IMG/VR virus record: IMGVR_UViG_3300037067_017690 | Location: 1 to 64,000 of that record | DNA: 64,000 nt | Source of the DNA: a virus | Lineage: Duplodnaviria; Caudoviricetes | Strand: one strand, 5' to 3' | Part shown: positions 1 to 64,000 of the stretch, one piece after another | Numbering within the stretch: the first letter of the stretch is position 1 | Layout: the number at the start of each line of letters is the position of its first letter | Notes under the pieces: generated by a model | Database searches by the model: none | Seen by the model: the letters and a program-made list of their open reading frames with translations, nothing else | What the model was told of the DNA's origin: nothing | Translations under genes and position numbers: made by a program

Positions 1-1
1 A

Positions 2-1246
2 TTAGAAAAATTAAAAAAATTAGAATCTGAAATTGCTAAAGATCCTAAATCGGCATATTATTATGCTCAAGATGTTATTAAAGAAAGATTTGAATTAGGA
101 GAATCTGCGATAGCTCAAAATGCTGAATGGGCATATAAGTATACTAGAGATATTATTGGAGGAAGATTCCCATTAGGAGAATCTGCGATAGCTCAAAATG
201 CTGAATGGGCATATAAGTATGCTAAAGATATCATTAAAGGAAGATGGATAGAAGGAGAACCTGTTATAGCTCAAAGTGCTCAATGGGCATATTATTATGC
301 TCGAGATGTTATTAAAGGAAGATTCTCGTTAATAGAACCAGAAATTGCTAAAGATTCTAGAGAGGCTTATTATTATGCTAAAGATGTCATCAAAGGAAGA
401 TTCCCATTAGGAGAATCTGCTATAGCTAAAGATGCTAAATTAGCATATAAGTATGCTCTAGATATTATTAGAGGAAGATGGGAATTAGGAGAACCCGTAA
501 TAGCTAAAGATGCTACATGGGCATATCAGTATGCTAAAGATATTATTAGAGGAAGATGGGAATTAGGAGAACCCGTAATAGCTAAAGATGCTACATGGGC
601 ATATCAGTATGCTAAAGATATTATTAGAGGAAGATGGAAATTAGCTGAACCCATAATAGCTACAAGTGCTCAATGGTCTTATTATTATGCTCAATATGTT
701 ATTAGAGGAAGATTTGAATTAGCGGAATCTGCTATAGCTAAAGATCCTCAATCTGCATATTGGTATGCTAAAGATATCATTAAAGGAAGATGGATAGAAG
801 GAGAACCTGTAATAGCTAAAGATCCTAAATATTTTAAAGAATATTTAACATTAATAAAATCTTATGAAATAGGATTAGGATCTACAGTAAATTTACATTC
901 AAAATCATTAAATATTTATTCTAAACAAGGACAATCTTATATTGAAAAATGGAAAACTAAAATATTTGGTCAATTCAATAATGTAACGATTAAAAGATCT
1001 GATGGCATAATAGTGAATCCATATGAATGGACATTGAAAAGAGAAGATTTTGATAAATTTCCTGCAGAATATCAAGATGCATTTATGTTATATTATATTA
1101 ATTGCAGTTTAAATGGAGCAAAACTTCCAAAGCTAAAAAGTGTTAAAAAATCTACTCTTGAAAAATGGAAAAATGCCAAAGACAAAATTGATAAATTAAG
1201 AAATGGAGAAGAAATAGGAGTAAATTTTGAAAATTTTAATAGTTGA
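2..1246 (+). CDS. 5'-truncated helical repeat protein with about 11 copies of a 26-aa repeat; includes the 1013..1246 ORF
   Basis: Frame 2 is open from base 2 (LEKLKKLESEIAKDPKSAYYYAQDVIKERF...) through 1246. Repeat consensus E(P/S)xIAKDxxxAYxYAxD(V/I)IKGR(W/F). C-terminus (SYEIGLGSTVNLHSKSL...STLEKWK) is shared with 1583..2878. Confidence 0.9.
   Translation, partial: LEKLKKLESEIAKDPKSAYYYAQDVIKERFELGESAIAQNAEWAYKYTRDIIGGRFPLGESAIAQNAEWAYKYAKDIIKGRWIEGEPVIAQSAQWAYYYARDVIKGRFSLIEPEIAKDSREAYYYAKDVIKGRFPLGESAIAKDAKLAYKYALDIIRGRWELGEPVIAKDATWAYQYAKDIIRGRWELGEPVIAKDATWAYQYAKDIIRGRWKLAEPIIATSAQWSYYYAQYVIRGRFELAESAIAKDPQSAYWYAKDIIKGRWIEGEPVIAKDPKYFKEYLTLIKSYEIGLGSTVNLHSKSLNIYSKQGQSYIEKWKTKIFGQFNNVTIKRSDGIIVNPYEWTLKREDFDKFPAEYQDAFMLYYINCSLNGAKLPKLKSVKKSTLEKWKNAKDKIDKLRNGEEIGVNFENFNS
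20..840 (+). repeat. 78-bp coding tandem repeat array
   Basis: 78-bp period; copies 461-538 and 539-616 are identical. Confidence 0.9.
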
Positions 1247-1586
1247 TGATCATAATGCTTTAAGATATATTTTATCTTTCGATTTAAAAAAATATGGGTA
1301 TGAAGTTCTTGAAGCAAAGAATGGAGAACAAGGCATCAAAGTTGCCGAAACTGAAAATCCAGATTTAATACTTCTTGATGTGATGATGCCAGGAGAAGAA
1401 GGGTTTAAAGTTTGCAGAAAATTAAAAAAATCGGATAAAACAAAAGATATACCAATAATATTTATGACAGCAAAAGCTCAAAGAAAAGATATTCAAGAAG
1501 GATTGCAAGCTGGAGCACTTTGTTATATGGTGAAGCCATTTAAGTTTGATGAGCTATTATCTAAGATAAAGGAAGTCATTGGATGA
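1227..1586 (+). CDS. Single-domain response regulator receiver (CheY/PhoB-like)
   Basis: ILIVDD acidic pocket, LILLDVMMP phosphoacceptor Asp, FMTA, VKPF; TTG start after AGGAG. Confidence 0.93.
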   Translation: MKILIVDDHNALRYILSFDLKKYGYEVLEAKNGEQGIKVAETENPDLILLDVMMPGEEGFKVCRKLKKSDKTKDIPIIFMTAKAQRKDIQEGLQAGALCYMVKPFKFDELLSKIKEVIG

Positions 1587-2878
1587 AAATATCACAATTC
1601 ATTAAACAGACTGCGACTACAGAATATACAAATAAACCACTTCAATATTTATTGACATTACCTCCGATGTCTAAAATTTTGGCAACCAGAGAAGATAATG
1701 AACGTGATTATTTTACGATATTTGGAAAAAAAGGTCTGTATGAATTTGCTGACAAAAAAGATTTGACGATGAAAGAATTAATAGATTTATTACCAGATAA
1801 AGAAGTAAAATATAGATTTGAAATAGAATTCGAAGAAGCTCCTCATGATTATGTTTCTGAAGCAAAAACTTTGCAAAGTATTATTCAAAGAAATCCGAAA
1901 CCTGAATTGATTGATAAATTAAAAGAAGTCACTTTGAAAACAAATAGCCCTAGTCTTTGTTATGATTATGCTAAAAATGTTATCAAAGGAAGATGGCCAG
2001 AAGCTGAACCGATAATAGCTCAAGATCCCGAATATGTCCCAATGTATGCAAAGAATATGATGAATGGTAAACGTTGGTCAGAAGGCGAAATAGGGATGTT
2101 GAAATCTGATCATTTTGATAGAAATTTTCATCTTTGCAAATATGCACAGTATATTATTAAAGGAAGATGGCCAGAAGCGGAAAGATTATTGTTGAATGGC
2201 AAAAAATTGTATAGAGCAGGAGAATATGCAGCAGATATAATTGGTGGACGTTGGCAATTATTGGAACAAGAAATTTTGAAGACTCCAGATAAAATGGATA
2301 CCGGACAATTAATCTTATATTGCAATGAATGTATTGGTGGACGTTGGTCAGAATTAGAAAGAAACATGCTAAGAATTATTGATTATCATACAGCTTTTGA
2401 TGAAACTAATTCGCAACTTAATTCTTTACGTTATCTCGCATATGATTATGTCAAAGAAGTTATAAAAGGTCCATGGCCAGAAATTGAGAGATATTTGTCA
2501 TACGATGGGGGTCTTTATCGAAAATATAAACAAATTACAAAATCTTTCGAAATAGGTATGGGGTCTACGGTGAATTTGCATTCAAGATCATTATCTCAAT
2601 ATTTAAAACATGGTGAAGAATTTCTCAAGAAATTTCGTGGTGCTAAATATGTTCCAGGAAAATACATGAGAGATATGACGAAACAAATTGATCTTTCGAA
2701 AGAAATAGATAACATTCCTCCACATCACCAGGATGGTTTTCTATTATATTTTGCAAATTGCCAAATGAATGGTGCATCTTTACCCGATCCAGCAAAAATC
2801 AGAAAATCCACTCTTGAAAAATGGAAATTAGCAAAAGATGCCATTGATAAAATGAGGAGTGAACAAAATGTGGGGTAA
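1583..2878 (+). CDS. Helical repeat protein, paralog of 2..1246 and 44150..44545; leader MKISQFIKQTA
   Basis: YAxxVIKGRWPEAE repeats; N-domain (L.YLLTLP.MSKI, GKKGLY) shared with 44150; C-domain shared with 2..1246. Confidence 0.85.
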   Translation: MKISQFIKQTATTEYTNKPLQYLLTLPPMSKILATREDNERDYFTIFGKKGLYEFADKKDLTMKELIDLLPDKEVKYRFEIEFEEAPHDYVSEAKTLQSIIQRNPKPELIDKLKEVTLKTNSPSLCYDYAKNVIKGRWPEAEPIIAQDPEYVPMYAKNMMNGKRWSEGEIGMLKSDHFDRNFHLCKYAQYIIKGRWPEAERLLLNGKKLYRAGEYAADIIGGRWQLLEQEILKTPDKMDTGQLILYCNECIGGRWSELERNMLRIIDYHTAFDETNSQLNSLRYLAYDYVKEVIKGPWPEIERYLSYDGGLYRKYKQITKSFEIGMGSTVNLHSRSLSQYLKHGEEFLKKFRGAKYVPGKYMRDMTKQIDLSKEIDNIPPHHQDGFLLYFANCQMNGASLPDPAKIRKSTLEKWKLAKDAIDKMRSEQNVG

Positions 2879-3776
2879 AATAATCAAAACTACTAAAAAT
2901 GCATTGATGGTCGCATTTAGGGATTTTTTAAAAATGTATGATGAAGTTCAATTCAAAGAAATAGAATTCCTTGAAGAATTCCCGTCCGATCAAAAAGATT
3001 CTCGTAATGCGTGGGTGCAAATCATTGATAAATTTCCTCAGATAGATCAACATCTTCCAATGATTGCTATTTCATCAGCTTCTGGAACAATCAAAAAAAC
3101 TTCTTTTGGATTATCTGCCGGAAGTTCTTGTACTCGTGTAAATGAACAAGGTAAATTAATTGGTGCTTGGGATATAGGAATCAGAGCTCAATTAACTGTG
3201 TCAATTGATATTGGTTGTGCAGGTCATAATGAACGAACAAATCTTACAGATGCTTTATCACATTTTATTTTGATTTATTCAGAAAAATATCAAAATCAAT
3301 TATTTCCACCTGTGAATTCTCCAGAACGTTGGAAAATAGTGTTGCCGAATCAGGTAGATCATGGAGGAGAAAGTGAAATTCCCCGTTCTGACGACGGTGT
3401 GGATCGAGTATATATTTCAAGTCTTTCCTTTCAGATAGATTTTGAAGATTGGATTACTCGTGAGATAGAACCTCTTAAAATGGGATCTCTTACTGGTAGT
3501 GCTCACCAGATTACTCAGGGTGTATTTTTTGCCGAAGATACTAAATTCTCATTTAAAGTTGGTGAAGTCTATAATTATAATGAAAAGGTTACTCAAGGTA
3601 CTGATATTATTTGGGAATTACCTCCTACTCCAGCAAATGAAAAAGATTTAGCAACTATTGAACAAGATGGAACTTTTACAGCGTTATTTCCAGGAAAGAT
3701 TCAATTAAAAGCAACTGATCATTTAAATGGGAATGTATCAGTTTTAAATATCACAATTACTGGAGAAAGTGTATAA
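2859..3776 (+). CDS. Putative tail terminator/neck protein with C-terminal Ig-like domain
   Basis: LPMIAIS motif, Big_2-like end (ATIEQDGTFTALFPGKIQLKAT); upstream of sheath. Start may be the second Met (MWGK). Confidence 0.5.
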   Translation: MNKMWGKIIKTTKNALMVAFRDFLKMYDEVQFKEIEFLEEFPSDQKDSRNAWVQIIDKFPQIDQHLPMIAISSASGTIKKTSFGLSAGSSCTRVNEQGKLIGAWDIGIRAQLTVSIDIGCAGHNERTNLTDALSHFILIYSEKYQNQLFPPVNSPERWKIVLPNQVDHGGESEIPRSDDGVDRVYISSLSFQIDFEDWITREIEPLKMGSLTGSAHQITQGVFFAEDTKFSFKVGEVYNYNEKVTQGTDIIWELPPTPANEKDLATIEQDGTFTALFPGKIQLKATDHLNGNVSVLNITITGESV

Positions 3777-3904
3777 ATTTCTGTGATTTAATTTTCTTTT
3801 CCACAAATAAGGCAATTTGTATTCATATAAGAATAATACCTTCAAAATAGATTAGAATTGTTATTATCTGAAGTAAAATTGTTAAAATACGGAGGAAATA
3901 TCAA

Positions 3905-4234
3905 ATGGAAGAAATTAAAAAAGAAGAATTAAAAGTTGATTTTAAGAAAGATGAAAAATCTGAAGAAGTCAAAAAAATCAAACGTGAATCTAAAAAGGAG
4001 AGCGATATGGCTGTCGAGAAAAAAAGCAATTTCTATAAAGCTACATTTAGCTTAACGCCTACTGGAAAAAAGAAATTTCCACCAGAAGTGCTTGGACATT
4101 ATTGGAAAAGAACCACTATTGATGTATCAAAAAAAGAATTTTATGGTGAAGTAGAAGCAAAAATTGATGGACTTTCCGAAGTATCGAAAGAGCATTTTGA
4201 AAAACTTTTGGAAAAATTTGGTCAGAAAAAGTAA
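3905..4234 (+). CDS. Hypothetical charged protein
   Basis: ORF with GGAGG ribosome-binding site. Confidence 0.7.
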   Translation: MEEIKKEELKVDFKKDEKSEEVKKIKRESKKESDMAVEKKSNFYKATFSLTPTGKKKFPPEVLGHYWKRTTIDVSKKEFYGEVEAKIDGLSEVSKEHFEKLLEKFGQKK

Positions 4235-4237
4235 TTT

Positions 4238-4786
4238 GTGAAAATTACACTTGAACTTGCTCCATCAAAAGATTTTTTTTCTAAATTGATTGATGATGGT
4301 CATCTTCAAAAGATTCGTGTTGCTACAACTAAAGAAATGGCTAATTGGATGTTTGAAACATTGAAGTTTAAAACAAGAGTTGAAGCATTTAAAAGATCTT
4401 CTGGTAAACTTCAGCAACGATGGACAATGGGAGTGAATCAGCATGTGGGTTGGGTGACAAATAAAACTCCTCATCTTGGATTTTTAAATAATGGTACTGG
4501 AATTTATGGTCCAAGAAAAGAACGTATAGTAATGAGATGGCTTATAGGAAAAGTTGTGCCAATTCCAGTTGCTCCTGGGAAAATACGTCCTGGGGAAGCA
4601 TATGTAGTTGGAGATAATGGTGAAGCTCTTATTTTCAGAAGATGTACTCAAGAAGCAATTAATCGTGGCGGATGGACTCATGATGGATTAAAACCAATGC
4701 AATTTATGGAAAAAACTTTCGAGGATTTCGAGAAACAAAAATTAGAAGAAATTCTTGAACATTATGTTATAAGGTTGTTTTCCTAA
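4238..4786 (+). CDS. Putative tail completion/neck protein (HK97 gp10-like)
   Basis: SGKLQQRW, FLNNGTGIYGP and HDGLKPMQFME motifs typical of virion morphogenesis proteins. Confidence 0.6.
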   Translation: MKITLELAPSKDFFSKLIDDGHLQKIRVATTKEMANWMFETLKFKTRVEAFKRSSGKLQQRWTMGVNQHVGWVTNKTPHLGFLNNGTGIYGPRKERIVMRWLIGKVVPIPVAPGKIRPGEAYVVGDNGEALIFRRCTQEAINRGGWTHDGLKPMQFMEKTFEDFEKQKLEEILEHYVIRLFS

Positions 4787-4951
4787 TTAAAATCAATAAA
4801 AATAATTTTATTCCAAATTTTCAGGTAAAAATTTAGTCAAATTAAAAATTTTCATCTCGAGATCATACGACCAAATACCTGTTTTAAAATATTCTTTATA
4901 ATGAAACTAAAATTCTTTTATAAAATAAAATTTCAATTAGGAGACTAAATA

Positions 4952-7939
4952 ATGGCTACAATTCTATATAATAACATGTTTATTCCGTTTCAGTCGGATA
5001 ATAAACTTGGTCAAGTAAATTTTCTTGGTTCCCAGACGGCTTCATATAACGCTGGTGGCGACAGTATGAATGCTCCATTTGGAATTGCCGTAGATAACAT
5101 AAATGGAAATGTATTCTTCACAGCAAATTCTGTCAACAAAGCGGGTCGTGTAGATTCAAATTCTCCTGCTACTTTACAACAAAGTTACAATGTTGGAACT
5201 TCTCCGACGGGTATATGCGTTGATAAAAATGGAGATGCATGGGTAGCCAATTCAGGTTCATATTTACCAACTTTAATTTCGAAATTAGATGGTGCTGGTT
5301 CAACAGTTACTTCTTATAAAATTACCACAGGTACTGGACCATTTGGAATTTGTTGTGATGATAATGGAGATATCTGGGTTGCTCTTGAAAATAGTGACAA
5401 AGTGATCCGATTAAGACAAGAAAATCTAAATGGTGTTGATAATTTAAATTCTGCCAATCCTTCAGGAATTTCTGGAACGATTGATGGAATTAATAATATA
5501 TTTGTAATTCCTAGAAATAATTTGGCAATAAAATCTGATGATACATTAGAAGTTGCTATAGATAAAACATATTCTAGTGATTTACCAACTTCTTATGATG
5601 ATTACACTGTGATCACCGCAGGATCTCCAATTGCTGGTCAAGTTAAAATCGAGAATAATCAACCTTCTTCTGGTAATAGTAGAATTACATTTTTTGGTGG
5701 AGCTGCTGCTAATTGTATTACTACCGAATTTACAAATGGTCAAATTACGTATTTACAAGACGCAAAAATTTCTAGTTGTAATGGAAATACAATTCAATTA
5801 ATTGTGAATGCTGCGATTAGTCAAGTTGATGAAAAAGCTCATGTAGATATTTCCGGAACTGAAGATACGGTTGTTATCATTGTTACTCCTGCTGCTTCTA
5901 CAGCTTCACCATTTAATGCTGAAGAATTCAGAGCATTCTTTAATAACCCTTCATCAGAAAGTTCTTGGACCTTAATTTCTGGAGCTGATACAGCATTAAT
6001 ATCTAGTATTACAGCAACTGGCGGAAATGTTACAGATATATTGACAAGTTCAATTGGTCCTGAAACTGTTACATTCTCCAGTGGTGCTGATGATGAATCT
6101 CCTGATAGCGATATTTCTGTAAAATTTATCGCTCAAGCGGAAATTTCTACAGGTGTTGGTACTGGTCCCAGAGGTGTAATAGCTGATGAAAATAATAAAT
6201 TATGGATAGCTTGTCCAACAAATGATACAGTTAGTCTAATTACGATTTCAACCGCTACTGTTGACTGGAATGCTGCAGGTACTGAAGCAAATTGGGATGG
6301 TGTAAGTTATGGCTGTCCAACTCCAGATGGCAATTGTGTATTTGTAAATACTAATGCAAATGCTGTTATGAAATTAAATGTTGCTGATGGTTCTGAAATT
6401 TGGAGAAAAACAACTGCTACTCATAGTTTTAATCAGCCATCTTCTGTATCTCTTGATAGAAATCAAAATTTATGGGTTGTTAATAAAGGAGATCATACTT
6501 TAACAAAATTAAATGCTGCCGGAGATCAATTAGCATCTTTTATTCTTGATTCTTTTGGTAATACTCCAGTTGCTTATGGAGATTTTACAGGATATATCTA
6601 TGAAGTAATTCTTAATGATTATACATTTCCAGCAGGAAATGTGAATCCTGAAATTCCAATTATAAGATCTCCATTGACAACCCAAATTCAACATTCGTTA
6701 ACTGTACCAATGATTTTTGAAATGGGAGAAGATCCAGAAAATGGAACTCAACAAATTCAAATAGCTCGTGATACAAGTAGTGCATTTCCTGTTCCAACTT
6801 TACATGAATCTTGGGGAAGTGGTGCAAATTACGACACTACAATTTCTTGGTCATATTCTATTGATTGGGTTCCTGGACAACCAACTACATCTGGTTCTTG
6901 GGCTGTTTTAGGATCGGGAGATCCAGGACCTTCTGGTATAACTGGTGTAGATGGTGTTTTGGAAGGATATTATGTTAAAGCAAGTGTTCATTTACCAACT
7001 TATGGTAATTATTTCTTTAATGCAAAAGCATTTGATGGAACTGGTTATAGTGATGTTACAAGTGGTAATGTTCACTATAATGTAATGGATCAATTAGATA
7101 TTGCAACAATTATACCGAATACAAAAGGTTATGATGATGTAATTTCTAATGCAAAAATAAGTGGAGATAATTTTACAGCTTCTACTGTAATAAAGGTTGG
7201 CGGTGTTATTCTTTCATCAACTTATGCAAATATTAATGAAATCAGAGTTACACTTCCTGGCACTTTATTTGTTGGATCTCATGATATTACAGCAGAAGAT
7301 CCGGCATATTTGTCAGATATTATTATAGATGGTTTCACTGTAACTACTCCGACACAAGAAGTAAAATGTCAATTGATTAGTCCAATTGATTTTACAGTAG
7401 TAAGTGCTTCAGAAACTGAGATTCCATTAATTTGGTATTCGGTTGCAAGTCCTCAGGGTGGAACTGCAGGTTTCAGAATTGAAATTGATACATTGTCCAC
7501 TTTTAATAGTCAAGGAGGAATAAACCCATTATATCGTTTTGCTACATGTTCAGGCATGCCTAATTATGTGATTTCTAATGCTGCTGAATATTCAACTAAT
7601 TATGATCCAGTTTTTGGCACAGGGACTTGGATTCCTGCTGGTGAAGGCACTCCTGGAAAATCTGGAATTGCTGGAATTAATGGCGCTCCTGCAACTGTAA
7701 GTTGTTTTAATAAAGTGAATATTCCGATGATTCCTGAAAATACTTATTATTGGAGAGTAAGGGAATGGACTGGAGAAGAAGAAGTTGGTGGCCAATTACT
7801 TTATAATGATTGGTCAGATTCTAAGATTTTTATAATCGGAACTCCTTCTCAATTAAATTTTGTCTTAACTGATCAACAAAGAATGGTTAAGAAAAATGGT
7901 AGGATTTTACAGTCTTATCGTAAAAAACTTTATTTATAA
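4952..7939 (+). CDS. Large virion protein with NHL/Vgb-like beta-propeller repeats and an IPT/TIG-like domain
   Basis: Repeated P.GI.VD..G..WVAN motifs; ISGDNF...IKVGG...IRVTLP; immediately precedes sheath. Confidence 0.65.
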   Translation: MATILYNNMFIPFQSDNKLGQVNFLGSQTASYNAGGDSMNAPFGIAVDNINGNVFFTANSVNKAGRVDSNSPATLQQSYNVGTSPTGICVDKNGDAWVANSGSYLPTLISKLDGAGSTVTSYKITTGTGPFGICCDDNGDIWVALENSDKVIRLRQENLNGVDNLNSANPSGISGTIDGINNIFVIPRNNLAIKSDDTLEVAIDKTYSSDLPTSYDDYTVITAGSPIAGQVKIENNQPSSGNSRITFFGGAAANCITTEFTNGQITYLQDAKISSCNGNTIQLIVNAAISQVDEKAHVDISGTEDTVVIIVTPAASTASPFNAEEFRAFFNNPSSESSWTLISGADTALISSITATGGNVTDILTSSIGPETVTFSSGADDESPDSDISVKFIAQAEISTGVGTGPRGVIADENNKLWIACPTNDTVSLITISTATVDWNAAGTEANWDGVSYGCPTPDGNCVFVNTNANAVMKLNVADGSEIWRKTTATHSFNQPSSVSLDRNQNLWVVNKGDHTLTKLNAAGDQLASFILDSFGNTPVAYGDFTGYIYEVILNDYTFPAGNVNPEIPIIRSPLTTQIQHSLTVPMIFEMGEDPENGTQQIQIARDTSSAFPVPTLHESWGSGANYDTTISWSYSIDWVPGQPTTSGSWAVLGSGDPGPSGITGVDGVLEGYYVKASVHLPTYGNYFFNAKAFDGTGYSDVTSGNVHYNVMDQLDIATIIPNTKGYDDVISNAKISGDNFTASTVIKVGGVILSSTYANINEIRVTLPGTLFVGSHDITAEDPAYLSDIIIDGFTVTTPTQEVKCQLISPIDFTVVSASETEIPLIWYSVASPQGGTAGFRIEIDTLSTFNSQGGINPLYRFATCSGMPNYVISNAAEYSTNYDPVFGTGTWIPAGEGTPGKSGIAGINGAPATVSCFNKVNIPMIPENTYYWRVREWTGEEEVGGQLLYNDWSDSKIFIIGTPSQLNFVLTDQQRMVKKNGRILQSYRKKLYL

Positions 7940-8021
7940 GTTGATTTAAATAATTAAAAAGAGTAATTGTAAAATTTAGTTAGTTTTCAAAGATAAAAAT
8001 GAATCTTTTAAGGAGGTAAAA

Positions 8022-10238
8022 ATGGCTACTAGTAAAGCATATTACACTGCTCCTGGTGTGCAAATCGAGAAGATTTTTAGAAATGTATCTAATACATCTA
8101 CTGAAATTCCTCGTGGTGTGTGCATCATTGGAGCTGCTGACGAGTATAAGCAAGTGTATGCAGAAGCGATTATCAGAGGCTATGTGAAAGGCGAAGGTCT
8201 CACTGTTAGTCCAACTTCACCATATACAGCAACTTTATCCAGAAATTCAAATCAGGATAAAGGTGATACAGTAATTTATTGGGAAGATGAAAATGGGAAT
8301 CCACATAATTTAGCAGAAGTTGATTGGGATTTTTCTTCAGCAAATGAAATTTTCATCAAAGATAATATTTATCGTCCTGGTAGATTATATAAAATTTCTT
8401 ATCAATCTACACAAGAAGATACTACTGATGAATTAACTCAGAATGATGTGTTTGAAGTAATTACAGTTGGTGATCAACCAGGACAATCAAATTACAAATT
8501 GGGGACTGATGTCTATTTAAAAACAGTCATTCAAGAAGTTGAAGCTGGTGATACAAATGTTGGTACTGGATTGATTCAAATTAATCCGACTTCTTATTAC
8601 ACAAAATTTGAAGAAAGAACTTATACCATTACAATCACAGCGACAGGAGCAGCATTAAGTGATGTTAGATTTTCATGGTGGGGAAATTCACCTGCTTCTG
8701 GATCTGATATTAATGTGGTTGGTGCCGCAAGTATATCTCTTGAAGATGGTATTTCAATTCAAATGACAAGTACTGGTTCAGCTTATCATGTAAATGATAC
8801 ATATACTTTCATAGTTGATTCTCTTGATATTATTTCTTGGGATAAAACTACTTCTGTATCAGAAACTGTTCCTCAATTAAACATTTTTCATGATGTTTAT
8901 GGAACTGTTACTGGTAATATGGGAAATTGGTATGTGTCATTGGAAAATAAAGCTGATTCATTAACTGCAGTTGTTGATTTAACATCAAGTGCCAGTATTC
9001 TTGTTGATTGTTCCATTATTACAGGAACAAATTATATCGATGTTGGAACTCATCACCCTGTGGATGGAATTCAATTCAATTATGTTCATTCGGGTAAAGA
9101 ACCTAAGGTTGGCGCAATTTATTATGTGAGTTATAAGCATTCAAGAGCAGATGCAGATTATTTTGCTCCTAAATTGGCTTTCTCACTTGATGAATTAGTT
9201 GCTGATGTTGGTGGTGTGTCTGCCGGAAATCAATTATCAATGGCTGCTCAAATTGCTTTTGAAAACAATGCTCCATTTGTTTGGTATATTCAAATAAAAG
9301 ATCGTGATGGGGATGGTGTTTATAGTTTTATGGATTATATTGCAGGAATTGAAGCTTCTGAGGAAAAAGAAGGAATTACAGATGTGATTTGTTTGAATAC
9401 TACTCAGCAAGTTAGAGCAAGATTAAAAGAATCTGTAAATGCTCTTTCAGCTCCTACTGGTCAAAAAGAAAGATTAGGTTGGTTTGGTATGCCTATTGGA
9501 ACTCCAATTGGTGATGTTGATGAACCAGGATCTTATGTGTATACTGGTAAAAAAGTGTTGAGAGAAGCTGGTGATGCTCCTGGTAGAGGTCGTTATCTTT
9601 TACTTGCTCCAGATAGAATAAAGAAAACTTTCTTATTGAAAGATGGTTCAGAAGAACAGTTTATTCTTGATTCAAATTATATGGGAGTTGCATGTGCATC
9701 TGTTCTTGCTTCTTTTGCAAGTCCAGCAGAAGCTCTGTTAAGAAAACAGGTTGTTGGATTTGATGAAATTGGTGAATATACTACAAAAGAAAGAGAATAT
9801 CTTGCTGCTGCTGGTGTAATGGTAATTCAGAATAAGGACGGAGTTCATGTCATATTTGATGATACTACAACTGATACTACATCAGATGATGTCATGATTC
9901 CTTCAGCTATGGTCCAGCAGGATTACGTAACCAAAACCTTGAGACAATATCTTGATGCAAGAATCATCGGATATGTTCCAAGAAATGTTGGCGAAGGTAT
10001 TGCGCTGATCCGATCTGCAATCGCGCTGAAATTAAGACAGTGTGTATGTGCTGAAGTGATAGCTCCTTATGGAGACGATGAAGACAGAGATATTAATCCA
10101 CAAGGTGATATCTATGTTGAAAGAGACCCAATATCTAAAACGACTTATAATTTTAAATATTGGTTTAATATTAGATACCCAATCAAAAGATTGTTTGGAC
10201 AATATACTGTCGACCAAACTTTCCAACCTCAGAAATAA
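8022..10238 (+). CDS. Tail sheath protein
   Basis: N-terminal Y.APGVQIE; C-terminal FNIRYPIKRL; 738 aa followed by a tube-sized gene. Confidence 0.85.
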   Translation: MATSKAYYTAPGVQIEKIFRNVSNTSTEIPRGVCIIGAADEYKQVYAEAIIRGYVKGEGLTVSPTSPYTATLSRNSNQDKGDTVIYWEDENGNPHNLAEVDWDFSSANEIFIKDNIYRPGRLYKISYQSTQEDTTDELTQNDVFEVITVGDQPGQSNYKLGTDVYLKTVIQEVEAGDTNVGTGLIQINPTSYYTKFEERTYTITITATGAALSDVRFSWWGNSPASGSDINVVGAASISLEDGISIQMTSTGSAYHVNDTYTFIVDSLDIISWDKTTSVSETVPQLNIFHDVYGTVTGNMGNWYVSLENKADSLTAVVDLTSSASILVDCSIITGTNYIDVGTHHPVDGIQFNYVHSGKEPKVGAIYYVSYKHSRADADYFAPKLAFSLDELVADVGGVSAGNQLSMAAQIAFENNAPFVWYIQIKDRDGDGVYSFMDYIAGIEASEEKEGITDVICLNTTQQVRARLKESVNALSAPTGQKERLGWFGMPIGTPIGDVDEPGSYVYTGKKVLREAGDAPGRGRYLLLAPDRIKKTFLLKDGSEEQFILDSNYMGVACASVLASFASPAEALLRKQVVGFDEIGEYTTKEREYLAAAGVMVIQNKDGVHVIFDDTTTDTTSDDVMIPSAMVQQDYVTKTLRQYLDARIIGYVPRNVGEGIALIRSAIALKLRQCVCAEVIAPYGDDEDRDINPQGDIYVERDPISKTTYNFKYWFNIRYPIKRLFGQYTVDQTFQPQK

Positions 10239-10250
10239 TAGGGAGGATTT

Positions 10251-10847
10251 ATGGCTTTAACGCAAAATACAGTTAGAAATTTTAAGGATGTTGCTACGAG
10301 TAATGGGACCAAAACTACCCACTCAATTCAGCTTCAAGGTGCTGATGGTAAGATTATTGGAATGATCCAGAATTGGCAACCATCCAGAACACGTGGGACA
10401 AGAAGAGTATTTGAATTAAATGCAAATACTTCTGGTCAAGGTGTTGATATTGTTCCTGGTGTTGTTGAATCAGATTCATTATCCGTAACAAGAATTGCTC
10501 TTTGGACAGCAGATTTATTTGCTTCCTTTTCAGCAGAAAAGTTTGCAGATGCAAAAGATTGGTTGCAACAAAGTTCTCCTTTCGAAGTAAAGGAAATATG
10601 GGCAAGTCCAGCTAATGGTAATGGTGTTGCTGCAGATTATGCAGGCAGTATGGTGGCTGGCCAAAATGGAACAGATGCAAAAAATGATCCTATAAAAGAA
10701 GGTGCCACAAGATCTGGTGGACCATCTGTTATAGTTTATTTTGGATGTTGGTTCACGGAAATAACTCCTGATTCATATACTGCTGATGGAGATAAAGTAG
10801 TTTCTGAAACAGCTACAATAGAAGTTCTTGGAAGATCTTACAGTTAA
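10251..10847 (+). CDS. Tail tube protein
   Basis: IGMIQNW...RVFEL, YFGCWFTEI, VSETATIEV; directly after sheath and before a terminator. Confidence 0.8.
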   Translation: MALTQNTVRNFKDVATSNGTKTTHSIQLQGADGKIIGMIQNWQPSRTRGTRRVFELNANTSGQGVDIVPGVVESDSLSVTRIALWTADLFASFSAEKFADAKDWLQQSSPFEVKEIWASPANGNGVAADYAGSMVAGQNGTDAKNDPIKEGATRSGGPSVIVYFGCWFTEITPDSYTADGDKVVSETATIEVLGRSYS

Positions 10848-10866
10848 GATATTTAGTTCATGATTT

Positions 10867-10902
10867 TAAAACCGGATAAATTAATTTTTATCCGGTTTTT
10901 TT
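10867..10902 (+). terminator. Rho-independent terminator
   Basis: AAAACCGGATAAA/TTTATCCGGTTTT stem followed by T-run. Confidence 0.85.
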
Positions 10903-10911
10903 ATGACTATA

Positions 10912-10926
10912 CGGTATTACTCAATT
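10912..10926 (+). promoter_or_regulatory. Putative leaderless promoter (CGGTAT-N9-ATG)
   Basis: cggtattactcaatt immediately precedes ATG 10927; same geometry at several other genes; no SD. Confidence 0.5.
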
Positions 10927-12849
10927 ATGGAATGCCCTATTTGTCATAAAATTCATAATGGTAAATTATTTTGTAGTAAGACATGTTTTCACAGCAAAGA
11001 AGGTCAACAAATAATGCTTCAGAAAAGGACTCAAACAAACCTTATCAGAATCGGATATGAAAACATTAACCAATCTCCCGAATTTAAAAAACAAAAAGTT
11101 TTGAATTGTGTTGTAAAACATGGTGTCACAAGTACCAATCAACTTCAATCTGTAAAAGATAAGAAGAAGAAAACTTATTTAAATCATCCTAAGGAATTTT
11201 ACGAAGAGATTCAGGATAAAAGAATAGCCACAACACTTGATATCTATGGTGTAGAAAATGTGTTTCAAGCTGATAGCATAAAACAACAAATTTCAGAAAC
11301 AATAAATGAAAAATATGGCAAAGATCATATTTTTCAGACTGACCATTTTAAAGAAAAATCTGCTCAAACTGATTTAGAAAAATATGGTTGTGATCGTCGA
11401 GCAGATTTGAAAGTAATTCAAAAAGGAAAAGATACTAATTTTAAGAAATATGGTGTCACTCATCCGTTAAAATTACAAGAATTTTTGGATAAACGAGAAC
11501 AAACTTGTTTAAAAAAATATAAAGTAAAAAATGTGAATTTAGTCCCTGAAATAAGGGAAAAAATTGAACAAACATGTCTTGAAAAATATGGGTTTATTAA
11601 TGCAATTCAATCTGAATATGTGCAAAATAAAGTGCAAGAAACTAGAAGAAAAAATGGTACTTTTAATACATCAAAGCCAGAAATAGATATTTTCCAAATT
11701 TTAAAAAGTGTATATCCAGATGTTAAAGCCCAATATAAATCGGATCCTCGTTATCCATTTCATTGTGATTTTTATATACCATCGGCAGATTTATTTATAG
11801 AATTACAAGCATTTTGGACGCATGGGAAAAAAATTTTTGATGAAAATGATGAGGAATGTAGACAGGTTTTAAACAAAATGGAAGAAAAATCTTTGACAGA
11901 TAAAATTTATAAAAATGCAATTTATACATGGACTGGTGGAGATGTTAAAAAAAGATTGATAGCAAAAGAAAATAAATTAAATTTTTTAGAAATATTTGAT
12001 TATAACTATGATAATATTTTGATTCAGATAAATCGTGTTATTAATGGTTTATCTTTGTCTTTTTCTCAGGAAGAACTTTTGAGAGAATATCAACTTTTTA
12101 CAATAAAAGATGGTAATTATCAGGCAATGCCTAATAAAAATAAAATAATTTTAAATTTTCAAAAACATTTTTTTGAAAATGAAATTGAATTATTTAAAAC
12201 AGATCATATCCGAAGAAGGAAATTAATAGAAAATAGATGTTTTTATTTAGATAAAAAAGAATCAGAATTAACAGATGCAGACTTATTAAGAGGATTTAAA
12301 AGATCGGGAATTTATCGAGGATTTAGTCATTTTTCTCCTTTATGGATCAAGGCATTTATTGAAGAATTTAATATCAATTCTCTTTATGATCCTTGTGGAG
12401 GATGGGGACATAGATTATTAGGAACAAAGAAAATACAATATATTTATAATGATTCAGATATCAGAACTTACGAAGGAGTAAAAATTATTGCCAATTTTTT
12501 AAAAATGGATAATAAGATATTTTATAATAATGATGCGAGTCAATTTACACCAATTGAAGATTATGAAGCAGTTTTTACTTGTCCTCCTTATTATAATATT
12601 GAAGATTATGGAAATCAATTTATTAATTATGAAGAATGGCAGAAATGGTTTGACCAATTAGTGAAATGTTCTGTTAAACAAAATACTAAATATTTTGCTT
12701 TTGTGATAAATAGTAATTTTGAAAAAGATGTTCAATTAATTTGTCAACAAAATAATCTGAGATTTTTAAAACAAATATTTATTCAAGATCATAAATCTCA
12801 TTTTAATAAACAAACCAATTCAGAATCACTTTATATCTACAATGTATAG
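10927..12849 (+). CDS. Zn-ribbon + EKYG-repeat + PD-(D/E)xK-type endonuclease fused to a DNA amino-methyltransferase
   Basis: CPIC..FCS..C; about 23-aa T.LEKYG repeats; SKPE...CDFYIP...FIELQAFWTH nuclease; LYDPCGGWGHR (SAM motif I) and FTCPPYY (motif IV). Start reassigned to MECP. Confidence 0.8.
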   Translation: MECPICHKIHNGKLFCSKTCFHSKEGQQIMLQKRTQTNLIRIGYENINQSPEFKKQKVLNCVVKHGVTSTNQLQSVKDKKKKTYLNHPKEFYEEIQDKRIATTLDIYGVENVFQADSIKQQISETINEKYGKDHIFQTDHFKEKSAQTDLEKYGCDRRADLKVIQKGKDTNFKKYGVTHPLKLQEFLDKREQTCLKKYKVKNVNLVPEIREKIEQTCLEKYGFINAIQSEYVQNKVQETRRKNGTFNTSKPEIDIFQILKSVYPDVKAQYKSDPRYPFHCDFYIPSADLFIELQAFWTHGKKIFDENDEECRQVLNKMEEKSLTDKIYKNAIYTWTGGDVKKRLIAKENKLNFLEIFDYNYDNILIQINRVINGLSLSFSQEELLREYQLFTIKDGNYQAMPNKNKIILNFQKHFFENEIELFKTDHIRRRKLIENRCFYLDKKESELTDADLLRGFKRSGIYRGFSHFSPLWIKAFIEEFNINSLYDPCGGWGHRLLGTKKIQYIYNDSDIRTYEGVKIIANFLKMDNKIFYNNDASQFTPIEDYEAVFTCPPYYNIEDYGNQFINYEEWQKWFDQLVKCSVKQNTKYFAFVINSNFEKDVQLICQQNNLRFLKQIFIQDHKSHFNKQTNSESLYIYNV

Positions 12850-13396
12850 AACTATTATAGAACTTTCTTGCATGATAAATAATGATGAATATATCATTAA
12901 TTCAGAAAAAGAATTTTCAGAAGATGATTTTCATAAATTTTCAAATCGATATCATTCTTTTTATAATCCACGAATAGTATTATCTCGTAAGATTTACGAT
13001 AAAGAAATTGAACAAGGATTAGATGTGAAATTTCAAGGAAGTAAATTTGATGAAAAACCTCCAGAAATTACATTGTTATTAGATGCTTATTTTCGTATTG
13101 TAAAGCATTTTAGTTGTAGATTAAACACAAACATAAAATCAGATGAATTTTTAGCTACATATATTGGTACCATCTATTATGATTGTATGTCAATGGGGAT
13201 GCCACATTGGGAAATCGCAATTATGAGGCACATTATTAAAAAATATTGTATTGATTTAAATCTTGAAGTTTATCCGAATATGAAAAGTGATAAGTGGCTT
13301 ACGCTAAAAGATTTCATAGAAGAAACTAAACATATCGATGATATCAAAACACTTTCTCATTTAAAAAATTTAGCATTACCTTCGATAATGATTTAA
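12842..13396 (+). CDS. Hypothetical protein
   Basis: 184-aa ORF overlapping the previous stop. Confidence 0.65.
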   Translation: MYRTIIELSCMINNDEYIINSEKEFSEDDFHKFSNRYHSFYNPRIVLSRKIYDKEIEQGLDVKFQGSKFDEKPPEITLLLDAYFRIVKHFSCRLNTNIKSDEFLATYIGTIYYDCMSMGMPHWEIAIMRHIIKKYCIDLNLEVYPNMKSDKWLTLKDFIEETKHIDDIKTLSHLKNLALPSIMI

Positions 13397-13422
13397 AATT
13401 CTTTCAAAAAGGAATTTAAATT

Positions 13423-14067
13423 ATGAATCTTCGTAAAATATCAAGTTTAATTAAAGCACAATTAAAACGAATGACAATACACGTAAAAGAACTTCAATTG
13501 ACACCTCAATTATTAATAAAATTGAGAGAAGCAGGAATTGGACCTAATTCTTTTGTTTGGGCTGATTTATCAAGTGCCAATTATCCATTGACTCCAAATT
13601 ATGTTGAAATGAAACTTCATCAATTATTTAATAAATTGGACATTGGAGCAATTTATGGAATTGACAAAGATAATAATTGGTTTTTATTATTAGAAAAATT
13701 TGGTGGATATGATGTATACACAAATCAAAAAACAAGTGTTTGGTATACTAATTTATCATTAGATAGAGCTATACGATTATTACCTAAGAATAATTATTTT
13801 CTTTATTTTATTCCTACAGAAAATCAAATTCTTGAACAACCTGTTTACGAATTAGATGAAGATGTAGAAAATATACGTATGGTAGCAAAAAGAAAAAGAA
13901 GTGGGCAAGGAAAAGAATGTGATAATTGCGGTCATTATTTAAATGAGGATGATTATGATCGTCCTGGTTCATGGAGTTATAGATGCCCAAATTGTGAATT
14001 CAAATATAATCATGGAGGCAGAACTCCAGAAGAACAAGTAAAAAGATTTTTGAAAGAACAAAATTAA
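13423..14067 (+). CDS. Leader-bearing protein, paralog of 21617..22189, with C-terminal Zn ribbon
   Basis: MNLRKISSLIKA leader; N.FVW.D..S.N..L...Y..MKL.Q...GAIYG shared with 21617; CDNC...CPNC. Confidence 0.75.
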   Translation: MNLRKISSLIKAQLKRMTIHVKELQLTPQLLIKLREAGIGPNSFVWADLSSANYPLTPNYVEMKLHQLFNKLDIGAIYGIDKDNNWFLLLEKFGGYDVYTNQKTSVWYTNLSLDRAIRLLPKNNYFLYFIPTENQILEQPVYELDEDVENIRMVAKRKRSGQGKECDNCGHYLNEDDYDRPGSWSYRCPNCEFKYNHGGRTPEEQVKRFLKEQN

Positions 14068-14119
14068 AAACAGTTAGTTAGGGTATAAGTAAGTTAGTTA
14101 CAAGTTAAGGAGTATAACT

Positions 14120-14629
14120 ATGTCAGATTTATTAAAATCTTTAAAAGAAGCATTAGTTTCCCAAAGAATAACAGCGGAAACAACAGTTGGTGGCCACACT
14201 TGGTCATTCAGATCATTGAATGAAGGTGAAGAATTATGGAGAGATAAATTCATAAATCTTGAATATGGCACCAATAATCTTGCTTTAATTACCACCGAGA
14301 GAATTTCAACACTTGCAATAGGTATTTCTGCAATTGATGGAAAACTTGTAGAAGAAGTATTTGAAATTTCTATGCATTTTACTCCTGAACAGAAAGAATA
14401 TGCAGCAGCAGAAGCTATGCTCGATTTGTTGAAAGAAGCAGATAGAGAAGTAGTTACTCAATTGCGTAATGAATATATTTCATTGATTCTTGAAAAACAA
14501 GAAGAGTTAAAAAAAAATTTACCGAACTCTACACCAAGCTTAGAAAAACCGATTATGTCTTCAATGCCAGACAATATGTTATCTCCAGAAAAGGAATCAC
14601 TTCGTCCTCATCGCAAGCAAAAAGTATGA
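14120..14629 (+). CDS. Tail assembly chaperone (gpG-like)
   Basis: WSFRSLNEGEE, LAIGISAIDG; slippery A9 tract near the 3' end. Confidence 0.75.
   Translation: MSDLLKSLKEALVSQRITAETTVGGHTWSFRSLNEGEELWRDKFINLEYGTNNLALITTERISTLAIGISAIDGKLVEEVFEISMHFTPEQKEYAAAEAMLDLLKEADREVVTQLRNEYISLILEKQEELKKNLPNSTPSLEKPIMSSMPDNMLSPEKESLRPHRKQKV
14507..14520 (+). promoter_or_regulatory. Programmed -1 ribosomal frameshift site
   Basis: TTAAAAAAAAATTT; the -1 frame (KKFTELYTKLRKTDYVFNARQY...) stays open into 14626..15261. Confidence 0.75.
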
Positions 14630-15261
14630 CCGATTTATGCTGGATTGCTGAATATATAGAACTAAAAGAACGTGAAGATGAAGATCATAATCATTTGGCT
14701 AAAATGTTAGGTGTATTCCTTGATAAAAAAGATTTAGAAAATTATTTTGGAAGTGGTGGAGAAGAAAATAAAAAATCTGGTCCATTAACAAATTTCTTTT
14801 ATCCATTAGCATTTGCGCTTAATCATAATTATTTTGAAGCTATTAAAAAATCATTTAAAGATCATCGCACTAGTGATATACATAAAATATATAAAGCATG
14901 GAGATCTGGAATTAGCATTAAAGAGATGCAAGAACAAGGTATATTGGCTCCAGGAATTAAAATTACAAATACAGATGATTTTACTGAGATTATAAAAGCT
15001 AATTTATCAGGAGAATCACAAAGAACTCCATTTGGAGAATTGGAAGTAATTAATTTATATAATGAAGATTTTGATCAAGATTATTTAAATTTTATTAATG
15101 AATTACAAACTGCAGAAATGGCAAAAGTAGAACGAAAGAGATTTGAAAAAATGAAAATATATGAGGGAGTTGATCCATCTACAATAATTGATCCTTTTGA
15201 AGATGTTGTTCCGAAACAAAAATCTGGAATTACAATAAATACAAGGACTAAAAATGGTTGA
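14626..15261 (+). CDS. Tail assembly chaperone, frameshift extension (gpT-like)
   Basis: In the -1 frame relative to 14120, open back to the slippery site; MTDLCWIAEY. Confidence 0.7.
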   Translation: MTDLCWIAEYIELKEREDEDHNHLAKMLGVFLDKKDLENYFGSGGEENKKSGPLTNFFYPLAFALNHNYFEAIKKSFKDHRTSDIHKIYKAWRSGISIKEMQEQGILAPGIKITNTDDFTEIIKANLSGESQRTPFGELEVINLYNEDFDQDYLNFINELQTAEMAKVERKRFEKMKIYEGVDPSTIIDPFEDVVPKQKSGITINTRTKNG

Positions 15262-16030
15262 TAAAACAAATACAGAAAGAAATAAAAAAAGTTCATTTGA
15301 TATAAATCAAAAAGTTTCAAAATTAGAAGCTGATAGTAAAAAAGCAACAGCAGATATGGCAAAATTGGCACAAAAAATAGAAACAATACAAGCTAAAAGT
15401 ATGTTTCTTGGAACTCAACCGCCCGAAGAAAAAGATCGACCATGGTTAAATACTGAATCAGGACATGTATTTGGTTTTGATCCAATGAGAAATGAATGGT
15501 TGTCTGTGACTACTGAAATGATTTATTCATCAATTTTAGAATTAAAAGATGTAAGAAGAATAGCATTTGCTATGAATTCAGGACATCCAGTACCTTATGA
15601 TTCTATAATTGTGGGAATGTCAGTTGCGGCAGCAAAAATTAAAGTTGATGAAATGAGATCTTTAACTGGAGGAAGACCAGAAAGAACAAACGGAGTATTA
15701 CAAGTTCAATTTTATATTGATGAAATAAAACAATGTTACGATATTATCTTAAAAGATGGATGTTCAACTGATATGACATTAAATATTCCTCTAAAAGCAG
15801 GAGCACTAATTAATAGTATTTCGATTGCGTCTACGGGGACAAGTAATAATGAAAAATGGAGTATGGATCGTGTTGTTTTTTATGTAAAATGGTTGGGATC
15901 AGCTAAAACTATCAGTGGAGGATGGGTAAAAGGTGATTGCATTACTGACGTGGCAACTGTTGATCTTTCAAAAATAAAAACCGCTCAAGAAAAATTAACT
16001 CAAGCTTCTACTACTGAAACTTCTGCTTAA
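15254..16030 (+). CDS. Hypothetical, probably virion-associated protein
   Basis: Coiled-coil N-terminus followed by a beta-rich domain; structural gene context. Confidence 0.55.
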   Translation: MVDKTNTERNKKSSFDINQKVSKLEADSKKATADMAKLAQKIETIQAKSMFLGTQPPEEKDRPWLNTESGHVFGFDPMRNEWLSVTTEMIYSSILELKDVRRIAFAMNSGHPVPYDSIIVGMSVAAAKIKVDEMRSLTGGRPERTNGVLQVQFYIDEIKQCYDIILKDGCSTDMTLNIPLKAGALINSISIASTGTSNNEKWSMDRVVFYVKWLGSAKTISGGWVKGDCITDVATVDLSKIKTAQEKLTQASTTETSA

Positions 16031-16048
16031 AAAGGGTAAAATTATTTT

Positions 16049-16432
16049 ATGTCTACTACATGGAAAATTGCTGAAGATACAAAAGATATTGTAATTGATG
16101 GATTTGGAAATTTCCAAGAAATTACAGAAAAAACAAAATTAGAACAAGACATTAGCGAATTTTTGCAATTTTCTTTAAATGAAATTATTGGCGCTCAGGG
16201 TAAAAATTCTAGAAATACATTCATAATCAGGGCAAAAATTCGAGAAGCTATTGAACAATTGATGGCAGTTCAAGAATTAAGACGTGATATTACATCTGAT
16301 AAAGAACGAATAAAAAGAATAGTCACAATTGAAGTTAATCCTATTGATGGATCAAAAACTAATTATAGTTTTTATGTAGAAGTTCAAAGCATTGACGGGA
16401 AAATATCAACAAGTAGTGGAACAATTAAATAA
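16049..16432 (+). CDS. Baseplate wedge protein (T4 gp25-like)
   Basis: DIVIDGFG...KLEQDI...ERIKRIVTIEV pattern; 127 aa. Confidence 0.65.
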   Translation: MSTTWKIAEDTKDIVIDGFGNFQEITEKTKLEQDISEFLQFSLNEIIGAQGKNSRNTFIIRAKIREAIEQLMAVQELRRDITSDKERIKRIVTIEVNPIDGSKTNYSFYVEVQSIDGKISTSSGTIK

Positions 16433-16605
16433 GCTCCTCTGCTCCATAATCCACTTCCCCAAAATTTAGATTGCTTCAAATCTTTAAGAAATGATTATAT
16501 ACTCTTTATTGCCGAAAAGTCTATAGAGCCAGGTCTCAGCCAATAGACCATACGTATCACATCTGGTTGGTACAAGCCTTCAGCCTTGTGCTGAAAGTAG
16601 TTGAC
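16433..16605. mobile_element. IS200/IS605 remnant: Y1 transposase fragment (-) plus right-end hairpin (+)
   Basis: Minus strand reads SAIKSI*SFLKDLKQSKFWGSGLWSRGAY (IS200 TnpA-like motif with a stop). Plus strand ends CAAGCCTTCAGC-CTTGT-GCTGAAAGTAGTTGAC, an IS605-type end hairpin. Confidence 0.7.
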
Positions 16606-16626
16606 TATACACTTATAATTTTTATT

Positions 16627-19623
16627 ATGTTTGAAAAGAATTCTGTAAGAATCCCAACAGTTATAAAAGATTCAAATGGCGTCATCATTGATTACGCTTA
16701 CGAAGATTTTATCATCCATGACACTACTTATGATCGAGTCTCCGATTTCTGGAGAAACAATAATGCAGTCACTTGGTATGATGAAGATAAAATGCGAATT
16801 GATTTCGATAATGTTCTGTATTATAATCAGCCAAATACTGATATGTTTTCACAATTAGGATTCGAAGTCAATCAAATGACTTGGTTTCATAGTTACACCA
16901 TTCCATGGTCGTGTGAATCTGTAAGCAATGAGAAATTAACAGATTTTTTTTGTTTTACGCGAGTTGATTCTCAAGAATGGGAATGTTGGTTCAAAGAATA
17001 TTCATCTACTGATTATCAGACTTTAGTTACTCGTGTGGATACAGCAAATTTTTACACTTATAAAAAAATTCCTCTTATTATAAATTCAATTTTTTCTAAT
17101 GGAATTAAACATATTACTCAAATTCCAAATAGTTCTAAATATAAAACTTCTGGTTGGTTGCTTGCCACAGGAGTGAGAGGTGAAAAAGAGCGATTATTCT
17201 TTTTAAAACCTGATTGTGATACAAATAATTTTGTTCCAGTATTCAATGAATTCGGAAATATCTATGAACCACTTTTATTTGGAATAATTGGAGAACCAGA
17301 TTCCAACGGAATTGCATGGGCTAGCGTAATAGAAATCGGTGAATATTTGAGAATGTGGTACGAAGCTTATAATGGCTCTAATTACTGTATTTGCACTGCT
17401 GTTTCCTATGACGGGTGGACTTGGTATAAGGAAGGTGTTGTTATTGGTTTGGGGACTGTATTTGATTCTGTAGGAGCTTCTAGACCGTTCATTAAATATT
17501 ATTCTGCTGCTGATAGATATAAATTATATTATACAGGATATGATGGGAGTCTTTTCAGAATTTTATCAGCTGTGTCAATTGATGGAGGAATGATTTTTGA
17601 AAAGACAAACCAAGTAGAATATTACGATCCAAACTCAGATGTATTCAAATATGGAATCCGAAGTTTTTCTGAAGACGGAAATAAACGATATATTGATAAA
17701 GAAAATAATGTTGAAGTTTTTAGGTCTATTTATTTCTTAGAAGTTGTTACTACTGGTATAAAAACAATGATTACTCGTGCTCCAGGAATGCGAGATCCAT
17801 ATTATCGTAGTGCCCTGAATACTCATCCATCAAAAGTTGGGATTCTGATGAAAAAGAATCAATTGACTATTTATAATTTAACAATGAGTCTTCCCGAAAT
17901 GTGGATGATGTTTCCAATCGGACCGCAAAAAGCTCTGAGAACTTCTACTAAATTTTTTTTGCAAACTGTTAATGGTAAATTATTTGTCTTAAGAATAAAT
18001 ATTCACGATCCATCTATTGTTGTAATTGATTTTGAAAATGATATCATCTATGAATTAAATGGAATTCAAAGTAAAAAATTCGAAAAGAATATCATGAATC
18101 GCGATCAAGATGGAATCTATACAAATTGGGATAGAGTTCTCCTTGCAGCAAATTATGTTCACAATATTTCAGCGACTACAATTCCCTCGAAACCACCTCA
18201 ATCTTGGTCACAATTTGGAACTCCATGGTCGAATTTGGTGACTGCTGTCAATAACTTAACAACTTCTGATCAAACAGTTACTTTTTCCTACAGTTTTATG
18301 TTGGCGGGGGTGTCAGTCCCTGGAAGTAAAACCACTACGACAATTCAAAGTACTTATGTAACGAATTCACAATTTAAAGATGAAATCATTTCAGCATTTA
18401 CAGAATGGAAAAATTTATTAGAAATTACATTTCATGTTTCAAATGGATATACTCACAATCTCACTGTGAATTTCACAAATCTTGGAAATGAAACAGGAAC
18501 TTCAGTTCCCAGTGATCCCACATATGGGACATATGTTTTACCTCATGCAAATAATATTGGAGATTTCAGATTTGGAATGTATAACATTGATGAATCTGGA
18601 AATACAGTTGCTTGGGCATATTCTCCAGGACAAGTTGCTGGAGGTATCGGTTATGTTGGGGGCGATGTTCATTTTGATAGTGCTGAAATTTGGAGGATGG
18701 ATACCGATCAAACGAATGGAGGAGTTAGTATAAAAATGACAGCTGCTCATGAAATAGGACATATATTAGGATTAGGACATGATACAAATTTACAATCGAT
18801 AATGTATGATTTCATTTCTTATGCAGATAATTTTTATGAACTATTTCCATTTGGATTAGAAAATTCTATTTATGAACGATTAGCATTGGTTGGTATTTAT
18901 GATGAAGTAAAAGAAAATTCTCCGGATACTTATTTAGGAGTTTGTACGGAAGAAGGATTTGATTTCATCAATATTAGTCAAAATACAAAGACAATATTTT
19001 TACAGAAAGATGGGACAAATTTTGAGCCAATTTGGTGTGATGTTAATCGTTATGGAGATGCTTATATAGTATTGAAAAATTTTTCAAATAATAATACTTA
19101 TATAGCAGTTTACTATAAAATTCATTTAAAAGCATCAGAAACATATTTTGGAGAACATATAGATATAATTTATGCAATGGAATTTGGTTCTATTCCATCA
19201 GGAGCGTATAATTTAATTGCGGGAATCTATGGATCCGATGTAATAGAATCAGTGAAAGTGACGAATCGAGGTTCGAAACATAATATTGATTCTAATAAGA
19301 TTATTGTAACTACTGATAATGCGGGAATTACAATAATTGATGAATGGCAAAGTACTGAAGGATCTGGGACTTCTCAATATTATGGAGCAGTTACAAATGT
19401 TGGATTGGGAATACCGAAAAATTTAGAAGGATTTTCAAACCATTTTTTACCTGCTTGTGTTTATGATGATAAATTATATGCAATATCGGATTCGATATTG
19501 TTAGATGATTATTTGAATAAATATGAAATTACGTTAGCGGAATTGATTGAAAATTATGGTAATGTAATTGGAGGAACAGAAGAAAATACTTTAAATAAAT
19601 TTGATTTTGCAGAACATAAATAG
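16627..19623 (+). CDS. Large virion-type protein with glycosidase-like propeller repeats and a matrixin (M10) metalloprotease domain
   Basis: RMWYEA...AVSYDGWTW and KLYYTG...AVSIDGG repeats; GDVHFD, HEIGHILGLGH and Met-turn SIMY. Start reassigned to MFEKNS. Confidence 0.75.
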   Translation: MFEKNSVRIPTVIKDSNGVIIDYAYEDFIIHDTTYDRVSDFWRNNNAVTWYDEDKMRIDFDNVLYYNQPNTDMFSQLGFEVNQMTWFHSYTIPWSCESVSNEKLTDFFCFTRVDSQEWECWFKEYSSTDYQTLVTRVDTANFYTYKKIPLIINSIFSNGIKHITQIPNSSKYKTSGWLLATGVRGEKERLFFLKPDCDTNNFVPVFNEFGNIYEPLLFGIIGEPDSNGIAWASVIEIGEYLRMWYEAYNGSNYCICTAVSYDGWTWYKEGVVIGLGTVFDSVGASRPFIKYYSAADRYKLYYTGYDGSLFRILSAVSIDGGMIFEKTNQVEYYDPNSDVFKYGIRSFSEDGNKRYIDKENNVEVFRSIYFLEVVTTGIKTMITRAPGMRDPYYRSALNTHPSKVGILMKKNQLTIYNLTMSLPEMWMMFPIGPQKALRTSTKFFLQTVNGKLFVLRINIHDPSIVVIDFENDIIYELNGIQSKKFEKNIMNRDQDGIYTNWDRVLLAANYVHNISATTIPSKPPQSWSQFGTPWSNLVTAVNNLTTSDQTVTFSYSFMLAGVSVPGSKTTTTIQSTYVTNSQFKDEIISAFTEWKNLLEITFHVSNGYTHNLTVNFTNLGNETGTSVPSDPTYGTYVLPHANNIGDFRFGMYNIDESGNTVAWAYSPGQVAGGIGYVGGDVHFDSAEIWRMDTDQTNGGVSIKMTAAHEIGHILGLGHDTNLQSIMYDFISYADNFYELFPFGLENSIYERLALVGIYDEVKENSPDTYLGVCTEEGFDFINISQNTKTIFLQKDGTNFEPIWCDVNRYGDAYIVLKNFSNNNTYIAVYYKIHLKASETYFGEHIDIIYAMEFGSIPSGAYNLIAGIYGSDVIESVKVTNRGSKHNIDSNKIIVTTDNAGITIIDEWQSTEGSGTSQYYGAVTNVGLGIPKNLEGFSNHFLPACVYDDKLYAISDSILLDDYLNKYEITLAELIENYGNVIGGTEENTLNKFDFAEHK

Positions 19624-19635
19624 GAGTTAAAAATC

Positions 19636-20481
19636 ATGATCAGAAAAATATCAGAAAAATTAAAAAGATTAGCAGAAGACAAAAGACCTGCTGATGGAAT
19701 CCAGGCACCACTTCCGAGTATTTTTTCGGATACCGAAACTGATGATTGGAAGAAAAGACGTGATAAAAGAAGAAAATGTGATTTTGAATTAGCTCCTAAT
19801 GTGCGTGAAATCGCAGCAGCTTTGAAAAAGAATATGACAAAATCAGCTACTAGCTTAACTAATTTTATGATGAGTCATTCTTCCGAATTGGCAGATGCTG
19901 TTCATTATTTAAAACAATTACATGCAGCTGGTGAAGAACTTTATACAAAAATTGATGAAAATGAATGGGAAGAAACTTATTCCAGATATGATAAAAATGT
20001 TCAGCAAGAAGTAGAACATTGGATTGACCAAGGATCTGTTGATGTTCATCAAATTGCTGATTTTGCAATTGATAATATGAATCGTTATGGAACAGAACCA
20101 CAATTTGTTCTTGAAGCTATTGAACGTACTTACAATTTAGCAAAAAGAAATAAAGTTGTGGCTTCTTTTTCTTCCGGTGCTAAAACTGGTGCTGATTCTA
20201 CAATTCCTACTCCTGGTGAATACGATCCTGGAACTGGAGATGGGAAAGTATATCCTGGAGTTTATGGCAGAGATTCTGAATGGAGAGAAAGGAAAAAACA
20301 AACTGATACCGATGTCATGAGAGAAACAAAACAAGAAAAAGCCATCAATGATAATACTGATCCAGATTCAGCAACTGGGAAAGGAAATAAATTTCAGGGA
20401 CCGTATGGCAGAGATTCTGAATGGAGAGAAAAGAAAGTTTCTTATTATAGAAAGAAATTAGCAGAAAGATCGAAGAATTAA
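19636..20481 (+). CDS. Leader-bearing low-complexity protein (possible internal head protein)
   Basis: MIRKISEKLKRLA leader; duplicated YGRDSEWRE motif. Confidence 0.65.
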   Translation: MIRKISEKLKRLAEDKRPADGIQAPLPSIFSDTETDDWKKRRDKRRKCDFELAPNVREIAAALKKNMTKSATSLTNFMMSHSSELADAVHYLKQLHAAGEELYTKIDENEWEETYSRYDKNVQQEVEHWIDQGSVDVHQIADFAIDNMNRYGTEPQFVLEAIERTYNLAKRNKVVASFSSGAKTGADSTIPTPGEYDPGTGDGKVYPGVYGRDSEWRERKKQTDTDVMRETKQEKAINDNTDPDSATGKGNKFQGPYGRDSEWREKKVSYYRKKLAERSKN

Positions 20482-20508
20482 AATTTAATCTTAAAGGAGA
20501 TTTAATTC

Positions 20509-20802
20509 ATGGGTAAAGTTGGACAATTTTCTGCAAATTCAAAAACTATTATAACTGATGGTGAAAATGAGGCGATATTAAAATCTGATGGTAGTTTAAA
20601 AGTTATTGAATCAGATACTTCTGTTGAACCAGGAGCAGAAATTCGATTGAAGTTCAATATTAAAGGCGAATTGATTTTTATTGAAAAAATTATTGGCACT
20701 ACATTACAAAGGAAAAAAGTAACTGATACTAATTATTCTGGTGGTACAAATTTGTCTGATGTAACCAGAACTTTAATATTCCCAAAATATGAGGTAGCTT
20801 AA
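20509..20802 (+). CDS. Hypothetical protein
   Basis: ORF with AGGAG SD. Confidence 0.65.
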   Translation: MGKVGQFSANSKTIITDGENEAILKSDGSLKVIESDTSVEPGAEIRLKFNIKGELIFIEKIIGTTLQRKKVTDTNYSGGTNLSDVTRTLIFPKYEVA

Positions 20803-20803
20803 T

Positions 20804-21148
20804 ATGTCTTGGAATACTTTTAGTGTAAAACAAACTCCTTCGTTAGGAGCTGGTGCATCTGTTATTGTAACCGATGCTCAATTTCCTTTTGGAAATACAA
20901 CTATTTATCGTTCAGTAAATGTGTGGGTTACAACTACCGCAACTCAGGCTCAATATGTTGTTACAATTTTACTTAATGATGTTATACAAGATTCTATAAC
21001 TGCTGGTCCAAGTAAAACAGTTGCTAATTATCAATTAGATCAAATTTTGATGAAAGATCCATCTTTAATGTTTAAAGTTGGTATTACTAATAATGCAACT
21101 CAGCCTATTACATTTGTGATAATTATTACAGGAGAATATTGGAGCTGA
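20804..21148 (+). CDS. Small beta-rich putative virion protein
   Basis: T/V-rich 114-aa ORF with GAGG SD. Confidence 0.55.
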   Translation: MSWNTFSVKQTPSLGAGASVIVTDAQFPFGNTTIYRSVNVWVTTTATQAQYVVTILLNDVIQDSITAGPSKTVANYQLDQILMKDPSLMFKVGITNNATQPITFVIIITGEYWS

Positions 21149-21594
21149 TGGACACCTATATTTGTGAAGCTTGTGGAAAAAAAGTTATTGAACAATTAAC
21201 GGAAGAACATCATAAAGTTCATCGTGCTCTTGGTGGGAATGATATGAAATCAAATCTTACAAAAATTTGTATTGAATGTCATAAATTAGTTCATGTAATT
21301 TTTAAAAATATGATCAAAAGAAAACCATTGGGGGATTCATATAATCGCGATCTTATTAAGAAGATGGGACGTTCTGATAGAGCGGTTCAGATTATAATTG
21401 AATTAGCTCATGAAGCGTATAAAGAATTTTTGAAACGTGATTGTAAACTTGGTGGAAAAGCATTAAAAAGTTTAAATTTGCAGTTTACAGAATCTAACTT
21501 AAAATTAGTTTTAGTCGCTGCTGAAAGAGCAGGTTATAAAAGTGCAAAACAATGGGTTGCAGCATTGATTGTAAAAAATGCTGGTATCAGATAA
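21139..21594 (+). CDS. HNH endonuclease domain protein
   Basis: CEAC...EHHKVHRALGG...NLTKICIECHKLVH. Confidence 0.8.
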   Translation: MELMDTYICEACGKKVIEQLTEEHHKVHRALGGNDMKSNLTKICIECHKLVHVIFKNMIKRKPLGDSYNRDLIKKMGRSDRAVQIIIELAHEAYKEFLKRDCKLGGKALKSLNLQFTESNLKLVLVAAERAGYKSAKQWVAALIVKNAGIR

Positions 21595-21616
21595 AAATAT
21601 TTTTAAGGAGATTTAT

Positions 21617-22189
21617 ATGTTAAAACAAGCTCAGATTAAAAGAGAAATGACCAGAGTTAAAGATTTAGGTCTTCCAGCGATTCTGGTCCGCAATTTAATG
21701 AAATATGGAATGCGACTAAACACATTTGTTTGGAAAGATTACGGTTCATCAAATAGAGTTTTGAATTCTGTATATCTCGATATGAAATTAAATCAGATTT
21801 CTAGCAGAGTAAATGTTGGAGCAATCTATGGAAAAAGTACAGAAAATTGGTTTTTAGCTCTCGAAATTACTCCTGGTATTTATGATTTTTATACAGATAA
21901 AAGATTTGTAGTTCCTTATTACAAAGATTTAACTCTTGAACAAGCTCTTCGCAGACTTCCAAGAGAAGAATATGAATTATTCTTCGTTCCTACAATGGCC
22001 GAAGAAGAAATTATTCCAGAAGAAGAGGAATCATTTCCCGAAACTGAAGAAGTTCTATCATTAGAAAATGATTTAGATATTGATAGGGATCTTGAAATGC
22101 TTGAAAGAGAATTAGAACCATTACCAATGGCAGCAAGTAAAAAAAGTGCTTCAGAAATTCTGAGAGAAATAGACGAAATTAGAATATGA
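21617..22189 (+). CDS. Paralog of 13423..14067 with acidic tail
   Basis: AAGGAG SD before MLKQA; core domain shared with 13423. Confidence 0.75.
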   Translation: MLKQAQIKREMTRVKDLGLPAILVRNLMKYGMRLNTFVWKDYGSSNRVLNSVYLDMKLNQISSRVNVGAIYGKSTENWFLALEITPGIYDFYTDKRFVVPYYKDLTLEQALRRLPREEYELFFVPTMAEEEIIPEEEESFPETEEVLSLENDLDIDRDLEMLERELEPLPMAASKKSASEILREIDEIRI

Positions 22190-22428
22190 AATTAAAGGTG
22201 ATATCAAATCAAATTCGTAAACAAGCAGATTTTAGTATGAATGGTCACCTTGAAATTGGACAAGGTTTAGCAAGAAAAATGAAAGAAGGATTAAGAAATT
22301 TAAAAGATCTTATCGATTCCATTCCGGAAAATTCTGTTGATCAAATGACAATCGATGAATATACAGAAATAATGCCTCAGGTTACACAAGTAAAAAATGC
22401 TTTATACGATTTTTTCCATTCGCTATGA
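22186..22428 (+). CDS. Small leader-bearing helical protein
   Basis: MKLKVISNQIRKQA leader. Confidence 0.7.
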   Translation: MKLKVISNQIRKQADFSMNGHLEIGQGLARKMKEGLRNLKDLIDSIPENSVDQMTIDEYTEIMPQVTQVKNALYDFFHSL

Positions 22429-22433
22429 TTAAA

Positions 22434-22466
22434 TAAAAGAGGGTGATTTTAAATCATCCTCTTTTA
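22434..22466 (+). terminator. Rho-independent terminator
   Basis: AAAAGAGGGTGATTT/AAATCATCCTCTTTT hairpin. Confidence 0.75.
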
Positions 22467-22476
22467 CATTTTCAGA

Positions 22477-22491
22477 CGGTATACTTATTCT
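22477..22491 (+). promoter_or_regulatory. Putative leaderless promoter GG-TATACT-N6-ATG
   Basis: cggtatacttattct directly before ATG 22492, just after a terminator; no SD. Confidence 0.6.
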
Positions 22492-25400
22492 ATGAGCCAT
22501 CTTATCCCAAATAATAATGTTCGAGATTTAGATCAAACATATTTAGATTATACATCTCGAGGATTTTATAAATCTTTTGGAAATATCAAAAAAATATCTG
22601 AATCATCAAATTCTTTGCTATTTTCTAATGAAGATGGAAGTTTATTCATTGATGGTGTAATTATTAAAATTAAAACAGATATTGCATATTCAAAATATTT
22701 TTTATTCAAACAAATTAGTGGTTCTTGGAAATCTGCTCCTTCATCCTGGCATACAGAATTAGGTATATTTCCATCAAATATCATTATTGGAATTTCAAAT
22801 GACCATGTTGATATTTTTGATTATGATAATCTTTCTATTGGATATTGGATGAGATTTACGAATGCTGCAAATAACATTTTAAATACAATTCCCTTAAAAA
22901 TTCATTTTGCAAATTCAATACTAACAATTTATTCAGAAAATACTTTTTATTGGATTGATTTTGCCACTGAAAATATTTACAAAACAACTACTATTGATGC
23001 TCAATATAATGGAACTATTTCACAACGAAATTCTGCTTTATCTTATATAAATTTATCTTCAGGGGTATTTCCTAATATCTCATCTATTCCCAAATTTTTT
23101 CATGGATGTAAAAATTATGGTGTATTAGGCACAGCATCTGCTGGATTTCGTTTGAATTATGCGACAAAAACAATTCAAAAATTAGTGAATCAAGAATGTT
23201 TTATTTGTTCTATTGATGATAATGGAAATTCGTTATTCAAATCATCAACTAACATCACAGGAACTTATGAACGAATTGCATCGTATGATAGTTATTGTAA
23301 TAATATACAAATTAATCATAATGATGAAAATACTTTAGAATCTTTTCAAGATGAAAATAAATTGGCATATTTAAATTTTGGTAAAATTAGTACTATTGCA
23401 GCACTTGGTATAAATCCGAAAATAAAATTAGTAAATTCTGAAGGATATTGGACATCTGATCGTCAAGGATTTTCTATAAAAACTGGTTTAGATTATAGAT
23501 ATGGCACTGATACATGGGGTGGTGGTGCTGCTATGAATCCATTTAAACAATGGTGTGAAGCAGCAGTTGAAATGCTAGATATGTTAGGGTCTTCACATTA
23601 TGTAGGATTACACGCTGATAATGCCAGAGTTATAAAAATTAATCATACTTGGGGACATACATATAAATGGCAAAGTTGGTATAGACAAAGTAATGTTCCT
23701 CCAATAACTGGTTTAGATTATTATTATGATTTATATGACGATGCAAAAAAAAGAGGAACTGGATATTGGGATAATTTTATTTTAAATGATTTGATTCAAA
23801 ATGATTGGTCTGGTTCTGGTCGAAAAGTTCTTCTTCTTGCTACACAATATGGAACTTATTCTTCATCATATTATATTTCTCTTGCTCTTCTCAATCATGT
23901 TGTTATTATTGTTGTAGATCCTAGAAATCCCGGAGAACAAAATAATGATTTAAAAGCAATAGCAGAAGGTTCTGGTGGGGCATATTTAAATAATCCAACA
24001 ACATTACAAGTTCAACAAACTATTAGGAATTTGTTTGATGAAGGATTAACAGGAGGATTTGTTGGAGTTCATCAAATTTTAGAAGATTGGCAATCAAGTT
24101 CGGTAATTAATGTATGTTCCGATAAGCCGGACGTTCAATTAGGAAATCTTGAAAAAGAAAAACAAATGATTGATTCAGGAATCGCTCATACAAAAGATGC
24201 CGGAATTGATTTCATAACAGGATCTTTAGCAATAAATTCTTTATCACAATATCCTATTTCAAATGGAGAAGTATGTCATTCTACTTTAGGAGGGACTTTA
24301 TCTGTAACTGATTGGGATAAAATTGATACTGTGTCAATTACTGACAATATTCCAATTAATACAGAAATAAAATATTTGATTTCATTCAATGGAGGAACCA
24401 ATTGGAAATATTTTACATCAAAAACTTATGATGCCACAGATTATGATTATTTAAATTTTCAAACGACTGATTCAGAATTAATTATTGACGACACTCCATT
24501 TTTACCGTCTCCTCCGAATCCAGTATGGACGCCAAATCCATGGTTTGGTTGGATTCATCTTAAAGAAACTGCTGGTGTTTATGAAATTAATAATTACCAT
24601 TTTACTAAAATGATTACATCATGGGATCCGACGTCATTTTCTACTCAGATATTAAACGAAATCAATCCATTCAATTTAAAAAGAGGAACTATTGGATCCA
24701 ATCCTAATGGAGGAACTTCAATAACCGATAATTCTATAAATATTCTATATTTAGTGTCATTTAATGATGGATCTATTTATGGTTATTGGGATATATCATT
24801 AAGATCTTGGCAAGGATTGGGTACTTCGTTGGAAATTCAAGATTTTATAGATCATGGAATGACATTGGAACAATTGAAAAATATTCCAAAATATGCTTGG
24901 AAACAATATTCTCAATCCCCATATAAAATCAGATTGGCTGTTGCAGTTAAAGCATTTTCTACTACTCAGGCTCCAACATTTCAAGGAGCTACTGTAGAAT
25001 ATTATGCAAATACTACTGGATGGTTAAATGTTTCAAATTTAGAAAATGATATTACTACAAATGGCATGTTGAAAACAACAATTGAAGGATTAACATGGCA
25101 AGATTGGTCTGATTACATTAATCAAGGGACTTTTGATTTAGCTATGAATTTAAAAACTACGGATAATTTAACTACGCCAGATTGGACAAAAATTGAAATT
25201 GTAAATAATTCTGTTACAAGAGAATTTAATGCAACTGTTTCAGCTAATATACAAATACTTTCAGGAAATAAAATTAAAGTTGAAAGTAACAAAGTTTCTT
25301 TGTTAGCTGAAAATATTACTACTTATGATAATCAATGGTTATTATTCAAAACAACTAATTTTATTGAAATGAAAGCTGGGGATATTGCAAAAACCATTTC

Positions 25401-27489
25401 AATCATGCAAAATCAACCATCAAATACATTTATAGGATATTTCTTTTCTTTTGATGATTTTACTACTTATAGTTATGCAGATTTAATAAGTGGAAAATGG
25501 GAATGGAATAGTTTTTCAGGGGATCCAAAAACTCAAACTGCTAATATGATGACTGCCACAGAAATTGTACAATTGGTTGAAGAATCATTTGGTAAAATTC
25601 GTGATTTAGGATTTAATGAAAGATTTGATATGGTGATCCTTTTAAGAACCGATGATAATACTAAAGTACCATTAATTTCTAGTATAAATGTAATATATCG
25701 GGAATTAGAATATTTAGGACATTATTCTTATTCTTTTATCGGGACAGGCGGATGGGAAATTAATAGTTTTAATGTAGAAATTCCCATTACGTCTGGCGAT
25801 GAAACAAAATTTGATAAGGGAATTATCCTTTATACTCCGAATGGAGGTGTCAGAGTGTATTCCAGAGAGGCTGGTGCGTCGGTAACGCCGAAATTCATAG
25901 TTGACTTACCAGGAGATACAAATACATTATATTTTGAATCAGATGATTTTCCAACAATGACTTGGTTTGATTCAGAACTTACATCAGTAATCAAAGATTT
26001 ATATTTAATGAAAAAATCTCTTTATTGGATTGAAAATAATTTCTTGTATAGATTAAATACAGAAAATCAAGTAAAAACTTCTGCTTCCGGATTAGATAAT
26101 ACAATTTTACATGATTTGACTTCCAGATCAGAAATAACAAAAATAGCAATATGTGGTAATTCAAGTATAGAAGAAGTTGAAGAGACATTATTAAATCCTT
26201 CTATTTTATATAAAACATATTATGCATCATTTACCGGAGCAAATATTTCTGCAATTTTTCAAAAAACTGCTTATCTTGTTGTTGATAATACAAAATTAGT
26301 TTGGCATGATCAGAATCGGAATTCTTTATACACATTAAATTATAATGCAAATGGATTAGTTAATTGTGATTCATTAAGAGTAGATAAAAATGTGATAATT
26401 TGTAAAGATGAAACAAAATTATATTTCTTGAATTATGAATCAAATGAAGCTTTTCGAATTGAAGATGGTATTTGGGAAAAATATAATGGAACTACCGAAA
26501 CTCTTAATAGTGGATTAGGTTGGTCATTTTATTATCAGAATCCTAATTATGGATCCTTTGATTGGACAGGCTCAACGATATATGGCTTTGTCACATTCAG
26601 AACTACAGGATATTGGTATGGGATTTGTTTTTCAACAGATCATATTGGATTTTTAACTAATTTTAATCAAACTCAGGAAATAAATTGGAGTGGAAATAGA
26701 TTTTTTATAGATAATGAGAATTTATTTTTTGATGATGGAATTTCATTTTATAAATCATTATCAATTAATGGATATAAGACAACTCCAATAGATGAAACAG
26801 CTTATAATGTTTCAGGGACTGCAGTGTCAATATGGAAATTTGGTCCACAATCAGCGACTTATAATGAAAGTACTTCTGGAAATTCTACTATATTTTATTT
26901 TAAATTTGTTATAAGATCACAAATTCCAATTACATTTCGATATAATTTGGATTCAACAACAAATGGAACAACTTCTATTAATGGACATGATTATGGAACT
27001 ACAACTTTTGGATCTTGGCAAAATTTAGTAATAACACCATCTCATTTAATAGTTGGAGAAAATATAATTCAGGTAACATTTGGATCTGCCGAATCAACTA
27101 GAAATTGGAATGCTAAATTATTATGCACAGCAACAACAAATAATGTTTTAAAAGGTTCTACATTAAAATCCATTAATACAATTAGGATTTCAGGAAATAA
27201 TTATAAGATTTATGTAAACATGATTAATTGCATGAATGTTTACAATGAAGCCACTATAACGAAATTTCATATTACAGATCCAACTTCGGGAGTATCAGGA
27301 ACAGACGTGCATCAAATAATTAGTGGATTGAATATAAGTGATTTCTGGATAACAACAGATGAAACATTATTGATAACCACTGAAGCTGCTGTAAATAAAA
27401 TTTTAGGATACAATTCTAATGATGGAACTTGGAATACAACATTTGATAATACTATTTTAAACAATAATTTTCTTGGGATTAGAAAGTGA
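22492..27489 (+). CDS. Large tail fibre/baseplate-type protein with repeated modules and a degenerate vWA-like region
   Basis: 1665 aa, N/T/S-rich; three I.Y..SF.D/N modules; RKVLLLAT...DLKAIAEGSGGAY. Confidence 0.6.
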   Translation: MSHLIPNNNVRDLDQTYLDYTSRGFYKSFGNIKKISESSNSLLFSNEDGSLFIDGVIIKIKTDIAYSKYFLFKQISGSWKSAPSSWHTELGIFPSNIIIGISNDHVDIFDYDNLSIGYWMRFTNAANNILNTIPLKIHFANSILTIYSENTFYWIDFATENIYKTTTIDAQYNGTISQRNSALSYINLSSGVFPNISSIPKFFHGCKNYGVLGTASAGFRLNYATKTIQKLVNQECFICSIDDNGNSLFKSSTNITGTYERIASYDSYCNNIQINHNDENTLESFQDENKLAYLNFGKISTIAALGINPKIKLVNSEGYWTSDRQGFSIKTGLDYRYGTDTWGGGAAMNPFKQWCEAAVEMLDMLGSSHYVGLHADNARVIKINHTWGHTYKWQSWYRQSNVPPITGLDYYYDLYDDAKKRGTGYWDNFILNDLIQNDWSGSGRKVLLLATQYGTYSSSYYISLALLNHVVIIVVDPRNPGEQNNDLKAIAEGSGGAYLNNPTTLQVQQTIRNLFDEGLTGGFVGVHQILEDWQSSSVINVCSDKPDVQLGNLEKEKQMIDSGIAHTKDAGIDFITGSLAINSLSQYPISNGEVCHSTLGGTLSVTDWDKIDTVSITDNIPINTEIKYLISFNGGTNWKYFTSKTYDATDYDYLNFQTTDSELIIDDTPFLPSPPNPVWTPNPWFGWIHLKETAGVYEINNYHFTKMITSWDPTSFSTQILNEINPFNLKRGTIGSNPNGGTSITDNSINILYLVSFNDGSIYGYWDISLRSWQGLGTSLEIQDFIDHGMTLEQLKNIPKYAWKQYSQSPYKIRLAVAVKAFSTTQAPTFQGATVEYYANTTGWLNVSNLENDITTNGMLKTTIEGLTWQDWSDYINQGTFDLAMNLKTTDNLTTPDWTKIEIVNNSVTREFNATVSANIQILSGNKIKVESNKVSLLAENITTYDNQWLLFKTTNFIEMKAGDIAKTISIMQNQPSNTFIGYFFSFDDFTTYSYADLISGKWEWNSFSGDPKTQTANMMTATEIVQLVEESFGKIRDLGFNERFDMVILLRTDDNTKVPLISSINVIYRELEYLGHYSYSFIGTGGWEINSFNVEIPITSGDETKFDKGIILYTPNGGVRVYSREAGASVTPKFIVDLPGDTNTLYFESDDFPTMTWFDSELTSVIKDLYLMKKSLYWIENNFLYRLNTENQVKTSASGLDNTILHDLTSRSEITKIAICGNSSIEEVEETLLNPSILYKTYYASFTGANISAIFQKTAYLVVDNTKLVWHDQNRNSLYTLNYNANGLVNCDSLRVDKNVIICKDETKLYFLNYESNEAFRIEDGIWEKYNGTTETLNSGLGWSFYYQNPNYGSFDWTGSTIYGFVTFRTTGYWYGICFSTDHIGFLTNFNQTQEINWSGNRFFIDNENLFFDDGISFYKSLSINGYKTTPIDETAYNVSGTAVSIWKFGPQSATYNESTSGNSTIFYFKFVIRSQIPITFRYNLDSTTNGTTSINGHDYGTTTFGSWQNLVITPSHLIVGENIIQVTFGSAESTRNWNAKLLCTATTNNVLKGSTLKSINTIRISGNNYKIYVNMINCMNVYNEATITKFHITDPTSGVSGTDVHQIISGLNISDFWITTDETLLITTEAAVNKILGYNSNDGTWNTTFDNTILNNNFLGIRK

Positions 27490-27584
27490 CGACCCCTCTT
27501 CAGTAATTCTGTGTTTTTACATTGTCAGCTATTGTAAAGAAGATTTTAAAATGATAATTTTTAAGCCTAGAATGTATAATTTAA

Positions 27585-28532
27585 ATGATGAATTACATTA
27601 ATACAGAAAATATCATTGCTGCAGATATGAATGATCTTAGAGAATATTCTGATAATTCTTGTAGAACTTCATATAGTTTTCCTACGAAAATGATTGCATA
27701 TTATGATACATCATTAAAAATAGTAGATGAATCTAATACTATATTAATGGAATTTGTTGCACATTCCGGATATATTTTAGAAGATGTAAATATCAAAAAA
27801 ATAATATTTCAGAATTACCGCTTAATTATATTAACATTAAATTCAATAGTTGTGATTAATTTTTTGACTAATTCTGCATACAAAATAATTGATTCGGGAG
27901 TGTATATATTTTCTGGAAATATTTCTCAACGGAATACTGCTTTAGGTTATATTTCAAGATATTCAGCAAATTTATTCACAGGGAATTTATTTGATTGTAT
28001 TAATGTTGATGATAACATTATATTCTCTCCATATACAGGAAAGGTAACGATTTATGATTATTCTGAAAATGCACATTTTCAAGAATTTTCTTCTTCATAT
28101 GAAAAATGTTTATTAGCATATGATATGAGATATAGAAGAATTTGGGTTATAGATAATAAAAAACCTCAATATGGATCATTTTTATTTCCAATCACAAGCG
28201 ATTTTACAATTACAATGACTTCTACAACATTAACTCCATATACAATAAATTCTTTGATGGTAGATAGTTCGTTTTTATATATAGGGCACAATAATGGAAT
28301 TATAAAGATAAATAAAGTAAATGAAACTCAAATAATATATGCTGAATTTGGAAATTATTCTACCAATGTAAAAAGTATTTCTAATAAAATGAATAATAGA
28401 ATTGTTGCAGGAACTACAGAAATTAATGGAATTAATGGAGCTTTCTTTTCTATAAATAAAAATGATATGAAAAAGAAAGTAATTTTAGATAAAGCAATTT
28501 TGGAAGGGATTAATTACATTGAAACAAAATGA
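27585..28532 (+). CDS. Beta-rich protein paralogous to the N-terminal module of 22492..27489
   Basis: FSGNISQRNTALGY versus YNGTISQRNSALSY. Confidence 0.65.
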   Translation: MMNYINTENIIAADMNDLREYSDNSCRTSYSFPTKMIAYYDTSLKIVDESNTILMEFVAHSGYILEDVNIKKIIFQNYRLIILTLNSIVVINFLTNSAYKIIDSGVYIFSGNISQRNTALGYISRYSANLFTGNLFDCINVDDNIIFSPYTGKVTIYDYSENAHFQEFSSSYEKCLLAYDMRYRRIWVIDNKKPQYGSFLFPITSDFTITMTSTTLTPYTINSLMVDSSFLYIGHNNGIIKINKVNETQIIYAEFGNYSTNVKSISNKMNNRIVAGTTEINGINGAFFSINKNDMKKKVILDKAILEGINYIETK

Positions 28533-30837
28533 TAAAGATCTGGATGAAATTTTGAATGATGTTAAATCTTTAAAAGGTTTTGAAAAAAATTTTAAAGCAA
28601 TGACAAACAATAGAAAAGAACAACATAAAAATTCTATTAATACATCTACGGGGCAATTTGTTGAAGATTTAATTTTTAATTCATTAGGAGTTGTTAAAGA
28701 AGGTAAAGTTGAAGCTTTAAAAAGTAGATTGAAGGAAAAAAAATTAAAAAAAGCTCCCAACATTATTGAATGGATTATTAATTCTGAATATATGAATTCT
28801 CCTGAATCTCTTAAATTTACTCGTTGTATGCAAGTATTACATCAATTTTACGAATTAATTTGTCCTGCTTGTGAATGTAAAGTGTTTAAAAATCCAGATT
28901 TGATTTGGAATATGAAACCAATTGAAATTCAAAATATTCATAGATTTGAAAATGGAAAATGTCCAAGATGTGGATTAACAAAATTAGAAATGAGACAAGA
29001 CGGATTGTTAAATGATTATTATGAATTTATTGGAGTTGCTGGCATGAGATCTGGAAAATCAGTGACTACAGGTGGTTTAATTGGAACTTATCAATTACAC
29101 AAAGCTTTATGTTATGATGATATTCCATCTTATTTTGGTGGCATGATAGAACGCCAAAGATTAACCATGACATTCATAGCAACTTCCGGCAAACAAGCGG
29201 CAGGTACAGTTTGGGAATATTTTACAAATGCCTTTGATATGTCTCCGTGGTTTGCTGAATATGTTAGTTATTTAAAAACATTGGAAAAGAGTTTGACTGG
29301 GTATAATGTTGGAGATTTATTTAAAAGAAACACATCAGAGATTTGGTTTAAAAATAAAAATATTTATTGTGATTCAGCAAATTCAAACTCTGCTTCATTA
29401 GCTGGAGCTACTCGATTATTATCAGTCATAGACGAGTTTGCGAAATTTGATTATGATTCTGGTTCAAAGAGAAGTGCTGATGAAGTTTATAGAATGATGA
29501 AAAAATCTTTAAGAACTATGAGATCTTTATCAAATACTAAAGCTATCAATGATGGTGATTTAGATCCGCTTACTGGAATATTAGCCACGTGTTCATCGCC
29601 AATTTCAGTACAAGATAAATTGATGCAACAATATCACAAAGCCAAAAAACAAAAAAAGGTATTTGCTTTTAAATATGCAACTTGGGAATTTAATCCGACA
29701 ATTAAACGAGAAGATTTAGTAGAAGAATTTGAAGATGATTATATTGGAGCTATGAGAGATTATGCAGCAGAACCTCCTGGAGCAAAAAATCCGTACGTTA
29801 TAAATTTGGATAGAATTAATTCCTGTCAAGATGTTCGAAAACCATTATTTAATGTGCAATTTTATAATCGTGATGCTGATTTACATGATGGAAACATGGC
29901 AAAATTTATTGGAGTAGGGATTTCAGATTGCATTTTTGATAAAGAAGGAGTATACGCTATTGCTCTAGATCCAGGATTAAATAATCACGGATTTGGTATT
30001 TCTGTATTACGTTTAGATTTAGAAGATGAAAAACAATTTAAAGTAATAGTAGAAGCTATTATTGAATTGTTGCCAACTACAGATCCATTGACAGGACTGG
30101 TTGAACGTGAAGTTGATTTTTTATGTATTGTACCATTATTAGAATCAATTGCAAAAAATTTAAATGTTAGATATGTAACATGTGATAGATGGCAATCAGA
30201 ATCTATTCTTCAAGATATTCAGGCAAAGGGAATTCCAATTAAAAAGGTAAATACAGGATATACTATGTATTTAGATTTTAAAAGAGATTTTAATGTTGGA
30301 AATATTAGATTTATACAGGCAGAATTACCTAGAGAAGAATGGACATTTAAAATGAAAGGGCAACCATATTCAAAAGTTTTGTTAGAATTAATGACTTTAG
30401 AAGATGATGGAAAGAAAGTCGCAAAAGCAAAAGATGGTTCAGATGATTTAATTCAACCAGTTGTTCGTGGTGCTGCATTATTAAGAGAAACATATTTCGA
30501 AAAATCAAATAGTTCATTGATTGGGGTTGGATTACATAAAAAGAAATCATCTAAAGACGATAGATATTATCATCTGAGTAATGCCATTAGTGCTGCTGGG
30601 CAAATTATTAAAAAAGAAGAAGTTGGTACATTTAATACAATGAAGCGAGATATCATGCCAAATTTAGGAGGCATGATTCAGGCAACATTAGGACAACAAA
30701 GTATGTTTTTAGGGCAACAACAGCAAAAAACTCAAACAAAAGTAATATCAATGAATAATACACAAGTAAATTTACCATTTCATCAATTAAAACCCAAATT
30801 TAAACAACAGAATCAAAGAAATCCTTTTTGTACATAA
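28519..30837 (+). CDS. terL: Terminase large subunit
   Basis: Walker A GMRSGKS, Walker B LSVIDE, nuclease ALDPG...SDDL; followed by portal. Confidence 0.88.
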   Translation: MKQNDKDLDEILNDVKSLKGFEKNFKAMTNNRKEQHKNSINTSTGQFVEDLIFNSLGVVKEGKVEALKSRLKEKKLKKAPNIIEWIINSEYMNSPESLKFTRCMQVLHQFYELICPACECKVFKNPDLIWNMKPIEIQNIHRFENGKCPRCGLTKLEMRQDGLLNDYYEFIGVAGMRSGKSVTTGGLIGTYQLHKALCYDDIPSYFGGMIERQRLTMTFIATSGKQAAGTVWEYFTNAFDMSPWFAEYVSYLKTLEKSLTGYNVGDLFKRNTSEIWFKNKNIYCDSANSNSASLAGATRLLSVIDEFAKFDYDSGSKRSADEVYRMMKKSLRTMRSLSNTKAINDGDLDPLTGILATCSSPISVQDKLMQQYHKAKKQKKVFAFKYATWEFNPTIKREDLVEEFEDDYIGAMRDYAAEPPGAKNPYVINLDRINSCQDVRKPLFNVQFYNRDADLHDGNMAKFIGVGISDCIFDKEGVYAIALDPGLNNHGFGISVLRLDLEDEKQFKVIVEAIIELLPTTDPLTGLVEREVDFLCIVPLLESIAKNLNVRYVTCDRWQSESILQDIQAKGIPIKKVNTGYTMYLDFKRDFNVGNIRFIQAELPREEWTFKMKGQPYSKVLLELMTLEDDGKKVAKAKDGSDDLIQPVVRGAALLRETYFEKSNSSLIGVGLHKKKSSKDDRYYHLSNAISAAGQIIKKEEVGTFNTMKRDIMPNLGGMIQATLGQQSMFLGQQQQKTQTKVISMNNTQVNLPFHQLKPKFKQQNQRNPFCT

Positions 30838-30895
30838 GATGGTAAACAGGGTATATCATCTTATGATGTAAAATTTAAAAAATGGAGAATGATAG

Positions 30896-32824
30896 TTGAA
30901 GAAGAAAAAAGATCAAATTCACGATAAATTAAATACAACTACTGCCCAGCTTGTTAGTAAGAATATTATAAAAACAAAATCTGGTGCTATGATGAAACGT
31001 GGCGGTGGGGCTGCTTACACTTATAATCCTGCTTATTATAATTTTAATCAGGGCAGACCAGAGGTAATGTTTGGTCCGAAAACTTCTCAGGAACAACATA
31101 GAGTTTGGAGAACACTTTATCAATTTGATCCAATAGCAGGAACTTGTATTGATTTATTTTCCGAATTGCCTTGGTCAGATTTCATTATTTCAAATGTTGA
31201 TGATCCAAGAATCAAAGAAATTTTTGAAATACAAAAAGATCGATCAAATTTATTGGATGTATTACCTGATATTACTCGCGAATATTTAACTCTTGGGAAA
31301 GCAGTTATTCATAATACGTTTGATGGTAATAATTATTTATGGAAAGATATTGTTCTTCAGAACCCTGATTATATTGAAGTGGTTAATATGCCGATATTTT
31401 CTCGAGAACCATTTTTATCATTAATCCCTGATCCTCAATTAAAAATGTTCATCAATAGTAAAGACCCTAGAATAAAAGAAATGTTTAGAGGATTACCTTC
31501 AGATGTATTAAGAAAATTGCTTGTTAATAAAAAGATTCCTTTATCAAATGCTAATACTACATATTTGTATAGAAAAATTTCTGGATATGATTACCAAGGA
31601 ACTTCTTTGATGACTCGTTTATATAAAATTGTAATGTATGAAGATGCAATTTATAATGCTTCTATTGCAGTTGCTCAGAGAAATGCTGCTCCATTAAGGT
31701 TATTTAAACTTGGTGATGCAAATAGTGGATGGATTCCTTCTCCAGAACAAACTCAGCAATTTATTGATATGCTGATGCAAGCTGAATCAGATCCTTATTC
31801 TGTTTTAGTATATCATTATGGTGTAGAAGTAGATTATGTTGGAGTAAGTGATAGACTGATGGGGATATCTCGTGAATGGGATTTTGTATCTCAAGTGAAA
31901 TTTATGGCACTTGGAATGTCAAGAGAACTTGTATCTGGTGAATCTACTTATTCTTCAATGCAAGGATCTTTACAAGTAATGACAGAAAGATTAAGAACAC
32001 TTCGTCAAAAAATCGAGAATGCATATATTATTGAAAAATTTTTTAAACCAATTGCTAGAGTTCATAAATTTTATAAAAGATCAGCTGCAGAAATCAAACA
32101 TAATGTACGAATTCAAAAAAATATAAATGATCAAGATCGCGATTTAATTTTGCCCACAATCAAATGGAATAAAGTTCTTGAAGGTACAAAAGATACTTCA
32201 TTGTTAAGTATTTGGCGTGAATTACAAACAATGGGGGCGTTATCAGTTAGAACTTATGCGGCTGGTGCAGGAATAGATCTTGATGAAGAACGTAAAAATA
32301 TTAAAGAAGATAACGAATGGCTGAAAAAGCATCAAGCTGAAATGACTCCTCCTCTCCCTCCTGGTGGTGGGGATCAAGGTTTTAATTTAGGGGGATCTTT
32401 AAAAGATAAAAAAGCATTTAATAAAAAAGAAAATATTTTAAGAAATCTTAGTCAGATAAAAAGGCTCAAAAAAAGTGCTGGTGGAAATAGTGTTCCTTCC
32501 GAAGTTTTTGATACAAAAATTTGGGACAAAAATGGAACTTATAATAACATAAATTTCCAAGATGTTGAAGAAATCGCAAGAATTGCTCTTGAAAAAAATC
32601 TAGATTGGGATCAAGTTGAAAGCGAATTAATCAAAGAAGGATTATCAGATTCTAAGATTGCTACAACAAGAGATATTTTTGAACAAGAAGGTATAGTTGA
32701 AAGAGAATATGCTAAAAATAAAAAATATGAACAAGCAAGTGTTAATAATCTTAATAAAGTCGTTGATAATCATGATAATGATGGTCCTAGTCGTTTAGGA
32801 ACACTTTTTCTTTCTGGTAAGTAA
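30896..32824 (+). CDS. Portal protein
   Basis: DPIAGTCIDLFSELP, PLRLFKLGD, LPTIKW; lies between terminase and protease. Confidence 0.82.
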   Translation: MKKKKDQIHDKLNTTTAQLVSKNIIKTKSGAMMKRGGGAAYTYNPAYYNFNQGRPEVMFGPKTSQEQHRVWRTLYQFDPIAGTCIDLFSELPWSDFIISNVDDPRIKEIFEIQKDRSNLLDVLPDITREYLTLGKAVIHNTFDGNNYLWKDIVLQNPDYIEVVNMPIFSREPFLSLIPDPQLKMFINSKDPRIKEMFRGLPSDVLRKLLVNKKIPLSNANTTYLYRKISGYDYQGTSLMTRLYKIVMYEDAIYNASIAVAQRNAAPLRLFKLGDANSGWIPSPEQTQQFIDMLMQAESDPYSVLVYHYGVEVDYVGVSDRLMGISREWDFVSQVKFMALGMSRELVSGESTYSSMQGSLQVMTERLRTLRQKIENAYIIEKFFKPIARVHKFYKRSAAEIKHNVRIQKNINDQDRDLILPTIKWNKVLEGTKDTSLLSIWRELQTMGALSVRTYAAGAGIDLDEERKNIKEDNEWLKKHQAEMTPPLPPGGGDQGFNLGGSLKDKKAFNKKENILRNLSQIKRLKKSAGGNSVPSEVFDTKIWDKNGTYNNINFQDVEEIARIALEKNLDWDQVESELIKEGLSDSKIATTRDIFEQEGIVEREYAKNKKYEQASVNNLNKVVDNHDNDGPSRLGTLFLSGK

Positions 32825-32967
32825 TTTCCTAAAATTCACTCTTTCATTTAAAATAAATTCTAGAATTCCTCTAAATACAGTTTTTAATTCTCAAAAGATA
32901 GATTGTTTTAAAATTATTTGAAAAGATGATTTTAAATTTCCTTAATCATACAAAGAGGATTAAATTC

Positions 32968-33129
32968 ATGGGTTTTAAAAAGACGGGTCCAGTAGAAATT
33001 ACACACGTATTTACATTAGATGAAGAAAAAGATTCAACTAATTTAGGATTAAATGTTGAAGCCTTTGAAAAAGCTAAACAAGAAAAAAAGGAAGGGGAAC
33101 AAAATGTTCAAGAAAATCGGAACAATTGA
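32968..33129 (+). CDS. Small protein upstream of the prohead protease
   Basis: GAGGA SD before MGFKKTG; N-terminus resembles that of the protease. Confidence 0.55.
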   Translation: MGFKKTGPVEITHVFTLDEEKDSTNLGLNVEAFEKAKQEKKEGEQNVQENRNN

Positions 33130-33973
33130 TATATCAAATGTTATAGAATATAATTTTCTTCGTGACGAATTTTCGAAACATGCTTCTATTAATCATAAAG
33201 CAAATATAAATCTGTTAGATTCTAATATTTTTAAAAAAGTTTCAAAACTTTATAATATTTCTTCTGATCCAAAGGATTATGTCTACGCAGTTGCACGCGG
33301 TGTGACCACATTGGTTAGAGGAGCAAGAGCTCAGGAAACTACAAATGCAAATGGTGATGCATTTCCAAGAGAAGAATTACTTCGTAAAAGAAGTGATGAT
33401 ATATTTGTGTACCAAACATTTAATTTAAAACCGCTTCACACAGAACATAAAGCTGATGATCCTAAAAAAGCAGCTGGTTTTTTATTAGATAGTCATTATA
33501 GCCAATTAAATCCAAATGATGAACATATTGATATCATCGTTTGTTGTGATAAGAAAAAAGACAAAGAAGGAGCTATGGGAATTTCTTCTGGTCGAGTAAA
33601 ATCTTTTAGTATGGGTTGCAATGTTGATTATACAGTGTGTTCTATTTGTGGAAAAAAAGCCGCAAAAAAAGCTGATTATTGCAATCATATTAGATTTATG
33701 AAATGCAGTTATGTAAATGGGAATTATTGTTTTGAGGAATGTTATGGAGTTGAATATTCTGAATTTTCTAAAGTGCGTCATCCCGCTGATAGAACTGCAC
33801 TCACAGAACAAATTTTATGTAAAGCTGCTTCTTCTAAGTCTGCCGTCACTCTCTTAGAGGATTTAGGTTTTAATAAAAAAGCAAAAATGGAAATTATGGG
33901 GTTCATACGGAATAATATGGATAATATGCCTGATTCAATGTTGCAATTGTGTGAGAAACTAATAGTCAACTAA
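33104..33973 (+). CDS. Prohead maturation protease
   Basis: NANGDAFP..EL, HTEH, KSFSMGC (putative catalytic His/Ser), CSICG...YCNH, EFSKV..PAD; start at MFKKIG after GGGG SD. Confidence 0.8.
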   Translation: MFKKIGTIDISNVIEYNFLRDEFSKHASINHKANINLLDSNIFKKVSKLYNISSDPKDYVYAVARGVTTLVRGARAQETTNANGDAFPREELLRKRSDDIFVYQTFNLKPLHTEHKADDPKKAAGFLLDSHYSQLNPNDEHIDIIVCCDKKKDKEGAMGISSGRVKSFSMGCNVDYTVCSICGKKAAKKADYCNHIRFMKCSYVNGNYCFEECYGVEYSEFSKVRHPADRTALTEQILCKAASSKSAVTLLEDLGFNKKAKMEIMGFIRNNMDNMPDSMLQLCEKLIVN

Positions 33974-33987
33974 AAGGAGGATTATTA

Positions 33988-35037
33988 ATGATTAAGAAAG
34001 CTCAAGGAGAGAAGGGAAATGATCCTCGCAAAGATTTACCAGAAGGTACTGGCGTTGGCGGATCTTATTTGAATACAGCTATTCAAGATAAGAATCCTGC
34101 TGATTTTCATAAAGACGCACCGCCTCCTGTGTTATCAGATGCGAAGGATATCGCTGATGCTAAAGATAAAGCAATTAGCGAACTTCAACCCTCTATGAGA
34201 AATCCTTCGACAGATCCTAATGAAAGGGTTCCAGAACCTGAGGATATGTCTAAATTGAGCATAGAAGAAAAAGGTTTAGCTGATGAACTTCGTGCAAGAA
34301 GAAAAGCTAGATTGAATTTTGTTGCTCAAGAAGAAAAAAAGGATGAGGAAGAGGAAAAGAAGGAAGAGGAAAAGAAATCTAAGAAATCTCAGACTGAAGA
34401 AAAAAAGGATGAGGAAGAAAAGAAATCTAAGAAATCTCAGACTGAAGAAAAAAAGGATGAAGAAGAGGAAAAGAAGGAAGAAGAGGAAAAGAAATCCAAG
34501 AAAGCTCAGACTGAAGAAAAAAAGGATGAGGAAGAGGAAAAGAAGGAAGAGGAAAAGGAGAGTAAAAAAAGCAGTTTAGTTCGTGAAGCAAATGAAAATT
34601 TTATTCGCAAACATAAAAAATGCATGAGACTCGCTAGTGTCGAACTCAACAAAAATCTTGTTGAAAATCCAATTAAGGCAGAATTATTCGACAAATTTGC
34701 TACACTTCTGGGATATAATGACGAAAATGAAATTGATGGTCATACTGCTTCTCTTGTTCAAAATGCAATTGAGATAGCATTTGAAAATGCTGGTGAAAAA
34801 TGGTTCAACAAATTAATGGAAAGAACCGCAAGTTACATAGGTTTTAATGATGAATCTTTAGTTCAAGTTGAAGCTACATATGCTGGATTAAAAACTGCAA
34901 AAGTTGTTTCTGCTGAAGGTGTTGATGTAAAAGAAGCTGCAAGACTTACTGAAGGTAATGTTCCAGTTCTTACAAAAACATCAAGCATTAAAGGTTACAA
35001 AAATGTTCTTGATGGTGCATTTACTATTAAGAAATAA
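33988..35037 (+). CDS. Capsid scaffolding protein
   Basis: Lies between protease and capsid genes; E/K-rich repeats; many K-x-A/S motifs. Confidence 0.72.
   Translation: MIKKAQGEKGNDPRKDLPEGTGVGGSYLNTAIQDKNPADFHKDAPPPVLSDAKDIADAKDKAISELQPSMRNPSTDPNERVPEPEDMSKLSIEEKGLADELRARRKARLNFVAQEEKKDEEEEKKEEEKKSKKSQTEEKKDEEEKKSKKSQTEEKKDEEEEKKEEEEKKSKKAQTEEKKDEEEEKKEEEKESKKSSLVREANENFIRKHKKCMRLASVELNKNLVENPIKAELFDKFATLLGYNDENEIDGHTASLVQNAIEIAFENAGEKWFNKLMERTASYIGFNDESLVQVEATYAGLKTAKVVSAEGVDVKEAARLTEGNVPVLTKTSSIKGYKNVLDGAFTIKK
34324..34572 (+). repeat. Coding tandem repeat (A/S)QTEEKKDEEE(EKKEEE)KKSKK, 4 copies
   Basis: Near-identical CTCAGACTGAAGAAAAAAAGGATGA units. Confidence 0.85.
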
Positions 35038-35067
35038 CATTAAATAAGTTTAAGGAGGATTTTCGAA

Positions 35068-35751
35068 ATGATAGACAAAAATGCAGTAAAAGTTGTTGGT
35101 AGAAAGGTTTCAGAACCTGTTCTTCCATCTGCCCAGTTTGAAGCTGGCACAGTTCTTGCTGTTATTGATAATGGCGGAAAAAGAGCAACTCGTCCAGTTT
35201 ATTCTACTGATGCGGCTGGCGTTGTTCTTGGTTGTGCTTGGAATGATAAAGCACTTATTCGTAAAAAAGCTCTTATTGATGAAGCAGTAGTTTTAATTAG
35301 TAGCGATGTTACTAATTTGAAAAAATCATTAGTTCAGGATGTTAAAGTTACTAATGTAGCAAAAACATCTACATTTACACTTTCTGATTACAGTGTGAAT
35401 GCAACTAATGGTACAATTCAAAGAGTTCCAGCAGGAGATATTGCTGATGGTTCCACAGTTCTTGTGAGTTATGTTTATCAGCTTTCAGAAGTGGAATTAA
35501 TTACTGAAGGTACAAACGTTCATGGTAATTTGGATGATACCGCAGCTACTGGAGAAATTACAGTGCTCCGTGATTACACGATTGTTCCGACAAATGTTTT
35601 TGACACTAAGGAAGCATATGCAATAGGCGATGCACTAAAAGTGAAAACTGGTGGAATATTTAATAAAACCACTGGTCCACTTTTTGGTAAGGTTTATGCT
35701 GCTCCTACTGCTGCATATCCGTTTTTAACAGTTGAATATCCAGCTAACTAA
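35068..35751 (+). CDS. Head decoration/minor capsid protein
   Basis: Directly upstream of the major capsid gene; DDTAATGEITV, FDT..AYAIGDAL, GKVYAAPTA..PFL. Confidence 0.65.
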   Translation: MIDKNAVKVVGRKVSEPVLPSAQFEAGTVLAVIDNGGKRATRPVYSTDAAGVVLGCAWNDKALIRKKALIDEAVVLISSDVTNLKKSLVQDVKVTNVAKTSTFTLSDYSVNATNGTIQRVPAGDIADGSTVLVSYVYQLSEVELITEGTNVHGNLDDTAATGEITVLRDYTIVPTNVFDTKEAYAIGDALKVKTGGIFNKTTGPLFGKVYAAPTAAYPFLTVEYPAN

Positions 35752-35791
35752 TTGAAATTATTTTAACAGAGAAAAAAGGAGAATAGGAAAG

Positions 35792-36931
35792 ATGAATAAT
35801 CCTTATAGAAAATCTCCAGTTATTACGGAGCAAATAAAGACAGCAGGTGGTGCTAGTTCGCTTATTAGTGAATTCAATATGCCAGCTGGTAAAACTCTGA
35901 AAACTGGAACGGTAGATTACTCGAAGGAATCAGTTTTCAATAAAACTGGTGAACTTAACGCATCTAATAAAAGAGATGCACTTTCACAGATTCAGCACAT
36001 TCTGACACATAAAGATGCTTGGATGGCTGCTGAACTTGGAAAGAAAATTGCTGCTGATTCAAGCATGTTCAATAATGCTGAAGTTGGTCAGGCAATTCGG
36101 GAAGCGTTCAATGATCCGACTGGTGAAGGTCATGCCATTATCGGTCAGCAATTATTGAATCCGATTAAAGAAATAATCGACTATGAAGGTTGGGTCCGTA
36201 AGGTTCTCAAAGTTCGTACTGTCGGTGATGGTGAAATCGTACGTTACGATAAAGATATTCATGTTGTTGCATGGGTTGTTGCAGAAGATGCAGAAACTCC
36301 AGAATCAAGAGTTACTGGCAAATACATCTATCCACCTGAATTTGAAGTTACAGCTCGTCCTACAGTGTTGTTAAAGGATATATTCCAGAAACAATACGAC
36401 GTTCTTGCAAGAGCTCAGGACAAAGCTCGTCAAGGTATTGAATACAAGGAAGATAGTGCTGGTATTGCTCTTTTGAGAAAAGCTGCTGTCACAGTTAATG
36501 ATGTGACTTATTTTGCTAATCTCAACCTCAATTCACTTGAAGATATCAAATATCAGGTTGAAAAAAACCGTTTGGTAGTTGATAAATTCTTAATCAACAG
36601 ACGTGAAATGGGAGACATTATTAAATATATGTCAGCTCAGGTTGATCCAGTTACTCAGAGAGAAATGATTCTTGCTGGTTATGTTGCAACAGTTCTCAAT
36701 GCTGCTATTATTACATCAGCTGGTACAGGCGTGTATGAAGTAGTTGCTCCTGGTGAAGTGTTTGCATGTACTGCTCCTGATTACATGGGTGGTATGCCAA
36801 TCAGACAGGATCTGATGAGTGAACCATTTAGCCAGAGCCTTGAAGGCAAACCTGCTCGTGGTTGGATGTATTATGAATTAATTTCTCAGGTGATCGTTAA
36901 TCCGAAGGCTGTATCCGTTGGTCGCAAATAA
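35792..36931 (+). CDS. Major capsid protein (HK97 fold)
   Basis: PIKEIIDYEG..RK, RYDKD, PPEFEV, C-terminal GWMYYELISQVIVNPKAV; followed by a terminator. Confidence 0.85.
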   Translation: MNNPYRKSPVITEQIKTAGGASSLISEFNMPAGKTLKTGTVDYSKESVFNKTGELNASNKRDALSQIQHILTHKDAWMAAELGKKIAADSSMFNNAEVGQAIREAFNDPTGEGHAIIGQQLLNPIKEIIDYEGWVRKVLKVRTVGDGEIVRYDKDIHVVAWVVAEDAETPESRVTGKYIYPPEFEVTARPTVLLKDIFQKQYDVLARAQDKARQGIEYKEDSAGIALLRKAAVTVNDVTYFANLNLNSLEDIKYQVEKNRLVVDKFLINRREMGDIIKYMSAQVDPVTQREMILAGYVATVLNAAIITSAGTGVYEVVAPGEVFACTAPDYMGGMPIRQDLMSEPFSQSLEGKPARGWMYYELISQVIVNPKAVSVGRK

Positions 36932-36938
36932 ATAATTT

Positions 36939-36966
36939 GGGGGAGTTTTTTCTCCCCCTTTTATTG
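36939..36966 (+). terminator. Rho-independent terminator
   Basis: GGGGGAG/CTCCCCC stem followed by T-run. Confidence 0.85.
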
Positions 36967-37010
36967 CTTCCAAAAAGGTATAAAACTCAGTTAGGGAGGA
37001 TTAATTATAA

Positions 37011-37550
37011 ATGAATAATAGATCATCAGAAATTAAAAAGGTAGCAGCTGTTCGTGTTGCCAGCGATATGTTGACAGCATTGGACAAAACTGCAGAAGAT
37101 TTTGAAAAGCAGGGTAATCGTACTGCTGCTTATCAAGTCGATCTTGCTCGTCATTTCCTCAAGAAAGCTATTGAAGAAGGCGAATTAGACGGCATCGAAG
37201 TTCCAGAAGATCTTCTCAGTAACGACCTTTTCGAAAACGTAATTGATGATGATCCGTATAGTCCTTTTCAGGTGGAAGATAATCTTGATGATGAAATCAT
37301 TTTGAAATCTAATCCAGATGCTGAACCTGTATTGGATGACGATCTTAATAGCTTAGATCTTGACGATCTAGATGATCTAGGTGTTTCGGGAAATACAAAG
37401 CCAGACTTTGAACCGGAATGTTCTGGTCGTTGTGGCGGATTAAAGAAATTCGATTACGAGAAGTGTGCTTATTTAGAAAATGATGAAAGTTCCAAAAGAG
37501 CTAGTCGTCTTTCAAAAATGGCAGAAAGTTATAGAAGATCTCGTAGGTAA
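37011..37550 (+). CDS. Acidic leader-bearing head-associated protein
   Basis: MNNRSSEIKKVA; LDKTAEDFEKQG...AYQVD helical motif; Asp-rich. Confidence 0.65.
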   Translation: MNNRSSEIKKVAAVRVASDMLTALDKTAEDFEKQGNRTAAYQVDLARHFLKKAIEEGELDGIEVPEDLLSNDLFENVIDDDPYSPFQVEDNLDDEIILKSNPDAEPVLDDDLNSLDLDDLDDLGVSGNTKPDFEPECSGRCGGLKKFDYEKCAYLENDESSKRASRLSKMAESYRRSRR

Positions 37551-37557
37551 TATAATT

Positions 37558-37591
37558 TATGGGGGTAGAATTTTTACCCCCATATTTTTTT
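37558..37591 (+). terminator. Rho-independent terminator
   Basis: TATGGGGGTA/TACCCCCATA stem followed by T-run. Confidence 0.85.
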
Positions 37592-37629
37592 ATAGTTAGT
37601 AAAAATTAAAGTTAGAAGGAGAATTTAAA

Positions 37630-38271
37630 ATGTCAGCACTTAAAATCAAAAGTCTTCACGAACATTTTTCTGGTCTAGAAAAAGAAATTTGGGTTCAAAA
37701 TGTTTCCAATCCTCAAGGTAATATCGTAGTTACAATTGATATTGAAACAGGAGAATCTGTTACAATTCCTAAGGGTCCAGATCCATTACCGCTTACAGAA
37801 AGATTTACATTTGATAAATTAAAAAAATCGAATGAATTACGTCAATTGGTTATGGATAAAAAATATTTGAGAATTCTTACCTCAGAAGAAGCTGATGAAT
37901 ATTATTCCAAAAAAGGTAAAAATCGCTATGATAATGTAACAAAAAGACAATCACAATTAGAACAAAAAGTCATGAATGATGCTCTTGATACAATTCAACA
38001 AGTTGAACAAGGAAAGGCAACAGTTGGAAATGTTCTTGGAGAAACTGTTAAAAAAGCTGAGGAATTAATTCCACCAAAAATTTACGATCTTGAAAATCAG
38101 TTTAGGAATAAAGTTCTAACTGAAGATGATTATATTGAACAATTAAGATTGATCATTACAGATATAAACGAAGAATCGTTGGCTTACTTACAAAGTAAAA
38201 CAAAAAACGCTAAGAAGGTCAAAGATTTCTTAAAAGAAGTTCAGAAAGAAATAGTTTCAACAGATGAATGA
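37630..38271 (+). CDS. Hypothetical protein of the head cluster
   Basis: 213-aa ORF with AGGAG SD. Confidence 0.65.
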   Translation: MSALKIKSLHEHFSGLEKEIWVQNVSNPQGNIVVTIDIETGESVTIPKGPDPLPLTERFTFDKLKKSNELRQLVMDKKYLRILTSEEADEYYSKKGKNRYDNVTKRQSQLEQKVMNDALDTIQQVEQGKATVGNVLGETVKKAEELIPPKIYDLENQFRNKVLTEDDYIEQLRLIITDINEESLAYLQSKTKNAKKVKDFLKEVQKEIVSTDE

Positions 38272-38575
38272 TACAAAAGAAAAAGTTGTAACAATTAAAG
38301 AAGGACAGGTAGTTGATGATGGAAAATATTTTTCCACATCGGAACTAAATGTTGCAGGATATCTCCATTTCAAAGGAAAACGAGTAGTTTCTGCTGATCG
38401 CCTCGAAAGTGGTAAATATGAAATTACTTTTAGTAATCCTGAACTCGAAAATGGAAAATCTTGCGAAGAACTCGAAATTGAATTTCTTAATTCAGAATAT
38501 ATCAAATTTGATAATTCAATGAAAACAATTAAGAAAATTATCTACTCTAAAAATAATAGCGGTAGAAGAAAATAA
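38264..38575 (+). CDS. Small conserved phage protein (DUF5659-like)
   Basis: FSTSELNVAGYL..KG motif. Confidence 0.5.
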   Translation: MNDTKEKVVTIKEGQVVDDGKYFSTSELNVAGYLHFKGKRVVSADRLESGKYEITFSNPELENGKSCEELEIEFLNSEYIKFDNSMKTIKKIIYSKNNSGRRK

Positions 38576-38601
38576 TTTGCGAGTTTCTGTTTTATAAAAT
38601 T

Positions 38602-38640
38602 AAAGGCGATTGAGCATCATTTGCTTAATCGCCTTTTTTG
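38602..38640 (+). terminator. Rho-independent terminator
   Basis: AAGGCGATTGAGCA/TGCTTAATCGCCTT stem followed by T-run. Confidence 0.85.
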
Positions 38641-38662
38641 TTCCCCGTTTAAAATTATTTTT

Positions 38663-39076
38663 ATGAAAATAGCATATTCTCTCACAGCACAAAAACCTAA
38701 TTGGCTCAATATAATTTTCTGGTTAACAGATTATATAAATGATGAATGGATTATTGTTCAACAACCTACATATTTAGGATCAATTGAATTAAATGGTAGT
38801 AGTCTTATTACAAATATAGAATCTTCAGTTAATGGATTTTATCCATTTAAAATAAAAGTCCACGCTTCTAAATTTGATGCTTTGGCTACAGGTGGTATAG
38901 GTAAAATTAAAATGATCATTGGGTCATTGAGTACCGAATTAGAAAATCCTCCAATGCATGTGTTGAAACAAACGGATAAACCAATCGATGAAAGTTCAGT
39001 AATAGAAATTAGTAAACAAAAAGGACTATGGGATTTATACCCATGGAACCAAGAAAATGATGATTTTACTAATTAA
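38663..39076 (+). CDS. Hypothetical protein
   Basis: Start reassigned to MKIAYS, after the terminator and TAAAAT-N7. Confidence 0.55.
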   Translation: MKIAYSLTAQKPNWLNIIFWLTDYINDEWIIVQQPTYLGSIELNGSSLITNIESSVNGFYPFKIKVHASKFDALATGGIGKIKMIIGSLSTELENPPMHVLKQTDKPIDESSVIEISKQKGLWDLYPWNQENDDFTN

Positions 39077-40283
39077 AGCAAATCTTTTTCTGCGTCAAAG
39101 GGATCATATCAGAGTCAAAAATTTTTCTAACTCCTGCTCCTTTGTGTTTAATAATTTTAGAAGCATTATAATCTGCTTCTAATTCTATTCCACATTTCAG
39201 ACACTTGAAGAGTGACTGACTCACTCGATTGTCCTCATGTCTGAATCCACATTCTGAACATTCCCGACTCGTAAAAGCAGGATTGACTATAGTAAAAAGA
39301 ATACCATTCTCTTCACAAAATCTGTTCAATTTCTTGTGGGTAAAATTATATACCCACCTAACATATTTATTATCACACTTCTTACGCTTCTTCAAATCTC
39401 GGAGATCTTCTACTTTAATTTCTTTAATATTTTTCAAACTGAGATTATTCACTAAATGATTAATATATTCATTTCTATAAATCAATGATTGCCTAAAATT
39501 TTTAGATCCGGAATAATTTTCTGTTGGTTGCTTCTTGCGAGAAATTTTATCATAAATTTTATGGAGATCTTTAGTTCCAATATATTCTTGTCTTGAAGTA
39601 ACTAGAAGATTTATAAATCCCATATCGATTCCTAAAATATCTCCTGAAGATTTCAAAGGAACTTCTTTTTCGTGAATAAACTTTAACCAATATCTATCTT
39701 GAAGATCTTTGCGAAGAAATATAGTTTTCTTGTGAGTCCAATCTTTATACTTATTAGAATGTTTATGGTGTTTTATAGGAAGATTAAAAGTATGAGCATA
39801 TTTTTTATTCCTCATATAGGGAGATCTAATCAGAATAAATTCATCAAAATGAATGGAATCCTTAGAATCCCACATTGTCTGATCTAATTCTATTTGAATT
39901 GTTTTGAAATCTGGAATCTTTAATTTTTCAATAATACCAATTTCTTCGAATCTCTTCTTAAGAAATACTAATTGTCTATTTTTCTTAAGAAAATATTTCA
40001 TACATTTTTTATATTTATGTAATTTATATTTCCAGAAATTTCGTCTAAGATGTTCTATTTCTAAAGATGCATGTTGATAGCATTGTTTTCTCCATTGAGA
40101 ATGTTGAAGTTTATTGATTGGCAACAATTTAGTGGACAACATCTTCTTATGAGGAAGTTCTCTAGAAATAATCTTTTCCATGTAAAATTTAAGATCCGTC
40201 TCATAATCCTTAAATAATTGATCAAGAATCAGAGTCTTCTTAGAAGTCTGAAATTTTAAAAGATGTTTAGATGTTCGAATCAT
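39069..40283 (-). CDS. tnpB: Stand-alone TnpB RNA-guided endonuclease
   Basis: RuvC LGIDMG, VEDL, ADYNAS all intact; CSEC/CLKC Zn finger; no adjacent tnpA. Start reassigned to MIRTSK. Confidence 0.88.
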   Translation of the reverse strand: MIRTSKHLLKFQTSKKTLILDQLFKDYETDLKFYMEKIISRELPHKKMLSTKLLPINKLQHSQWRKQCYQHASLEIEHLRRNFWKYKLHKYKKCMKYFLKKNRQLVFLKKRFEEIGIIEKLKIPDFKTIQIELDQTMWDSKDSIHFDEFILIRSPYMRNKKYAHTFNLPIKHHKHSNKYKDWTHKKTIFLRKDLQDRYWLKFIHEKEVPLKSSGDILGIDMGFINLLVTSRQEYIGTKDLHKIYDKISRKKQPTENYSGSKNFRQSLIYRNEYINHLVNNLSLKNIKEIKVEDLRDLKKRKKCDNKYVRWVYNFTHKKLNRFCEENGILFTIVNPAFTSRECSECGFRHEDNRVSQSLFKCLKCGIELEADYNASKIIKHKGAGVRKIFDSDMIPLTQKKICFN

Positions 40284-40339
40284 TTTTATACTATACCTGA
40301 ATAAATTTAAAAAGTTATAATTTTTCAAAGGACAATTTT

Positions 40340-40741
40340 ATGAAAAAAGCAATTTTTTATAATGGTGACAAAAAATTAAATATTCTGGTTCCAGAATCAA
40401 TTGATGAGAAATATCGGGGCATGAAGGTTTTTAAATCAGAAAAAGATTGCGAATATGATGGAATGATGTTCGAATTCGGTTCAGATATTGATTATATGAC
40501 TATGAATGGGATGAAGTTCCCATTGACCATGGTTTTTCTTGAAAAGGATATGTCATTTATTAACCAAATTGATGCAGAAATCGATGATGATAATATACCA
40601 ATACCAGAGCGTGCTAAGAGCTGTTTAGAATTGATAAAAGACTTATCCTTTTATAAGGATAAAAATAATCGTGTAGAGATCACAAACGATCAAGAAACAC
40701 GGTTTAAAAAACTCTCCAAATTAATAAGAGAATTATTTTAA
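40340..40741 (+). CDS. DUF192-family protein
   Basis: RGM...GMMFEF...TMNGMKFPLTMVFL...LEL. Confidence 0.65.
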   Translation: MKKAIFYNGDKKLNILVPESIDEKYRGMKVFKSEKDCEYDGMMFEFGSDIDYMTMNGMKFPLTMVFLEKDMSFINQIDAEIDDDNIPIPERAKSCLELIKDLSFYKDKNNRVEITNDQETRFKKLSKLIRELF

Positions 40742-40900
40742 TTCAAATACTAAATTTCCACAATCCCATATTCTATCGAAACCATTGATTTGCATATTCT
40801 CCCATTCAGTAAGTTTAGGATCAAAGATAGTAAGAATTTTAGATAGTTTGTGTTTTTGATACTTTATGCGGGATTGTAAAATATCATATTTAGTATAAAA

Positions 40901-41152
40901 ATGATTTGAAAAATTTATAAAAAGATATAAAAATTTCTCGTATACAAATAATAATTCATATACATTTTTTGAAAATTAAATTTTCAAAATGGGTAAACCA
41001 TCTACCCTTGCTTGTTTAGCAATTTTAAATTGCTTATATTTCTCTATTCTAATTTAGCTATGCTAAATTTTATAAATCTACTCAAAGTTGATTTATAAAA
41101 AATATTATAAATCATATAAAATTTTATAATAAAATTAAATATTAATCTTTAT
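40901..41152 (-). mobile_element. Non-autonomous mini-IS607 (ends plus omegaRNA-like scaffold, no ORF)
   Basis: Both ends and internal hairpins match the IS607 at 59518..61469; bounded by AT dinucleotides. Confidence 0.85.
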
Positions 41153-42029
41153 AATTTGGTCCAGAAATATCTACTAATTCAAATCCATTCTTTAAATACA
41201 CATTTCCATTACTGAATCTTCTATCTGCATAAGTAATTAAAGATTTTGGAGAATAAATCTTAATAAAGTATGATAGCAACTTACTAAATCCACCCATCAC
41301 ATTAGTATTCAATTTATTACAATACCTCAATAATTCATATTCATACTTCTTGTTATATCTTGGTTTACCAAATGTTGCCAATGCAACTAATTTTTCATTA
41401 AAAAATAATCCTAAATTGATAGATGATTTGACTTCATCTTGAATATGATTGTGATATAAAAATTCAGAACAATCTTTATATTTGAGTTGTTTTATTTCAC
41501 ATTTTCTAGCATGGATTTTTTCTTTGATTAATCCTAATTTAGTTAATATTATGGATTTTACAATTTCTTGTTTTTGAATCCATTCTGATTCAAATATGTG
41601 AATTATTTGAATTCCTTTATTTAAGAAATATTCTGATTTATTGAGATGATATGTGGGAATTTTTCCTCCTCCGATTTCGGAATGCCAATAAAGCCCATTG
41701 AATTCTATCCCTATATTTTTTGAAGGAATATAGATGTCTAATTCATATTTGTATTTCTTTTCATAATATCTTTTGTTGCATTCAATTGAAATGTGCTCTT
41801 GGAGCCAATTTTGAAGTTCTGATTCTATGTTTGAAAAGCCAGAAAATATTGGATAACATTTAAGACATCTAGGTATAATTCCATTCAAAATTGATTGATT
41901 AAAAATATTATTGCACTTTATGCATTGCCAAGGATAATTTTCATGACCATTAGTATAATCTTCTAATGAAAATAATGGCCTGATTGTTTTAAAATTCAAA
42001 ATTTTATTATAGAATTTTTTATTCTTAGT

Positions 42030-42660
42030 TTTTAATATTTTTGTTTTAATTGGATTAGATTGTTGTGGATAATTTGTTCCATATTTTTTAAGATTGGTTT
42101 GTTTTATTTGCTTTTTTATGGATTCATGTTGAAAATTCCATTCACAACCATATTTTTTAAGATTAGTTTGTTTTATTTTATTTTCAATTTTTTCAGATTG
42201 TCTTGGATTTTTTACTCCATATTTTTCAAGATTGGTTTGTTTAATCTTTTCCTTAGTTTCTTCTGATTGAAAATTATGCTCTACTCCATATTTTTCAAGA
42301 TTAGTTTGTTTAATCTTTTCTCGAATTTTTTTAGAGCTCAGGACATTTTCACAACCATATTTTTCAAGATTAGTTTGTTTTATTTTATTTTTTATTTTTT
42401 CAGATTGAAATGGATTTTCTACTCCATATTTTTTAAGATTAGTTTGCTTGGATTTTTCTTGTACATATTTATTTTTCATAGAACATTTATGTCCATATTT
42501 TTCAAGATTGGTGGCATTTTGTTTGGCCTTTACAAATATGTTTTGCGAAGAATGTTTTACTCCATATTTTTCAAGATTAGTTTGTTTTATTTTATTTTTT
42601 ATTTTTTCAGATTGAAATGGATTTTCTACTCCATATTTTTTAAGATTAGTTTGCTTGGCG
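42030..42660 (-). repeat. 69-bp coding tandem repeats (KQTNL(E/K)KYG...), about 9 copies
   Basis: 23-aa period; a near-exact block duplication 207 bp apart. Confidence 0.85.
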
Positions 42661-42806
42661 AATTTTAATTTATACGTCATCCCTTCCTTAGAAAAAGAAC
42701 ATTTTTGAGAACAAAATGTTTTATGATTATGATTTTTTCGACATACTGGGCATATACTCATAAAAAGAATATACCGCAATTATAATTTTTCAAAAGAGGA
42801 ATTTTT

Positions 42807-44141
42807 ATGGCCGAAAATGACAATTTTAATTTATTGAAAGCAATTCAAGGTAGAAGAATTGTTTTTGAACGCATATTTCATGATGGATCTGGTTCGCCTC
42901 GAGATCCAGATAATTTCGGAATCGGCAATGTAAGTGAACCCAATTTTGTAATTAAAAGTCCAAAACAAGTCCAAGTATATATGGGAATCGGTGATAGATT
43001 AGACACAGGGAAATTTAGATTTGTATGGAATACTCCGATTGATGCTCAACCAGGAGAAGATTGGCAAATCGAATATGGTATGACAATATCAGGCACTTAT
43101 AGAACTCAAAAAGAAAAATTTACAGTGATTGATGTTGCAGATGTCGAAGATGTTGGTGCGGAATTGCATGAAGCAGAACAAAAAGATGAAATATTATTTT
43201 ATCTCGAGAATAATCCAGAATATTATGTAATTCAAATTGTGAGCAATGATGGTTATTTAATAGATCCAAATGAATTGGAAATTGTCATATTACCTGAAAA
43301 TGATGCCAATCCTGTTTATTCTGCAGGAAGACAAGATTTGAAATATTTATCAGTTGGAAAATATGAAGTAGAAATTCCAGGATTGTTACGAGGTGATTAT
43401 GTAATGATGTATCGTTACAGATATAATTCAACAACTCGTCCTGAAATGAAAGCTCTTAAATTAAAAATCATCACTCCATTACATTTTAGTGTAATGCCTG
43501 AAATTAGATTTCATATAGATAAAGCACAAAAATCTATGAATAAAGTTCAGGGATATACAGATGCAGATTTATTATTAGCTATGGGAATGTCAGCAGATTT
43601 CTTTAATGAACATCCTCCAAAATCAGCATTTGCCGCAGAAGAAGTAATGATGAATTGGAGATTATGTTTTATTTATGGTGCTTCTATCTGGGCATTAAAA
43701 GCTCAATATATTATGGAAGTTGATTTGAGTTTTGATTATTCAGGTCAAACAATTTCTTTGACTTATGATCATAAAGGGGATATTTCTTCTTATATTCAAA
43801 GTTTATTAGAAGAATATCGTACAATGATGGATAAAATCAAAACTCATATCGCTCTTGATAGTATTGCCGGAGGTTCCATCGGTAAAAGAGTTTATGGACC
43901 TGCAAATACATATATCTTTGGTGATCACGCAATTGATAGTGGAGGAGTTGGTCAAAATAATACTGGGAGAACGAATGCTGCTTCTCCAAGATCTGCAAAT
44001 CAAATAACGCAAAAAACTATAAATACAAATGATATGTATTGGTGGCATTCTGTTTATAAACGCAGTACGCCAAGTGGTCCTCAGAATAGTGCAAACCCTA
44101 TCGGGAATCCACGAATGTTTCCAGCAATTAAATTTCATTAA
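42807..44141 (+). CDS. Putative head-tail adaptor/neck protein
   Basis: Two Ig-like segments, then YTDADLL..., FNEHPP, FDYSGQTISL..D. Confidence 0.6.
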   Translation: MAENDNFNLLKAIQGRRIVFERIFHDGSGSPRDPDNFGIGNVSEPNFVIKSPKQVQVYMGIGDRLDTGKFRFVWNTPIDAQPGEDWQIEYGMTISGTYRTQKEKFTVIDVADVEDVGAELHEAEQKDEILFYLENNPEYYVIQIVSNDGYLIDPNELEIVILPENDANPVYSAGRQDLKYLSVGKYEVEIPGLLRGDYVMMYRYRYNSTTRPEMKALKLKIITPLHFSVMPEIRFHIDKAQKSMNKVQGYTDADLLLAMGMSADFFNEHPPKSAFAAEEVMMNWRLCFIYGASIWALKAQYIMEVDLSFDYSGQTISLTYDHKGDISSYIQSLLEEYRTMMDKIKTHIALDSIAGGSIGKRVYGPANTYIFGDHAIDSGGVGQNNTGRTNAASPRSANQITQKTINTNDMYWWHSVYKRSTPSGPQNSANPIGNPRMFPAIKFH

Positions 44142-44149
44142 AGGATATT

Positions 44150-44545
44150 ATGACCCTTTCACAACTAATTAGACACGCTTCAGAATCTCATTCTTTAGAA
44201 TATTTGTTAACACTCCCAGCAATGAGTAAGATTGAAATGACAGGAGAAGACAATCAAGAATTTACTGTAATTGGAAAAAAAGGATTGTATTCTTATCAAA
44301 ATCAATCTGATCTTACACTTCAAGAATTGATTCAATTGCTTCCAATTCAAAAATACCAATTTGAAATAGAATTTGAACAAGAAGAAAGAGATATATTGAA
44401 TGAAGCTAGAATTCTTAGATCAATAATCCAGAGAAAACCAGAATTAAAAGAAAAATTAAAAGAATTAGAATCTGAAATAGCTAAAGATCCTAAATCGGCA
44501 TATGAGTATGCTTTAAATGCTAAAAACAAAATTGATAAATTTTAG
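44150..44545 (+). CDS. Internally deleted paralog of the 26-aa repeat proteins
   Basis: N-domain like 1583; a partial first repeat is joined directly to the terminal NAKNKIDK motif. Confidence 0.8.
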   Translation: MTLSQLIRHASESHSLEYLLTLPAMSKIEMTGEDNQEFTVIGKKGLYSYQNQSDLTLQELIQLLPIQKYQFEIEFEQEERDILNEARILRSIIQRKPELKEKLKELESEIAKDPKSAYEYALNAKNKIDKF

Positions 44546-44553
44546 GAGATACT

Positions 44554-45006
44554 ATGAATTTAAAAAATATTGCAAAAAAAATTGCTCAGATAACAAATTT
44601 TGATATAATGCAAGAATTAAATAAAGATCTTGAATTGGAATATGCTGCGGCAATTCAATACATTCAACACGCTGCTCAAATTAAAGGTGCAGAATTTTTC
44701 AGTGTACAAAAAGAATTAATAAAACATTCCGAAGAAGAAATGCAACACGCTGTAAAGATTAGTGAATGGATTAATACCCTTGGCGGCATTTCAACGATAG
44801 ATGTCGAAACAAGAAAAATTTCTGAGGATTCAATTGAAATGTTACATCAAGATTTAGATGGGGAAATGGATGCAATTTCACGATATAAAAATAGAATTGG
44901 CCAAGCTGAACAATTAGGTGAATTAGGATTAAAAAAAGATTTGATGGAAATTCTTTCTGAAGAAGAAGAACATCGTAGAGATTTAGAATTTGCAATAGGA
45001 TTATAA
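44554..45006 (+). CDS. Ferritin-like (bacterioferritin-type) di-iron protein with N-terminal leader
   Basis: LELEYAAAIQY, EEMQH, DGEMDAI..Y, EEEEH ferroxidase ligands; leader MNLKNIAKKIA. Confidence 0.88.
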   Translation: MNLKNIAKKIAQITNFDIMQELNKDLELEYAAAIQYIQHAAQIKGAEFFSVQKELIKHSEEEMQHAVKISEWINTLGGISTIDVETRKISEDSIEMLHQDLDGEMDAISRYKNRIGQAEQLGELGLKKDLMEILSEEEEHRRDLEFAIGL

Positions 45007-45007
45007 A

Positions 45008-46870
45008 ATGGCTGATCCATATGTTGAATTATTTAATATTGAACAATTTGCTGGCATTAATATAGCTGAGTCATATTATCAGTTTTATCTCTCTGCGATA
45101 AGACGTGATCCATTTTATGCTACTGATAGATTTTTAATTCCTTATCTTTTTACTCCAATCCAATTTAAAGCAGAAATTCATAATCATTCGAATCCAATTG
45201 GTTGGAAAGTAGAAGTCTATAATGGTAATGCAAAAATTTACGCATTTATAAATGAATCTGCTACATTTTTCTTTCAAATAACTCCTCGTAAAGGTCCGAA
45301 TAAAATTTATCTTGTTTTATACGATCAAACAAATAAACAATTTGAAACTATTCCTGTATTTTTTGAAGCTGTTGATTATTTAATGCCTTCATTTCCATTT
45401 ATAAATGAAATGGTAAAAAATCGAATTCATATAGAAAAATTATTGAATTATTCTATAACAAATGAAAAATTAAATTCTGTTGAAATTGAAGAAACTTGGG
45501 GTAAATTGGGAGCAAGATTTGATTCAAATAGATCCGATTCTTTAGATTCAGAATTATCCTACAGATTAAGAGTACGGACTTATCTTCAAGGTATTTATGA
45601 AAAGAAAGATAAAAATGATGGATTGAAAGATGTTCTATATTCAATTTTTGGAATTAATCCTATTATTGTTAATCATCAGGATATTAGATTTCCAATATCT
45701 GTTGTTGGTAATATAGGTTCTGCTACAAAATGGGCAAATGATGATTATGGATCATTTGGATCTGGGGCAATAGGCCAAATGGTATTACGAGATGAAACGA
45801 TTATCAATAATGGATTCGATGTAATTGTGTGGGGAGAAAAAGATGTAGATGTCATCAGAAATAAAATTGATCAAATTTCTCCTATTTATACAGAATATGG
45901 GATTAAACTCGGCTCAGACTATATCTCCTACGCTCTCTCGAGCCCCACAGACGAAAAGTTTACATTTGAAAAGGGGTTTCTCTATATAGATAGATTTAAC
46001 ATCGTAAACAAAAAAAATGAGCTCTCTCCGAGTGTTATAACAGTGATTGAAGAAACTATTCCATTTGAAATTGGGGAAAAGGTAAAACTGGGAAGTCAAG
46101 AATACACTGTAAAATTTATAGACACAAATGATAAAGAAATTGGTTTTGAAGAAAATATTTTAGAAACGGTTGATGGATTGAAAATTGGTTCAGCAGAAGA
46201 AGCAATATATGAAACAGATATATTGCCAATTCCAGATGAATCTATTTATTATGGAGATTTATTTCTGTATAAATTTAATACAGCAGAAGTAAATCTTTAT
46301 TTAAAAAGAGCCAAATCAACTTCTGAAATGTTATCAGTTTCATATACGCCATTCAATATTAATGAATTAGTATCTTATGGAATGGTAGATGATTTAATTG
46401 ATATGGAAACAACTGGACCAATATGGCAGACCGGGAGGACATATAATTTTGCTTCACCTGCTGGAAAATATATTTACAGAGAATTATCAGAACCATTACA
46501 CATTGATGGAATAGAATCATTTAAATTAACAGTTACTTCTAGTTTACCAGGAACTAATTTGTTATTTTTTGGATTAGGAACAAGATTATGGTCTAATTAT
46601 CAAGATATTGAATATTTAGTCCCTATTAATTTATCAGGAACTACTTCTGAAGATAAAGTGTTTGATGTTTCTGATATAGATGCAAAAATCATAAATAATA
46701 TAAGGTATATATATATAATACAAGGAACTTCTGGTTCTGTGTTTGTGGCCACATTTTCTAAATTAACAACAGATAAAACTTGTTCATTTTTTAAATTGAA
46801 AGCTACAGTTAAAAATGTCACTCAAAAATATGATTTTGCAATGGGTGATTTTATATTAAAGAAAATTTAA
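45008..46870 (+). CDS. Putative baseplate wedge/structural protein
   Basis: WGKLG...SYRLRV...GLKDVLYSIFGINP pattern seen in baseplate wedge proteins. Confidence 0.5.
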   Translation: MADPYVELFNIEQFAGINIAESYYQFYLSAIRRDPFYATDRFLIPYLFTPIQFKAEIHNHSNPIGWKVEVYNGNAKIYAFINESATFFFQITPRKGPNKIYLVLYDQTNKQFETIPVFFEAVDYLMPSFPFINEMVKNRIHIEKLLNYSITNEKLNSVEIEETWGKLGARFDSNRSDSLDSELSYRLRVRTYLQGIYEKKDKNDGLKDVLYSIFGINPIIVNHQDIRFPISVVGNIGSATKWANDDYGSFGSGAIGQMVLRDETIINNGFDVIVWGEKDVDVIRNKIDQISPIYTEYGIKLGSDYISYALSSPTDEKFTFEKGFLYIDRFNIVNKKNELSPSVITVIEETIPFEIGEKVKLGSQEYTVKFIDTNDKEIGFEENILETVDGLKIGSAEEAIYETDILPIPDESIYYGDLFLYKFNTAEVNLYLKRAKSTSEMLSVSYTPFNINELVSYGMVDDLIDMETTGPIWQTGRTYNFASPAGKYIYRELSEPLHIDGIESFKLTVTSSLPGTNLLFFGLGTRLWSNYQDIEYLVPINLSGTTSEDKVFDVSDIDAKIINNIRYIYIIQGTSGSVFVATFSKLTTDKTCSFFKLKATVKNVTQKYDFAMGDFILKKI

Positions 46871-46882
46871 GGAGAGTGAAAA

Positions 46883-47104
46883 ATGTATTATGAAAAAATC
46901 AAAAAATTATTACATGAAGAATACGGAATTCAAAATTTTGATTCGAATACTAAATTTAGTGAACTTGGATTAGATTCGTTAGATAAAGTTGAAATTATCA
47001 TGTATCTAGAAGAAGAATTCAATATTGAAATTACTGATGAAGAAGGAGATAATGTTAACACAGTAAAAGATTTAGTTGAATTAATTCAAAATAAGAAAAA
47101 TTAA
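46883..47104 (+). CDS. acpP: Acyl carrier protein
   Basis: ELGLDSLDKVEIIMYLEEEFNIEITDEE with the phosphopantetheine Ser. Confidence 0.93.
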   Translation: MYYEKIKKLLHEEYGIQNFDSNTKFSELGLDSLDKVEIIMYLEEEFNIEITDEEGDNVNTVKDLVELIQNKKN

Positions 47105-47505
47105 ACATTTTGTATAACAACCTTTTTAGTATCAACAAAATAAAGTGCTCTAATATTATATCCATTATTTCCCCTCAGATGTTGATAACTATAATTTAAT
47201 CTATAGATAATAAATCTTTCATCTTGATTGACACCGATCAAAAATTCTATTTTCCCAGTTTTGATTATAGGTGCCAATACACCACAATCTTCAGATTTGT
47301 ATTCCATAACATCAATAAGTTGCATTTTATTAGATTGTAATAAGTCATCAAAAGAAAAATTTTTTAAATGACTATTTAAATTAATCAATGACAATTCTAA
47401 TCCCATTTCTTTTTGCGCAACTTTAAGACCTTCAACCAAATCTGTTTTAGCAATAGGATCTTTCGCCACTTTTTTTATTTCTTCTGCTATTTTTGAAAGT
47501 TTCAT
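47101..47505 (-). CDS. Leader-bearing hypothetical protein
   Basis: MKLSKIAEEIKKVA; YSYQH..GNNG motif. Confidence 0.75.
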   Translation of the reverse strand: MKLSKIAEEIKKVAKDPIAKTDLVEGLKVAQKEMGLELSLINLNSHLKNFSFDDLLQSNKMQLIDVMEYKSEDCGVLAPIIKTGKIEFLIGVNQDERFIIYRLNYSYQHLRGNNGYNIRALYFVDTKKVVIQNV

Positions 47506-48218
47506 TTTATTTCTCCGATATATGTATTTTTTGGTTTTGGTATTACCCTTGGTCTTGGACTTTTAAATGGATCATCTTCGGGAGTTGGTTTTGTTTTTAC
47601 AGGTGTACGTAAAGGTCTTGTCACAGGTTTCTTTTCAGGAGCATGAACTTGAGCTGTTTTATTTTCTTCTTTTAATTGTTTGAATGCTCTTATGAAATCA
47701 TCGTTTTCAATTTCTGAGAGAAATTTTTCAATATTAACTGCTCTATCATCGCGATTCTGAAATATCTTTAGTTTTGGTGAATAGCCATAAACTTCATTAG
47801 TTATTTTATTTCTAATGAAATAAAGACCACCTATTTTAAGATATTCTTCCATGTATCTTGGAGTTTGAAGATCCATTCTGGTTTGTTTGAAATAATGGCA
47901 ATCTTCTATTCCTGTCATTTCTTTAATTAACCATTCTGAGTCTTCATAAATTGAAATAGAAACTACTTTCCTAATTTCTTCAGCTATTTTTTCAAGATTC
48001 AAAAGTTTTTGCACTTTATCTGTTATATATATTTGACATTTTAGTCCATACTTATGTGGATCTGTAATAATAGATTTTAATTTATCATTCGGTAGTTTAA
48101 TTAATTTATTATACCATGATTCCATTTGTTTATCATTATATTTTCCACATTCTGCCATGCTTTCTCTAATCACTGAAATTAAATCCGATTTATCATCAGC
48201 TATTTTTTTAAGATTCAT
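47502..48218 (-). CDS. Leader-bearing mosaic protein with a second internal leader and Pro-rich tail
   Basis: Start reassigned to MNLKKIADD after AAGGA SD; internal LNLEKIAEEIRKVV. Confidence 0.72.
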   Translation of the reverse strand: MNLKKIADDKSDLISVIRESMAECGKYNDKQMESWYNKLIKLPNDKLKSIITDPHKYGLKCQIYITDKVQKLLNLEKIAEEIRKVVSISIYEDSEWLIKEMTGIEDCHYFKQTRMDLQTPRYMEEYLKIGGLYFIRNKITNEVYGYSPKLKIFQNRDDRAVNIEKFLSEIENDDFIRAFKQLKEENKTAQVHAPEKKPVTRPLRTPVKTKPTPEDDPFKSPRPRVIPKPKNTYIGEIK

Positions 48219-48228
48219 AAAATTTTCC

Positions 48229-48570
48229 TTATGCGACATTAAAATGTACAGATTTTGGAAAACCAGATGTCCACCCACCAATATAAAAATCTTTATCACT
48301 AAGCTTATCTGGTATTTTTCCATTAACTGCTTTTATAATTGCTGGTGGCACAACCTTATTTAATACTTCATCTATATTATTATCAAGAGTGTCAATTTCT
48401 ATATTGACTGGTTGTTTAATAATTTCTTGATTTTTCGTCTTATAAAATCTAATTTTTGCTTTTACAGTAAATGATGGCACTTGTATGTTAATGGTAGTTT
48501 TATCATCATACACATATCCTTCAAACTTTGCCACTTTTCTAATTCTTTCAGCTATTTTTTTAAGATTCAT
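48229..48570 (-). CDS. Leader-bearing hypothetical protein
   Basis: MNLKKIAERIRKVA after AAGGA SD. Confidence 0.75.
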   Translation of the reverse strand: MNLKKIAERIRKVAKFEGYVYDDKTTINIQVPSFTVKAKIRFYKTKNQEIIKQPVNIEIDTLDNNIDEVLNKVVPPAIIKAVNGKIPDKLSDKDFYIGGWTSGFPKSVHFNVA

Positions 48571-48581
48571 AAATTTTTCCT

Positions 48582-51023
48582 TTATCCGTTTTTCCAGTCA
48601 TCGGGATCTTCGGCTAAATCTTCCTCATCTGGATTTTCTAGATCTTCAAGCATTTCTCGAAGATTTTCCTTTTTAATAATTATAGCGTCTAAAAGATCCG
48701 CAGCTTCTTTGGGATAATCAATGCATGCTTCAATTACTTTATGAACTGTATCTGGATCTTCTTGTGATAAAAACATTAAGATCTTCGCAACAGGAATTTT
48801 TAATTCACGACGAGCATTCATATCTTGAATTGCTTTTGAAAATTTTCTCCACATTTGAGTACCAATTTGAATCAACCAAGGTTCATGTTTTATATCATCA
48901 GCTTTAATCAAAACATTCTTTAAAGTTTTTTCATCAATACCACTTAATCCATGGTGAGTAATCATTTCGGCAACACCTTTGCAGAGTTCTTGTACAAGAA
49001 CCGGAAATATGAATGCTTTAGCAATTACTACTGATTGTTCTTCTCCTTCAGAATTTTTTTCGTATTCTACTTTAGAAGAACCAGCTGCCATTTGACCGAG
49101 ACCCATTCCAGAAAAATCAAATGTCCAATACATTCTATATGAACCTACTGAAATTTTATCATAGAGATCAACTAATTCAGGGCTAATCTGATTTAATTCT
49201 TGCATTAAGAATTTATGAAGAGTAAGCATAGCATTTACAGCAGATCCATGAACTAATGAATTCAAACTTAATCGTTTATTGACCAATTTTCTGAATCCTG
49301 GAGTTTCTTCAATTAATTCTTCGAAATCTTCGTCCGATAAATCTTCTACTGTAGTATTGATATCAACATGTTGAGTTAATTGAGCACGAATTCTTTTTTC
49401 ATCAATACCCCATACTTCGGCAACTGCTCGTACAGCAAGATCTTCAAGTTGTTTTTTATGTTGATGCTCTTCCATCATAATTCTTTGAAATAATTCCATT
49501 AGAACCATATGTCCATCAGGAAGATTGACTTCTTCTTTTCTATTTTTTATATCTTCGTAACCTTCTTGAGAAAGTTGTTCACCATAAACTGCAAAAATTG
49601 GATGTTTACCAAATTCATGAGTTTTATCATTTCTGATATTTTTCCAGAATTTTTTAGTAGATGGAGCAACATCTTTATCAAAATTTGCTGATTTATCTAT
49701 AGAGGCAGTTTTTTCAAGTTGTGAAATATTTTCTTTTAGAAGTTGAATAAAAAATTCTTCTAATCTAAAAGTTGATGGCACATACTTAATGTTTTTGAAC
49801 AAATCAGAAATGTCATAATTGATATTAAATATTTCATCGAAAAATTTTATAGCATCAACAATTAATGAAACTTTTCCGGGAATAATCGTAAATTTATAAT
49901 GTTTTTCTAAAGATTTTCTGATATCATCTTCTATTTGATATCTTTGAGCTTCAGAAAAAGTTTTTTGTAAGAATATTTTTAATGTTTTATCATTTTCAAT
50001 TGCTTTTTCTGGAGTTTTATATTTTTGTTGCCAATCAGCAGAAAAATATGGTTCTATTAATTTGATTATTTCATCATTTAATTCATATTTATTTTTTAAT
50101 GAAGTATCAATTTTTTTCTGGATAGATAAATCAAAAACAAATTTAAAATATAGAAAATCATCACCTTCAATAAGAATTTTATCCCCAACTAATTTTGTTG
50201 AATTATCATATTTTAAAACATCCTTTAATTTTTCATTTAAGATAATTTCAATCATTTTTTCTGGTAATTTTGCCAATAATTGTTGCTTATTGATTGATTT
50301 ATCGTGCACATCCATAAATTGATGGCTACCAAATTCAAATTGGTATTTCTCAGTCCTGCCTTTTTCATCTTTTGATTTTCTATTGATAATTATATGAAGT
50401 TGTTTGTAATTTGTAAAAGCCCCCTTACCAGTTGTGCACCATTTAGTTCCTCTCCCCCAAAAAGCAGCAGCATCATAAGATAATGGGAGAATATACATCC
50501 AATTAGAATCTTTATATAACACTTTAGTTTGAACGGTTTTTATATATTTTTCAATATCGGTTTCTTCAATTTCTTCCTCTTCCTCTTCCTCATCTTCCAA
50601 ATAATCTTTGAGTGCTAAATACAAATCACCATGAGATTTATATTTCATAATATCAGGATCTATTTTTAATTTTTCGATTTTAGTGCGTTTACTAATAAGT
50701 TTTTCTACTTCGACTGTAGATATTTTAGGATCACCAATTTTTTTATTTAATCTTTCAAGTAATGATTTCATATACCTAACTTCATTAAAAGCAATTAGAT
50801 ATTCATTAATTTTATCATGATCATCTAATTGCAATTCATTTTTCTTATAAAGGATTAAAAGCCATTTACAATAGTTCCCCATTTTCATAACTTCGTCACC
50901 CTTGACGATAGTGGTAGGATCCATTTTCAAAATATTGTAAAATATTTCTTTGTCAATGTCTTTATAGAATTTTTCTCGAATTTCTTCTAATCGTGAATTG
51001 TGACTTCTTTTTCTTATTGGCAT
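48582..51023 (-). CDS. Large two-part protein: PcfJ-like N-half and helical C-half
   Basis: AAFWGRGTKWCTT...KYQF...QFMD..D; halves separated by EKTASIDKSA; FPVLVQELCKG. Confidence 0.6.
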   Translation of the reverse strand: MPIRKRSHNSRLEEIREKFYKDIDKEIFYNILKMDPTTIVKGDEVMKMGNYCKWLLILYKKNELQLDDHDKINEYLIAFNEVRYMKSLLERLNKKIGDPKISTVEVEKLISKRTKIEKLKIDPDIMKYKSHGDLYLALKDYLEDEEEEEEEIEETDIEKYIKTVQTKVLYKDSNWMYILPLSYDAAAFWGRGTKWCTTGKGAFTNYKQLHIIINRKSKDEKGRTEKYQFEFGSHQFMDVHDKSINKQQLLAKLPEKMIEIILNEKLKDVLKYDNSTKLVGDKILIEGDDFLYFKFVFDLSIQKKIDTSLKNKYELNDEIIKLIEPYFSADWQQKYKTPEKAIENDKTLKIFLQKTFSEAQRYQIEDDIRKSLEKHYKFTIIPGKVSLIVDAIKFFDEIFNINYDISDLFKNIKYVPSTFRLEEFFIQLLKENISQLEKTASIDKSANFDKDVAPSTKKFWKNIRNDKTHEFGKHPIFAVYGEQLSQEGYEDIKNRKEEVNLPDGHMVLMELFQRIMMEEHQHKKQLEDLAVRAVAEVWGIDEKRIRAQLTQHVDINTTVEDLSDEDFEELIEETPGFRKLVNKRLSLNSLVHGSAVNAMLTLHKFLMQELNQISPELVDLYDKISVGSYRMYWTFDFSGMGLGQMAAGSSKVEYEKNSEGEEQSVVIAKAFIFPVLVQELCKGVAEMITHHGLSGIDEKTLKNVLIKADDIKHEPWLIQIGTQMWRKFSKAIQDMNARRELKIPVAKILMFLSQEDPDTVHKVIEACIDYPKEAADLLDAIIIKKENLREMLEDLENPDEEDLAEDPDDWKNG

Positions 51024-51117
51024 AAATTTATATTACCTTATTTTATATTTATTGTAAATATAAAAATTTTAAATCTAATTCTTAATTGTAATTAATTTTA
51101 CGGTATTAATTCTTATC

Positions 51118-53679
51118 ATGATAAATACATATATACCCTTACACGTTCATTCAATGACTTCCTTTCTCGATGGATTTATTGATATTGAGAAATATGTCGC
51201 ATTTTGTAAAGAACAACAATTTCCTGGTTGTGCAATTACAGATCATGGGAGTATGAGTTCAGTTATTGAATTCTATCAGCAATGTGAAAAACATAAAATC
51301 AATCCAATTATTGGTTGTGAAATGTACATTACACAAAAAGATGATAGAGATGAACCGATCCGAGATAATTTTCACATAAATATATTTGCTAAAAATGAAC
51401 AGGGATACAAAGAATTATGTACTATATTTACAGAATCTAATATTAATCGATATTATTATAGGCCAAGAACTCATATTTCTGTTTTAAAAAAATATGCAAA
51501 AAATTTAATTTGTTCATCAGCTTGCATGTCCGGAGAAATTCAACAATGTTTATTGAAACATCCAAATGAAAAAGGATTAGCTATAGCAAAACTTAGAGAA
51601 TATATGGATGTATTTGGAGATGATTTTTATATTGAACTCGTACTTGCAGATTTAAATGCTCAAAGAGATGCAAATAAATTATTGATGGGATTGATAAAAG
51701 ATTATAATCTAAAATTTATTATTACTACAGATGCTCACTATCTTAGACCTGAAGATGAAATTTGTCAAGATGTTTTATTAAAAATTCAACGTGAAGGTTT
51801 TACATTTTCTTCGAAAACTCATTGGGTAGCAACTTTTGATGAACTTAAAAAATTAGTAAAAGAACAACATCCATATATTAATGATGAATTTTTCAATAAG
51901 GCTATAGAATATACTCACGAGATCAATAAAAAAGTACATATTGATTTTTCTGAATGGATAGGTAAAATTAATATGCCAGATTTCAAAAATGAATTAAATA
52001 TGGATAATTTGAAATTCTTTGAAAAATTGACAGCAGAAGGCTTCGATAAATTTCTTGATAAATACGAAAAGTATGTTGGTCCAATGTCTGAAGAATTGGA
52101 AGAACGATACAGAAAACGAGTTAAATATGAATATGAAGTATTAGCAAAATCAGGAAGTTTTTTATATATTTTACTTGTAAGAGATATAATTCAAAAAGCC
52201 CATAAATTAAAGACGATAATTAAACCCAACCAATTGAAGGTTGGTGATTATTTTTACAAGAATGAAATTAAATATGCAGTTATTTCAATTGATTCAGAAT
52301 TTATAGTGTTGAATTTTTTTAATAATCAAATAGAAAAAATTACATTGGATATTAATGAGAAAATTGAATTGAGTAAAGAAATTATGACAGGGATGGGTCG
52401 AGGATCAGCCGCTGGTTCTCTGATTTGTTATTTATTAGATATTACTCAAATAGATCCAATTCGCAGAGATTTACTTTTTGAACGTTTCGTAAACCCAACT
52501 AGATTGTTCGGAGGATTTCAACCAGAATTATCTTGTTTATCTTATGCAATGTATAAATTATATCATTATAAAGAAGAACATGATAAATGGAATTTAGAAA
52601 ATATCTTAAAAAAACATAATATCGAAATTGATGATAGATTAAGAATTGAAATTGATTTTTTTCAAAAATATAATGCTGAACCATATATTTGTTATGTAGC
52701 TTCAAAAGAAGAATATCGTGAAACAAAAAATATCTTTAATTCTTGGTTATTATATCATTTAGGGATTACAGATGAAGAACCTAAAGAAGATTTTAAAGCA
52801 AAATATTCTCCTCCAACTTTTCCTGATATAGATGTAGATTTTTCAGATAAAGGAAGAGCAGTTGATATGATGGTTGAAAATTATGTGTCAAATAATAATG
52901 ATCATATCACTAAAAGAAGAGCATATCCGGTTGCGGCTTTCGGACAGTTAAAATGCAAAGGAGCAATTAAAGATGTAGCAAAAGCTATTGAATCCATTAT
53001 TATAGATTATTCGAAAACATGGGAAGAACATGAAAAAAATAATAAGAAAAAATATACAGATGAAACTGAAGATGGATTAAATGTGGCTCGTGATAAATGG
53101 GAGAAAGCAAAAGAAAATTATATCAAAGAAGGAATTTTTGATCCTAAAATGTTAAAATATTTATCATTTGAAAATGTCAATAAAGCGACTAGAGAAATGC
53201 CGGCTAATGTTACTTTCGATGATTTAAAAGCTGATAAAAATTTAAAATTATATAAAGAAATCCCTAAAGTGATGGAAATTGCTGAACGATTGGAATATAC
53301 TAAAAAATATTTAGGAACTCATGCTTCAGCAGTGTGTATCATTCCTGAATATATGGTTGATTGTGTTCCGATAGCTAGAACTGGAGATGATTTTATTATA
53401 GCTATGAATGATGTTCAAGCATGTGGTGGAGATTATTCTAACAATTTAGGATTGGTTAAAAATGATATTCTCGGATTAACTTCATTATTATTTTTACAAG
53501 AAGCTCAAGAGATGGCAGCAACTCATTTTGAAGTTATAGCAGAAAGTGGAAAGCGATATTGTTTTGATTATAATGCAAAATTCGAATTAATAGATGGGAC
53601 AATCAAACATATAATAGAATTACAAGAAGGAGATGATATAGTTGGCATCATTTCTGATGATGCCAACTATATCAAATAA
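51118..53679 (+). CDS. dnaE: DNA polymerase III alpha, N-terminal part (PHP plus catalytic core) of a split gene
   Basis: LHVHS, ITDHG, TTDAHY, GRGSAAGS, FERF, PDIDVDF, HASAV, KNDILGL. Ends about 70 aa after the third catalytic Asp, lacking fingers/HhH/OB regions. Confidence 0.9.
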   Translation: MINTYIPLHVHSMTSFLDGFIDIEKYVAFCKEQQFPGCAITDHGSMSSVIEFYQQCEKHKINPIIGCEMYITQKDDRDEPIRDNFHINIFAKNEQGYKELCTIFTESNINRYYYRPRTHISVLKKYAKNLICSSACMSGEIQQCLLKHPNEKGLAIAKLREYMDVFGDDFYIELVLADLNAQRDANKLLMGLIKDYNLKFIITTDAHYLRPEDEICQDVLLKIQREGFTFSSKTHWVATFDELKKLVKEQHPYINDEFFNKAIEYTHEINKKVHIDFSEWIGKINMPDFKNELNMDNLKFFEKLTAEGFDKFLDKYEKYVGPMSEELEERYRKRVKYEYEVLAKSGSFLYILLVRDIIQKAHKLKTIIKPNQLKVGDYFYKNEIKYAVISIDSEFIVLNFFNNQIEKITLDINEKIELSKEIMTGMGRGSAAGSLICYLLDITQIDPIRRDLLFERFVNPTRLFGGFQPELSCLSYAMYKLYHYKEEHDKWNLENILKKHNIEIDDRLRIEIDFFQKYNAEPYICYVASKEEYRETKNIFNSWLLYHLGITDEEPKEDFKAKYSPPTFPDIDVDFSDKGRAVDMMVENYVSNNNDHITKRRAYPVAAFGQLKCKGAIKDVAKAIESIIIDYSKTWEEHEKNNKKKYTDETEDGLNVARDKWEKAKENYIKEGIFDPKMLKYLSFENVNKATREMPANVTFDDLKADKNLKLYKEIPKVMEIAERLEYTKKYLGTHASAVCIIPEYMVDCVPIARTGDDFIIAMNDVQACGGDYSNNLGLVKNDILGLTSLLFLQEAQEMAATHFEVIAESGKRYCFDYNAKFELIDGTIKHIIELQEGDDIVGIISDDANYIK

Positions 53680-53824
53680 GAAGGAAATGACTATGAAGAA
53701 GTATTTAAATTCATTTACAGATTTAAGTAAAAAATTTTATGAAGAAAAGGGGATTCCAGAACCCAAAATATTCTTTAATTATAAGAAAAAAATTTTATGA
53801 AGAAATTTTCAGGAGAAAAACTTA

Positions 53825-54025
53825 ATGATCACAAATAATTTAATACAAGAATTGATTGAAACTTGTAAAGTTGTAGATGAACAATATAAACAACAATGTG
53901 AAAAATGGGATGCTGATATGGGAAGTTCATCTTATAAGGATGGAATCAATATAGAATATTGTATTGAAGCTGCTGATTGGCATAGAATATCATTAGCACT
54001 AAGAAAATTGCAAGGAGTGAAATAA
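53825..54025 (+). CDS. Hypothetical protein
   Basis: AGGAG SD; 66 aa. Confidence 0.55.
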   Translation: MITNNLIQELIETCKVVDEQYKQQCEKWDADMGSSSYKDGINIEYCIEAADWHRISLALRKLQGVK

Positions 54026-54373
54026 ATGTTTTTACTTGAAAAAAAGTTTAATGTTGAAGAAGAAAAAGGATTTTTCTTTGTTGATGCTTTTGATGTCGAA
54101 AACAAACTTGTATATCGATTTAATTATGAAGCTGATGGATTAACAAATCTCATAGAAATTGAAATTGAACCATTAACACCATCAGGATTAAGCATTGGAG
54201 ATTTTATGGTTGTTGATGGTTCTGTGGATAATGTAAGAGAAGAAGTGTTTAAAATAGCTCCAAAAGAATTAAAACGATTATACAAAGAACAAGAAGAAAA
54301 AATAAAAGAATTAGAAGAAAAAGATATAAAAACTCAACAAGAAGCGGAAAAACAAGATTTATTACTGATATAA
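54026..54373 (+). CDS. Hypothetical protein
   Basis: AGGAG SD; abuts the previous stop. Confidence 0.65.
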   Translation: MFLLEKKFNVEEEKGFFFVDAFDVENKLVYRFNYEADGLTNLIEIEIEPLTPSGLSIGDFMVVDGSVDNVREEVFKIAPKELKRLYKEQEEKIKELEEKDIKTQQEAEKQDLLLI

Positions 54374-54413
54374 TGTATTTAATATTTTATAGGTTTTTAT
54401 AAAATTTACGGAC

Positions 54414-54602
54414 ATGAGTAAAAGTAAATGCAAATGGGGAAATGCAATGTGTTCAACTTCCTGTATAGGATTAATGTTGGTTCAAAGACCTAATGGATCA
54501 CAATTATTGTGTGACAGACCTATTGATAAACCTATTGTGCTTTCCGAATCTCAGGAGCATATTACTATTTTATATAAAAAATGGATAGAGGAACAACGGT
54601 GA
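54414..54602 (+). CDS. Small Cys-rich hypothetical protein
   Basis: 62-aa ORF with four Cys. Confidence 0.4.
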   Translation: MSKSKCKWGNAMCSTSCIGLMLVQRPNGSQLLCDRPIDKPIVLSESQEHITILYKKWIEEQR

Positions 54603-54973
54603 ATCAATTTCTTAATTATGTTAAAATGTGCACAATTGATACAGATATTCAACCATTGTGGAAACCATCTATCGGTCATAAATTCATCCAAAAAACTGAT
54701 GAATCTGAAATTCCGATTATTTTCACAGTGGTAAATTTGATAACTATTAAAGATGCAAAGAAAAATTTAATTTGGTTGCCATATCAAGAAGACATTCAAA
54801 ATATGCTTGCTGTTGAAAATTTTAATATGTTATTAGAAGAAATCTTGAATTTTCTTTATAAAGGTCCAGGAGAGACTAGTCTGCAAATGACTGGAAATGA
54901 AGTACTTTTTGCATTCGCAAAATTCAAATTATTTCATAAAAAGTGGTGTCAGGGAAATTGGATTTCATTTTAA
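54581..54973 (+). CDS. Hypothetical phage protein
   Basis: WKPSIG...IWLPYQEDIQ motif; true start probably GTG 54599. Confidence 0.6.
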   Translation: MDRGTTVNQFLNYVKMCTIDTDIQPLWKPSIGHKFIQKTDESEIPIIFTVVNLITIKDAKKNLIWLPYQEDIQNMLAVENFNMLLEEILNFLYKGPGETSLQMTGNEVLFAFAKFKLFHKKWCQGNWISF

Positions 54974-55009
54974 ACATCATGTTATTTACGAGGAACAAAA
55001 AGTATTCAA

Positions 55010-55855
55010 TCATAAATGAAATTTGTTATCTTGAATTTCTAGATCCTTCTTTTCGGTTTCAGAAAAGAAATCTAAAATCTTATCAAATGTTAAATCACAC
55101 AATTCGTCTACCCAATCATAAATGAAATAGAGCTTACGACTTTCTCGAATAACACCGAAAAGAATTGGATCTTTTTCTTGTTTTGTTTTATCACGATTTC
55201 TATTTTCTGGATCAAAATGTAATATGACATAATTATCAAATATTTTAAGAGCGTCCAATTTCTCCTTGACTGCTATAGCTTCTTCTGGGATCACTCGAGT
55301 AAAGTTTTTGATCCAATCAAGCCTAAGCCCTTTTTCACATTTTTCACAAATTGTGGCGAGTTGTTCTTCAGTTATGAATTTCTTAAAATCAATGGCAAAT
55401 AATTGACTTTCAAATTTGTTTACAAATTCATTATCCTTTAATTTTTCAACGAGAGCAATTTGTCCAAGTTTTTGAGCATTCTCAATTAATTTTTTGTAAG
55501 TGTTTATTCTTGTTTCATAGATTGCGATTTCTTCTTTGCTTTTCAAAACCAATTCAAATGCTTTAGAAACTGGCAACGCTGTAATTTGTGTTTTTTTGTG
55601 AGAAATCCAATTGAACATTTTTTTAATAAGAGAATTTTTTCGAGATTTATCAATATCTCCTATAGAAACACTGTTATTGTTATTATCGCTCATAACAAAA
55701 TTATTGACACTCCACATTGAGTTTGTGACTGCGGAAGATCCAGTTGCTACGTATGATCCAATATTTCCAGAAGTGTCCATTTCTTTTTTATGTTTTGGAA
55801 GATTGTAATCTACGACAAAATTGTTAAAAATATCCAATGTTTTTTTATCAGCCAT
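55010..55855 (-). CDS. Hypothetical phage protein
   Basis: AGGAG SD; FTRVIP, KDPILFG, KLYFIYDWVDELCDLT. Confidence 0.75.
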   Translation of the reverse strand: MADKKTLDIFNNFVVDYNLPKHKKEMDTSGNIGSYVATGSSAVTNSMWSVNNFVMSDNNNNSVSIGDIDKSRKNSLIKKMFNWISHKKTQITALPVSKAFELVLKSKEEIAIYETRINTYKKLIENAQKLGQIALVEKLKDNEFVNKFESQLFAIDFKKFITEEQLATICEKCEKGLRLDWIKNFTRVIPEEAIAVKEKLDALKIFDNYVILHFDPENRNRDKTKQEKDPILFGVIRESRKLYFIYDWVDELCDLTFDKILDFFSETEKKDLEIQDNKFHL

Positions 55856-55879
55856 GGTTTTTCTCCTTTTTTACTATAG

Positions 55880-55897
55880 ATACCGCATTTACGGTAT
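55880..55897. promoter_or_regulatory. Back-to-back CGGTAT promoter-like motifs (ATACCG-N6-CGGTAT)
   Basis: Perfect inverted repeat between divergent SD+ATG starts at 55855 (-) and 55923 (+). Confidence 0.5.
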
Positions 55898-56041
55898 TCC
55901 TTGTAAAAGGAGAAGAAATTTCATGGTCCGAGGAACTATACTATTGATCAAATCACATACTATGGAAATTTTGGAGAAATTATCAATAAGCACCATTACG
56001 AGATGTATTTTCCGAAAGATCGTGAATTTGTTGTAACTTTA

Positions 56042-56192
56042 TAGGAAGTTTGGTTGAGGAGTGGTTCTCCTAATAAACTCAAGGTTCTCGCCCTAGAAAT
56101 AGGAGAGCAAATTTGCCGAGCTGTCATAGCCACTGGGCGTTTAATGATGATGGTTTTATTGCATAAAAACCAATGCCAGCCTACTTCCTTAT
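56042..56192 (+). ncRNA. Unassigned structured RNA, about 150 nt
   Basis: GC-richer island with closing stem AGGAAGT..GGTTG/CAGCC.ACTTCCT, nested stems and a possible CGCCC/GGGCG pseudoknot; G-U pairs favour the + strand. Confidence 0.55.
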
Positions 56193-56236
56193 TTTAGATT
56201 AAAATTTCATCATGAAATTAGTTTAAAATAACTATT

Positions 56237-57058
56237 TCATAAAAAGCTATATAAAATTATATTACTTTTATATGAAAACAGTCTAAAGAACTCTTTTCGA
56301 ATTAGAGAGAACCTATATTTCAATTTAGATTCTTTTGACAAGTTGAATAATTCTTTCCAACTCAAAGAATTCCAATCTAAGTCTTGCTTCCATAGCTTCT
56401 TTAGATTCTCAATATTCTTCTTCACTGGATAAAACCATCCTTTGTCATACTTCTTATAGCCTCTTCGGGCTATCTCAATCGATGATGCTACTTGGTCTGG
56501 TGTGTGATCATCTCCATAGTTCACATTGCCTACAAAACTTGAATATGCTGCATTCACCTCAATTAGTTCAATACCATTCAATCCACATCTTTTTCTCAAA
56601 TTATTTACAATTCTTCCTCTATCCCATCTTCCATTTACTAATCTATAATTAAATCCAAATCTTGTCAATCTGTCTTTATAAGTAATGTAGACAGTTTGAA
56701 TTTCTCGATTGATTATTTTTTCTAAAAGATCATTGAATTGAATTCTATTTTCATTCATGCCGGAAGCAATATCTTGATAAATCCCATCTACTTTAATTCC
56801 ATTTTTGATCATGAATTCTTTAAGAATGATTATTTGACGATCTAAATCTGATTTTTGTTTAGTATTACTTACTCTAGCATAGAGGACATTGATTTTTTTA
56901 ATTTTAGAAGATGAGAGTAGACCTGAGACGTCGTATAGAATTTTATGAGAGGTGATTTGAATCCATTTGATTTTATTAGATTTTTTCTAATTCCAAAGAG
57001 TTTGAGAAGTGATTCCAAATAATTTTCTTACTTCTTTAGCTGTTTTAAATTCTTCCAT
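56237..57058 (-). pseudogene. Degenerate IS607: TnpA with internal TAG fused by deletion to a TnpB-like C-terminus
   Basis: MEEFKTAKEV...TLWN*KK...VLYARVS...DRLTRFGFNY joined to RLVN...EVNAAYSSFVGN...DQVASSIEIARRG. Confidence 0.82.
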
Positions 57059-57208
57059 GATATCAAATTATAAATCATGTTTAGAAATATTCAATAAAAT
57101 TTAAAAGAGGTATAATTTAATAAATGATTAGATGATAAATAATATAACTTTATAAGATTTTATAAAGAATTTTAACAAATGAGTCAATTAAAATTTAATA
57201 AATCCCTT

Positions 57209-57865
57209 TTATGGCAAGAGGGATTTTTCTATTTTCTTTTTTTGCCATTGTTTGATTTTTCTTGGTAATAATCTTAATTTATTTTGAATAAACATTTTTT
57301 CTATTTTATTCAATTTTTCAATAAATAAAATTCCATCCATATGATCAATTTCGTGCAATACTGCTCTGCAAGCCATACCCTCAAGAATAAAATCTTTTTC
57401 AGTTCCATCAATTGTAAGTGATCTAATTTTAGCGGATTTAGGACGAATCACTTGAGCAAATATTCCAGGAAAACTCAAACATCCTTCTTTAAGTTTGATT
57501 TCACCTTCAGTTTCAACAATGACAGGATTCACTAAAGAGAATGCATTATCTTTTTCATCTCTTAAAACGCATAATCTTTTAGGAATTCCTACTTGAATAG
57601 CTGATAAACCGAGTCCACCTAATGCACCCATATATTGGATCATGTCTTTAGCCAATTGAACTATTTCATCTGTGATTTTTTCAATTGGTTCACTTTTTTG
57701 TCTTAAAATGGAATTAGGATAAAATAGTAATTCAAGATTTGGTAGTGAAATTTCATTTTTAGAAGGTTCGTTAGATTGTAGAATTTTAGCTACATCCTGT
57801 GTGGGAACTGTTATAGTTGTTGAAGTATCATCAACGATAATAATAGGTTTATTTTCTTCTGTCAT
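57209..57865 (-). CDS. def: Peptide deformylase
   Basis: GLGLSAIQVG, EGCLS, HEIDH. Confidence 0.95.
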   Translation of the reverse strand: MTEENKPIIIVDDTSTTITVPTQDVAKILQSNEPSKNEISLPNLELLFYPNSILRQKSEPIEKITDEIVQLAKDMIQYMGALGGLGLSAIQVGIPKRLCVLRDEKDNAFSLVNPVIVETEGEIKLKEGCLSFPGIFAQVIRPKSAKIRSLTIDGTEKDFILEGMACRAVLHEIDHMDGILFIEKLNKIEKMFIQNKLRLLPRKIKQWQKKKIEKSLLP

Positions 57866-58355
57866 AAATTTCCTTTCTTTTAGGAATTATACCTGATTTC
57901 TCTTTACTATTCAATTCTCTATCCTTCATATAAAGAAAAGGAGAAATTAATGAAAGATGGTTTTTTCTTACAGATAATCAAAAAATTCCAATAAGAATTT
58001 AGATATTAAAAAAGAAGAATTGTTATAAAGGGCTGACTTTTACAGCAAGATTAAGTGAAATAGAAATAGTTGAAGAAGAAATTATGAATGATTTTGAAAA
58101 AGATGAAGTAATAGAGAAATTTTTGTCTGAAAATCATCAATTACCTGTTCAATATTCAGCTAAAAAACAATTTAATTATGCTATTGAATTAGCTAATCAT
58201 TTTGGATTATATGATGCGGCAGACATTATCAGAAAGAAAACTTTTTGAGTTTTACTGAAGAAATTATGTTAGAAGAGGTATATATGATCCAAATGTGCAA
58301 GAAATTTTAGAAATAAATCACGAAATATTTTGTCATCAAGAAGAAGGATAAGAAC

Positions 58356-58703
58356 GTGCAGAACATTTTACAAGAAATTATATGTGAAACATATGAAAAA
58401 GAATTTCGAAGAAATCCTGAAAAAGTTGCGATGTTAATTCCATTTATACTAAAAAACAAAAAACGTATAGAACTTTTATTGATATGGGAAGGATATGTAG
58501 GAATTTTTGTAAATAATAATGGAAAATGGACTTGTTTAAGTTGTCATGATTCTTGTTGGAGAGAAGATGGCGTAAATCGTTTCTTGTCAGAATATATTGA
58601 TCAATTGTTGCATATAGATTTTACTTGTGGTTGGTATGGAAAGATCAAAATTTCAGAAATTGATGAAACATTAAGAAAAATAGAACGTGAACGCAATTCA
58701 TAA
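58356..58703 (+). CDS. Hypothetical protein
   Basis: GTG start after AAGGA; 115 aa. Confidence 0.5.
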   Translation: MQNILQEIICETYEKEFRRNPEKVAMLIPFILKNKKRIELLLIWEGYVGIFVNNNGKWTCLSCHDSCWREDGVNRFLSEYIDQLLHIDFTCGWYGKIKISEIDETLRKIERERNS

Positions 58704-58713
58704 AGGAATAAAA

Positions 58714-59526
58714 ATGACTAAAGATTTATTTGGTGATAGAATGAAAATGTATGAAACTTTAGACCCTAAAACTAAATTTATGCCTTTATTGCCAATTTGT
58801 GTACGATTGGATGGTAAAACTTTTCATTCATGGACAAAAGGATTAAAAACTCCTTATGATGATGATTTCAGAAATTGCATGGTTGAAACAACAAAATTCT
58901 TGGTAGATGAAACTGCTGCCGTAATGGGTTATACACAATCAGATGAAATAAGTTTGATTCTTTATTCTGATAGTTGCGAAAAACAAGTATATTTTGAAGG
59001 AAAAGTTAAGAAAATAATCAGTGTAATTTCAAGTCTTTGCACGGCTAAATTTAATGAAATTTCTAAAAAAGTATTTCCGAATAAGCCTTTAGCATTTTTT
59101 GATTGTAGAGCTTGGCAAGTTCCGAATCTTATTGAGACTGTCAATGTATTATTGTGGAGAGAATTAGATGCTACAAAAAATAGTGTAACTATGGCGGCAT
59201 CTTGTTATTATTCACACAAGGAATTAATGAACCAAGGGAATGCGGATAAACTAGAAATGTTGCATAAAAAAGGTGTGAATTGGAATGATTATCCTACGTA
59301 TTTTAAAAGAGGTGCATACGTAGCCAGAAGAAAAATTCTTAGGGAATTATCTGAAGAAGAAAGGATGAAAATTCCTGAACAACATAGACCAGCTAAAGAT
59401 TTAAAGGTTTCAAGAACTACTGTTATGGTATTAGAACTTCCTCCTTTACTAAAAATTAAAAACAGAGTAGAAGTAATTTTCAATGGGGGTCCAATTATTT
59501 TGGAAAGTGAATCACAAATGATTTGA
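58714..59526 (+). CDS. tRNA(His) guanylyltransferase Thg1-like protein; 3' end altered by IS607 insertion
   Basis: VRLDGKTFH, YTQSDEISL, AFFDCR, WRE.DA..NS, GVNWNDYP..FKRG. Confidence 0.92.
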   Translation: MTKDLFGDRMKMYETLDPKTKFMPLLPICVRLDGKTFHSWTKGLKTPYDDDFRNCMVETTKFLVDETAAVMGYTQSDEISLILYSDSCEKQVYFEGKVKKIISVISSLCTAKFNEISKKVFPNKPLAFFDCRAWQVPNLIETVNVLLWRELDATKNSVTMAASCYYSHKELMNQGNADKLEMLHKKGVNWNDYPTYFKRGAYVARRKILRELSEEERMKIPEQHRPAKDLKVSRTTVMVLELPPLLKIKNRVEVIFNGGPIILESESQMI

Positions 59527-59553
59527 AATTTTTATAAAAAGATATAAAAATCC

Positions 59554-60807
59554 TCATATACAAATCAATTTCGAATTTTGATTCATATACATTTCAAGAA
59601 AATTGGTCAGAATTTCTGACCAATTTTCTACTTGGGTAAACCATTTACCCATAATTCTTTTAGCAATATTTATTGCTGAATTTAAATCTCTGTCAATTTC
59701 TATAAATTTATTCAATCTTACTCTTCTTATACTCAAATCAGAATTAAATTCTCTCTTTCCTGTTAAACAATTCTCTTGTGAAGTGTAAGCTTCATTTACT
59801 TTATAAAAATCTAATCCTAGATTCTTAGCTTTATATTCTAAAAATCCTTTAAATCTACTCAATGTTCCTCTGTTCTGAGTTGATTTATTCTTACCTCTCT
59901 CTTGTGGGCTCCTTCCTCTTGTTACTAATTTCTTTGTTTTAATATCACCAACTATTAAACATCCAATATTATTTCCCGTACAAATATCAATTATTTCTCT
60001 AGATGCTTTGTGTTGAAAATCCTTGTTCTTATTAGTTATTTTTCTTGAAATCTTATTAAATCTATTCTTTATCTTCTTCCAATTATTACTAAATTTCTTT
60101 TTGATGTCTATTTTCGATTGAAGAAGACCTTTTCTTTTTTCTAATTTTTTAAATTGATTATTTTTGATTGAGAAACATTTACCAACATTTGAGAAACATT
60201 TACCAACATTTGAGAAACAAGTAGCTATTTGAGAACACCCTAAATCAATTGAAAGAAAATTATCTTTTGATAAGATTAGATTTGATGGTTGTTCAGAATA
60301 CACAAAGATAATAAAATATTTATCATCTTCTTTTTTAAAAGTAATAGTTTTTATAGTGGAATCATTAATCTCATATTTAGAAAATATTTCTGGAAGATCA
60401 ATAATTAATTTATTTTTAATGGAATTTAGATTGAGTTCTAATTGATTATTATTTATTTTGAACCCACCATTTCCTTGATTGAAATCTAACATAAATGAAG
60501 TGAAATATTTCCAACTTTTGAATTTATGAGGAAATTTAGCAGTAGAATTTTTCTTTTTGTTTAGAGCAAAGAATGATTTGATATTATTAATGAGAGTTCT
60601 GCAAGTATTTTGAGCAGATTTAGAATTGATCGTAAGATTGTTTAAATTTCTATAATTTTTATAAAATTGATTTAAATCTTTAGATTGCAATCCTTTACGA
60701 GCTTGTTCTAATAATTGATTATAAAGAATTCTATGTTCATTACTAAGAGTATTTATTTTGATCTCTTGTAAATAATTTGGGAATATTCTAATTTTTAATG
60801 ATTTCAT
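59554..60807 (-). CDS. tnpB: TnpB of IS607
   Basis: KSLKIRIFP, SIDLG, IVGD, NEAYTSQ, IDRDLNSAINI; start reassigned to MKSLK. Confidence 0.88.
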   Translation of the reverse strand: MKSLKIRIFPNYLQEIKINTLSNEHRILYNQLLEQARKGLQSKDLNQFYKNYRNLNNLTINSKSAQNTCRTLINNIKSFFALNKKKNSTAKFPHKFKSWKYFTSFMLDFNQGNGGFKINNNQLELNLNSIKNKLIIDLPEIFSKYEINDSTIKTITFKKEDDKYFIIFVYSEQPSNLILSKDNFLSIDLGCSQIATCFSNVGKCFSNVGKCFSIKNNQFKKLEKRKGLLQSKIDIKKKFSNNWKKIKNRFNKISRKITNKNKDFQHKASREIIDICTGNNIGCLIVGDIKTKKLVTRGRSPQERGKNKSTQNRGTLSRFKGFLEYKAKNLGLDFYKVNEAYTSQENCLTGKREFNSDLSIRRVRLNKFIEIDRDLNSAINIAKRIMGKWFTQVENWSEILTNFLEMYMNQNSKLICI

Positions 60808-61411
60808 CTTTAATTTCTCGAAGATTATCTTCTGTTTTTTTAATCTTGTTTTTATAAGATCTTTTTCCATATAATTTCATTGAAAAATAATGAACAATTG
60901 AAATAAGATCTTCAGCAAATTCTTGTTGTTCTGTTTTATTTTCACTTTTATCTAAAATGATTATTTCAGAATTATTTTCTCTTGCCAATTTTTCAAAAAA
61001 TTCAAATCCAAATCTTACTAACCGATCTTTATAGAAGATAATCAATTTTTCTATAGAATTTGTAAGAAAATATTTAATTAATTTTTGAAGACCTTGTCTG
61101 TTATAATTTAATGCAGAACCAAATTCAGAAATGACTTCATCAATTTGAATCCCATTTTTGAAACAAAATTCTTTGATTTTAGATTCTTGACCAATTAAAC
61201 CAGATTTTTGTTGTTTAGTAGATTCTCTGCAATAAATCACATTTAATCTTTTTGAAGTTTTGATTCCTTTGATTTTGAGTAAATGTTCATCTGTATATCT
61301 TCTATGTTTAGAATTTAATTTTATAGGAACTAATTTTTGATTTTTATCCCAATTCCTAAGAGTTTGTTTAGTAACATTTATTAATTTAGAGAATTCATTT
61401 ATTGTATACAT
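60788..61411 (-). CDS. tnpA: IS607 transposase (MerR-like HTH + serine recombinase)
   Basis: TKQTLRNWD, HRRY, IYCRES, DRLVRFGFE, FSMKLYGKRS. Confidence 0.93.
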   Translation of the reverse strand: MYTINEFSKLINVTKQTLRNWDKNQKLVPIKLNSKHRRYTDEHLLKIKGIKTSKRLNVIYCRESTKQQKSGLIGQESKIKEFCFKNGIQIDEVISEFGSALNYNRQGLQKLIKYFLTNSIEKLIIFYKDRLVRFGFEFFEKLARENNSEIIILDKSENKTEQQEFAEDLISIVHYFSMKLYGKRSYKNKIKKTEDNLREIKDEIIKN

Positions 61412-61525
61412 ATAAGAATTATTATAATCCTTATATTATTTTATAATATAAATAAATATTAATGGTCATAATTTATCAGAACAGTTTGAATTAGTTAAAA
61501 TATAGTCTGGGCGTAAAATTATTAC

Positions 61526-62383
61526 ATGATAAATTATGGATTATTACCAGATAAAGAAGATCCAAGAGATTTTTTATTTTTACAAGCTCCTGTAAAAAAT
61601 AAAGAAATGCCTAATTCTATTGATTTAAGAAATTTGCAAGGTCCAATTACTGATCAAGGACATTTAGGCGCATGTACTGGTCATGCATTAGCAGGATTAA
61701 GAACTTATCTTGAACGAAAATCTCCATCATTTATTGATGGAAAAGCCGGAAAAGAAAATATTAATATTAATATTAATACATGTCCTGAAAGATCTATATG
61801 GGGAAATATTAAAAATTATGTAAATTCTTTATTTGTAAGTCGAAAAGTTGAACAATATTCTCCATTATTTATTTATTATGAAATAAGAAGAAAAGAAGGT
61901 ACTCTTGATAGAGATTCCGGTGGAACAATTAGAACTGGCATGAAAATCTTAAATAGTGTAGGAGCATGTTCGGAAAAAATTTGGCCATACAAAATTCGTA
62001 ATTTCAATATTGAACCTCCTCGGAAAGCATATAGAACTGCTCGTAAAAATCAGGTACTTAGTTATTATCGCATTACTGATGAAAATAAAATTCAACATAT
62101 GAAAATCGCATTATCAAATAAATTAGGGATTGTTGGTGGATTAATGATTCATACTAATTTTTATAATGTAAGTAGTGAAGGATTTATTAGAGATTTAAAT
62201 TCAAAAGATAGTCAAATTGGAGGGCATGCCATTTTATTTTGTGGGTTTAATGATTTATTAAAATGTTTTATTATTAGAAATAGTTGGGGAACTAATTGGG
62301 GGAAAAAAGGGTATGCGTTCATAAGTTATGATTATGTAGAAAAATATAGTGTGGATTTGTGGGTAGCTAATGAATGGGAGTGA
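61526..62383 (+). CDS. Papain-family (C1) cysteine protease
   Basis: DQGHLGACT, SPLFIYY, GGHAI, IRNSWG..WG..GY. Confidence 0.9.
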   Translation: MINYGLLPDKEDPRDFLFLQAPVKNKEMPNSIDLRNLQGPITDQGHLGACTGHALAGLRTYLERKSPSFIDGKAGKENINININTCPERSIWGNIKNYVNSLFVSRKVEQYSPLFIYYEIRRKEGTLDRDSGGTIRTGMKILNSVGACSEKIWPYKIRNFNIEPPRKAYRTARKNQVLSYYRITDENKIQHMKIALSNKLGIVGGLMIHTNFYNVSSEGFIRDLNSKDSQIGGHAILFCGFNDLLKCFIIRNSWGTNWGKKGYAFISYDYVEKYSVDLWVANEWE

Positions 62384-62426
62384 AAAAAATTATTAAAAAC
62401 ACCAGTGAGTCAGGTATAGTTAATCA

Positions 62427-62801
62427 ATGGAAACAATTAGCAAAAAAGTAAAAATTTATTTTAAAATGTTTGAAAATGTTGCATCTTTAAAACAAGAGAT
62501 TAAAAATTCATTTAACATTTTTGATACAGATATTTATTTTACAAATTGTGCATTTCTGTTTACTGACAATAAAGAAGTTCTTCAAAAAATAATATTTGGT
62601 ATTTTAGATTCAATTCTCATGGATTGCAAAATTGGAAAATTAGATTTTGTAGAAGCAACTATAAATAAAGAAAAACGAGATGAAAAAGGTAATTTTATAT
62701 TTGTTGATAAAGCAAAAATAGATCTTCATTTAGTTCGTTGTTATATTGGCACTCGTGAAGATTTTATGGAAAAGTATAATCATTTAGAAAATCTAGAGTA
62801 G
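62427..62801 (+). CDS. Hypothetical protein
   Basis: ORF preceded by GG-TATAGT-N6-ATG. Confidence 0.6.
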   Translation: METISKKVKIYFKMFENVASLKQEIKNSFNIFDTDIYFTNCAFLFTDNKEVLQKIIFGILDSILMDCKIGKLDFVEATINKEKRDEKGNFIFVDKAKIDLHLVRCYIGTREDFMEKYNHLENLE

Positions 62802-62811
62802 GAGTAATTTT

Positions 62812-63870
62812 ATGTTCAATTATAAATTGGAAAATTCTGAATCATCTCAAATTTATGATTATATTGTATTCAATGATGATCTTCCATGTTTTATTATTTC
62901 TTATGACCAAGGAAAAAAAAATGCAAGATATTATGATTGGGGAAGAAATCTTATTTTTATTGAAAATAATGATGCATTTTCAATTCGCCAATTAATCAAA
63001 ATATTTAATGGAGAAAATGATGAGTTTATAAAAGAAGTTGAAAAAGAATCAAAAATCCTTCGAACTAATGAAGATTTTATTCATTACTTCTTATACAAGA
63101 AAATATTTAATCAGCCATTTGAAAAGAAATGTTCGCTGTTAGAATTATCTTCTGAAATTACAGAATTGGCTCATAAATATTTTTCAGAGATTTCTATGTT
63201 GTCTGAAGTTACATTTAAACTTGATCCTACTGGTCCATATAAAATTTTATCTAATTTGGACGAAATGGAGAAAGAAATAATTTTGGATATCGCACGAACA
63301 TTAGGGAAGGAAGATTTTAAAATACCAAATTCAGATATTGTTTTTGTTGGAACTGGAACAAAACCTTTTGTCCATTTTAAATTTCCGGGAATTAATCATT
63401 TAAATGCACTTATAGGCTTAGAAGTCTATAATAAGGATTTCAATTTATCTTTTGATTTATCTGTAAAACAAATTGAAACAGAAATAGATCCGGAAGAACT
63501 TGAAGAAAAGGAATCACCATCATCAGAAATTGTTGTTGATGAAAAATATTCAGCCACATTAGCACAAGGAATTTCAACAATTAAAATTCAACAAGATTTA
63601 AAAAATAATTACGAATTGCGTAGTTTTGTGATTATGGATATTATAGAAGAATTATCTAATGAAATAAAATTAATTGTAATGGCAAATTCGAAAGATAGTT
63701 GTATTAAATTTTTAAAAGAAGAAAAAATTCCATATACTAATATCTATGAAGTTAAAGATGTTGTGAATACTTCTGAAATTAAAGACTTCATTTCTTATCC
63801 ATTTAAATTAGTTGATTTTACAAAATTTTACGATTTTATCAAAAGATTAGAACGAACTCCAAAAATCTAA
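62812..63870 (+). CDS. Hypothetical protein
   Basis: 352-aa ORF with AGGAG SD. Confidence 0.7.
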   Translation: MFNYKLENSESSQIYDYIVFNDDLPCFIISYDQGKKNARYYDWGRNLIFIENNDAFSIRQLIKIFNGENDEFIKEVEKESKILRTNEDFIHYFLYKKIFNQPFEKKCSLLELSSEITELAHKYFSEISMLSEVTFKLDPTGPYKILSNLDEMEKEIILDIARTLGKEDFKIPNSDIVFVGTGTKPFVHFKFPGINHLNALIGLEVYNKDFNLSFDLSVKQIETEIDPEELEEKESPSSEIVVDEKYSATLAQGISTIKIQQDLKNNYELRSFVIMDIIEELSNEIKLIVMANSKDSCIKFLKEEKIPYTNIYEVKDVVNTSEIKDFISYPFKLVDFTKFYDFIKRLERTPKI

Positions 63871-64000
63871 AGAATTCTCTTTACTTACTAATTTTGAGGT
63901 ATAAATCTTTACGATTCAACTTTTAGACTCTATTTCTCTTTACAATATTATCATAATGGTGAAGTTGTTAAAAATATTGAAATAAAATAATCTTTACAAA

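Follow-up and report, generated by a model that had tools for sequence, protein, structure and literature searches.

Phage T4 encapsidates proteins by means of a capsid-targeting sequence (CTS), an N-terminal signal of about 10 residues that directs any protein fused to it into the head and that is removed by the head protease (PMC7697877). In SPN3US, a phiKZ-like phage, many head and ejection proteins are N-terminally processed by the prohead protease gp245 at the motif A-x-E, with propeptides of 20-254 residues that have the cleavage motif alone in common and no common leader (PMC10052503). Here, we describe an N-terminal tag on otherwise unrelated proteins of an uncultured jumbo phage, for which a T4-CTS-like role in head loading appears to be the best explanation, albeit one that we put forward tentatively from the sequence.

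The window, the 64-kb stretch of DNA analysed throughout, covers positions 1 to 64,000 of a 105.9-kb fragment (about 42% complete) of this phage, the genome of which has 30% GC. The initial annotation had proposed a shared leader on about a dozen unrelated proteins. The N-terminal motif is real, with the 14-residue consensus M-N-L-K/R-K-I-A/S-x-x-I-K/R-K-V-A, but it heads eight or nine proteins with unrelated bodies, not twelve. The tagged genes are as follows:

13423..14067, + strand: family-B protein with tag and C-terminal zinc ribbon, 214 aa; near-identical tag in metagenomic homologues
19636..20481, + strand: tagged gene, 281 aa; tag offset by one residue
22186..22428, + strand: tagged gene, 80 aa; start overlaps the upstream stop (ATGA)
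37011..37550, + strand: conserved post-capsid gene, 179 aa; N-terminal extension of about 10 residues that ends in I-K-K-V-A
44554..45006, + strand: ferritin-like protein, 150 aa; 10-residue N-terminal extension with the first half of the tag
47101..47505, - strand: tagged gene, 134 aa; member of the strong family
47502..48218, - strand: two-module gene, 238 aa; first 7 tag residues at the N-terminus, in-frame TTG tag copy at 47961-48002
48229..48570, - strand: tagged gene, 113 aa, ORFan body; tag at 48529-48570, the first 14 codons, best consensus match

All eleven starts listed at the outset (11/11) are real start codons, most of them with a Shine-Dalgarno site. Six copies make up a strong family: 48570(-), 47505(-), 22186(+), 13423(+), 44554(+), and the internal TTG copy 48002(-). 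Among N-terminal 14-mers, 6 pairs reach a BLOSUM62 score of at least 26; the expectation is 0.33, and none of 500 shuffles gave more than 3. In these shuffles, N-termini were permuted by column such that position-specific composition was preserved. With a leave-one-out PSSM, four strong-family copies score above all 30,143 other positions in the proteome, one position scores above the 13423 tag, and the 44554 tag is weak, with 61 positions scoring equally high. A 12-column PSSM places the N-termini of 37011 and 19636 first and third outside the training set (about 30,500 positions), each match being offset by one or two residues. The original list was over-inclusive, and three of its members do not have the motif:

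1583..2878, + strand: family-A paralogue, not tag; N-terminal likeness to 44150 and to 83234-84307 spans about 125 residues
44150..44545, + strand: family-A paralogue, not tag; 84% identical to the start of 83234-84307
21617..22189, + strand: family-B paralogue without tag, directly after an HNH endonuclease gene

What had been read as a leader in the first two belongs to an N-domain of about 125 residues, common to 1583, 44150, 83234-84307, and the ORF ending at 1246. The third is a paralogue of 13423 that is truncated at its N-terminus (43% identity over 126 residues).

The tag exists, is an add-on, is held at the extreme N-terminus, is conserved across phages above the bodies that it precedes, and is clustered with head genes. 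Every copy begins at residue 2-3 after the start codon, and the sole internal copy opens with an in-frame TTG; because this full copy begins at TTG 48002, 47502..48218 resembles a fusion of two tagged genes. When the bodies of the eight tagged proteins were compared with each other by BLASTP, there was no match even at E<=1, and they differ in predicted fold and length. The nearest homologues of the ferritin-like protein are bacterial, 140 aa long, and 62-67% identical, and they do not have the extension; an AF2 model shows the tag as a helix that projects from the bundle, in line with an address tag, but it continues helix A with no linker, which counts against one. Orthologues of the post-capsid protein, at about 25 related loci, likewise begin without the extension of about 10 residues. 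Since these two proteins have independent origins and untagged homologues, the tag was grafted on. The ferritin-like gene also overturns the view that metabolic genes lack the leader.

In other phages the tag is the best-conserved part of family-B proteins. The homologues P0244 and P0246, from other metagenomes, match 13423 at 13/14 tag residues, with 45% identity in the domain, and the P0246 tag agrees at 11/14 with that of the window protein 48570, which is unrelated. The tag of P0245 is still at the extreme N-terminus even though 80 residues have been inserted behind it. P0246 was not found in IMG/VR, and degenerate DNA patterns for the tag had no match in IMG/VR or GTDB genomes. By tblastn against isolated phages, nothing was found for 13423, nor for 19636, for which the ESM Atlas was likewise empty, and the body of 47101..47505 has no homologue among 5.8 billion proteins. 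For 48229..48570, the AF2 model is unusable (pLDDT 35), and an identity as an ERF recombinase was rejected, its sole support being a weak, sub-threshold Pfam hit with otherwise no family match.

The head genes that bear on the role of the tag are:

28519-30837, + strand: large terminase, in head block 28519..32824
30896-32824, + strand: portal, in head block 28519..32824
33104..33973, + strand: prohead (head maturation) protease (phrog_18299, E 2e-31)
33988..35037, + strand: scaffold-like protein; carries charged repeats, K-K-A/S-Q at four sites, and, at residues 100-114, a basic helix conserved in the clade
35792..36931, + strand: HK97-type major capsid protein; lineage of phage G, RSL1, and PaBG

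With genes for terminase, portal, protease, connector, and tail all present, the shell is not a stand-alone HK97-fold compartment. In the window genome, the 1-48.6 kb structural block contains all eight tagged genes (p 0.001). Two relatives, with capsid proteins 47-53% identical to that of the window, have N-terminal tags of their own, on about 15 unrelated proteins in G004 (183.8 kb, complete) and about 12 in G003 (205 kb). Their tag reads L-x-K-A-I-x-x-L-A/S-G, beginning at residue 3-5, and G004 also has M-N-W-L-K-K-A. Homology to the window tag was considered and rejected, as a cross-PSSM recovers none of the window's tags. The relatives' tagged genes are concentrated among terminase, portal, and capsid genes, between and just after terminase and portal: in G004, 15/15 are inside the terminase-to-connector head block (Fisher p 3e-9), and in G003, 5/13 are between portal and terminase (p 4e-4). 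The relatives G001 and G002 have no comparable tag clusters, and neither do the isolates RSL1, PaBG, and Sen-NF except for one RSL1 pair, ORF calling being unreliable at high GC. Against head loading, the three tagged genes at 47101-48570 run on the minus strand next to replication genes; their operon, which also includes an 813-aa gene, diverges from the DnaE gene. An acyl carrier protein gene (46883-47104) sits between tagged genes here, and scanning 43.5-51.5 kb for promoters and terminators was uninformative.

Because it is added on, kept in other phages, and located among head genes, the tag is most likely a head sorting signal. The claim of an independent address tag on unrelated bodies gains indirect support from the extensions relative to homologues, the conservation at the extreme N-terminus, and the relatives' own tags. 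The 14-residue basic amphipathic helix would be a portable address, spread by duplication and grafted onto unrelated proteins, and its partner-binding face would consist of the hydrophobic positions 3, 6, 10, and 13 with the small residues 7 and 14. It would most likely dock its proteins to one part of the prohead during assembly (the scaffold core, the inner face of the capsid, or the portal), so that they end up inside the head. Trimming of the tag by the prohead protease may follow, and the tagged proteins could finally be ejected into the host.

The candidate processing enzyme is the protease at 33104..33973, which has homologues in RSL1, PaBG, Lu11, and Sen-NF; Pfam and PDB sequence searches gave no match placing its family (gp21-type or other). 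The leaders had been described as usually closed by K/R-x-A. This motif shows an excess near protein starts, with 23 cases in the first 12 residues versus 6.2 expected (p ~2e-7), but it is frequent everywhere, at 206 in 31.8k residues. T4-like cleavage after I-A/S-E was rejected, with 26 sites overall versus 22.6 expected and an N-terminal excess that is mostly the tag itself. The closest capsid homologue (about 80% identical) is without the segment that holds the I-A/S-E site of the window capsid protein, and in the capsid alignment no candidate site is conserved throughout. The motif S/A/G-x-E is not conserved in the window tags and is present in some G004 tags and two RSL1 N-termini. Hence no cleavage rule for the tags is derivable from K/R-x-A, I-A/S-E, or the capsid comparison. 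The scaffold-like protein has four K-K-A/S-Q sites versus 0.25 expected, the scaffolds of 22 relatives have a conserved basic helix ending K-K-A-Q, and K-x-A-Q is present both in the scaffold-like protein and in the listed N-termini 44554, 13423, and 21617. The tag as a mimic of the scaffold N-terminus was nevertheless rejected, as a PSSM of those 22 scaffolds finds residues 100-114 of the window scaffold and no tags.

What else might the helix bind? It may dock another shared partner, which could be the membrane, a chaperone, a modifying enzyme, or, with the helix as an N-degron, an AAA+ protease; the link to head genes would then reflect only co-expression. Strong amphipathicity and a net charge of +2 to +5 are consistent with helices that bind membranes or partners. 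In five of the eight N-terminal tags, the hydrophobic moment reaches the 92nd percentile of N-termini or more, with lower values in 22186, 48218, and 37011, a physical form that suits the head-loading reading as well. The cargo in the window and relatives, which is ferritin-, nucleotidyltransferase-, J-domain-, and SAM-lyase-like, resembles host-takeover more than structural proteins, and the acyl carrier protein gene lies amid tagged genes. Yet no candidate partner enzyme was found adjoining the tagged genes, and the strong clustering among terminase, portal, and capsid genes also argues against another partner, which we consider less likely on balance. Membrane binding in particular is improbable as a general rule because the G003 and G004 tags are nearly uncharged. 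Even with a partner other than the capsid, the tag would mark an undescribed hub interaction of a dozen proteins per genome.

Less probable still is that the tagged genes are fast-diverging tandem paralogues, which retain only the first helix as a structural element with no address function. Four tag copies do lie in tandem at 47101-48570, with DNA that is near-identical over about 38 nt including the ribosome-binding site, and paralogy within the set is shown by 13423 and 21617. The Leu codon at tag position 3 is CTT in 5/7 copies versus 18% genome-wide, and this shared rare codon points to common descent of the copies, which fits the spread of an address tag by duplication as well. However, the ferritin-like and post-capsid proteins arose independently, the bodies show neither BLAST similarity nor a common predicted fold or length, and the tag, which survives the insertion in P0245, has diverged far less than the domain that follows it. 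Finally, selection on mRNA for an A-rich, unstructured translation start, or K/N/I-rich protein starts at 30% GC, where many N-termini open with M-K or M-N, is a very improbable source of the similarity, as permuted N-termini yield 0.3 pairs versus the 6 observed, the heptad spacing of the hydrophobic residues is preserved while codons vary, and relatives at 42% and 56% GC have equivalent tags.

If the head-loading reading is true, the proteins injected with the DNA would be predictable from their first 14 residues, roles such as counter-defence or host takeover could be guessed for many ORFans, and T4-style cargo loading would extend to an unrelated capsid lineage. It would also provide a short portable peptide with which foreign proteins could be packaged into large capsids, and the tagged ferritin-like protein would be a functional link between phage capsids and encapsulins. 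A broader and more doubtful possibility is that the phage G / RSL1-type lineage packs a changeable set of enzymes into its capsids, to be co-injected, by means of genome-specific, co-evolving N-terminal peptides, with ferritin-like, SAM-lyase-like, nucleotidyltransferase-like, and J-domain proteins as candidate cargo. In that case, sequence alone could suffice to recognise injected effectors, and encapsulin cargo loading would have a living counterpart in a phage head that carries tagged ferritin.

How, then, does this tag compare with known systems? As in phiKZ and SPN3US, a jumbo phage encodes a prohead protease, but A/S/G-x-E is not conserved in the window tags. Encapsulins likewise have an HK97-fold shell and ferritin-like cargo with a short terminal extension that is missing in free-living homologues. 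Their cargo peptides are usually C-terminal, have another motif, and are not cleaved, and to our knowledge the window motif is unlike the known encapsulin peptides. The window shell, in contrast, is a genuine phage capsid accompanied by portal, terminase, and tail, and the ferritin-like gene is 7.6 kb from the capsid gene. The T4 CTS (on IPI, IPII, IPIII, and Alt, cut by gp21) differs in that there is no sequence similarity (the window consensus has an I-A-E triplet only, in 3 copies), the window tags are without a conserved Glu cleavage site, the capsid and protease are of the phage G / RSL1 / PaBG lineage and not of T4, and the relatives of the window phage tag more genes per genome (12-15). 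In both, a short signal of 10-14 residues stands at the extreme N-terminus of unrelated bodies, the genes are partly in tandem with a conserved tag and variable bodies, a prohead protease and a scaffold are encoded, and the cargo appears to be directed at the host.

The tag, a 14-residue N-terminal helix of the form M-N-L-K/R-K-I-A/S-x-x-I-K/R-K-V-A, recurs on proteins whose bodies are unrelated. The initial annotation had counted about a dozen unrelated proteins with a common leader, of which eight or nine are real; the proteins starting at 1583 and 44150 belong to one family (family A) with about 125 residues in common, and 21617 is an N-truncated paralogue of the tagged zinc ribbon protein 13423 (together family B). 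Every start listed there is a genuine start codon, most are preceded by a Shine-Dalgarno site, and the bodies are indeed unrelated, with BLASTP among the tagged proteins giving no similarity even at E<=1. When residues 2-15 of all 102 record proteins of at least 60 aa were compared pairwise, 6 pairs of N-terminal 14-mers reached a BLOSUM62 score of at least 26, against 0.33 by within-peptide shuffles and by column permutations (maximum 3). The core copies head 48570 (minus strand), 47505 (minus strand), 22186, 13423, and 44554, together with an internal in-frame copy in 47502-48218 that starts with a TTG at 48002. In a leave-one-out PSSM, 4 core copies rank above each of the 30,143 other positions, a single position outscores 13423, and the tag of the ferritin-like protein (44554) is weak past its first seven residues. 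Outside its training set, a 12-column PSSM placed first and third the N-termini of 37011 (shifted by two residues) and 19636 (shifted by one), and no further copies came up when the entire record was scanned in all six frames. With hydrophobic residues at positions 3, 6, 10, and 13 and small ones (Ala or Ser) at positions 7 and 14, the helix is strongly amphipathic and basic (for 5 of the 8 N-terminal tags, the hydrophobic moment is in the 92nd percentile or higher among N-termini). Since Leu codon 3 is the minority codon CTT (18% genome-wide) in 5 of 7 copies, and since adjacent copies have about 38 nt in common, ribosome-binding site included, the copies probably descend from one another through duplication or grafting.

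Relatives can be recognised for only two of the tagged proteins, the ferritin-like protein and 37011, and in each case the tag is an addition. The former (Pfam Ferritin, E 1e-22) has bacterial homologues of 140 aa at 62-67% identity and is exactly ten residues longer than these at its N-terminus; those ten residues correspond to the start of the tag, and in an AF2 model the ferritin tag residues continue helix A and project out of the four-helix bundle. The latter has conserved orthologues directly 3' of the capsid gene at about 25 related loci; compared with these, it is extended at the N-terminus by about ten residues, the last of which are I-K-K-V-A. As judged from sequence comparison, the tag is an add-on to the proteins that carry it. 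Among 1.84 billion representative proteins, a family-B profile (made from 13423 and 21617) picked out 4 homologues, 3 of which start with the tag. Between the metagenomic homologues P0244 and P0246, the tag is identical at 13 of 14 positions, as against 45% identity in the domain, and the P0246 tag agrees at 11 of 14 positions with the tag of 48570, an unrelated protein of the window; in another homologue, P0245, an insertion of eighty residues separates the tag from the domain, with the tag still at the extreme N-terminus. The P0244/P0246 identities and the P0245 insertion suggest that the tag is under stronger constraint than the proteins behind it and that its position matters.

The record, one IMG/VR virus entry of 105,868 bp with a GC content of about 30%, is judged about 42% complete; the window covers its first 64 kb. 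The best isolate matches of its capsid protein are Virus Rctr197k (47%), RSL1, phage G, PaBG, and Lu11, and about 200 metagenomic homologues include many from contigs of 120-205 kb; by these matches, the record is a jumbo-phage fragment of the RSL1/phage G/PaBG capsid lineage. One capsid homologue, P0122, is about 80% identical. Rctr197k (loci L002 and L076; KX853510.1), whose capsid protein is the nearest to be found in GenBank phage records, has many genes that carry only a misc_feature label 'similar to ...', which hints at in-frame stops or at a non-standard genetic code. The head genes, all from PHROG matches, are:

28519-30837, large terminase
30896-32824, portal
33104-33973, head maturation protease
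33988-35037, scaffold-like protein, charged and repeat-rich
Ig-like decoration protein
35792-36931, major capsid protein
42807-44141, head-tail connector

All 8 tagged genes of the record fall inside the structural block at 1-48.6 kb (p 0.001), and the three on the minus strand, which belong to an operon at 47101-51023, adjoin replication genes. Between these three and the ferritin-like tagged gene there is an acyl carrier protein gene (46883-47104). One product of the block, encoded at 16567-19623 and about 1000 residues long, has a zinc metalloprotease domain of the matrixin type (Peptidase_M10) spanning residues 596-754. The block is broken up by homing-endonuclease-like paralogues with internal repeats (three in all: 10903-12849, 41142-42779 on the minus strand, and record 94557-96401), and a transposase gene (39069-40283, minus strand) also sits between head genes.

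The protein of 47502-48218 (minus strand) consists of a 72-aa and a 166-aa module, each headed by a tag, and looks like two tagged genes joined in frame; the second module could also be made separately from the internal TTG at 48002, upstream of which there is no Shine-Dalgarno site. Family A has three copies (1583-2878, 44150-44545, and record 83234-84307 on the minus strand) that have the N-domain of about 125 residues in common and variable, repeat-rich C-terminal parts, the 44150 copy being cut down to the N-domain; the 5'-open ORF 2-1246 is similar instead to the last 45 residues of 1583-2878, not to the N-domain. Directly upstream of the tagless family-B paralogue (21617-22189) lies an HNH endonuclease gene (21148-21594), the insertion of which may have truncated its 5' end.

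Four related records (G001-G004), with capsid proteins 47-53% identical to that of the window, were taken whole, with genes called, as throughout, by a heuristic of our own that performs poorly on GC-rich genomes. The genes that these relatives and the window's phage have in common are head-module genes only. Similar N-termini are in excess in G004 (183,765 bp, with terminal repeats, complete) and in G003 (205 kb), where about 15 and 12 proteins, respectively, have the motif M-x-x-L/I-x-K/R/Q-A-I/V/L-x-x-L-A/S-G, always starting at residue 3-5 and followed by unrelated bodies. The G004 tags include an M-N-W-L-K-K-A type, and 6 of 16 G004 PSSM matches beyond the seed set are at N-termini, against 3.8% expected. 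Few of these tagged proteins are recognised by Pfam (nucleotidyltransferase-like, J-domain-like, and SAM-lyase/DUF3293-like), and their tag has no detectable homology to that of the window. Each of the 15 tagged G004 genes is found in one of three places: in the interval from terminase to portal, directly behind the portal, or directly behind the post-capsid gene (Fisher p 3e-9). Of the tagged G003 genes, five are in the interval from portal to terminase (p 4e-4). RSL1 has one head-module protein pair (69735-70067 and 77367-77828) with a common 16-residue N-terminus ending in S/A-T-E-V, one of the pair being encoded right after the protease gene. No obvious tag clusters were seen in G001, G002, Sen-NF, or PaBG; on the GC-rich isolate genomes (RSL1, PaBG, and Sen-NF), gene calls are poor. 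Several small genes between portal and terminase of G001 (loci L050-L057, 103-113 kb) start with M-R/K-x-x-A-Q, which could be a very short tag variant (a count not significant in a simple test).

From motif counts and the capsid alignment, no cleavage rule for the tag could be derived. K/R-x-A is found 23 times near N-termini in this genome (6.2 expected), and K-K-A/S-Q occurs 4 times (0.25 expected) in the scaffold-like protein of the window and also at the N-terminal helix that is conserved among relatives' scaffolds, a result which the choice of these scaffolds partly builds in. The capsid alignment has no conserved cleavage site. The scaffolds of about 22 relatives (loci L003-L039) start with a conserved basic helix that ends in K-K-A-Q; in the window's scaffold (33988-35037) the equivalent helix is at residues 100-114, set back by about 95 residues through an N-terminal extension.

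What might the role of the tag be? The initial annotation took it for a prohead cargo tag. Because the tag is portable, strictly N-terminal, better conserved than its cargo, genome-specific, and located among head genes, we tentatively read it as an address peptide for head assembly, a possibility that falls a little short of probable. The main rival, that the helix docks to a different partner, seems rather unlikely. That the tagged genes are diverged paralogues is improbable, being at odds with the ferritin-like and post-capsid (37011) cases, and an mRNA-level or compositional cause, at odds with the permutation controls and with the tags in GC-richer relatives, is very improbable indeed. 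In the literature on the capsid targeting sequence we found no paper on tags of this type outside T4-like phages. As an address peptide, the tag would resemble the capsid targeting sequence of T4 internal proteins: whatever protein that sequence is fused to is loaded, and the head protease removes the sequence (PMC7697877, PMC10052503).

What the first reader, a model, noticed from the sequence alone, without database searches (positions are those of the whole stretch)
40901..41152. Protein-free mini-IS607 retaining the omegaRNA-like scaffold, inserted in a nuclease gene
Seen: the 250-bp insert matches the intact IS607. Right end ATGATTTGAAAAATTTATAAAAAGATATAAAAAT versus ATGATTTGAAATTTTTATAAAAAGATATAAAAAT (59518). 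Internal hairpins GGGTAAACCATCTACCC versus GGGTAAACCATTTACCC, and TTAGCAATTTTAAATTGCT versus TTAGCAATATTTATTGCT. Left end TAAATATTAAT-N4-AT in both. Precise excision restores a 592-aa ORF. Known: the TnpB omegaRNA overlaps the tnpB 3' end and right end, and flanking DNA supplies the guide. Inference: the element kept mainly the RNA scaffold and could borrow TnpA and TnpB in trans, with a guide starting TTTTATACTAAATATG aimed at uninterrupted alleles in co-infecting phages.
Basis: partly seen in the sequence, partly recalled or inferred. Interest (0 to 1): 0.75.

Follow-up and report, generated by a model that had tools for sequence, protein, structure and literature searches.

The report
Gene-less IS607 mini-transposon keeping guide-RNA scaffold
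A 250-base, protein-less offshoot of a jumping gene in a large phage has split a homing-endonuclease gene. It keeps the folded guide-RNA part used by the jumping gene's TnpB nuclease, which makes it a clear new example of a kind of selfish DNA that is already described.

Summary
Window 40901-41150 (minus strand) is a 250-bp derivative of the resident IS607 element (59518-61467; serine-recombinase TnpA plus TnpB). It has no ORF.

- **What it keeps:** the left end up to the tnpA start codon, the right end, and the hairpins H0-H5 that lie in the last part of tnpB.
- **Insertion site:** both copies sit after AAATTAT, with AT at both junctions. Removing the insert restores a 592-aa homing-endonuclease ORF whose junction (GPNYFY) matches intact relatives.
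- **The hairpins are a real structured RNA in the tnpB sense:** in 12 related elements 84% of cells pair, against about 40% when the partners are slid, with compensatory changes at synonymous sites.
- **Independent test:** a covariance model built only from elements outside this window finds the mini at 53 bits, against 21 bits for the best background match.

Not shown: transcription, TnpB loading, cleavage, or transposition as a mini. Only one copy exists, and no empty site was found.

Stand-alone mobilised omegaRNAs and omegaRNA-bearing ORF-less elements are already described, and this scan has reported similar IS607 minis on other DNA (archaea and phages). Verdict: new member of a known kind. 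Local particulars are the phage host, the AT core with a TTAT target motif, and the position inside a homing-endonuclease gene.

The parts
40901..41150 (-). Mini-IS607: 250-bp ORF-less derivative (left end + H0 remnant + H1-H5 + right end)
   Evidence: Homology to the full copy. Boundaries set by intact homologues of the target protein and by frame restoration. No ORF of 50 aa or more inside it.
41151..41157 (-). Target-site motif AAATTAT just 5' of the left end. Its last two bases are the AT core dinucleotide, and it is the candidate TAM (TTAT).
   Evidence: The same heptamer flanks the full copy at 61468-61474. TTAT also stands 5' of the left end in L048, L049, L062 and L063.
40885..40900 (-). 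16-nt right flank (TTTTATACTAAATATG) that would be read as the guide of an omegaRNA made from the mini
   Evidence: It lies directly after the right-end terminus ...CAAATCAT. In the occupied site it is preceded by TCAT, not TTAT.
41094..41150 (-). Left end of the mini, homologous to the full left end up to the tnpA start codon
   Evidence: 81% identity over 64 nt including the target heptamer, E 5e-14.
41070..41098 (-). H0 remnant hairpin, with the tip deleted relative to about 59851-59886 of the full copy
   Evidence: The same hairpin, with compensatory changes, occurs in most relatives. Fold.
40908..41034 (-). Scaffold hairpins of the mini: H1 41018-41034, H2 40991-41007, H3 40967-40989, H4 40940-40963, H5 40908-40937
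   Evidence: Folds. Covariance model R1, built without any sequence of this window, matches 40954-41034 at 53 bits, E about 2e-9.
41151..42761 (-). 5' part of the interrupted homing-endonuclease gene (DUF7487 repeats + nuclease + C-terminal domain). It now ends in YKD-stop read from the element.
   Evidence: Pfam DUF7487. PHROG 3339 'homing endonuclease', E 8e-129.
40733..40900 (-). 3' part of the same gene (55 codons + stop)
   Evidence: Translation. It aligns with the C-termini of intact relatives.
59518..61467 (-). Autonomous IS607-family element (1950 bp): TnpA 60788-61411 and TnpB 59554-60807. The structured 3' region is H1 59662-59677, H2 59633-59651, H3 59597-59629, H4 59556-59590, H5 59526-59553.
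   Evidence: Pfam Resolvase + MerR HTH; OrfB_IS605 + Cas12f1-like TNB. Fold at -52.8 kcal/mol, z -6.8. R1 match at 98 bits.
60168..60219 (-). Perfect 21-bp tandem duplication (2.5 copies) inside tnpB. It adds 7 aa just after the RuvC-I aspartate.
   Evidence: The insertion is absent from all homologues aligned.
58687..59526 (+). Thg1-like gene whose 3' end is interrupted by the full IS. Its last two codons and its stop come from the IS right end.
   Evidence: Reading across the inferred empty site extends the ORF by a few codons (sequence reading).

Best explanation
This is a non-autonomous, ORF-less deletion derivative of the phage's own IS607-family element. It amounts to a stand-alone, mobilisable omegaRNA cassette.

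What it retains:
- the left end (the recombinase site and the tnpA upstream region);
- the right end;
- the hairpins that in the parent overlap the last ~340 nt of tnpB and end at the transposon boundary.

It lies in the same orientation as the homing-endonuclease gene it split.

Most likely mechanism:
1. The serine recombinase TnpA of the full copy inserted it, or a longer ancestor, at a TTAT site by crossover at an AT dinucleotide, and can move it in trans.
2. Transcription from the left end, or read-through from the host gene, gives an RNA that ends in scaffold plus 16-20 nt of flank.
3. TnpB from the full copy binds this RNA in trans.
4. TnpB then cuts DNA that has TTAT followed by that flank. 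That is the empty site, either after excision or in a co-infecting phage genome.
5. Recombinational repair from an occupied genome copy puts the element back.
6. The occupied site escapes cutting because it reads TCAT instead of TTAT.

Shown here: derivation, boundaries, target motif, conserved RNA structure, and retention of that structure in the mini. Inferred: transcription, TnpB binding, cleavage and homing.
For: - **Derivation:** both ends are shared with the full copy, and the mini is closer to the resident copy than to any relative.
- **Boundaries and core:** intact homologues fix the empty site as ...AAATTAT|TTTTATAC..., with AT at both junctions in both copies.
- **Target motif:** TTAT lies 5' of the left end in 6 of 6 elements, and right ends finish in (T/C)CAT.
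- **Structure in the family:** RNAalifold finds H2 and H3, with 10 of 14 pairs compensatory. The named structure H1-H4 pairs in 83.9% of cells against 28-45% when slid, with covariation 0.378 against 0.06-0.12 and 0 of 500 shuffles reaching it.
- **Synonymous-site covariation:** it includes synonymous third positions in the SAINIA codons, and the Gly third position against the Thr/Ala first position.
- **Strand:** G.U cells number 25, against 11 A.C cells, which favours the tnpB-sense strand.
- **Independent folds:** separate folds of each relative give the same five-hairpin order.
- **Retention in the mini:** model R1, built from outside sequences only, scores 53 bits against 21 for the best background match. 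37 of 45 shared pairs are identical and 4 changed pairs still pair, including one double change. The H0, H3 and H4 deletions remove only tips.
- **Partners are present:** TnpA and TnpB ORFs are open with their family domains.
- **Published precedent:** stand-alone omegaRNAs act in trans (PMC10691335). PATE-like ORF-less elements encode omegaRNAs (PMC10055086). In IS607 the TAM equals the recombinase target site and TnpB cuts the donor joint (PMC10690162). In ISXfa1 one base (GGG against CGG) separates target from self (10.1101/2023.08.09.552727).
Against: - There is a single copy, so nothing shows that it ever moved as a mini.
- No empty site was found in viral contigs.
- Substitutions between mini and full copy are not significantly rarer in stems than elsewhere (11 of 91 against 9 of 41, p 0.19). 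Two H5 pairs are broken.
- About 125 nt between H0 and H1 of the parental region are lost, and it is not known where this family's omegaRNA starts.
- Promoter scans say nothing in this AT-rich DNA.
- The partner TnpB has a 7-aa in-frame duplication next to RuvC-I. It also lacks the canonical RuvC-II glutamate and the zinc-finger cysteines, although its whole clade shares those last two traits.
- There is no expression data.
Confidence: 0.6

Rival explanations
1. Dead relic. A full IS607 once inserted here and has since been gutted in place by successive deletions. What remains is neither mobile nor a working guide RNA, and the hairpins survive only because little time has passed or because deletions tend to fall at hairpin tips.
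For: - Single copy.
- At least five separate internal deletions.
- The stem versus non-stem substitution test is not significant.
- H5 is weakened by two broken pairs.
- The H0-H1 interval is lost.
- This scan reported a decayed 123-bp relic of the same kind in another phage (e1-5401882).
Against: - Three of the deletions remove only hairpin tips and leave every basal pair.
- H3 and H4 lengths of the mini fall within the range seen in intact relatives.
- Four changed pairs stay paired, including one double compensatory change and one G.U that becomes G-C.
- The terminal 34 nt and the left end stay 81-91% identical.
- R1 still scores 53 bits.
Confidence: 0.3
2. A mobilisable mini-transposon only. 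TnpA can move it through its ends, but the retained tnpB-derived hairpins are passengers or recombinase-binding DNA, not a functional guide RNA.
For: - Both ends are well kept.
- IS607 recombinases bind subterminal DNA at both ends (general knowledge of the family; PMC10690162 used 581-bp left-end and 221-bp right-end mini substrates).
- The upstream part of the putative scaffold is missing.
Against: - In the family the hairpins covary as a single-strand structure with a sense-strand G.U excess. Double-stranded protein-binding sites would not give that.
- H1-H4 lie 60-160 nt inside the right end and are kept, whereas the coding sequence between H0 and H1 was lost.
Confidence: 0.07
3. A host-gene regulator. 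The insert is kept because it truncates or terminates the homing-endonuclease gene, for instance through the H2 hairpin acting as a terminator, and so tames a nuclease that is costly to the phage.
For: - The insert ends the ORF after three codons.
- H2 followed by a T-run scores as terminator-like, but on the plus strand.
Against: - The terminator-like site is on the strand opposite to the gene.
- Any frame-breaking insert would truncate the gene just as well.
- This reading does not explain why the transposon ends and the hairpins are kept.
Confidence: 0.03

Closest known systems
Stand-alone (effector-less) mobilised omegaRNAs of OMEGA systems (Altae-Tran et al. 2021, as summarised in PMC10691335)
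   Same: - ORF-less.
- Lies in the same genome as an effector-bearing element.
- Scaffold abuts a transposon end, with the guide taken from the flank.
- Expected to work in trans with the compatible nuclease.
   Different: - Here the parent is an IS607 (serine recombinase) element in a phage.
- There is one copy only, and activity is untested.
PATE-like ORF-less IS200/IS605 elements that encode omegaRNAs (Geobacillus stearothermophilus; PMC10055086)
   Same: A minimal element made of the left and right ends plus the omegaRNA, dependent on TnpA and TnpB supplied in trans.
   Different: - Those move as single strands through a Y1 transposase that reads end hairpins.
- This one has IS607 ends, no such transposase, and an AT core dinucleotide at both junctions.
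IS607-family TnpA(Ser)-TnpB elements: C. botulinum CboIStron (PMC10690162) and Xylella ISXfa1 (10.1101/2023.08.09.552727)
   Same: - Same gene order.
- No inverted repeats and no target duplication.
- Same dinucleotide at both junctions.
- The target-site motif doubles as the TAM.
- The right end differs from the TAM by one base, which would spare the occupied site.
   Different: - Core AT and motif TTAT instead of GG and TGGG/GGG.
- No group I intron.
- The TnpB clade lacks the canonical RuvC-II glutamate and the zinc-finger cysteines.
- The element studied here is the natural gene-less derivative, not the parent.
Fanzor2 / 'pro-Fanzor' IS607 TnpBs with a shifted catalytic glutamate (10.1101/2023.08.09.552727; mimivirus L79, PDB 9b0l)
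   Same: - The partner TnpB has Gly where ISDra2 TnpB has the RuvC-II Glu.
- The mimivirus Fanzor2 is its second-best solved relative.
   Different: - RuvC-I reads IDLG here. The DPG signature is seen only in L051.
- The host is a bacteriophage, and membership in that clade was not tested by a tree.

Membership tests
IS607 family (as non-autonomous derivative) | Parent element encodes a MerR-HTH serine recombinase TnpA followed by tnpB | tested here: met
   Pfam Resolvase, MerR_1, OrfB_IS605 and Cas12f1-like TNB on 60788-61411 and 59554-60870. PHROG transposase families.
IS607 family (as non-autonomous derivative) | Both ends of the mini are homologous to the ends of the autonomous copy | tested here: met
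   Left end 81% over 64 nt (E 5e-14). Right-end region E 1e-18, with terminal 31 of 34 nt identical.
IS607 family (as non-autonomous derivative) | No terminal inverted repeats, no target-site duplication, same core dinucleotide at both junctions | tested here: met
   AT at both junctions of both copies. The empty site reconstructed from intact homologues keeps a single AT.
IS607 family (as non-autonomous derivative) | Evidence of transposition as a mini (several copies at different sites, or occupied and empty alleles) | tested here: not met
   One copy in the 105,868-bp record. No exact match to a mini-specific stretch or to the empty site in IMG/VR.
Stand-alone mobilised omegaRNA / PATE-like omegaRNA element | No protein-coding gene inside the element | tested here: met
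   No ORF of 50 aa or more within 40901-41150. The former tnpB frame carries stops (sequence reading).
Stand-alone mobilised omegaRNA / PATE-like omegaRNA element | Keeps the structured RNA region of the cognate tnpB 3' end and right end | tested here: met
   R1, built from 11 outside elements, matches at 53 bits, E about 2e-9, covering H1-H3 and the start of H4. H4, H5 and an H0 remnant appear in the folds.
Stand-alone mobilised omegaRNA / PATE-like omegaRNA element | That region is a conserved RNA structure in the family | tested here: met
   covariation, slide control, and sense-strand G.U excess.
Stand-alone mobilised omegaRNA / PATE-like omegaRNA element | Compatible effector nuclease encoded elsewhere in the same genome | tested here: inconclusive
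   TnpB ORF is open, with the RuvC-I Asp and the RuvC-III DRDLN motif. It also carries a 7-aa duplication next to RuvC-I, so activity is unknown.
Stand-alone mobilised omegaRNA / PATE-like omegaRNA element | RNA is made, bound by TnpB and guides cleavage | not testable with these tools
   No expression or biochemical data. Promoter scans are uninformative.
MITE in the strict sense | Terminal inverted repeats and a target-site duplication | tested here: not met
   The ends are unlike each other, and only the 2-bp crossover core recurs. 'MITE-like' is therefore loose usage.
IStron (group I intron fused to IS607/IS605) | Group I intron at the left end | tested here: not met
   No Rfam match in the window at gathering score, nor at E up to 1 around either copy.

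The most novel reading that the evidence does not exclude
The phage runs a two-locus RNA-guided homing drive. One TnpB gene is armed in trans by a gene-less guide cassette that sits inside a protein-guided homing-endonuclease gene. In mixed infections TnpB would then cut the intact allele of related phages and convert it. That would spread the cassette and its flanking markers while knocking out a rival selfish nuclease.
Probability: 0.2. Interest if true: 0.6.

Novelty: new member of a known kind. Interest (0 to 1): 0.35.

Why it matters
The case shows that the 'guide-only' hitch-hiker design of TnpB transposons also occurs for IS607 elements in large bacteriophages. There, co-infection offers empty alleles to cut, so such cassettes could bias inheritance between phages.

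It also yields testable parameters for one phage TnpB clade:
- a candidate TAM (TTAT);
- an AT crossover core;
- an omegaRNA scaffold that lies almost wholly inside the coding sequence;
- a naturally shortened version of that scaffold, which hints at which hairpin parts can be dispensed with.

None of this changes current understanding. It is a clean further example of a known kind.

Tried and rejected
- **Hairpin-pattern scan:** a 16-base hairpin pattern scanned over IMG/VR gave 39 hits. Only one (L037) was related and the rest were chance.
- **First relatives search:** The search for related loci with the single TnpB found nothing. The alignment-based searches worked.
- **Exact scans:** neither the reconstructed empty site nor a mini-specific stretch was found in IMG/VR.
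- **Purifying selection on the mini's stems:** comparing substitutions in stems against non-stems gave p 0.19. My first hand count had overstated the contrast, so I do not claim selection from this pair alone.
- **Promoters:** sigma-70 scans gave counts equal to shuffles.
- **Rfam:** no match.
- **Possible third copy:** a 36-nt right-end-like match at 98432-98468 of the record is AT-rich intergenic DNA with no further homology, so I treat it as chance.
- **Other targets for the guide:** two 3-mismatch matches to TTAT plus guide at 367 and 679 lie in an unrelated repeat protein (YYYAKD repeats) and carry TAM-proximal mismatches, so they are not targets.
- **The nearby second TnpB-like gene as partner:** 39069-40328 has no sequence similarity to the IS607 TnpB and no structured 3' region (z +0.8). 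Rejected.
- **Alignment limits:** MAFFT does not put the 3' halves of H4 and H5 in register across clades, so they were left out of the model and judged from single folds.

Full report
**Setting.** The window is the first 64 kb of a 105,868-bp IMG/VR virus record. CheckV rates it 42% complete and its G+C is 30%. Earlier notes and the gene content point to a large tailed phage.

**The observation.**
- In the element's own orientation (minus strand), the insert shares 64 nt at 81% identity with the left end of the full element. That stretch runs from the heptamer AAATTAT to the first base of the tnpA start codon.
- It also shares about 200 nt with the tnpB 3' end and right end (E 5e-14 and 1e-18).
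- The full element is a canonical IS607 arrangement. TnpA carries a MerR-type HTH and a resolvase domain. It overlaps the start of TnpB, which carries OrfB_IS605 and Cas12f1-like TNB domains.

**Boundaries.**
- Deleting 252 bp does not restore the frame of the interrupted gene. Deleting 250 or 253 bp does.
- Intact relatives of the target protein read PNYFY across the site: L077 at 52% identity and P0004, 591 aa at 72% identity.
- The empty site was therefore ...CCAAATTAT|TTTTATACT..., the element is 40901-41150, and AT stands at both junctions.
- The full copy has the same geometry. AAATTAT lies before its left end (61468-61474), and its right end also finishes in ...CAAATCAT (59518).
- This is what a serine recombinase that crosses over at a 2-bp core should leave. 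Published IS607 elements do the same with GG (PMC10690162; 10.1101/2023.08.09.552727).
- In four further related elements the sequence just 5' of the point where left-end similarity begins also ends in TTAT (L048, L049, L062, L063). Right ends across the family finish in A(A/C)(T/C)CAT.
It is a freestanding homing-endonuclease gene: PHROG 3339 at E 8e-129, with DUF7487 repeats.

**Is the retained region an RNA scaffold?** I collected 11 further elements of this TnpB clade, at 43-57% protein identity, from viral, metagenomic and one MAG contig.
- Each one, folded alone, gives the same row of five hairpins (H1-H5) from the RuvC-III codons to the right end, although the sequences differ.
- RNAalifold recovers H2 and H3, with compensatory changes in 10 of 14 pairs.
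- For a named H1-H4 structure on 12 sequences, 83.9% of cells pair against 28-45% when the 3' partners are slid. The covariation score is 0.378 against 0.06-0.12, and no shuffle out of 500 reaches it.
- Some of the covariation is hard to explain by protein constraint. One case pairs two synonymous third positions in the Ala and Ile codons of SAINIA (A-U, U-A, G-C). Another pairs the third base of a Gly codon with the first base of the Thr/Ala codon (GGT with ACC, GGC with GCC).
- G.U cells outnumber A.C cells 25 to 11, which favours the tnpB-sense strand.
- A sixth hairpin, H0, lies about 330 nt from the right end in the NKSTQN...SRFK codons. It recurs with compensatory changes in most relatives.
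- No Rfam family matches.
- By position, strand and analogy with ISDra2, ISXfa1 and CboIStron, this is the omegaRNA. No RNA data exist to confirm it.

**Does the mini keep it?**
- I built a covariance model from the 11 outside elements only, with nothing from this window. It finds the full copy at 98 bits and the mini at 53 bits (E about 2e-9, H1 to the start of H4). The best background match in 64 kb scores 21 bits.
- Of 45 base pairs present in both copies, 37 are identical. Four changed but still pair: one double change A-U to U-A, one G.U to G-C, one A-U to G.U and one G.U to A-U. Four are broken, two of them in H5.
- The deletions in H0, H3 and H4 remove only hairpin tips. The resulting lengths lie within the range of intact relatives.
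- Against a strong claim of selection, substitutions are not significantly rarer in stems than elsewhere (p 0.19). About 125 nt between H0 and H1 are also gone.
- The mini is closest to the resident full copy.

**Copies and targets.**
- The record holds no third copy.
- Four other phage records with related elements hold only their one full scaffold each.
- Exact scans of IMG/VR found neither the empty site nor another mini.
- In the occupied site the guide-matching flank is preceded by TCAT. In the empty site it would be preceded by TTAT. This one-base difference parallels the GGG/CGG self-avoidance described for ISXfa1 (10.1101/2023.08.09.552727).

**The partners.**
- TnpA has the conserved serine region, YCREST.
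- TnpB has the RuvC-I Asp (IDLG) and the RuvC-III DRDLN motif.
- Like its whole clade, TnpB has Gly where ISDra2 TnpB has the RuvC-II Glu (VGD), and it lacks the zinc-finger cysteines. Its second-best solved relative is mimivirus Fanzor2. Such rearranged active sites are described in the literature (PMC10691335; 10.1101/2023.08.09.552727).
- A perfect 21-bp tandem duplication adds 7 aa beside RuvC-I in this copy only. Whether the enzyme still works is unknown.

**Interpretation.** The feature is a gene-less IS607 derivative that keeps its ends and the guide-RNA scaffold. The most likely working model is the published one for stand-alone omegaRNAs and PATE-like elements. TnpA moves it in trans. 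The transcript carries the 16-20-nt flank as guide and is helped by co-orientation with the host gene. TnpB in trans then cuts TTAT-flanked empty sites, so that recombination restores or spreads the insert. The main rival is a relic decaying in place.

**Novelty.** Stand-alone mobilised omegaRNAs that act in trans, and ORF-less omegaRNA-bearing elements, are already in the literature (PMC10691335, PMC10055086). This scan has already reported IS607-derived guide-only minis in archaea and phages on other DNA. This is therefore a new member of a known kind. Its particulars are the phage host, the AT/TTAT site, a scaffold buried in coding sequence, and insertion into a homing-endonuclease gene.

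Noticed in passing
window 39069-40328 (-): A second, very divergent TnpB-like gene (419 aa) lies about 570 bp from the mini. It matches the Cas12f1-like TNB domain and PHROG 506, and it has a CxxC pair and a D-x-N-A-S-x-I-I RuvC-III-like motif. It has no TnpA, no similarity to the IS607 TnpB, and no structured 3' region (z +0.8).
   Followed up: partly
window 58687-59526 (+) with 61468-61510: The full IS607 sits in the last codons of a Thg1-like (tRNA-His guanylyltransferase) gene. The IS right end supplies the last two codons and the stop. Reading across the inferred empty site would give a tail a few residues longer.
   Followed up: partly
window 60168-60219: A perfect 21-bp tandem duplication (2.5 copies) inside tnpB adds CFSNVGK next to the RuvC-I aspartate. 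It is absent from all relatives, so it is a recent event that may affect activity.
   Followed up: partly
A4 alignment; window 59554-60807 (-): This phage TnpB clade has Gly in place of the canonical RuvC-II glutamate (motif VGD), an invariant NEAYTSQ glutamate further on, and no zinc-finger cysteine pairs. Mimivirus Fanzor2 (9b0l) scores better than ISDra2 TnpB. It may belong to the rearranged-active-site lineages.
   Followed up: partly
window 10903-12849 (+): A paralogue of the interrupted homing-endonuclease gene shares the N-terminal zinc-ribbon and DUF7487 repeats (PHROG 3339/12131) but has a different C-terminal half.
   Followed up: no
window 2-1246 (+): A 5'-open ORF made of about ten tandem ~30-aa repeats (…AYYYAKDVIKGRF.LGE..IA…). 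By chance it gives two 3-mismatch matches to the TTAT-plus-guide string.
   Followed up: no
L048 (IMGVR_UViG_3300009181_000033, 298 kb, terminal repeats) 1700-3760: A related complete IS607 lies in a 298-kb jumbo phage. Its H2 hairpin differs from the window's by a compensatory T-A to C-G change that couples a synonymous Gly codon change to a Thr-to-Ala change.
   Followed up: partly
G000 record 98432-98468 (L005 about 1500-1537): A 36-nt AT-rich intergenic stretch is 84% similar to the IS607 right-end terminus. It has no further homology and is probably chance.
   Followed up: partly
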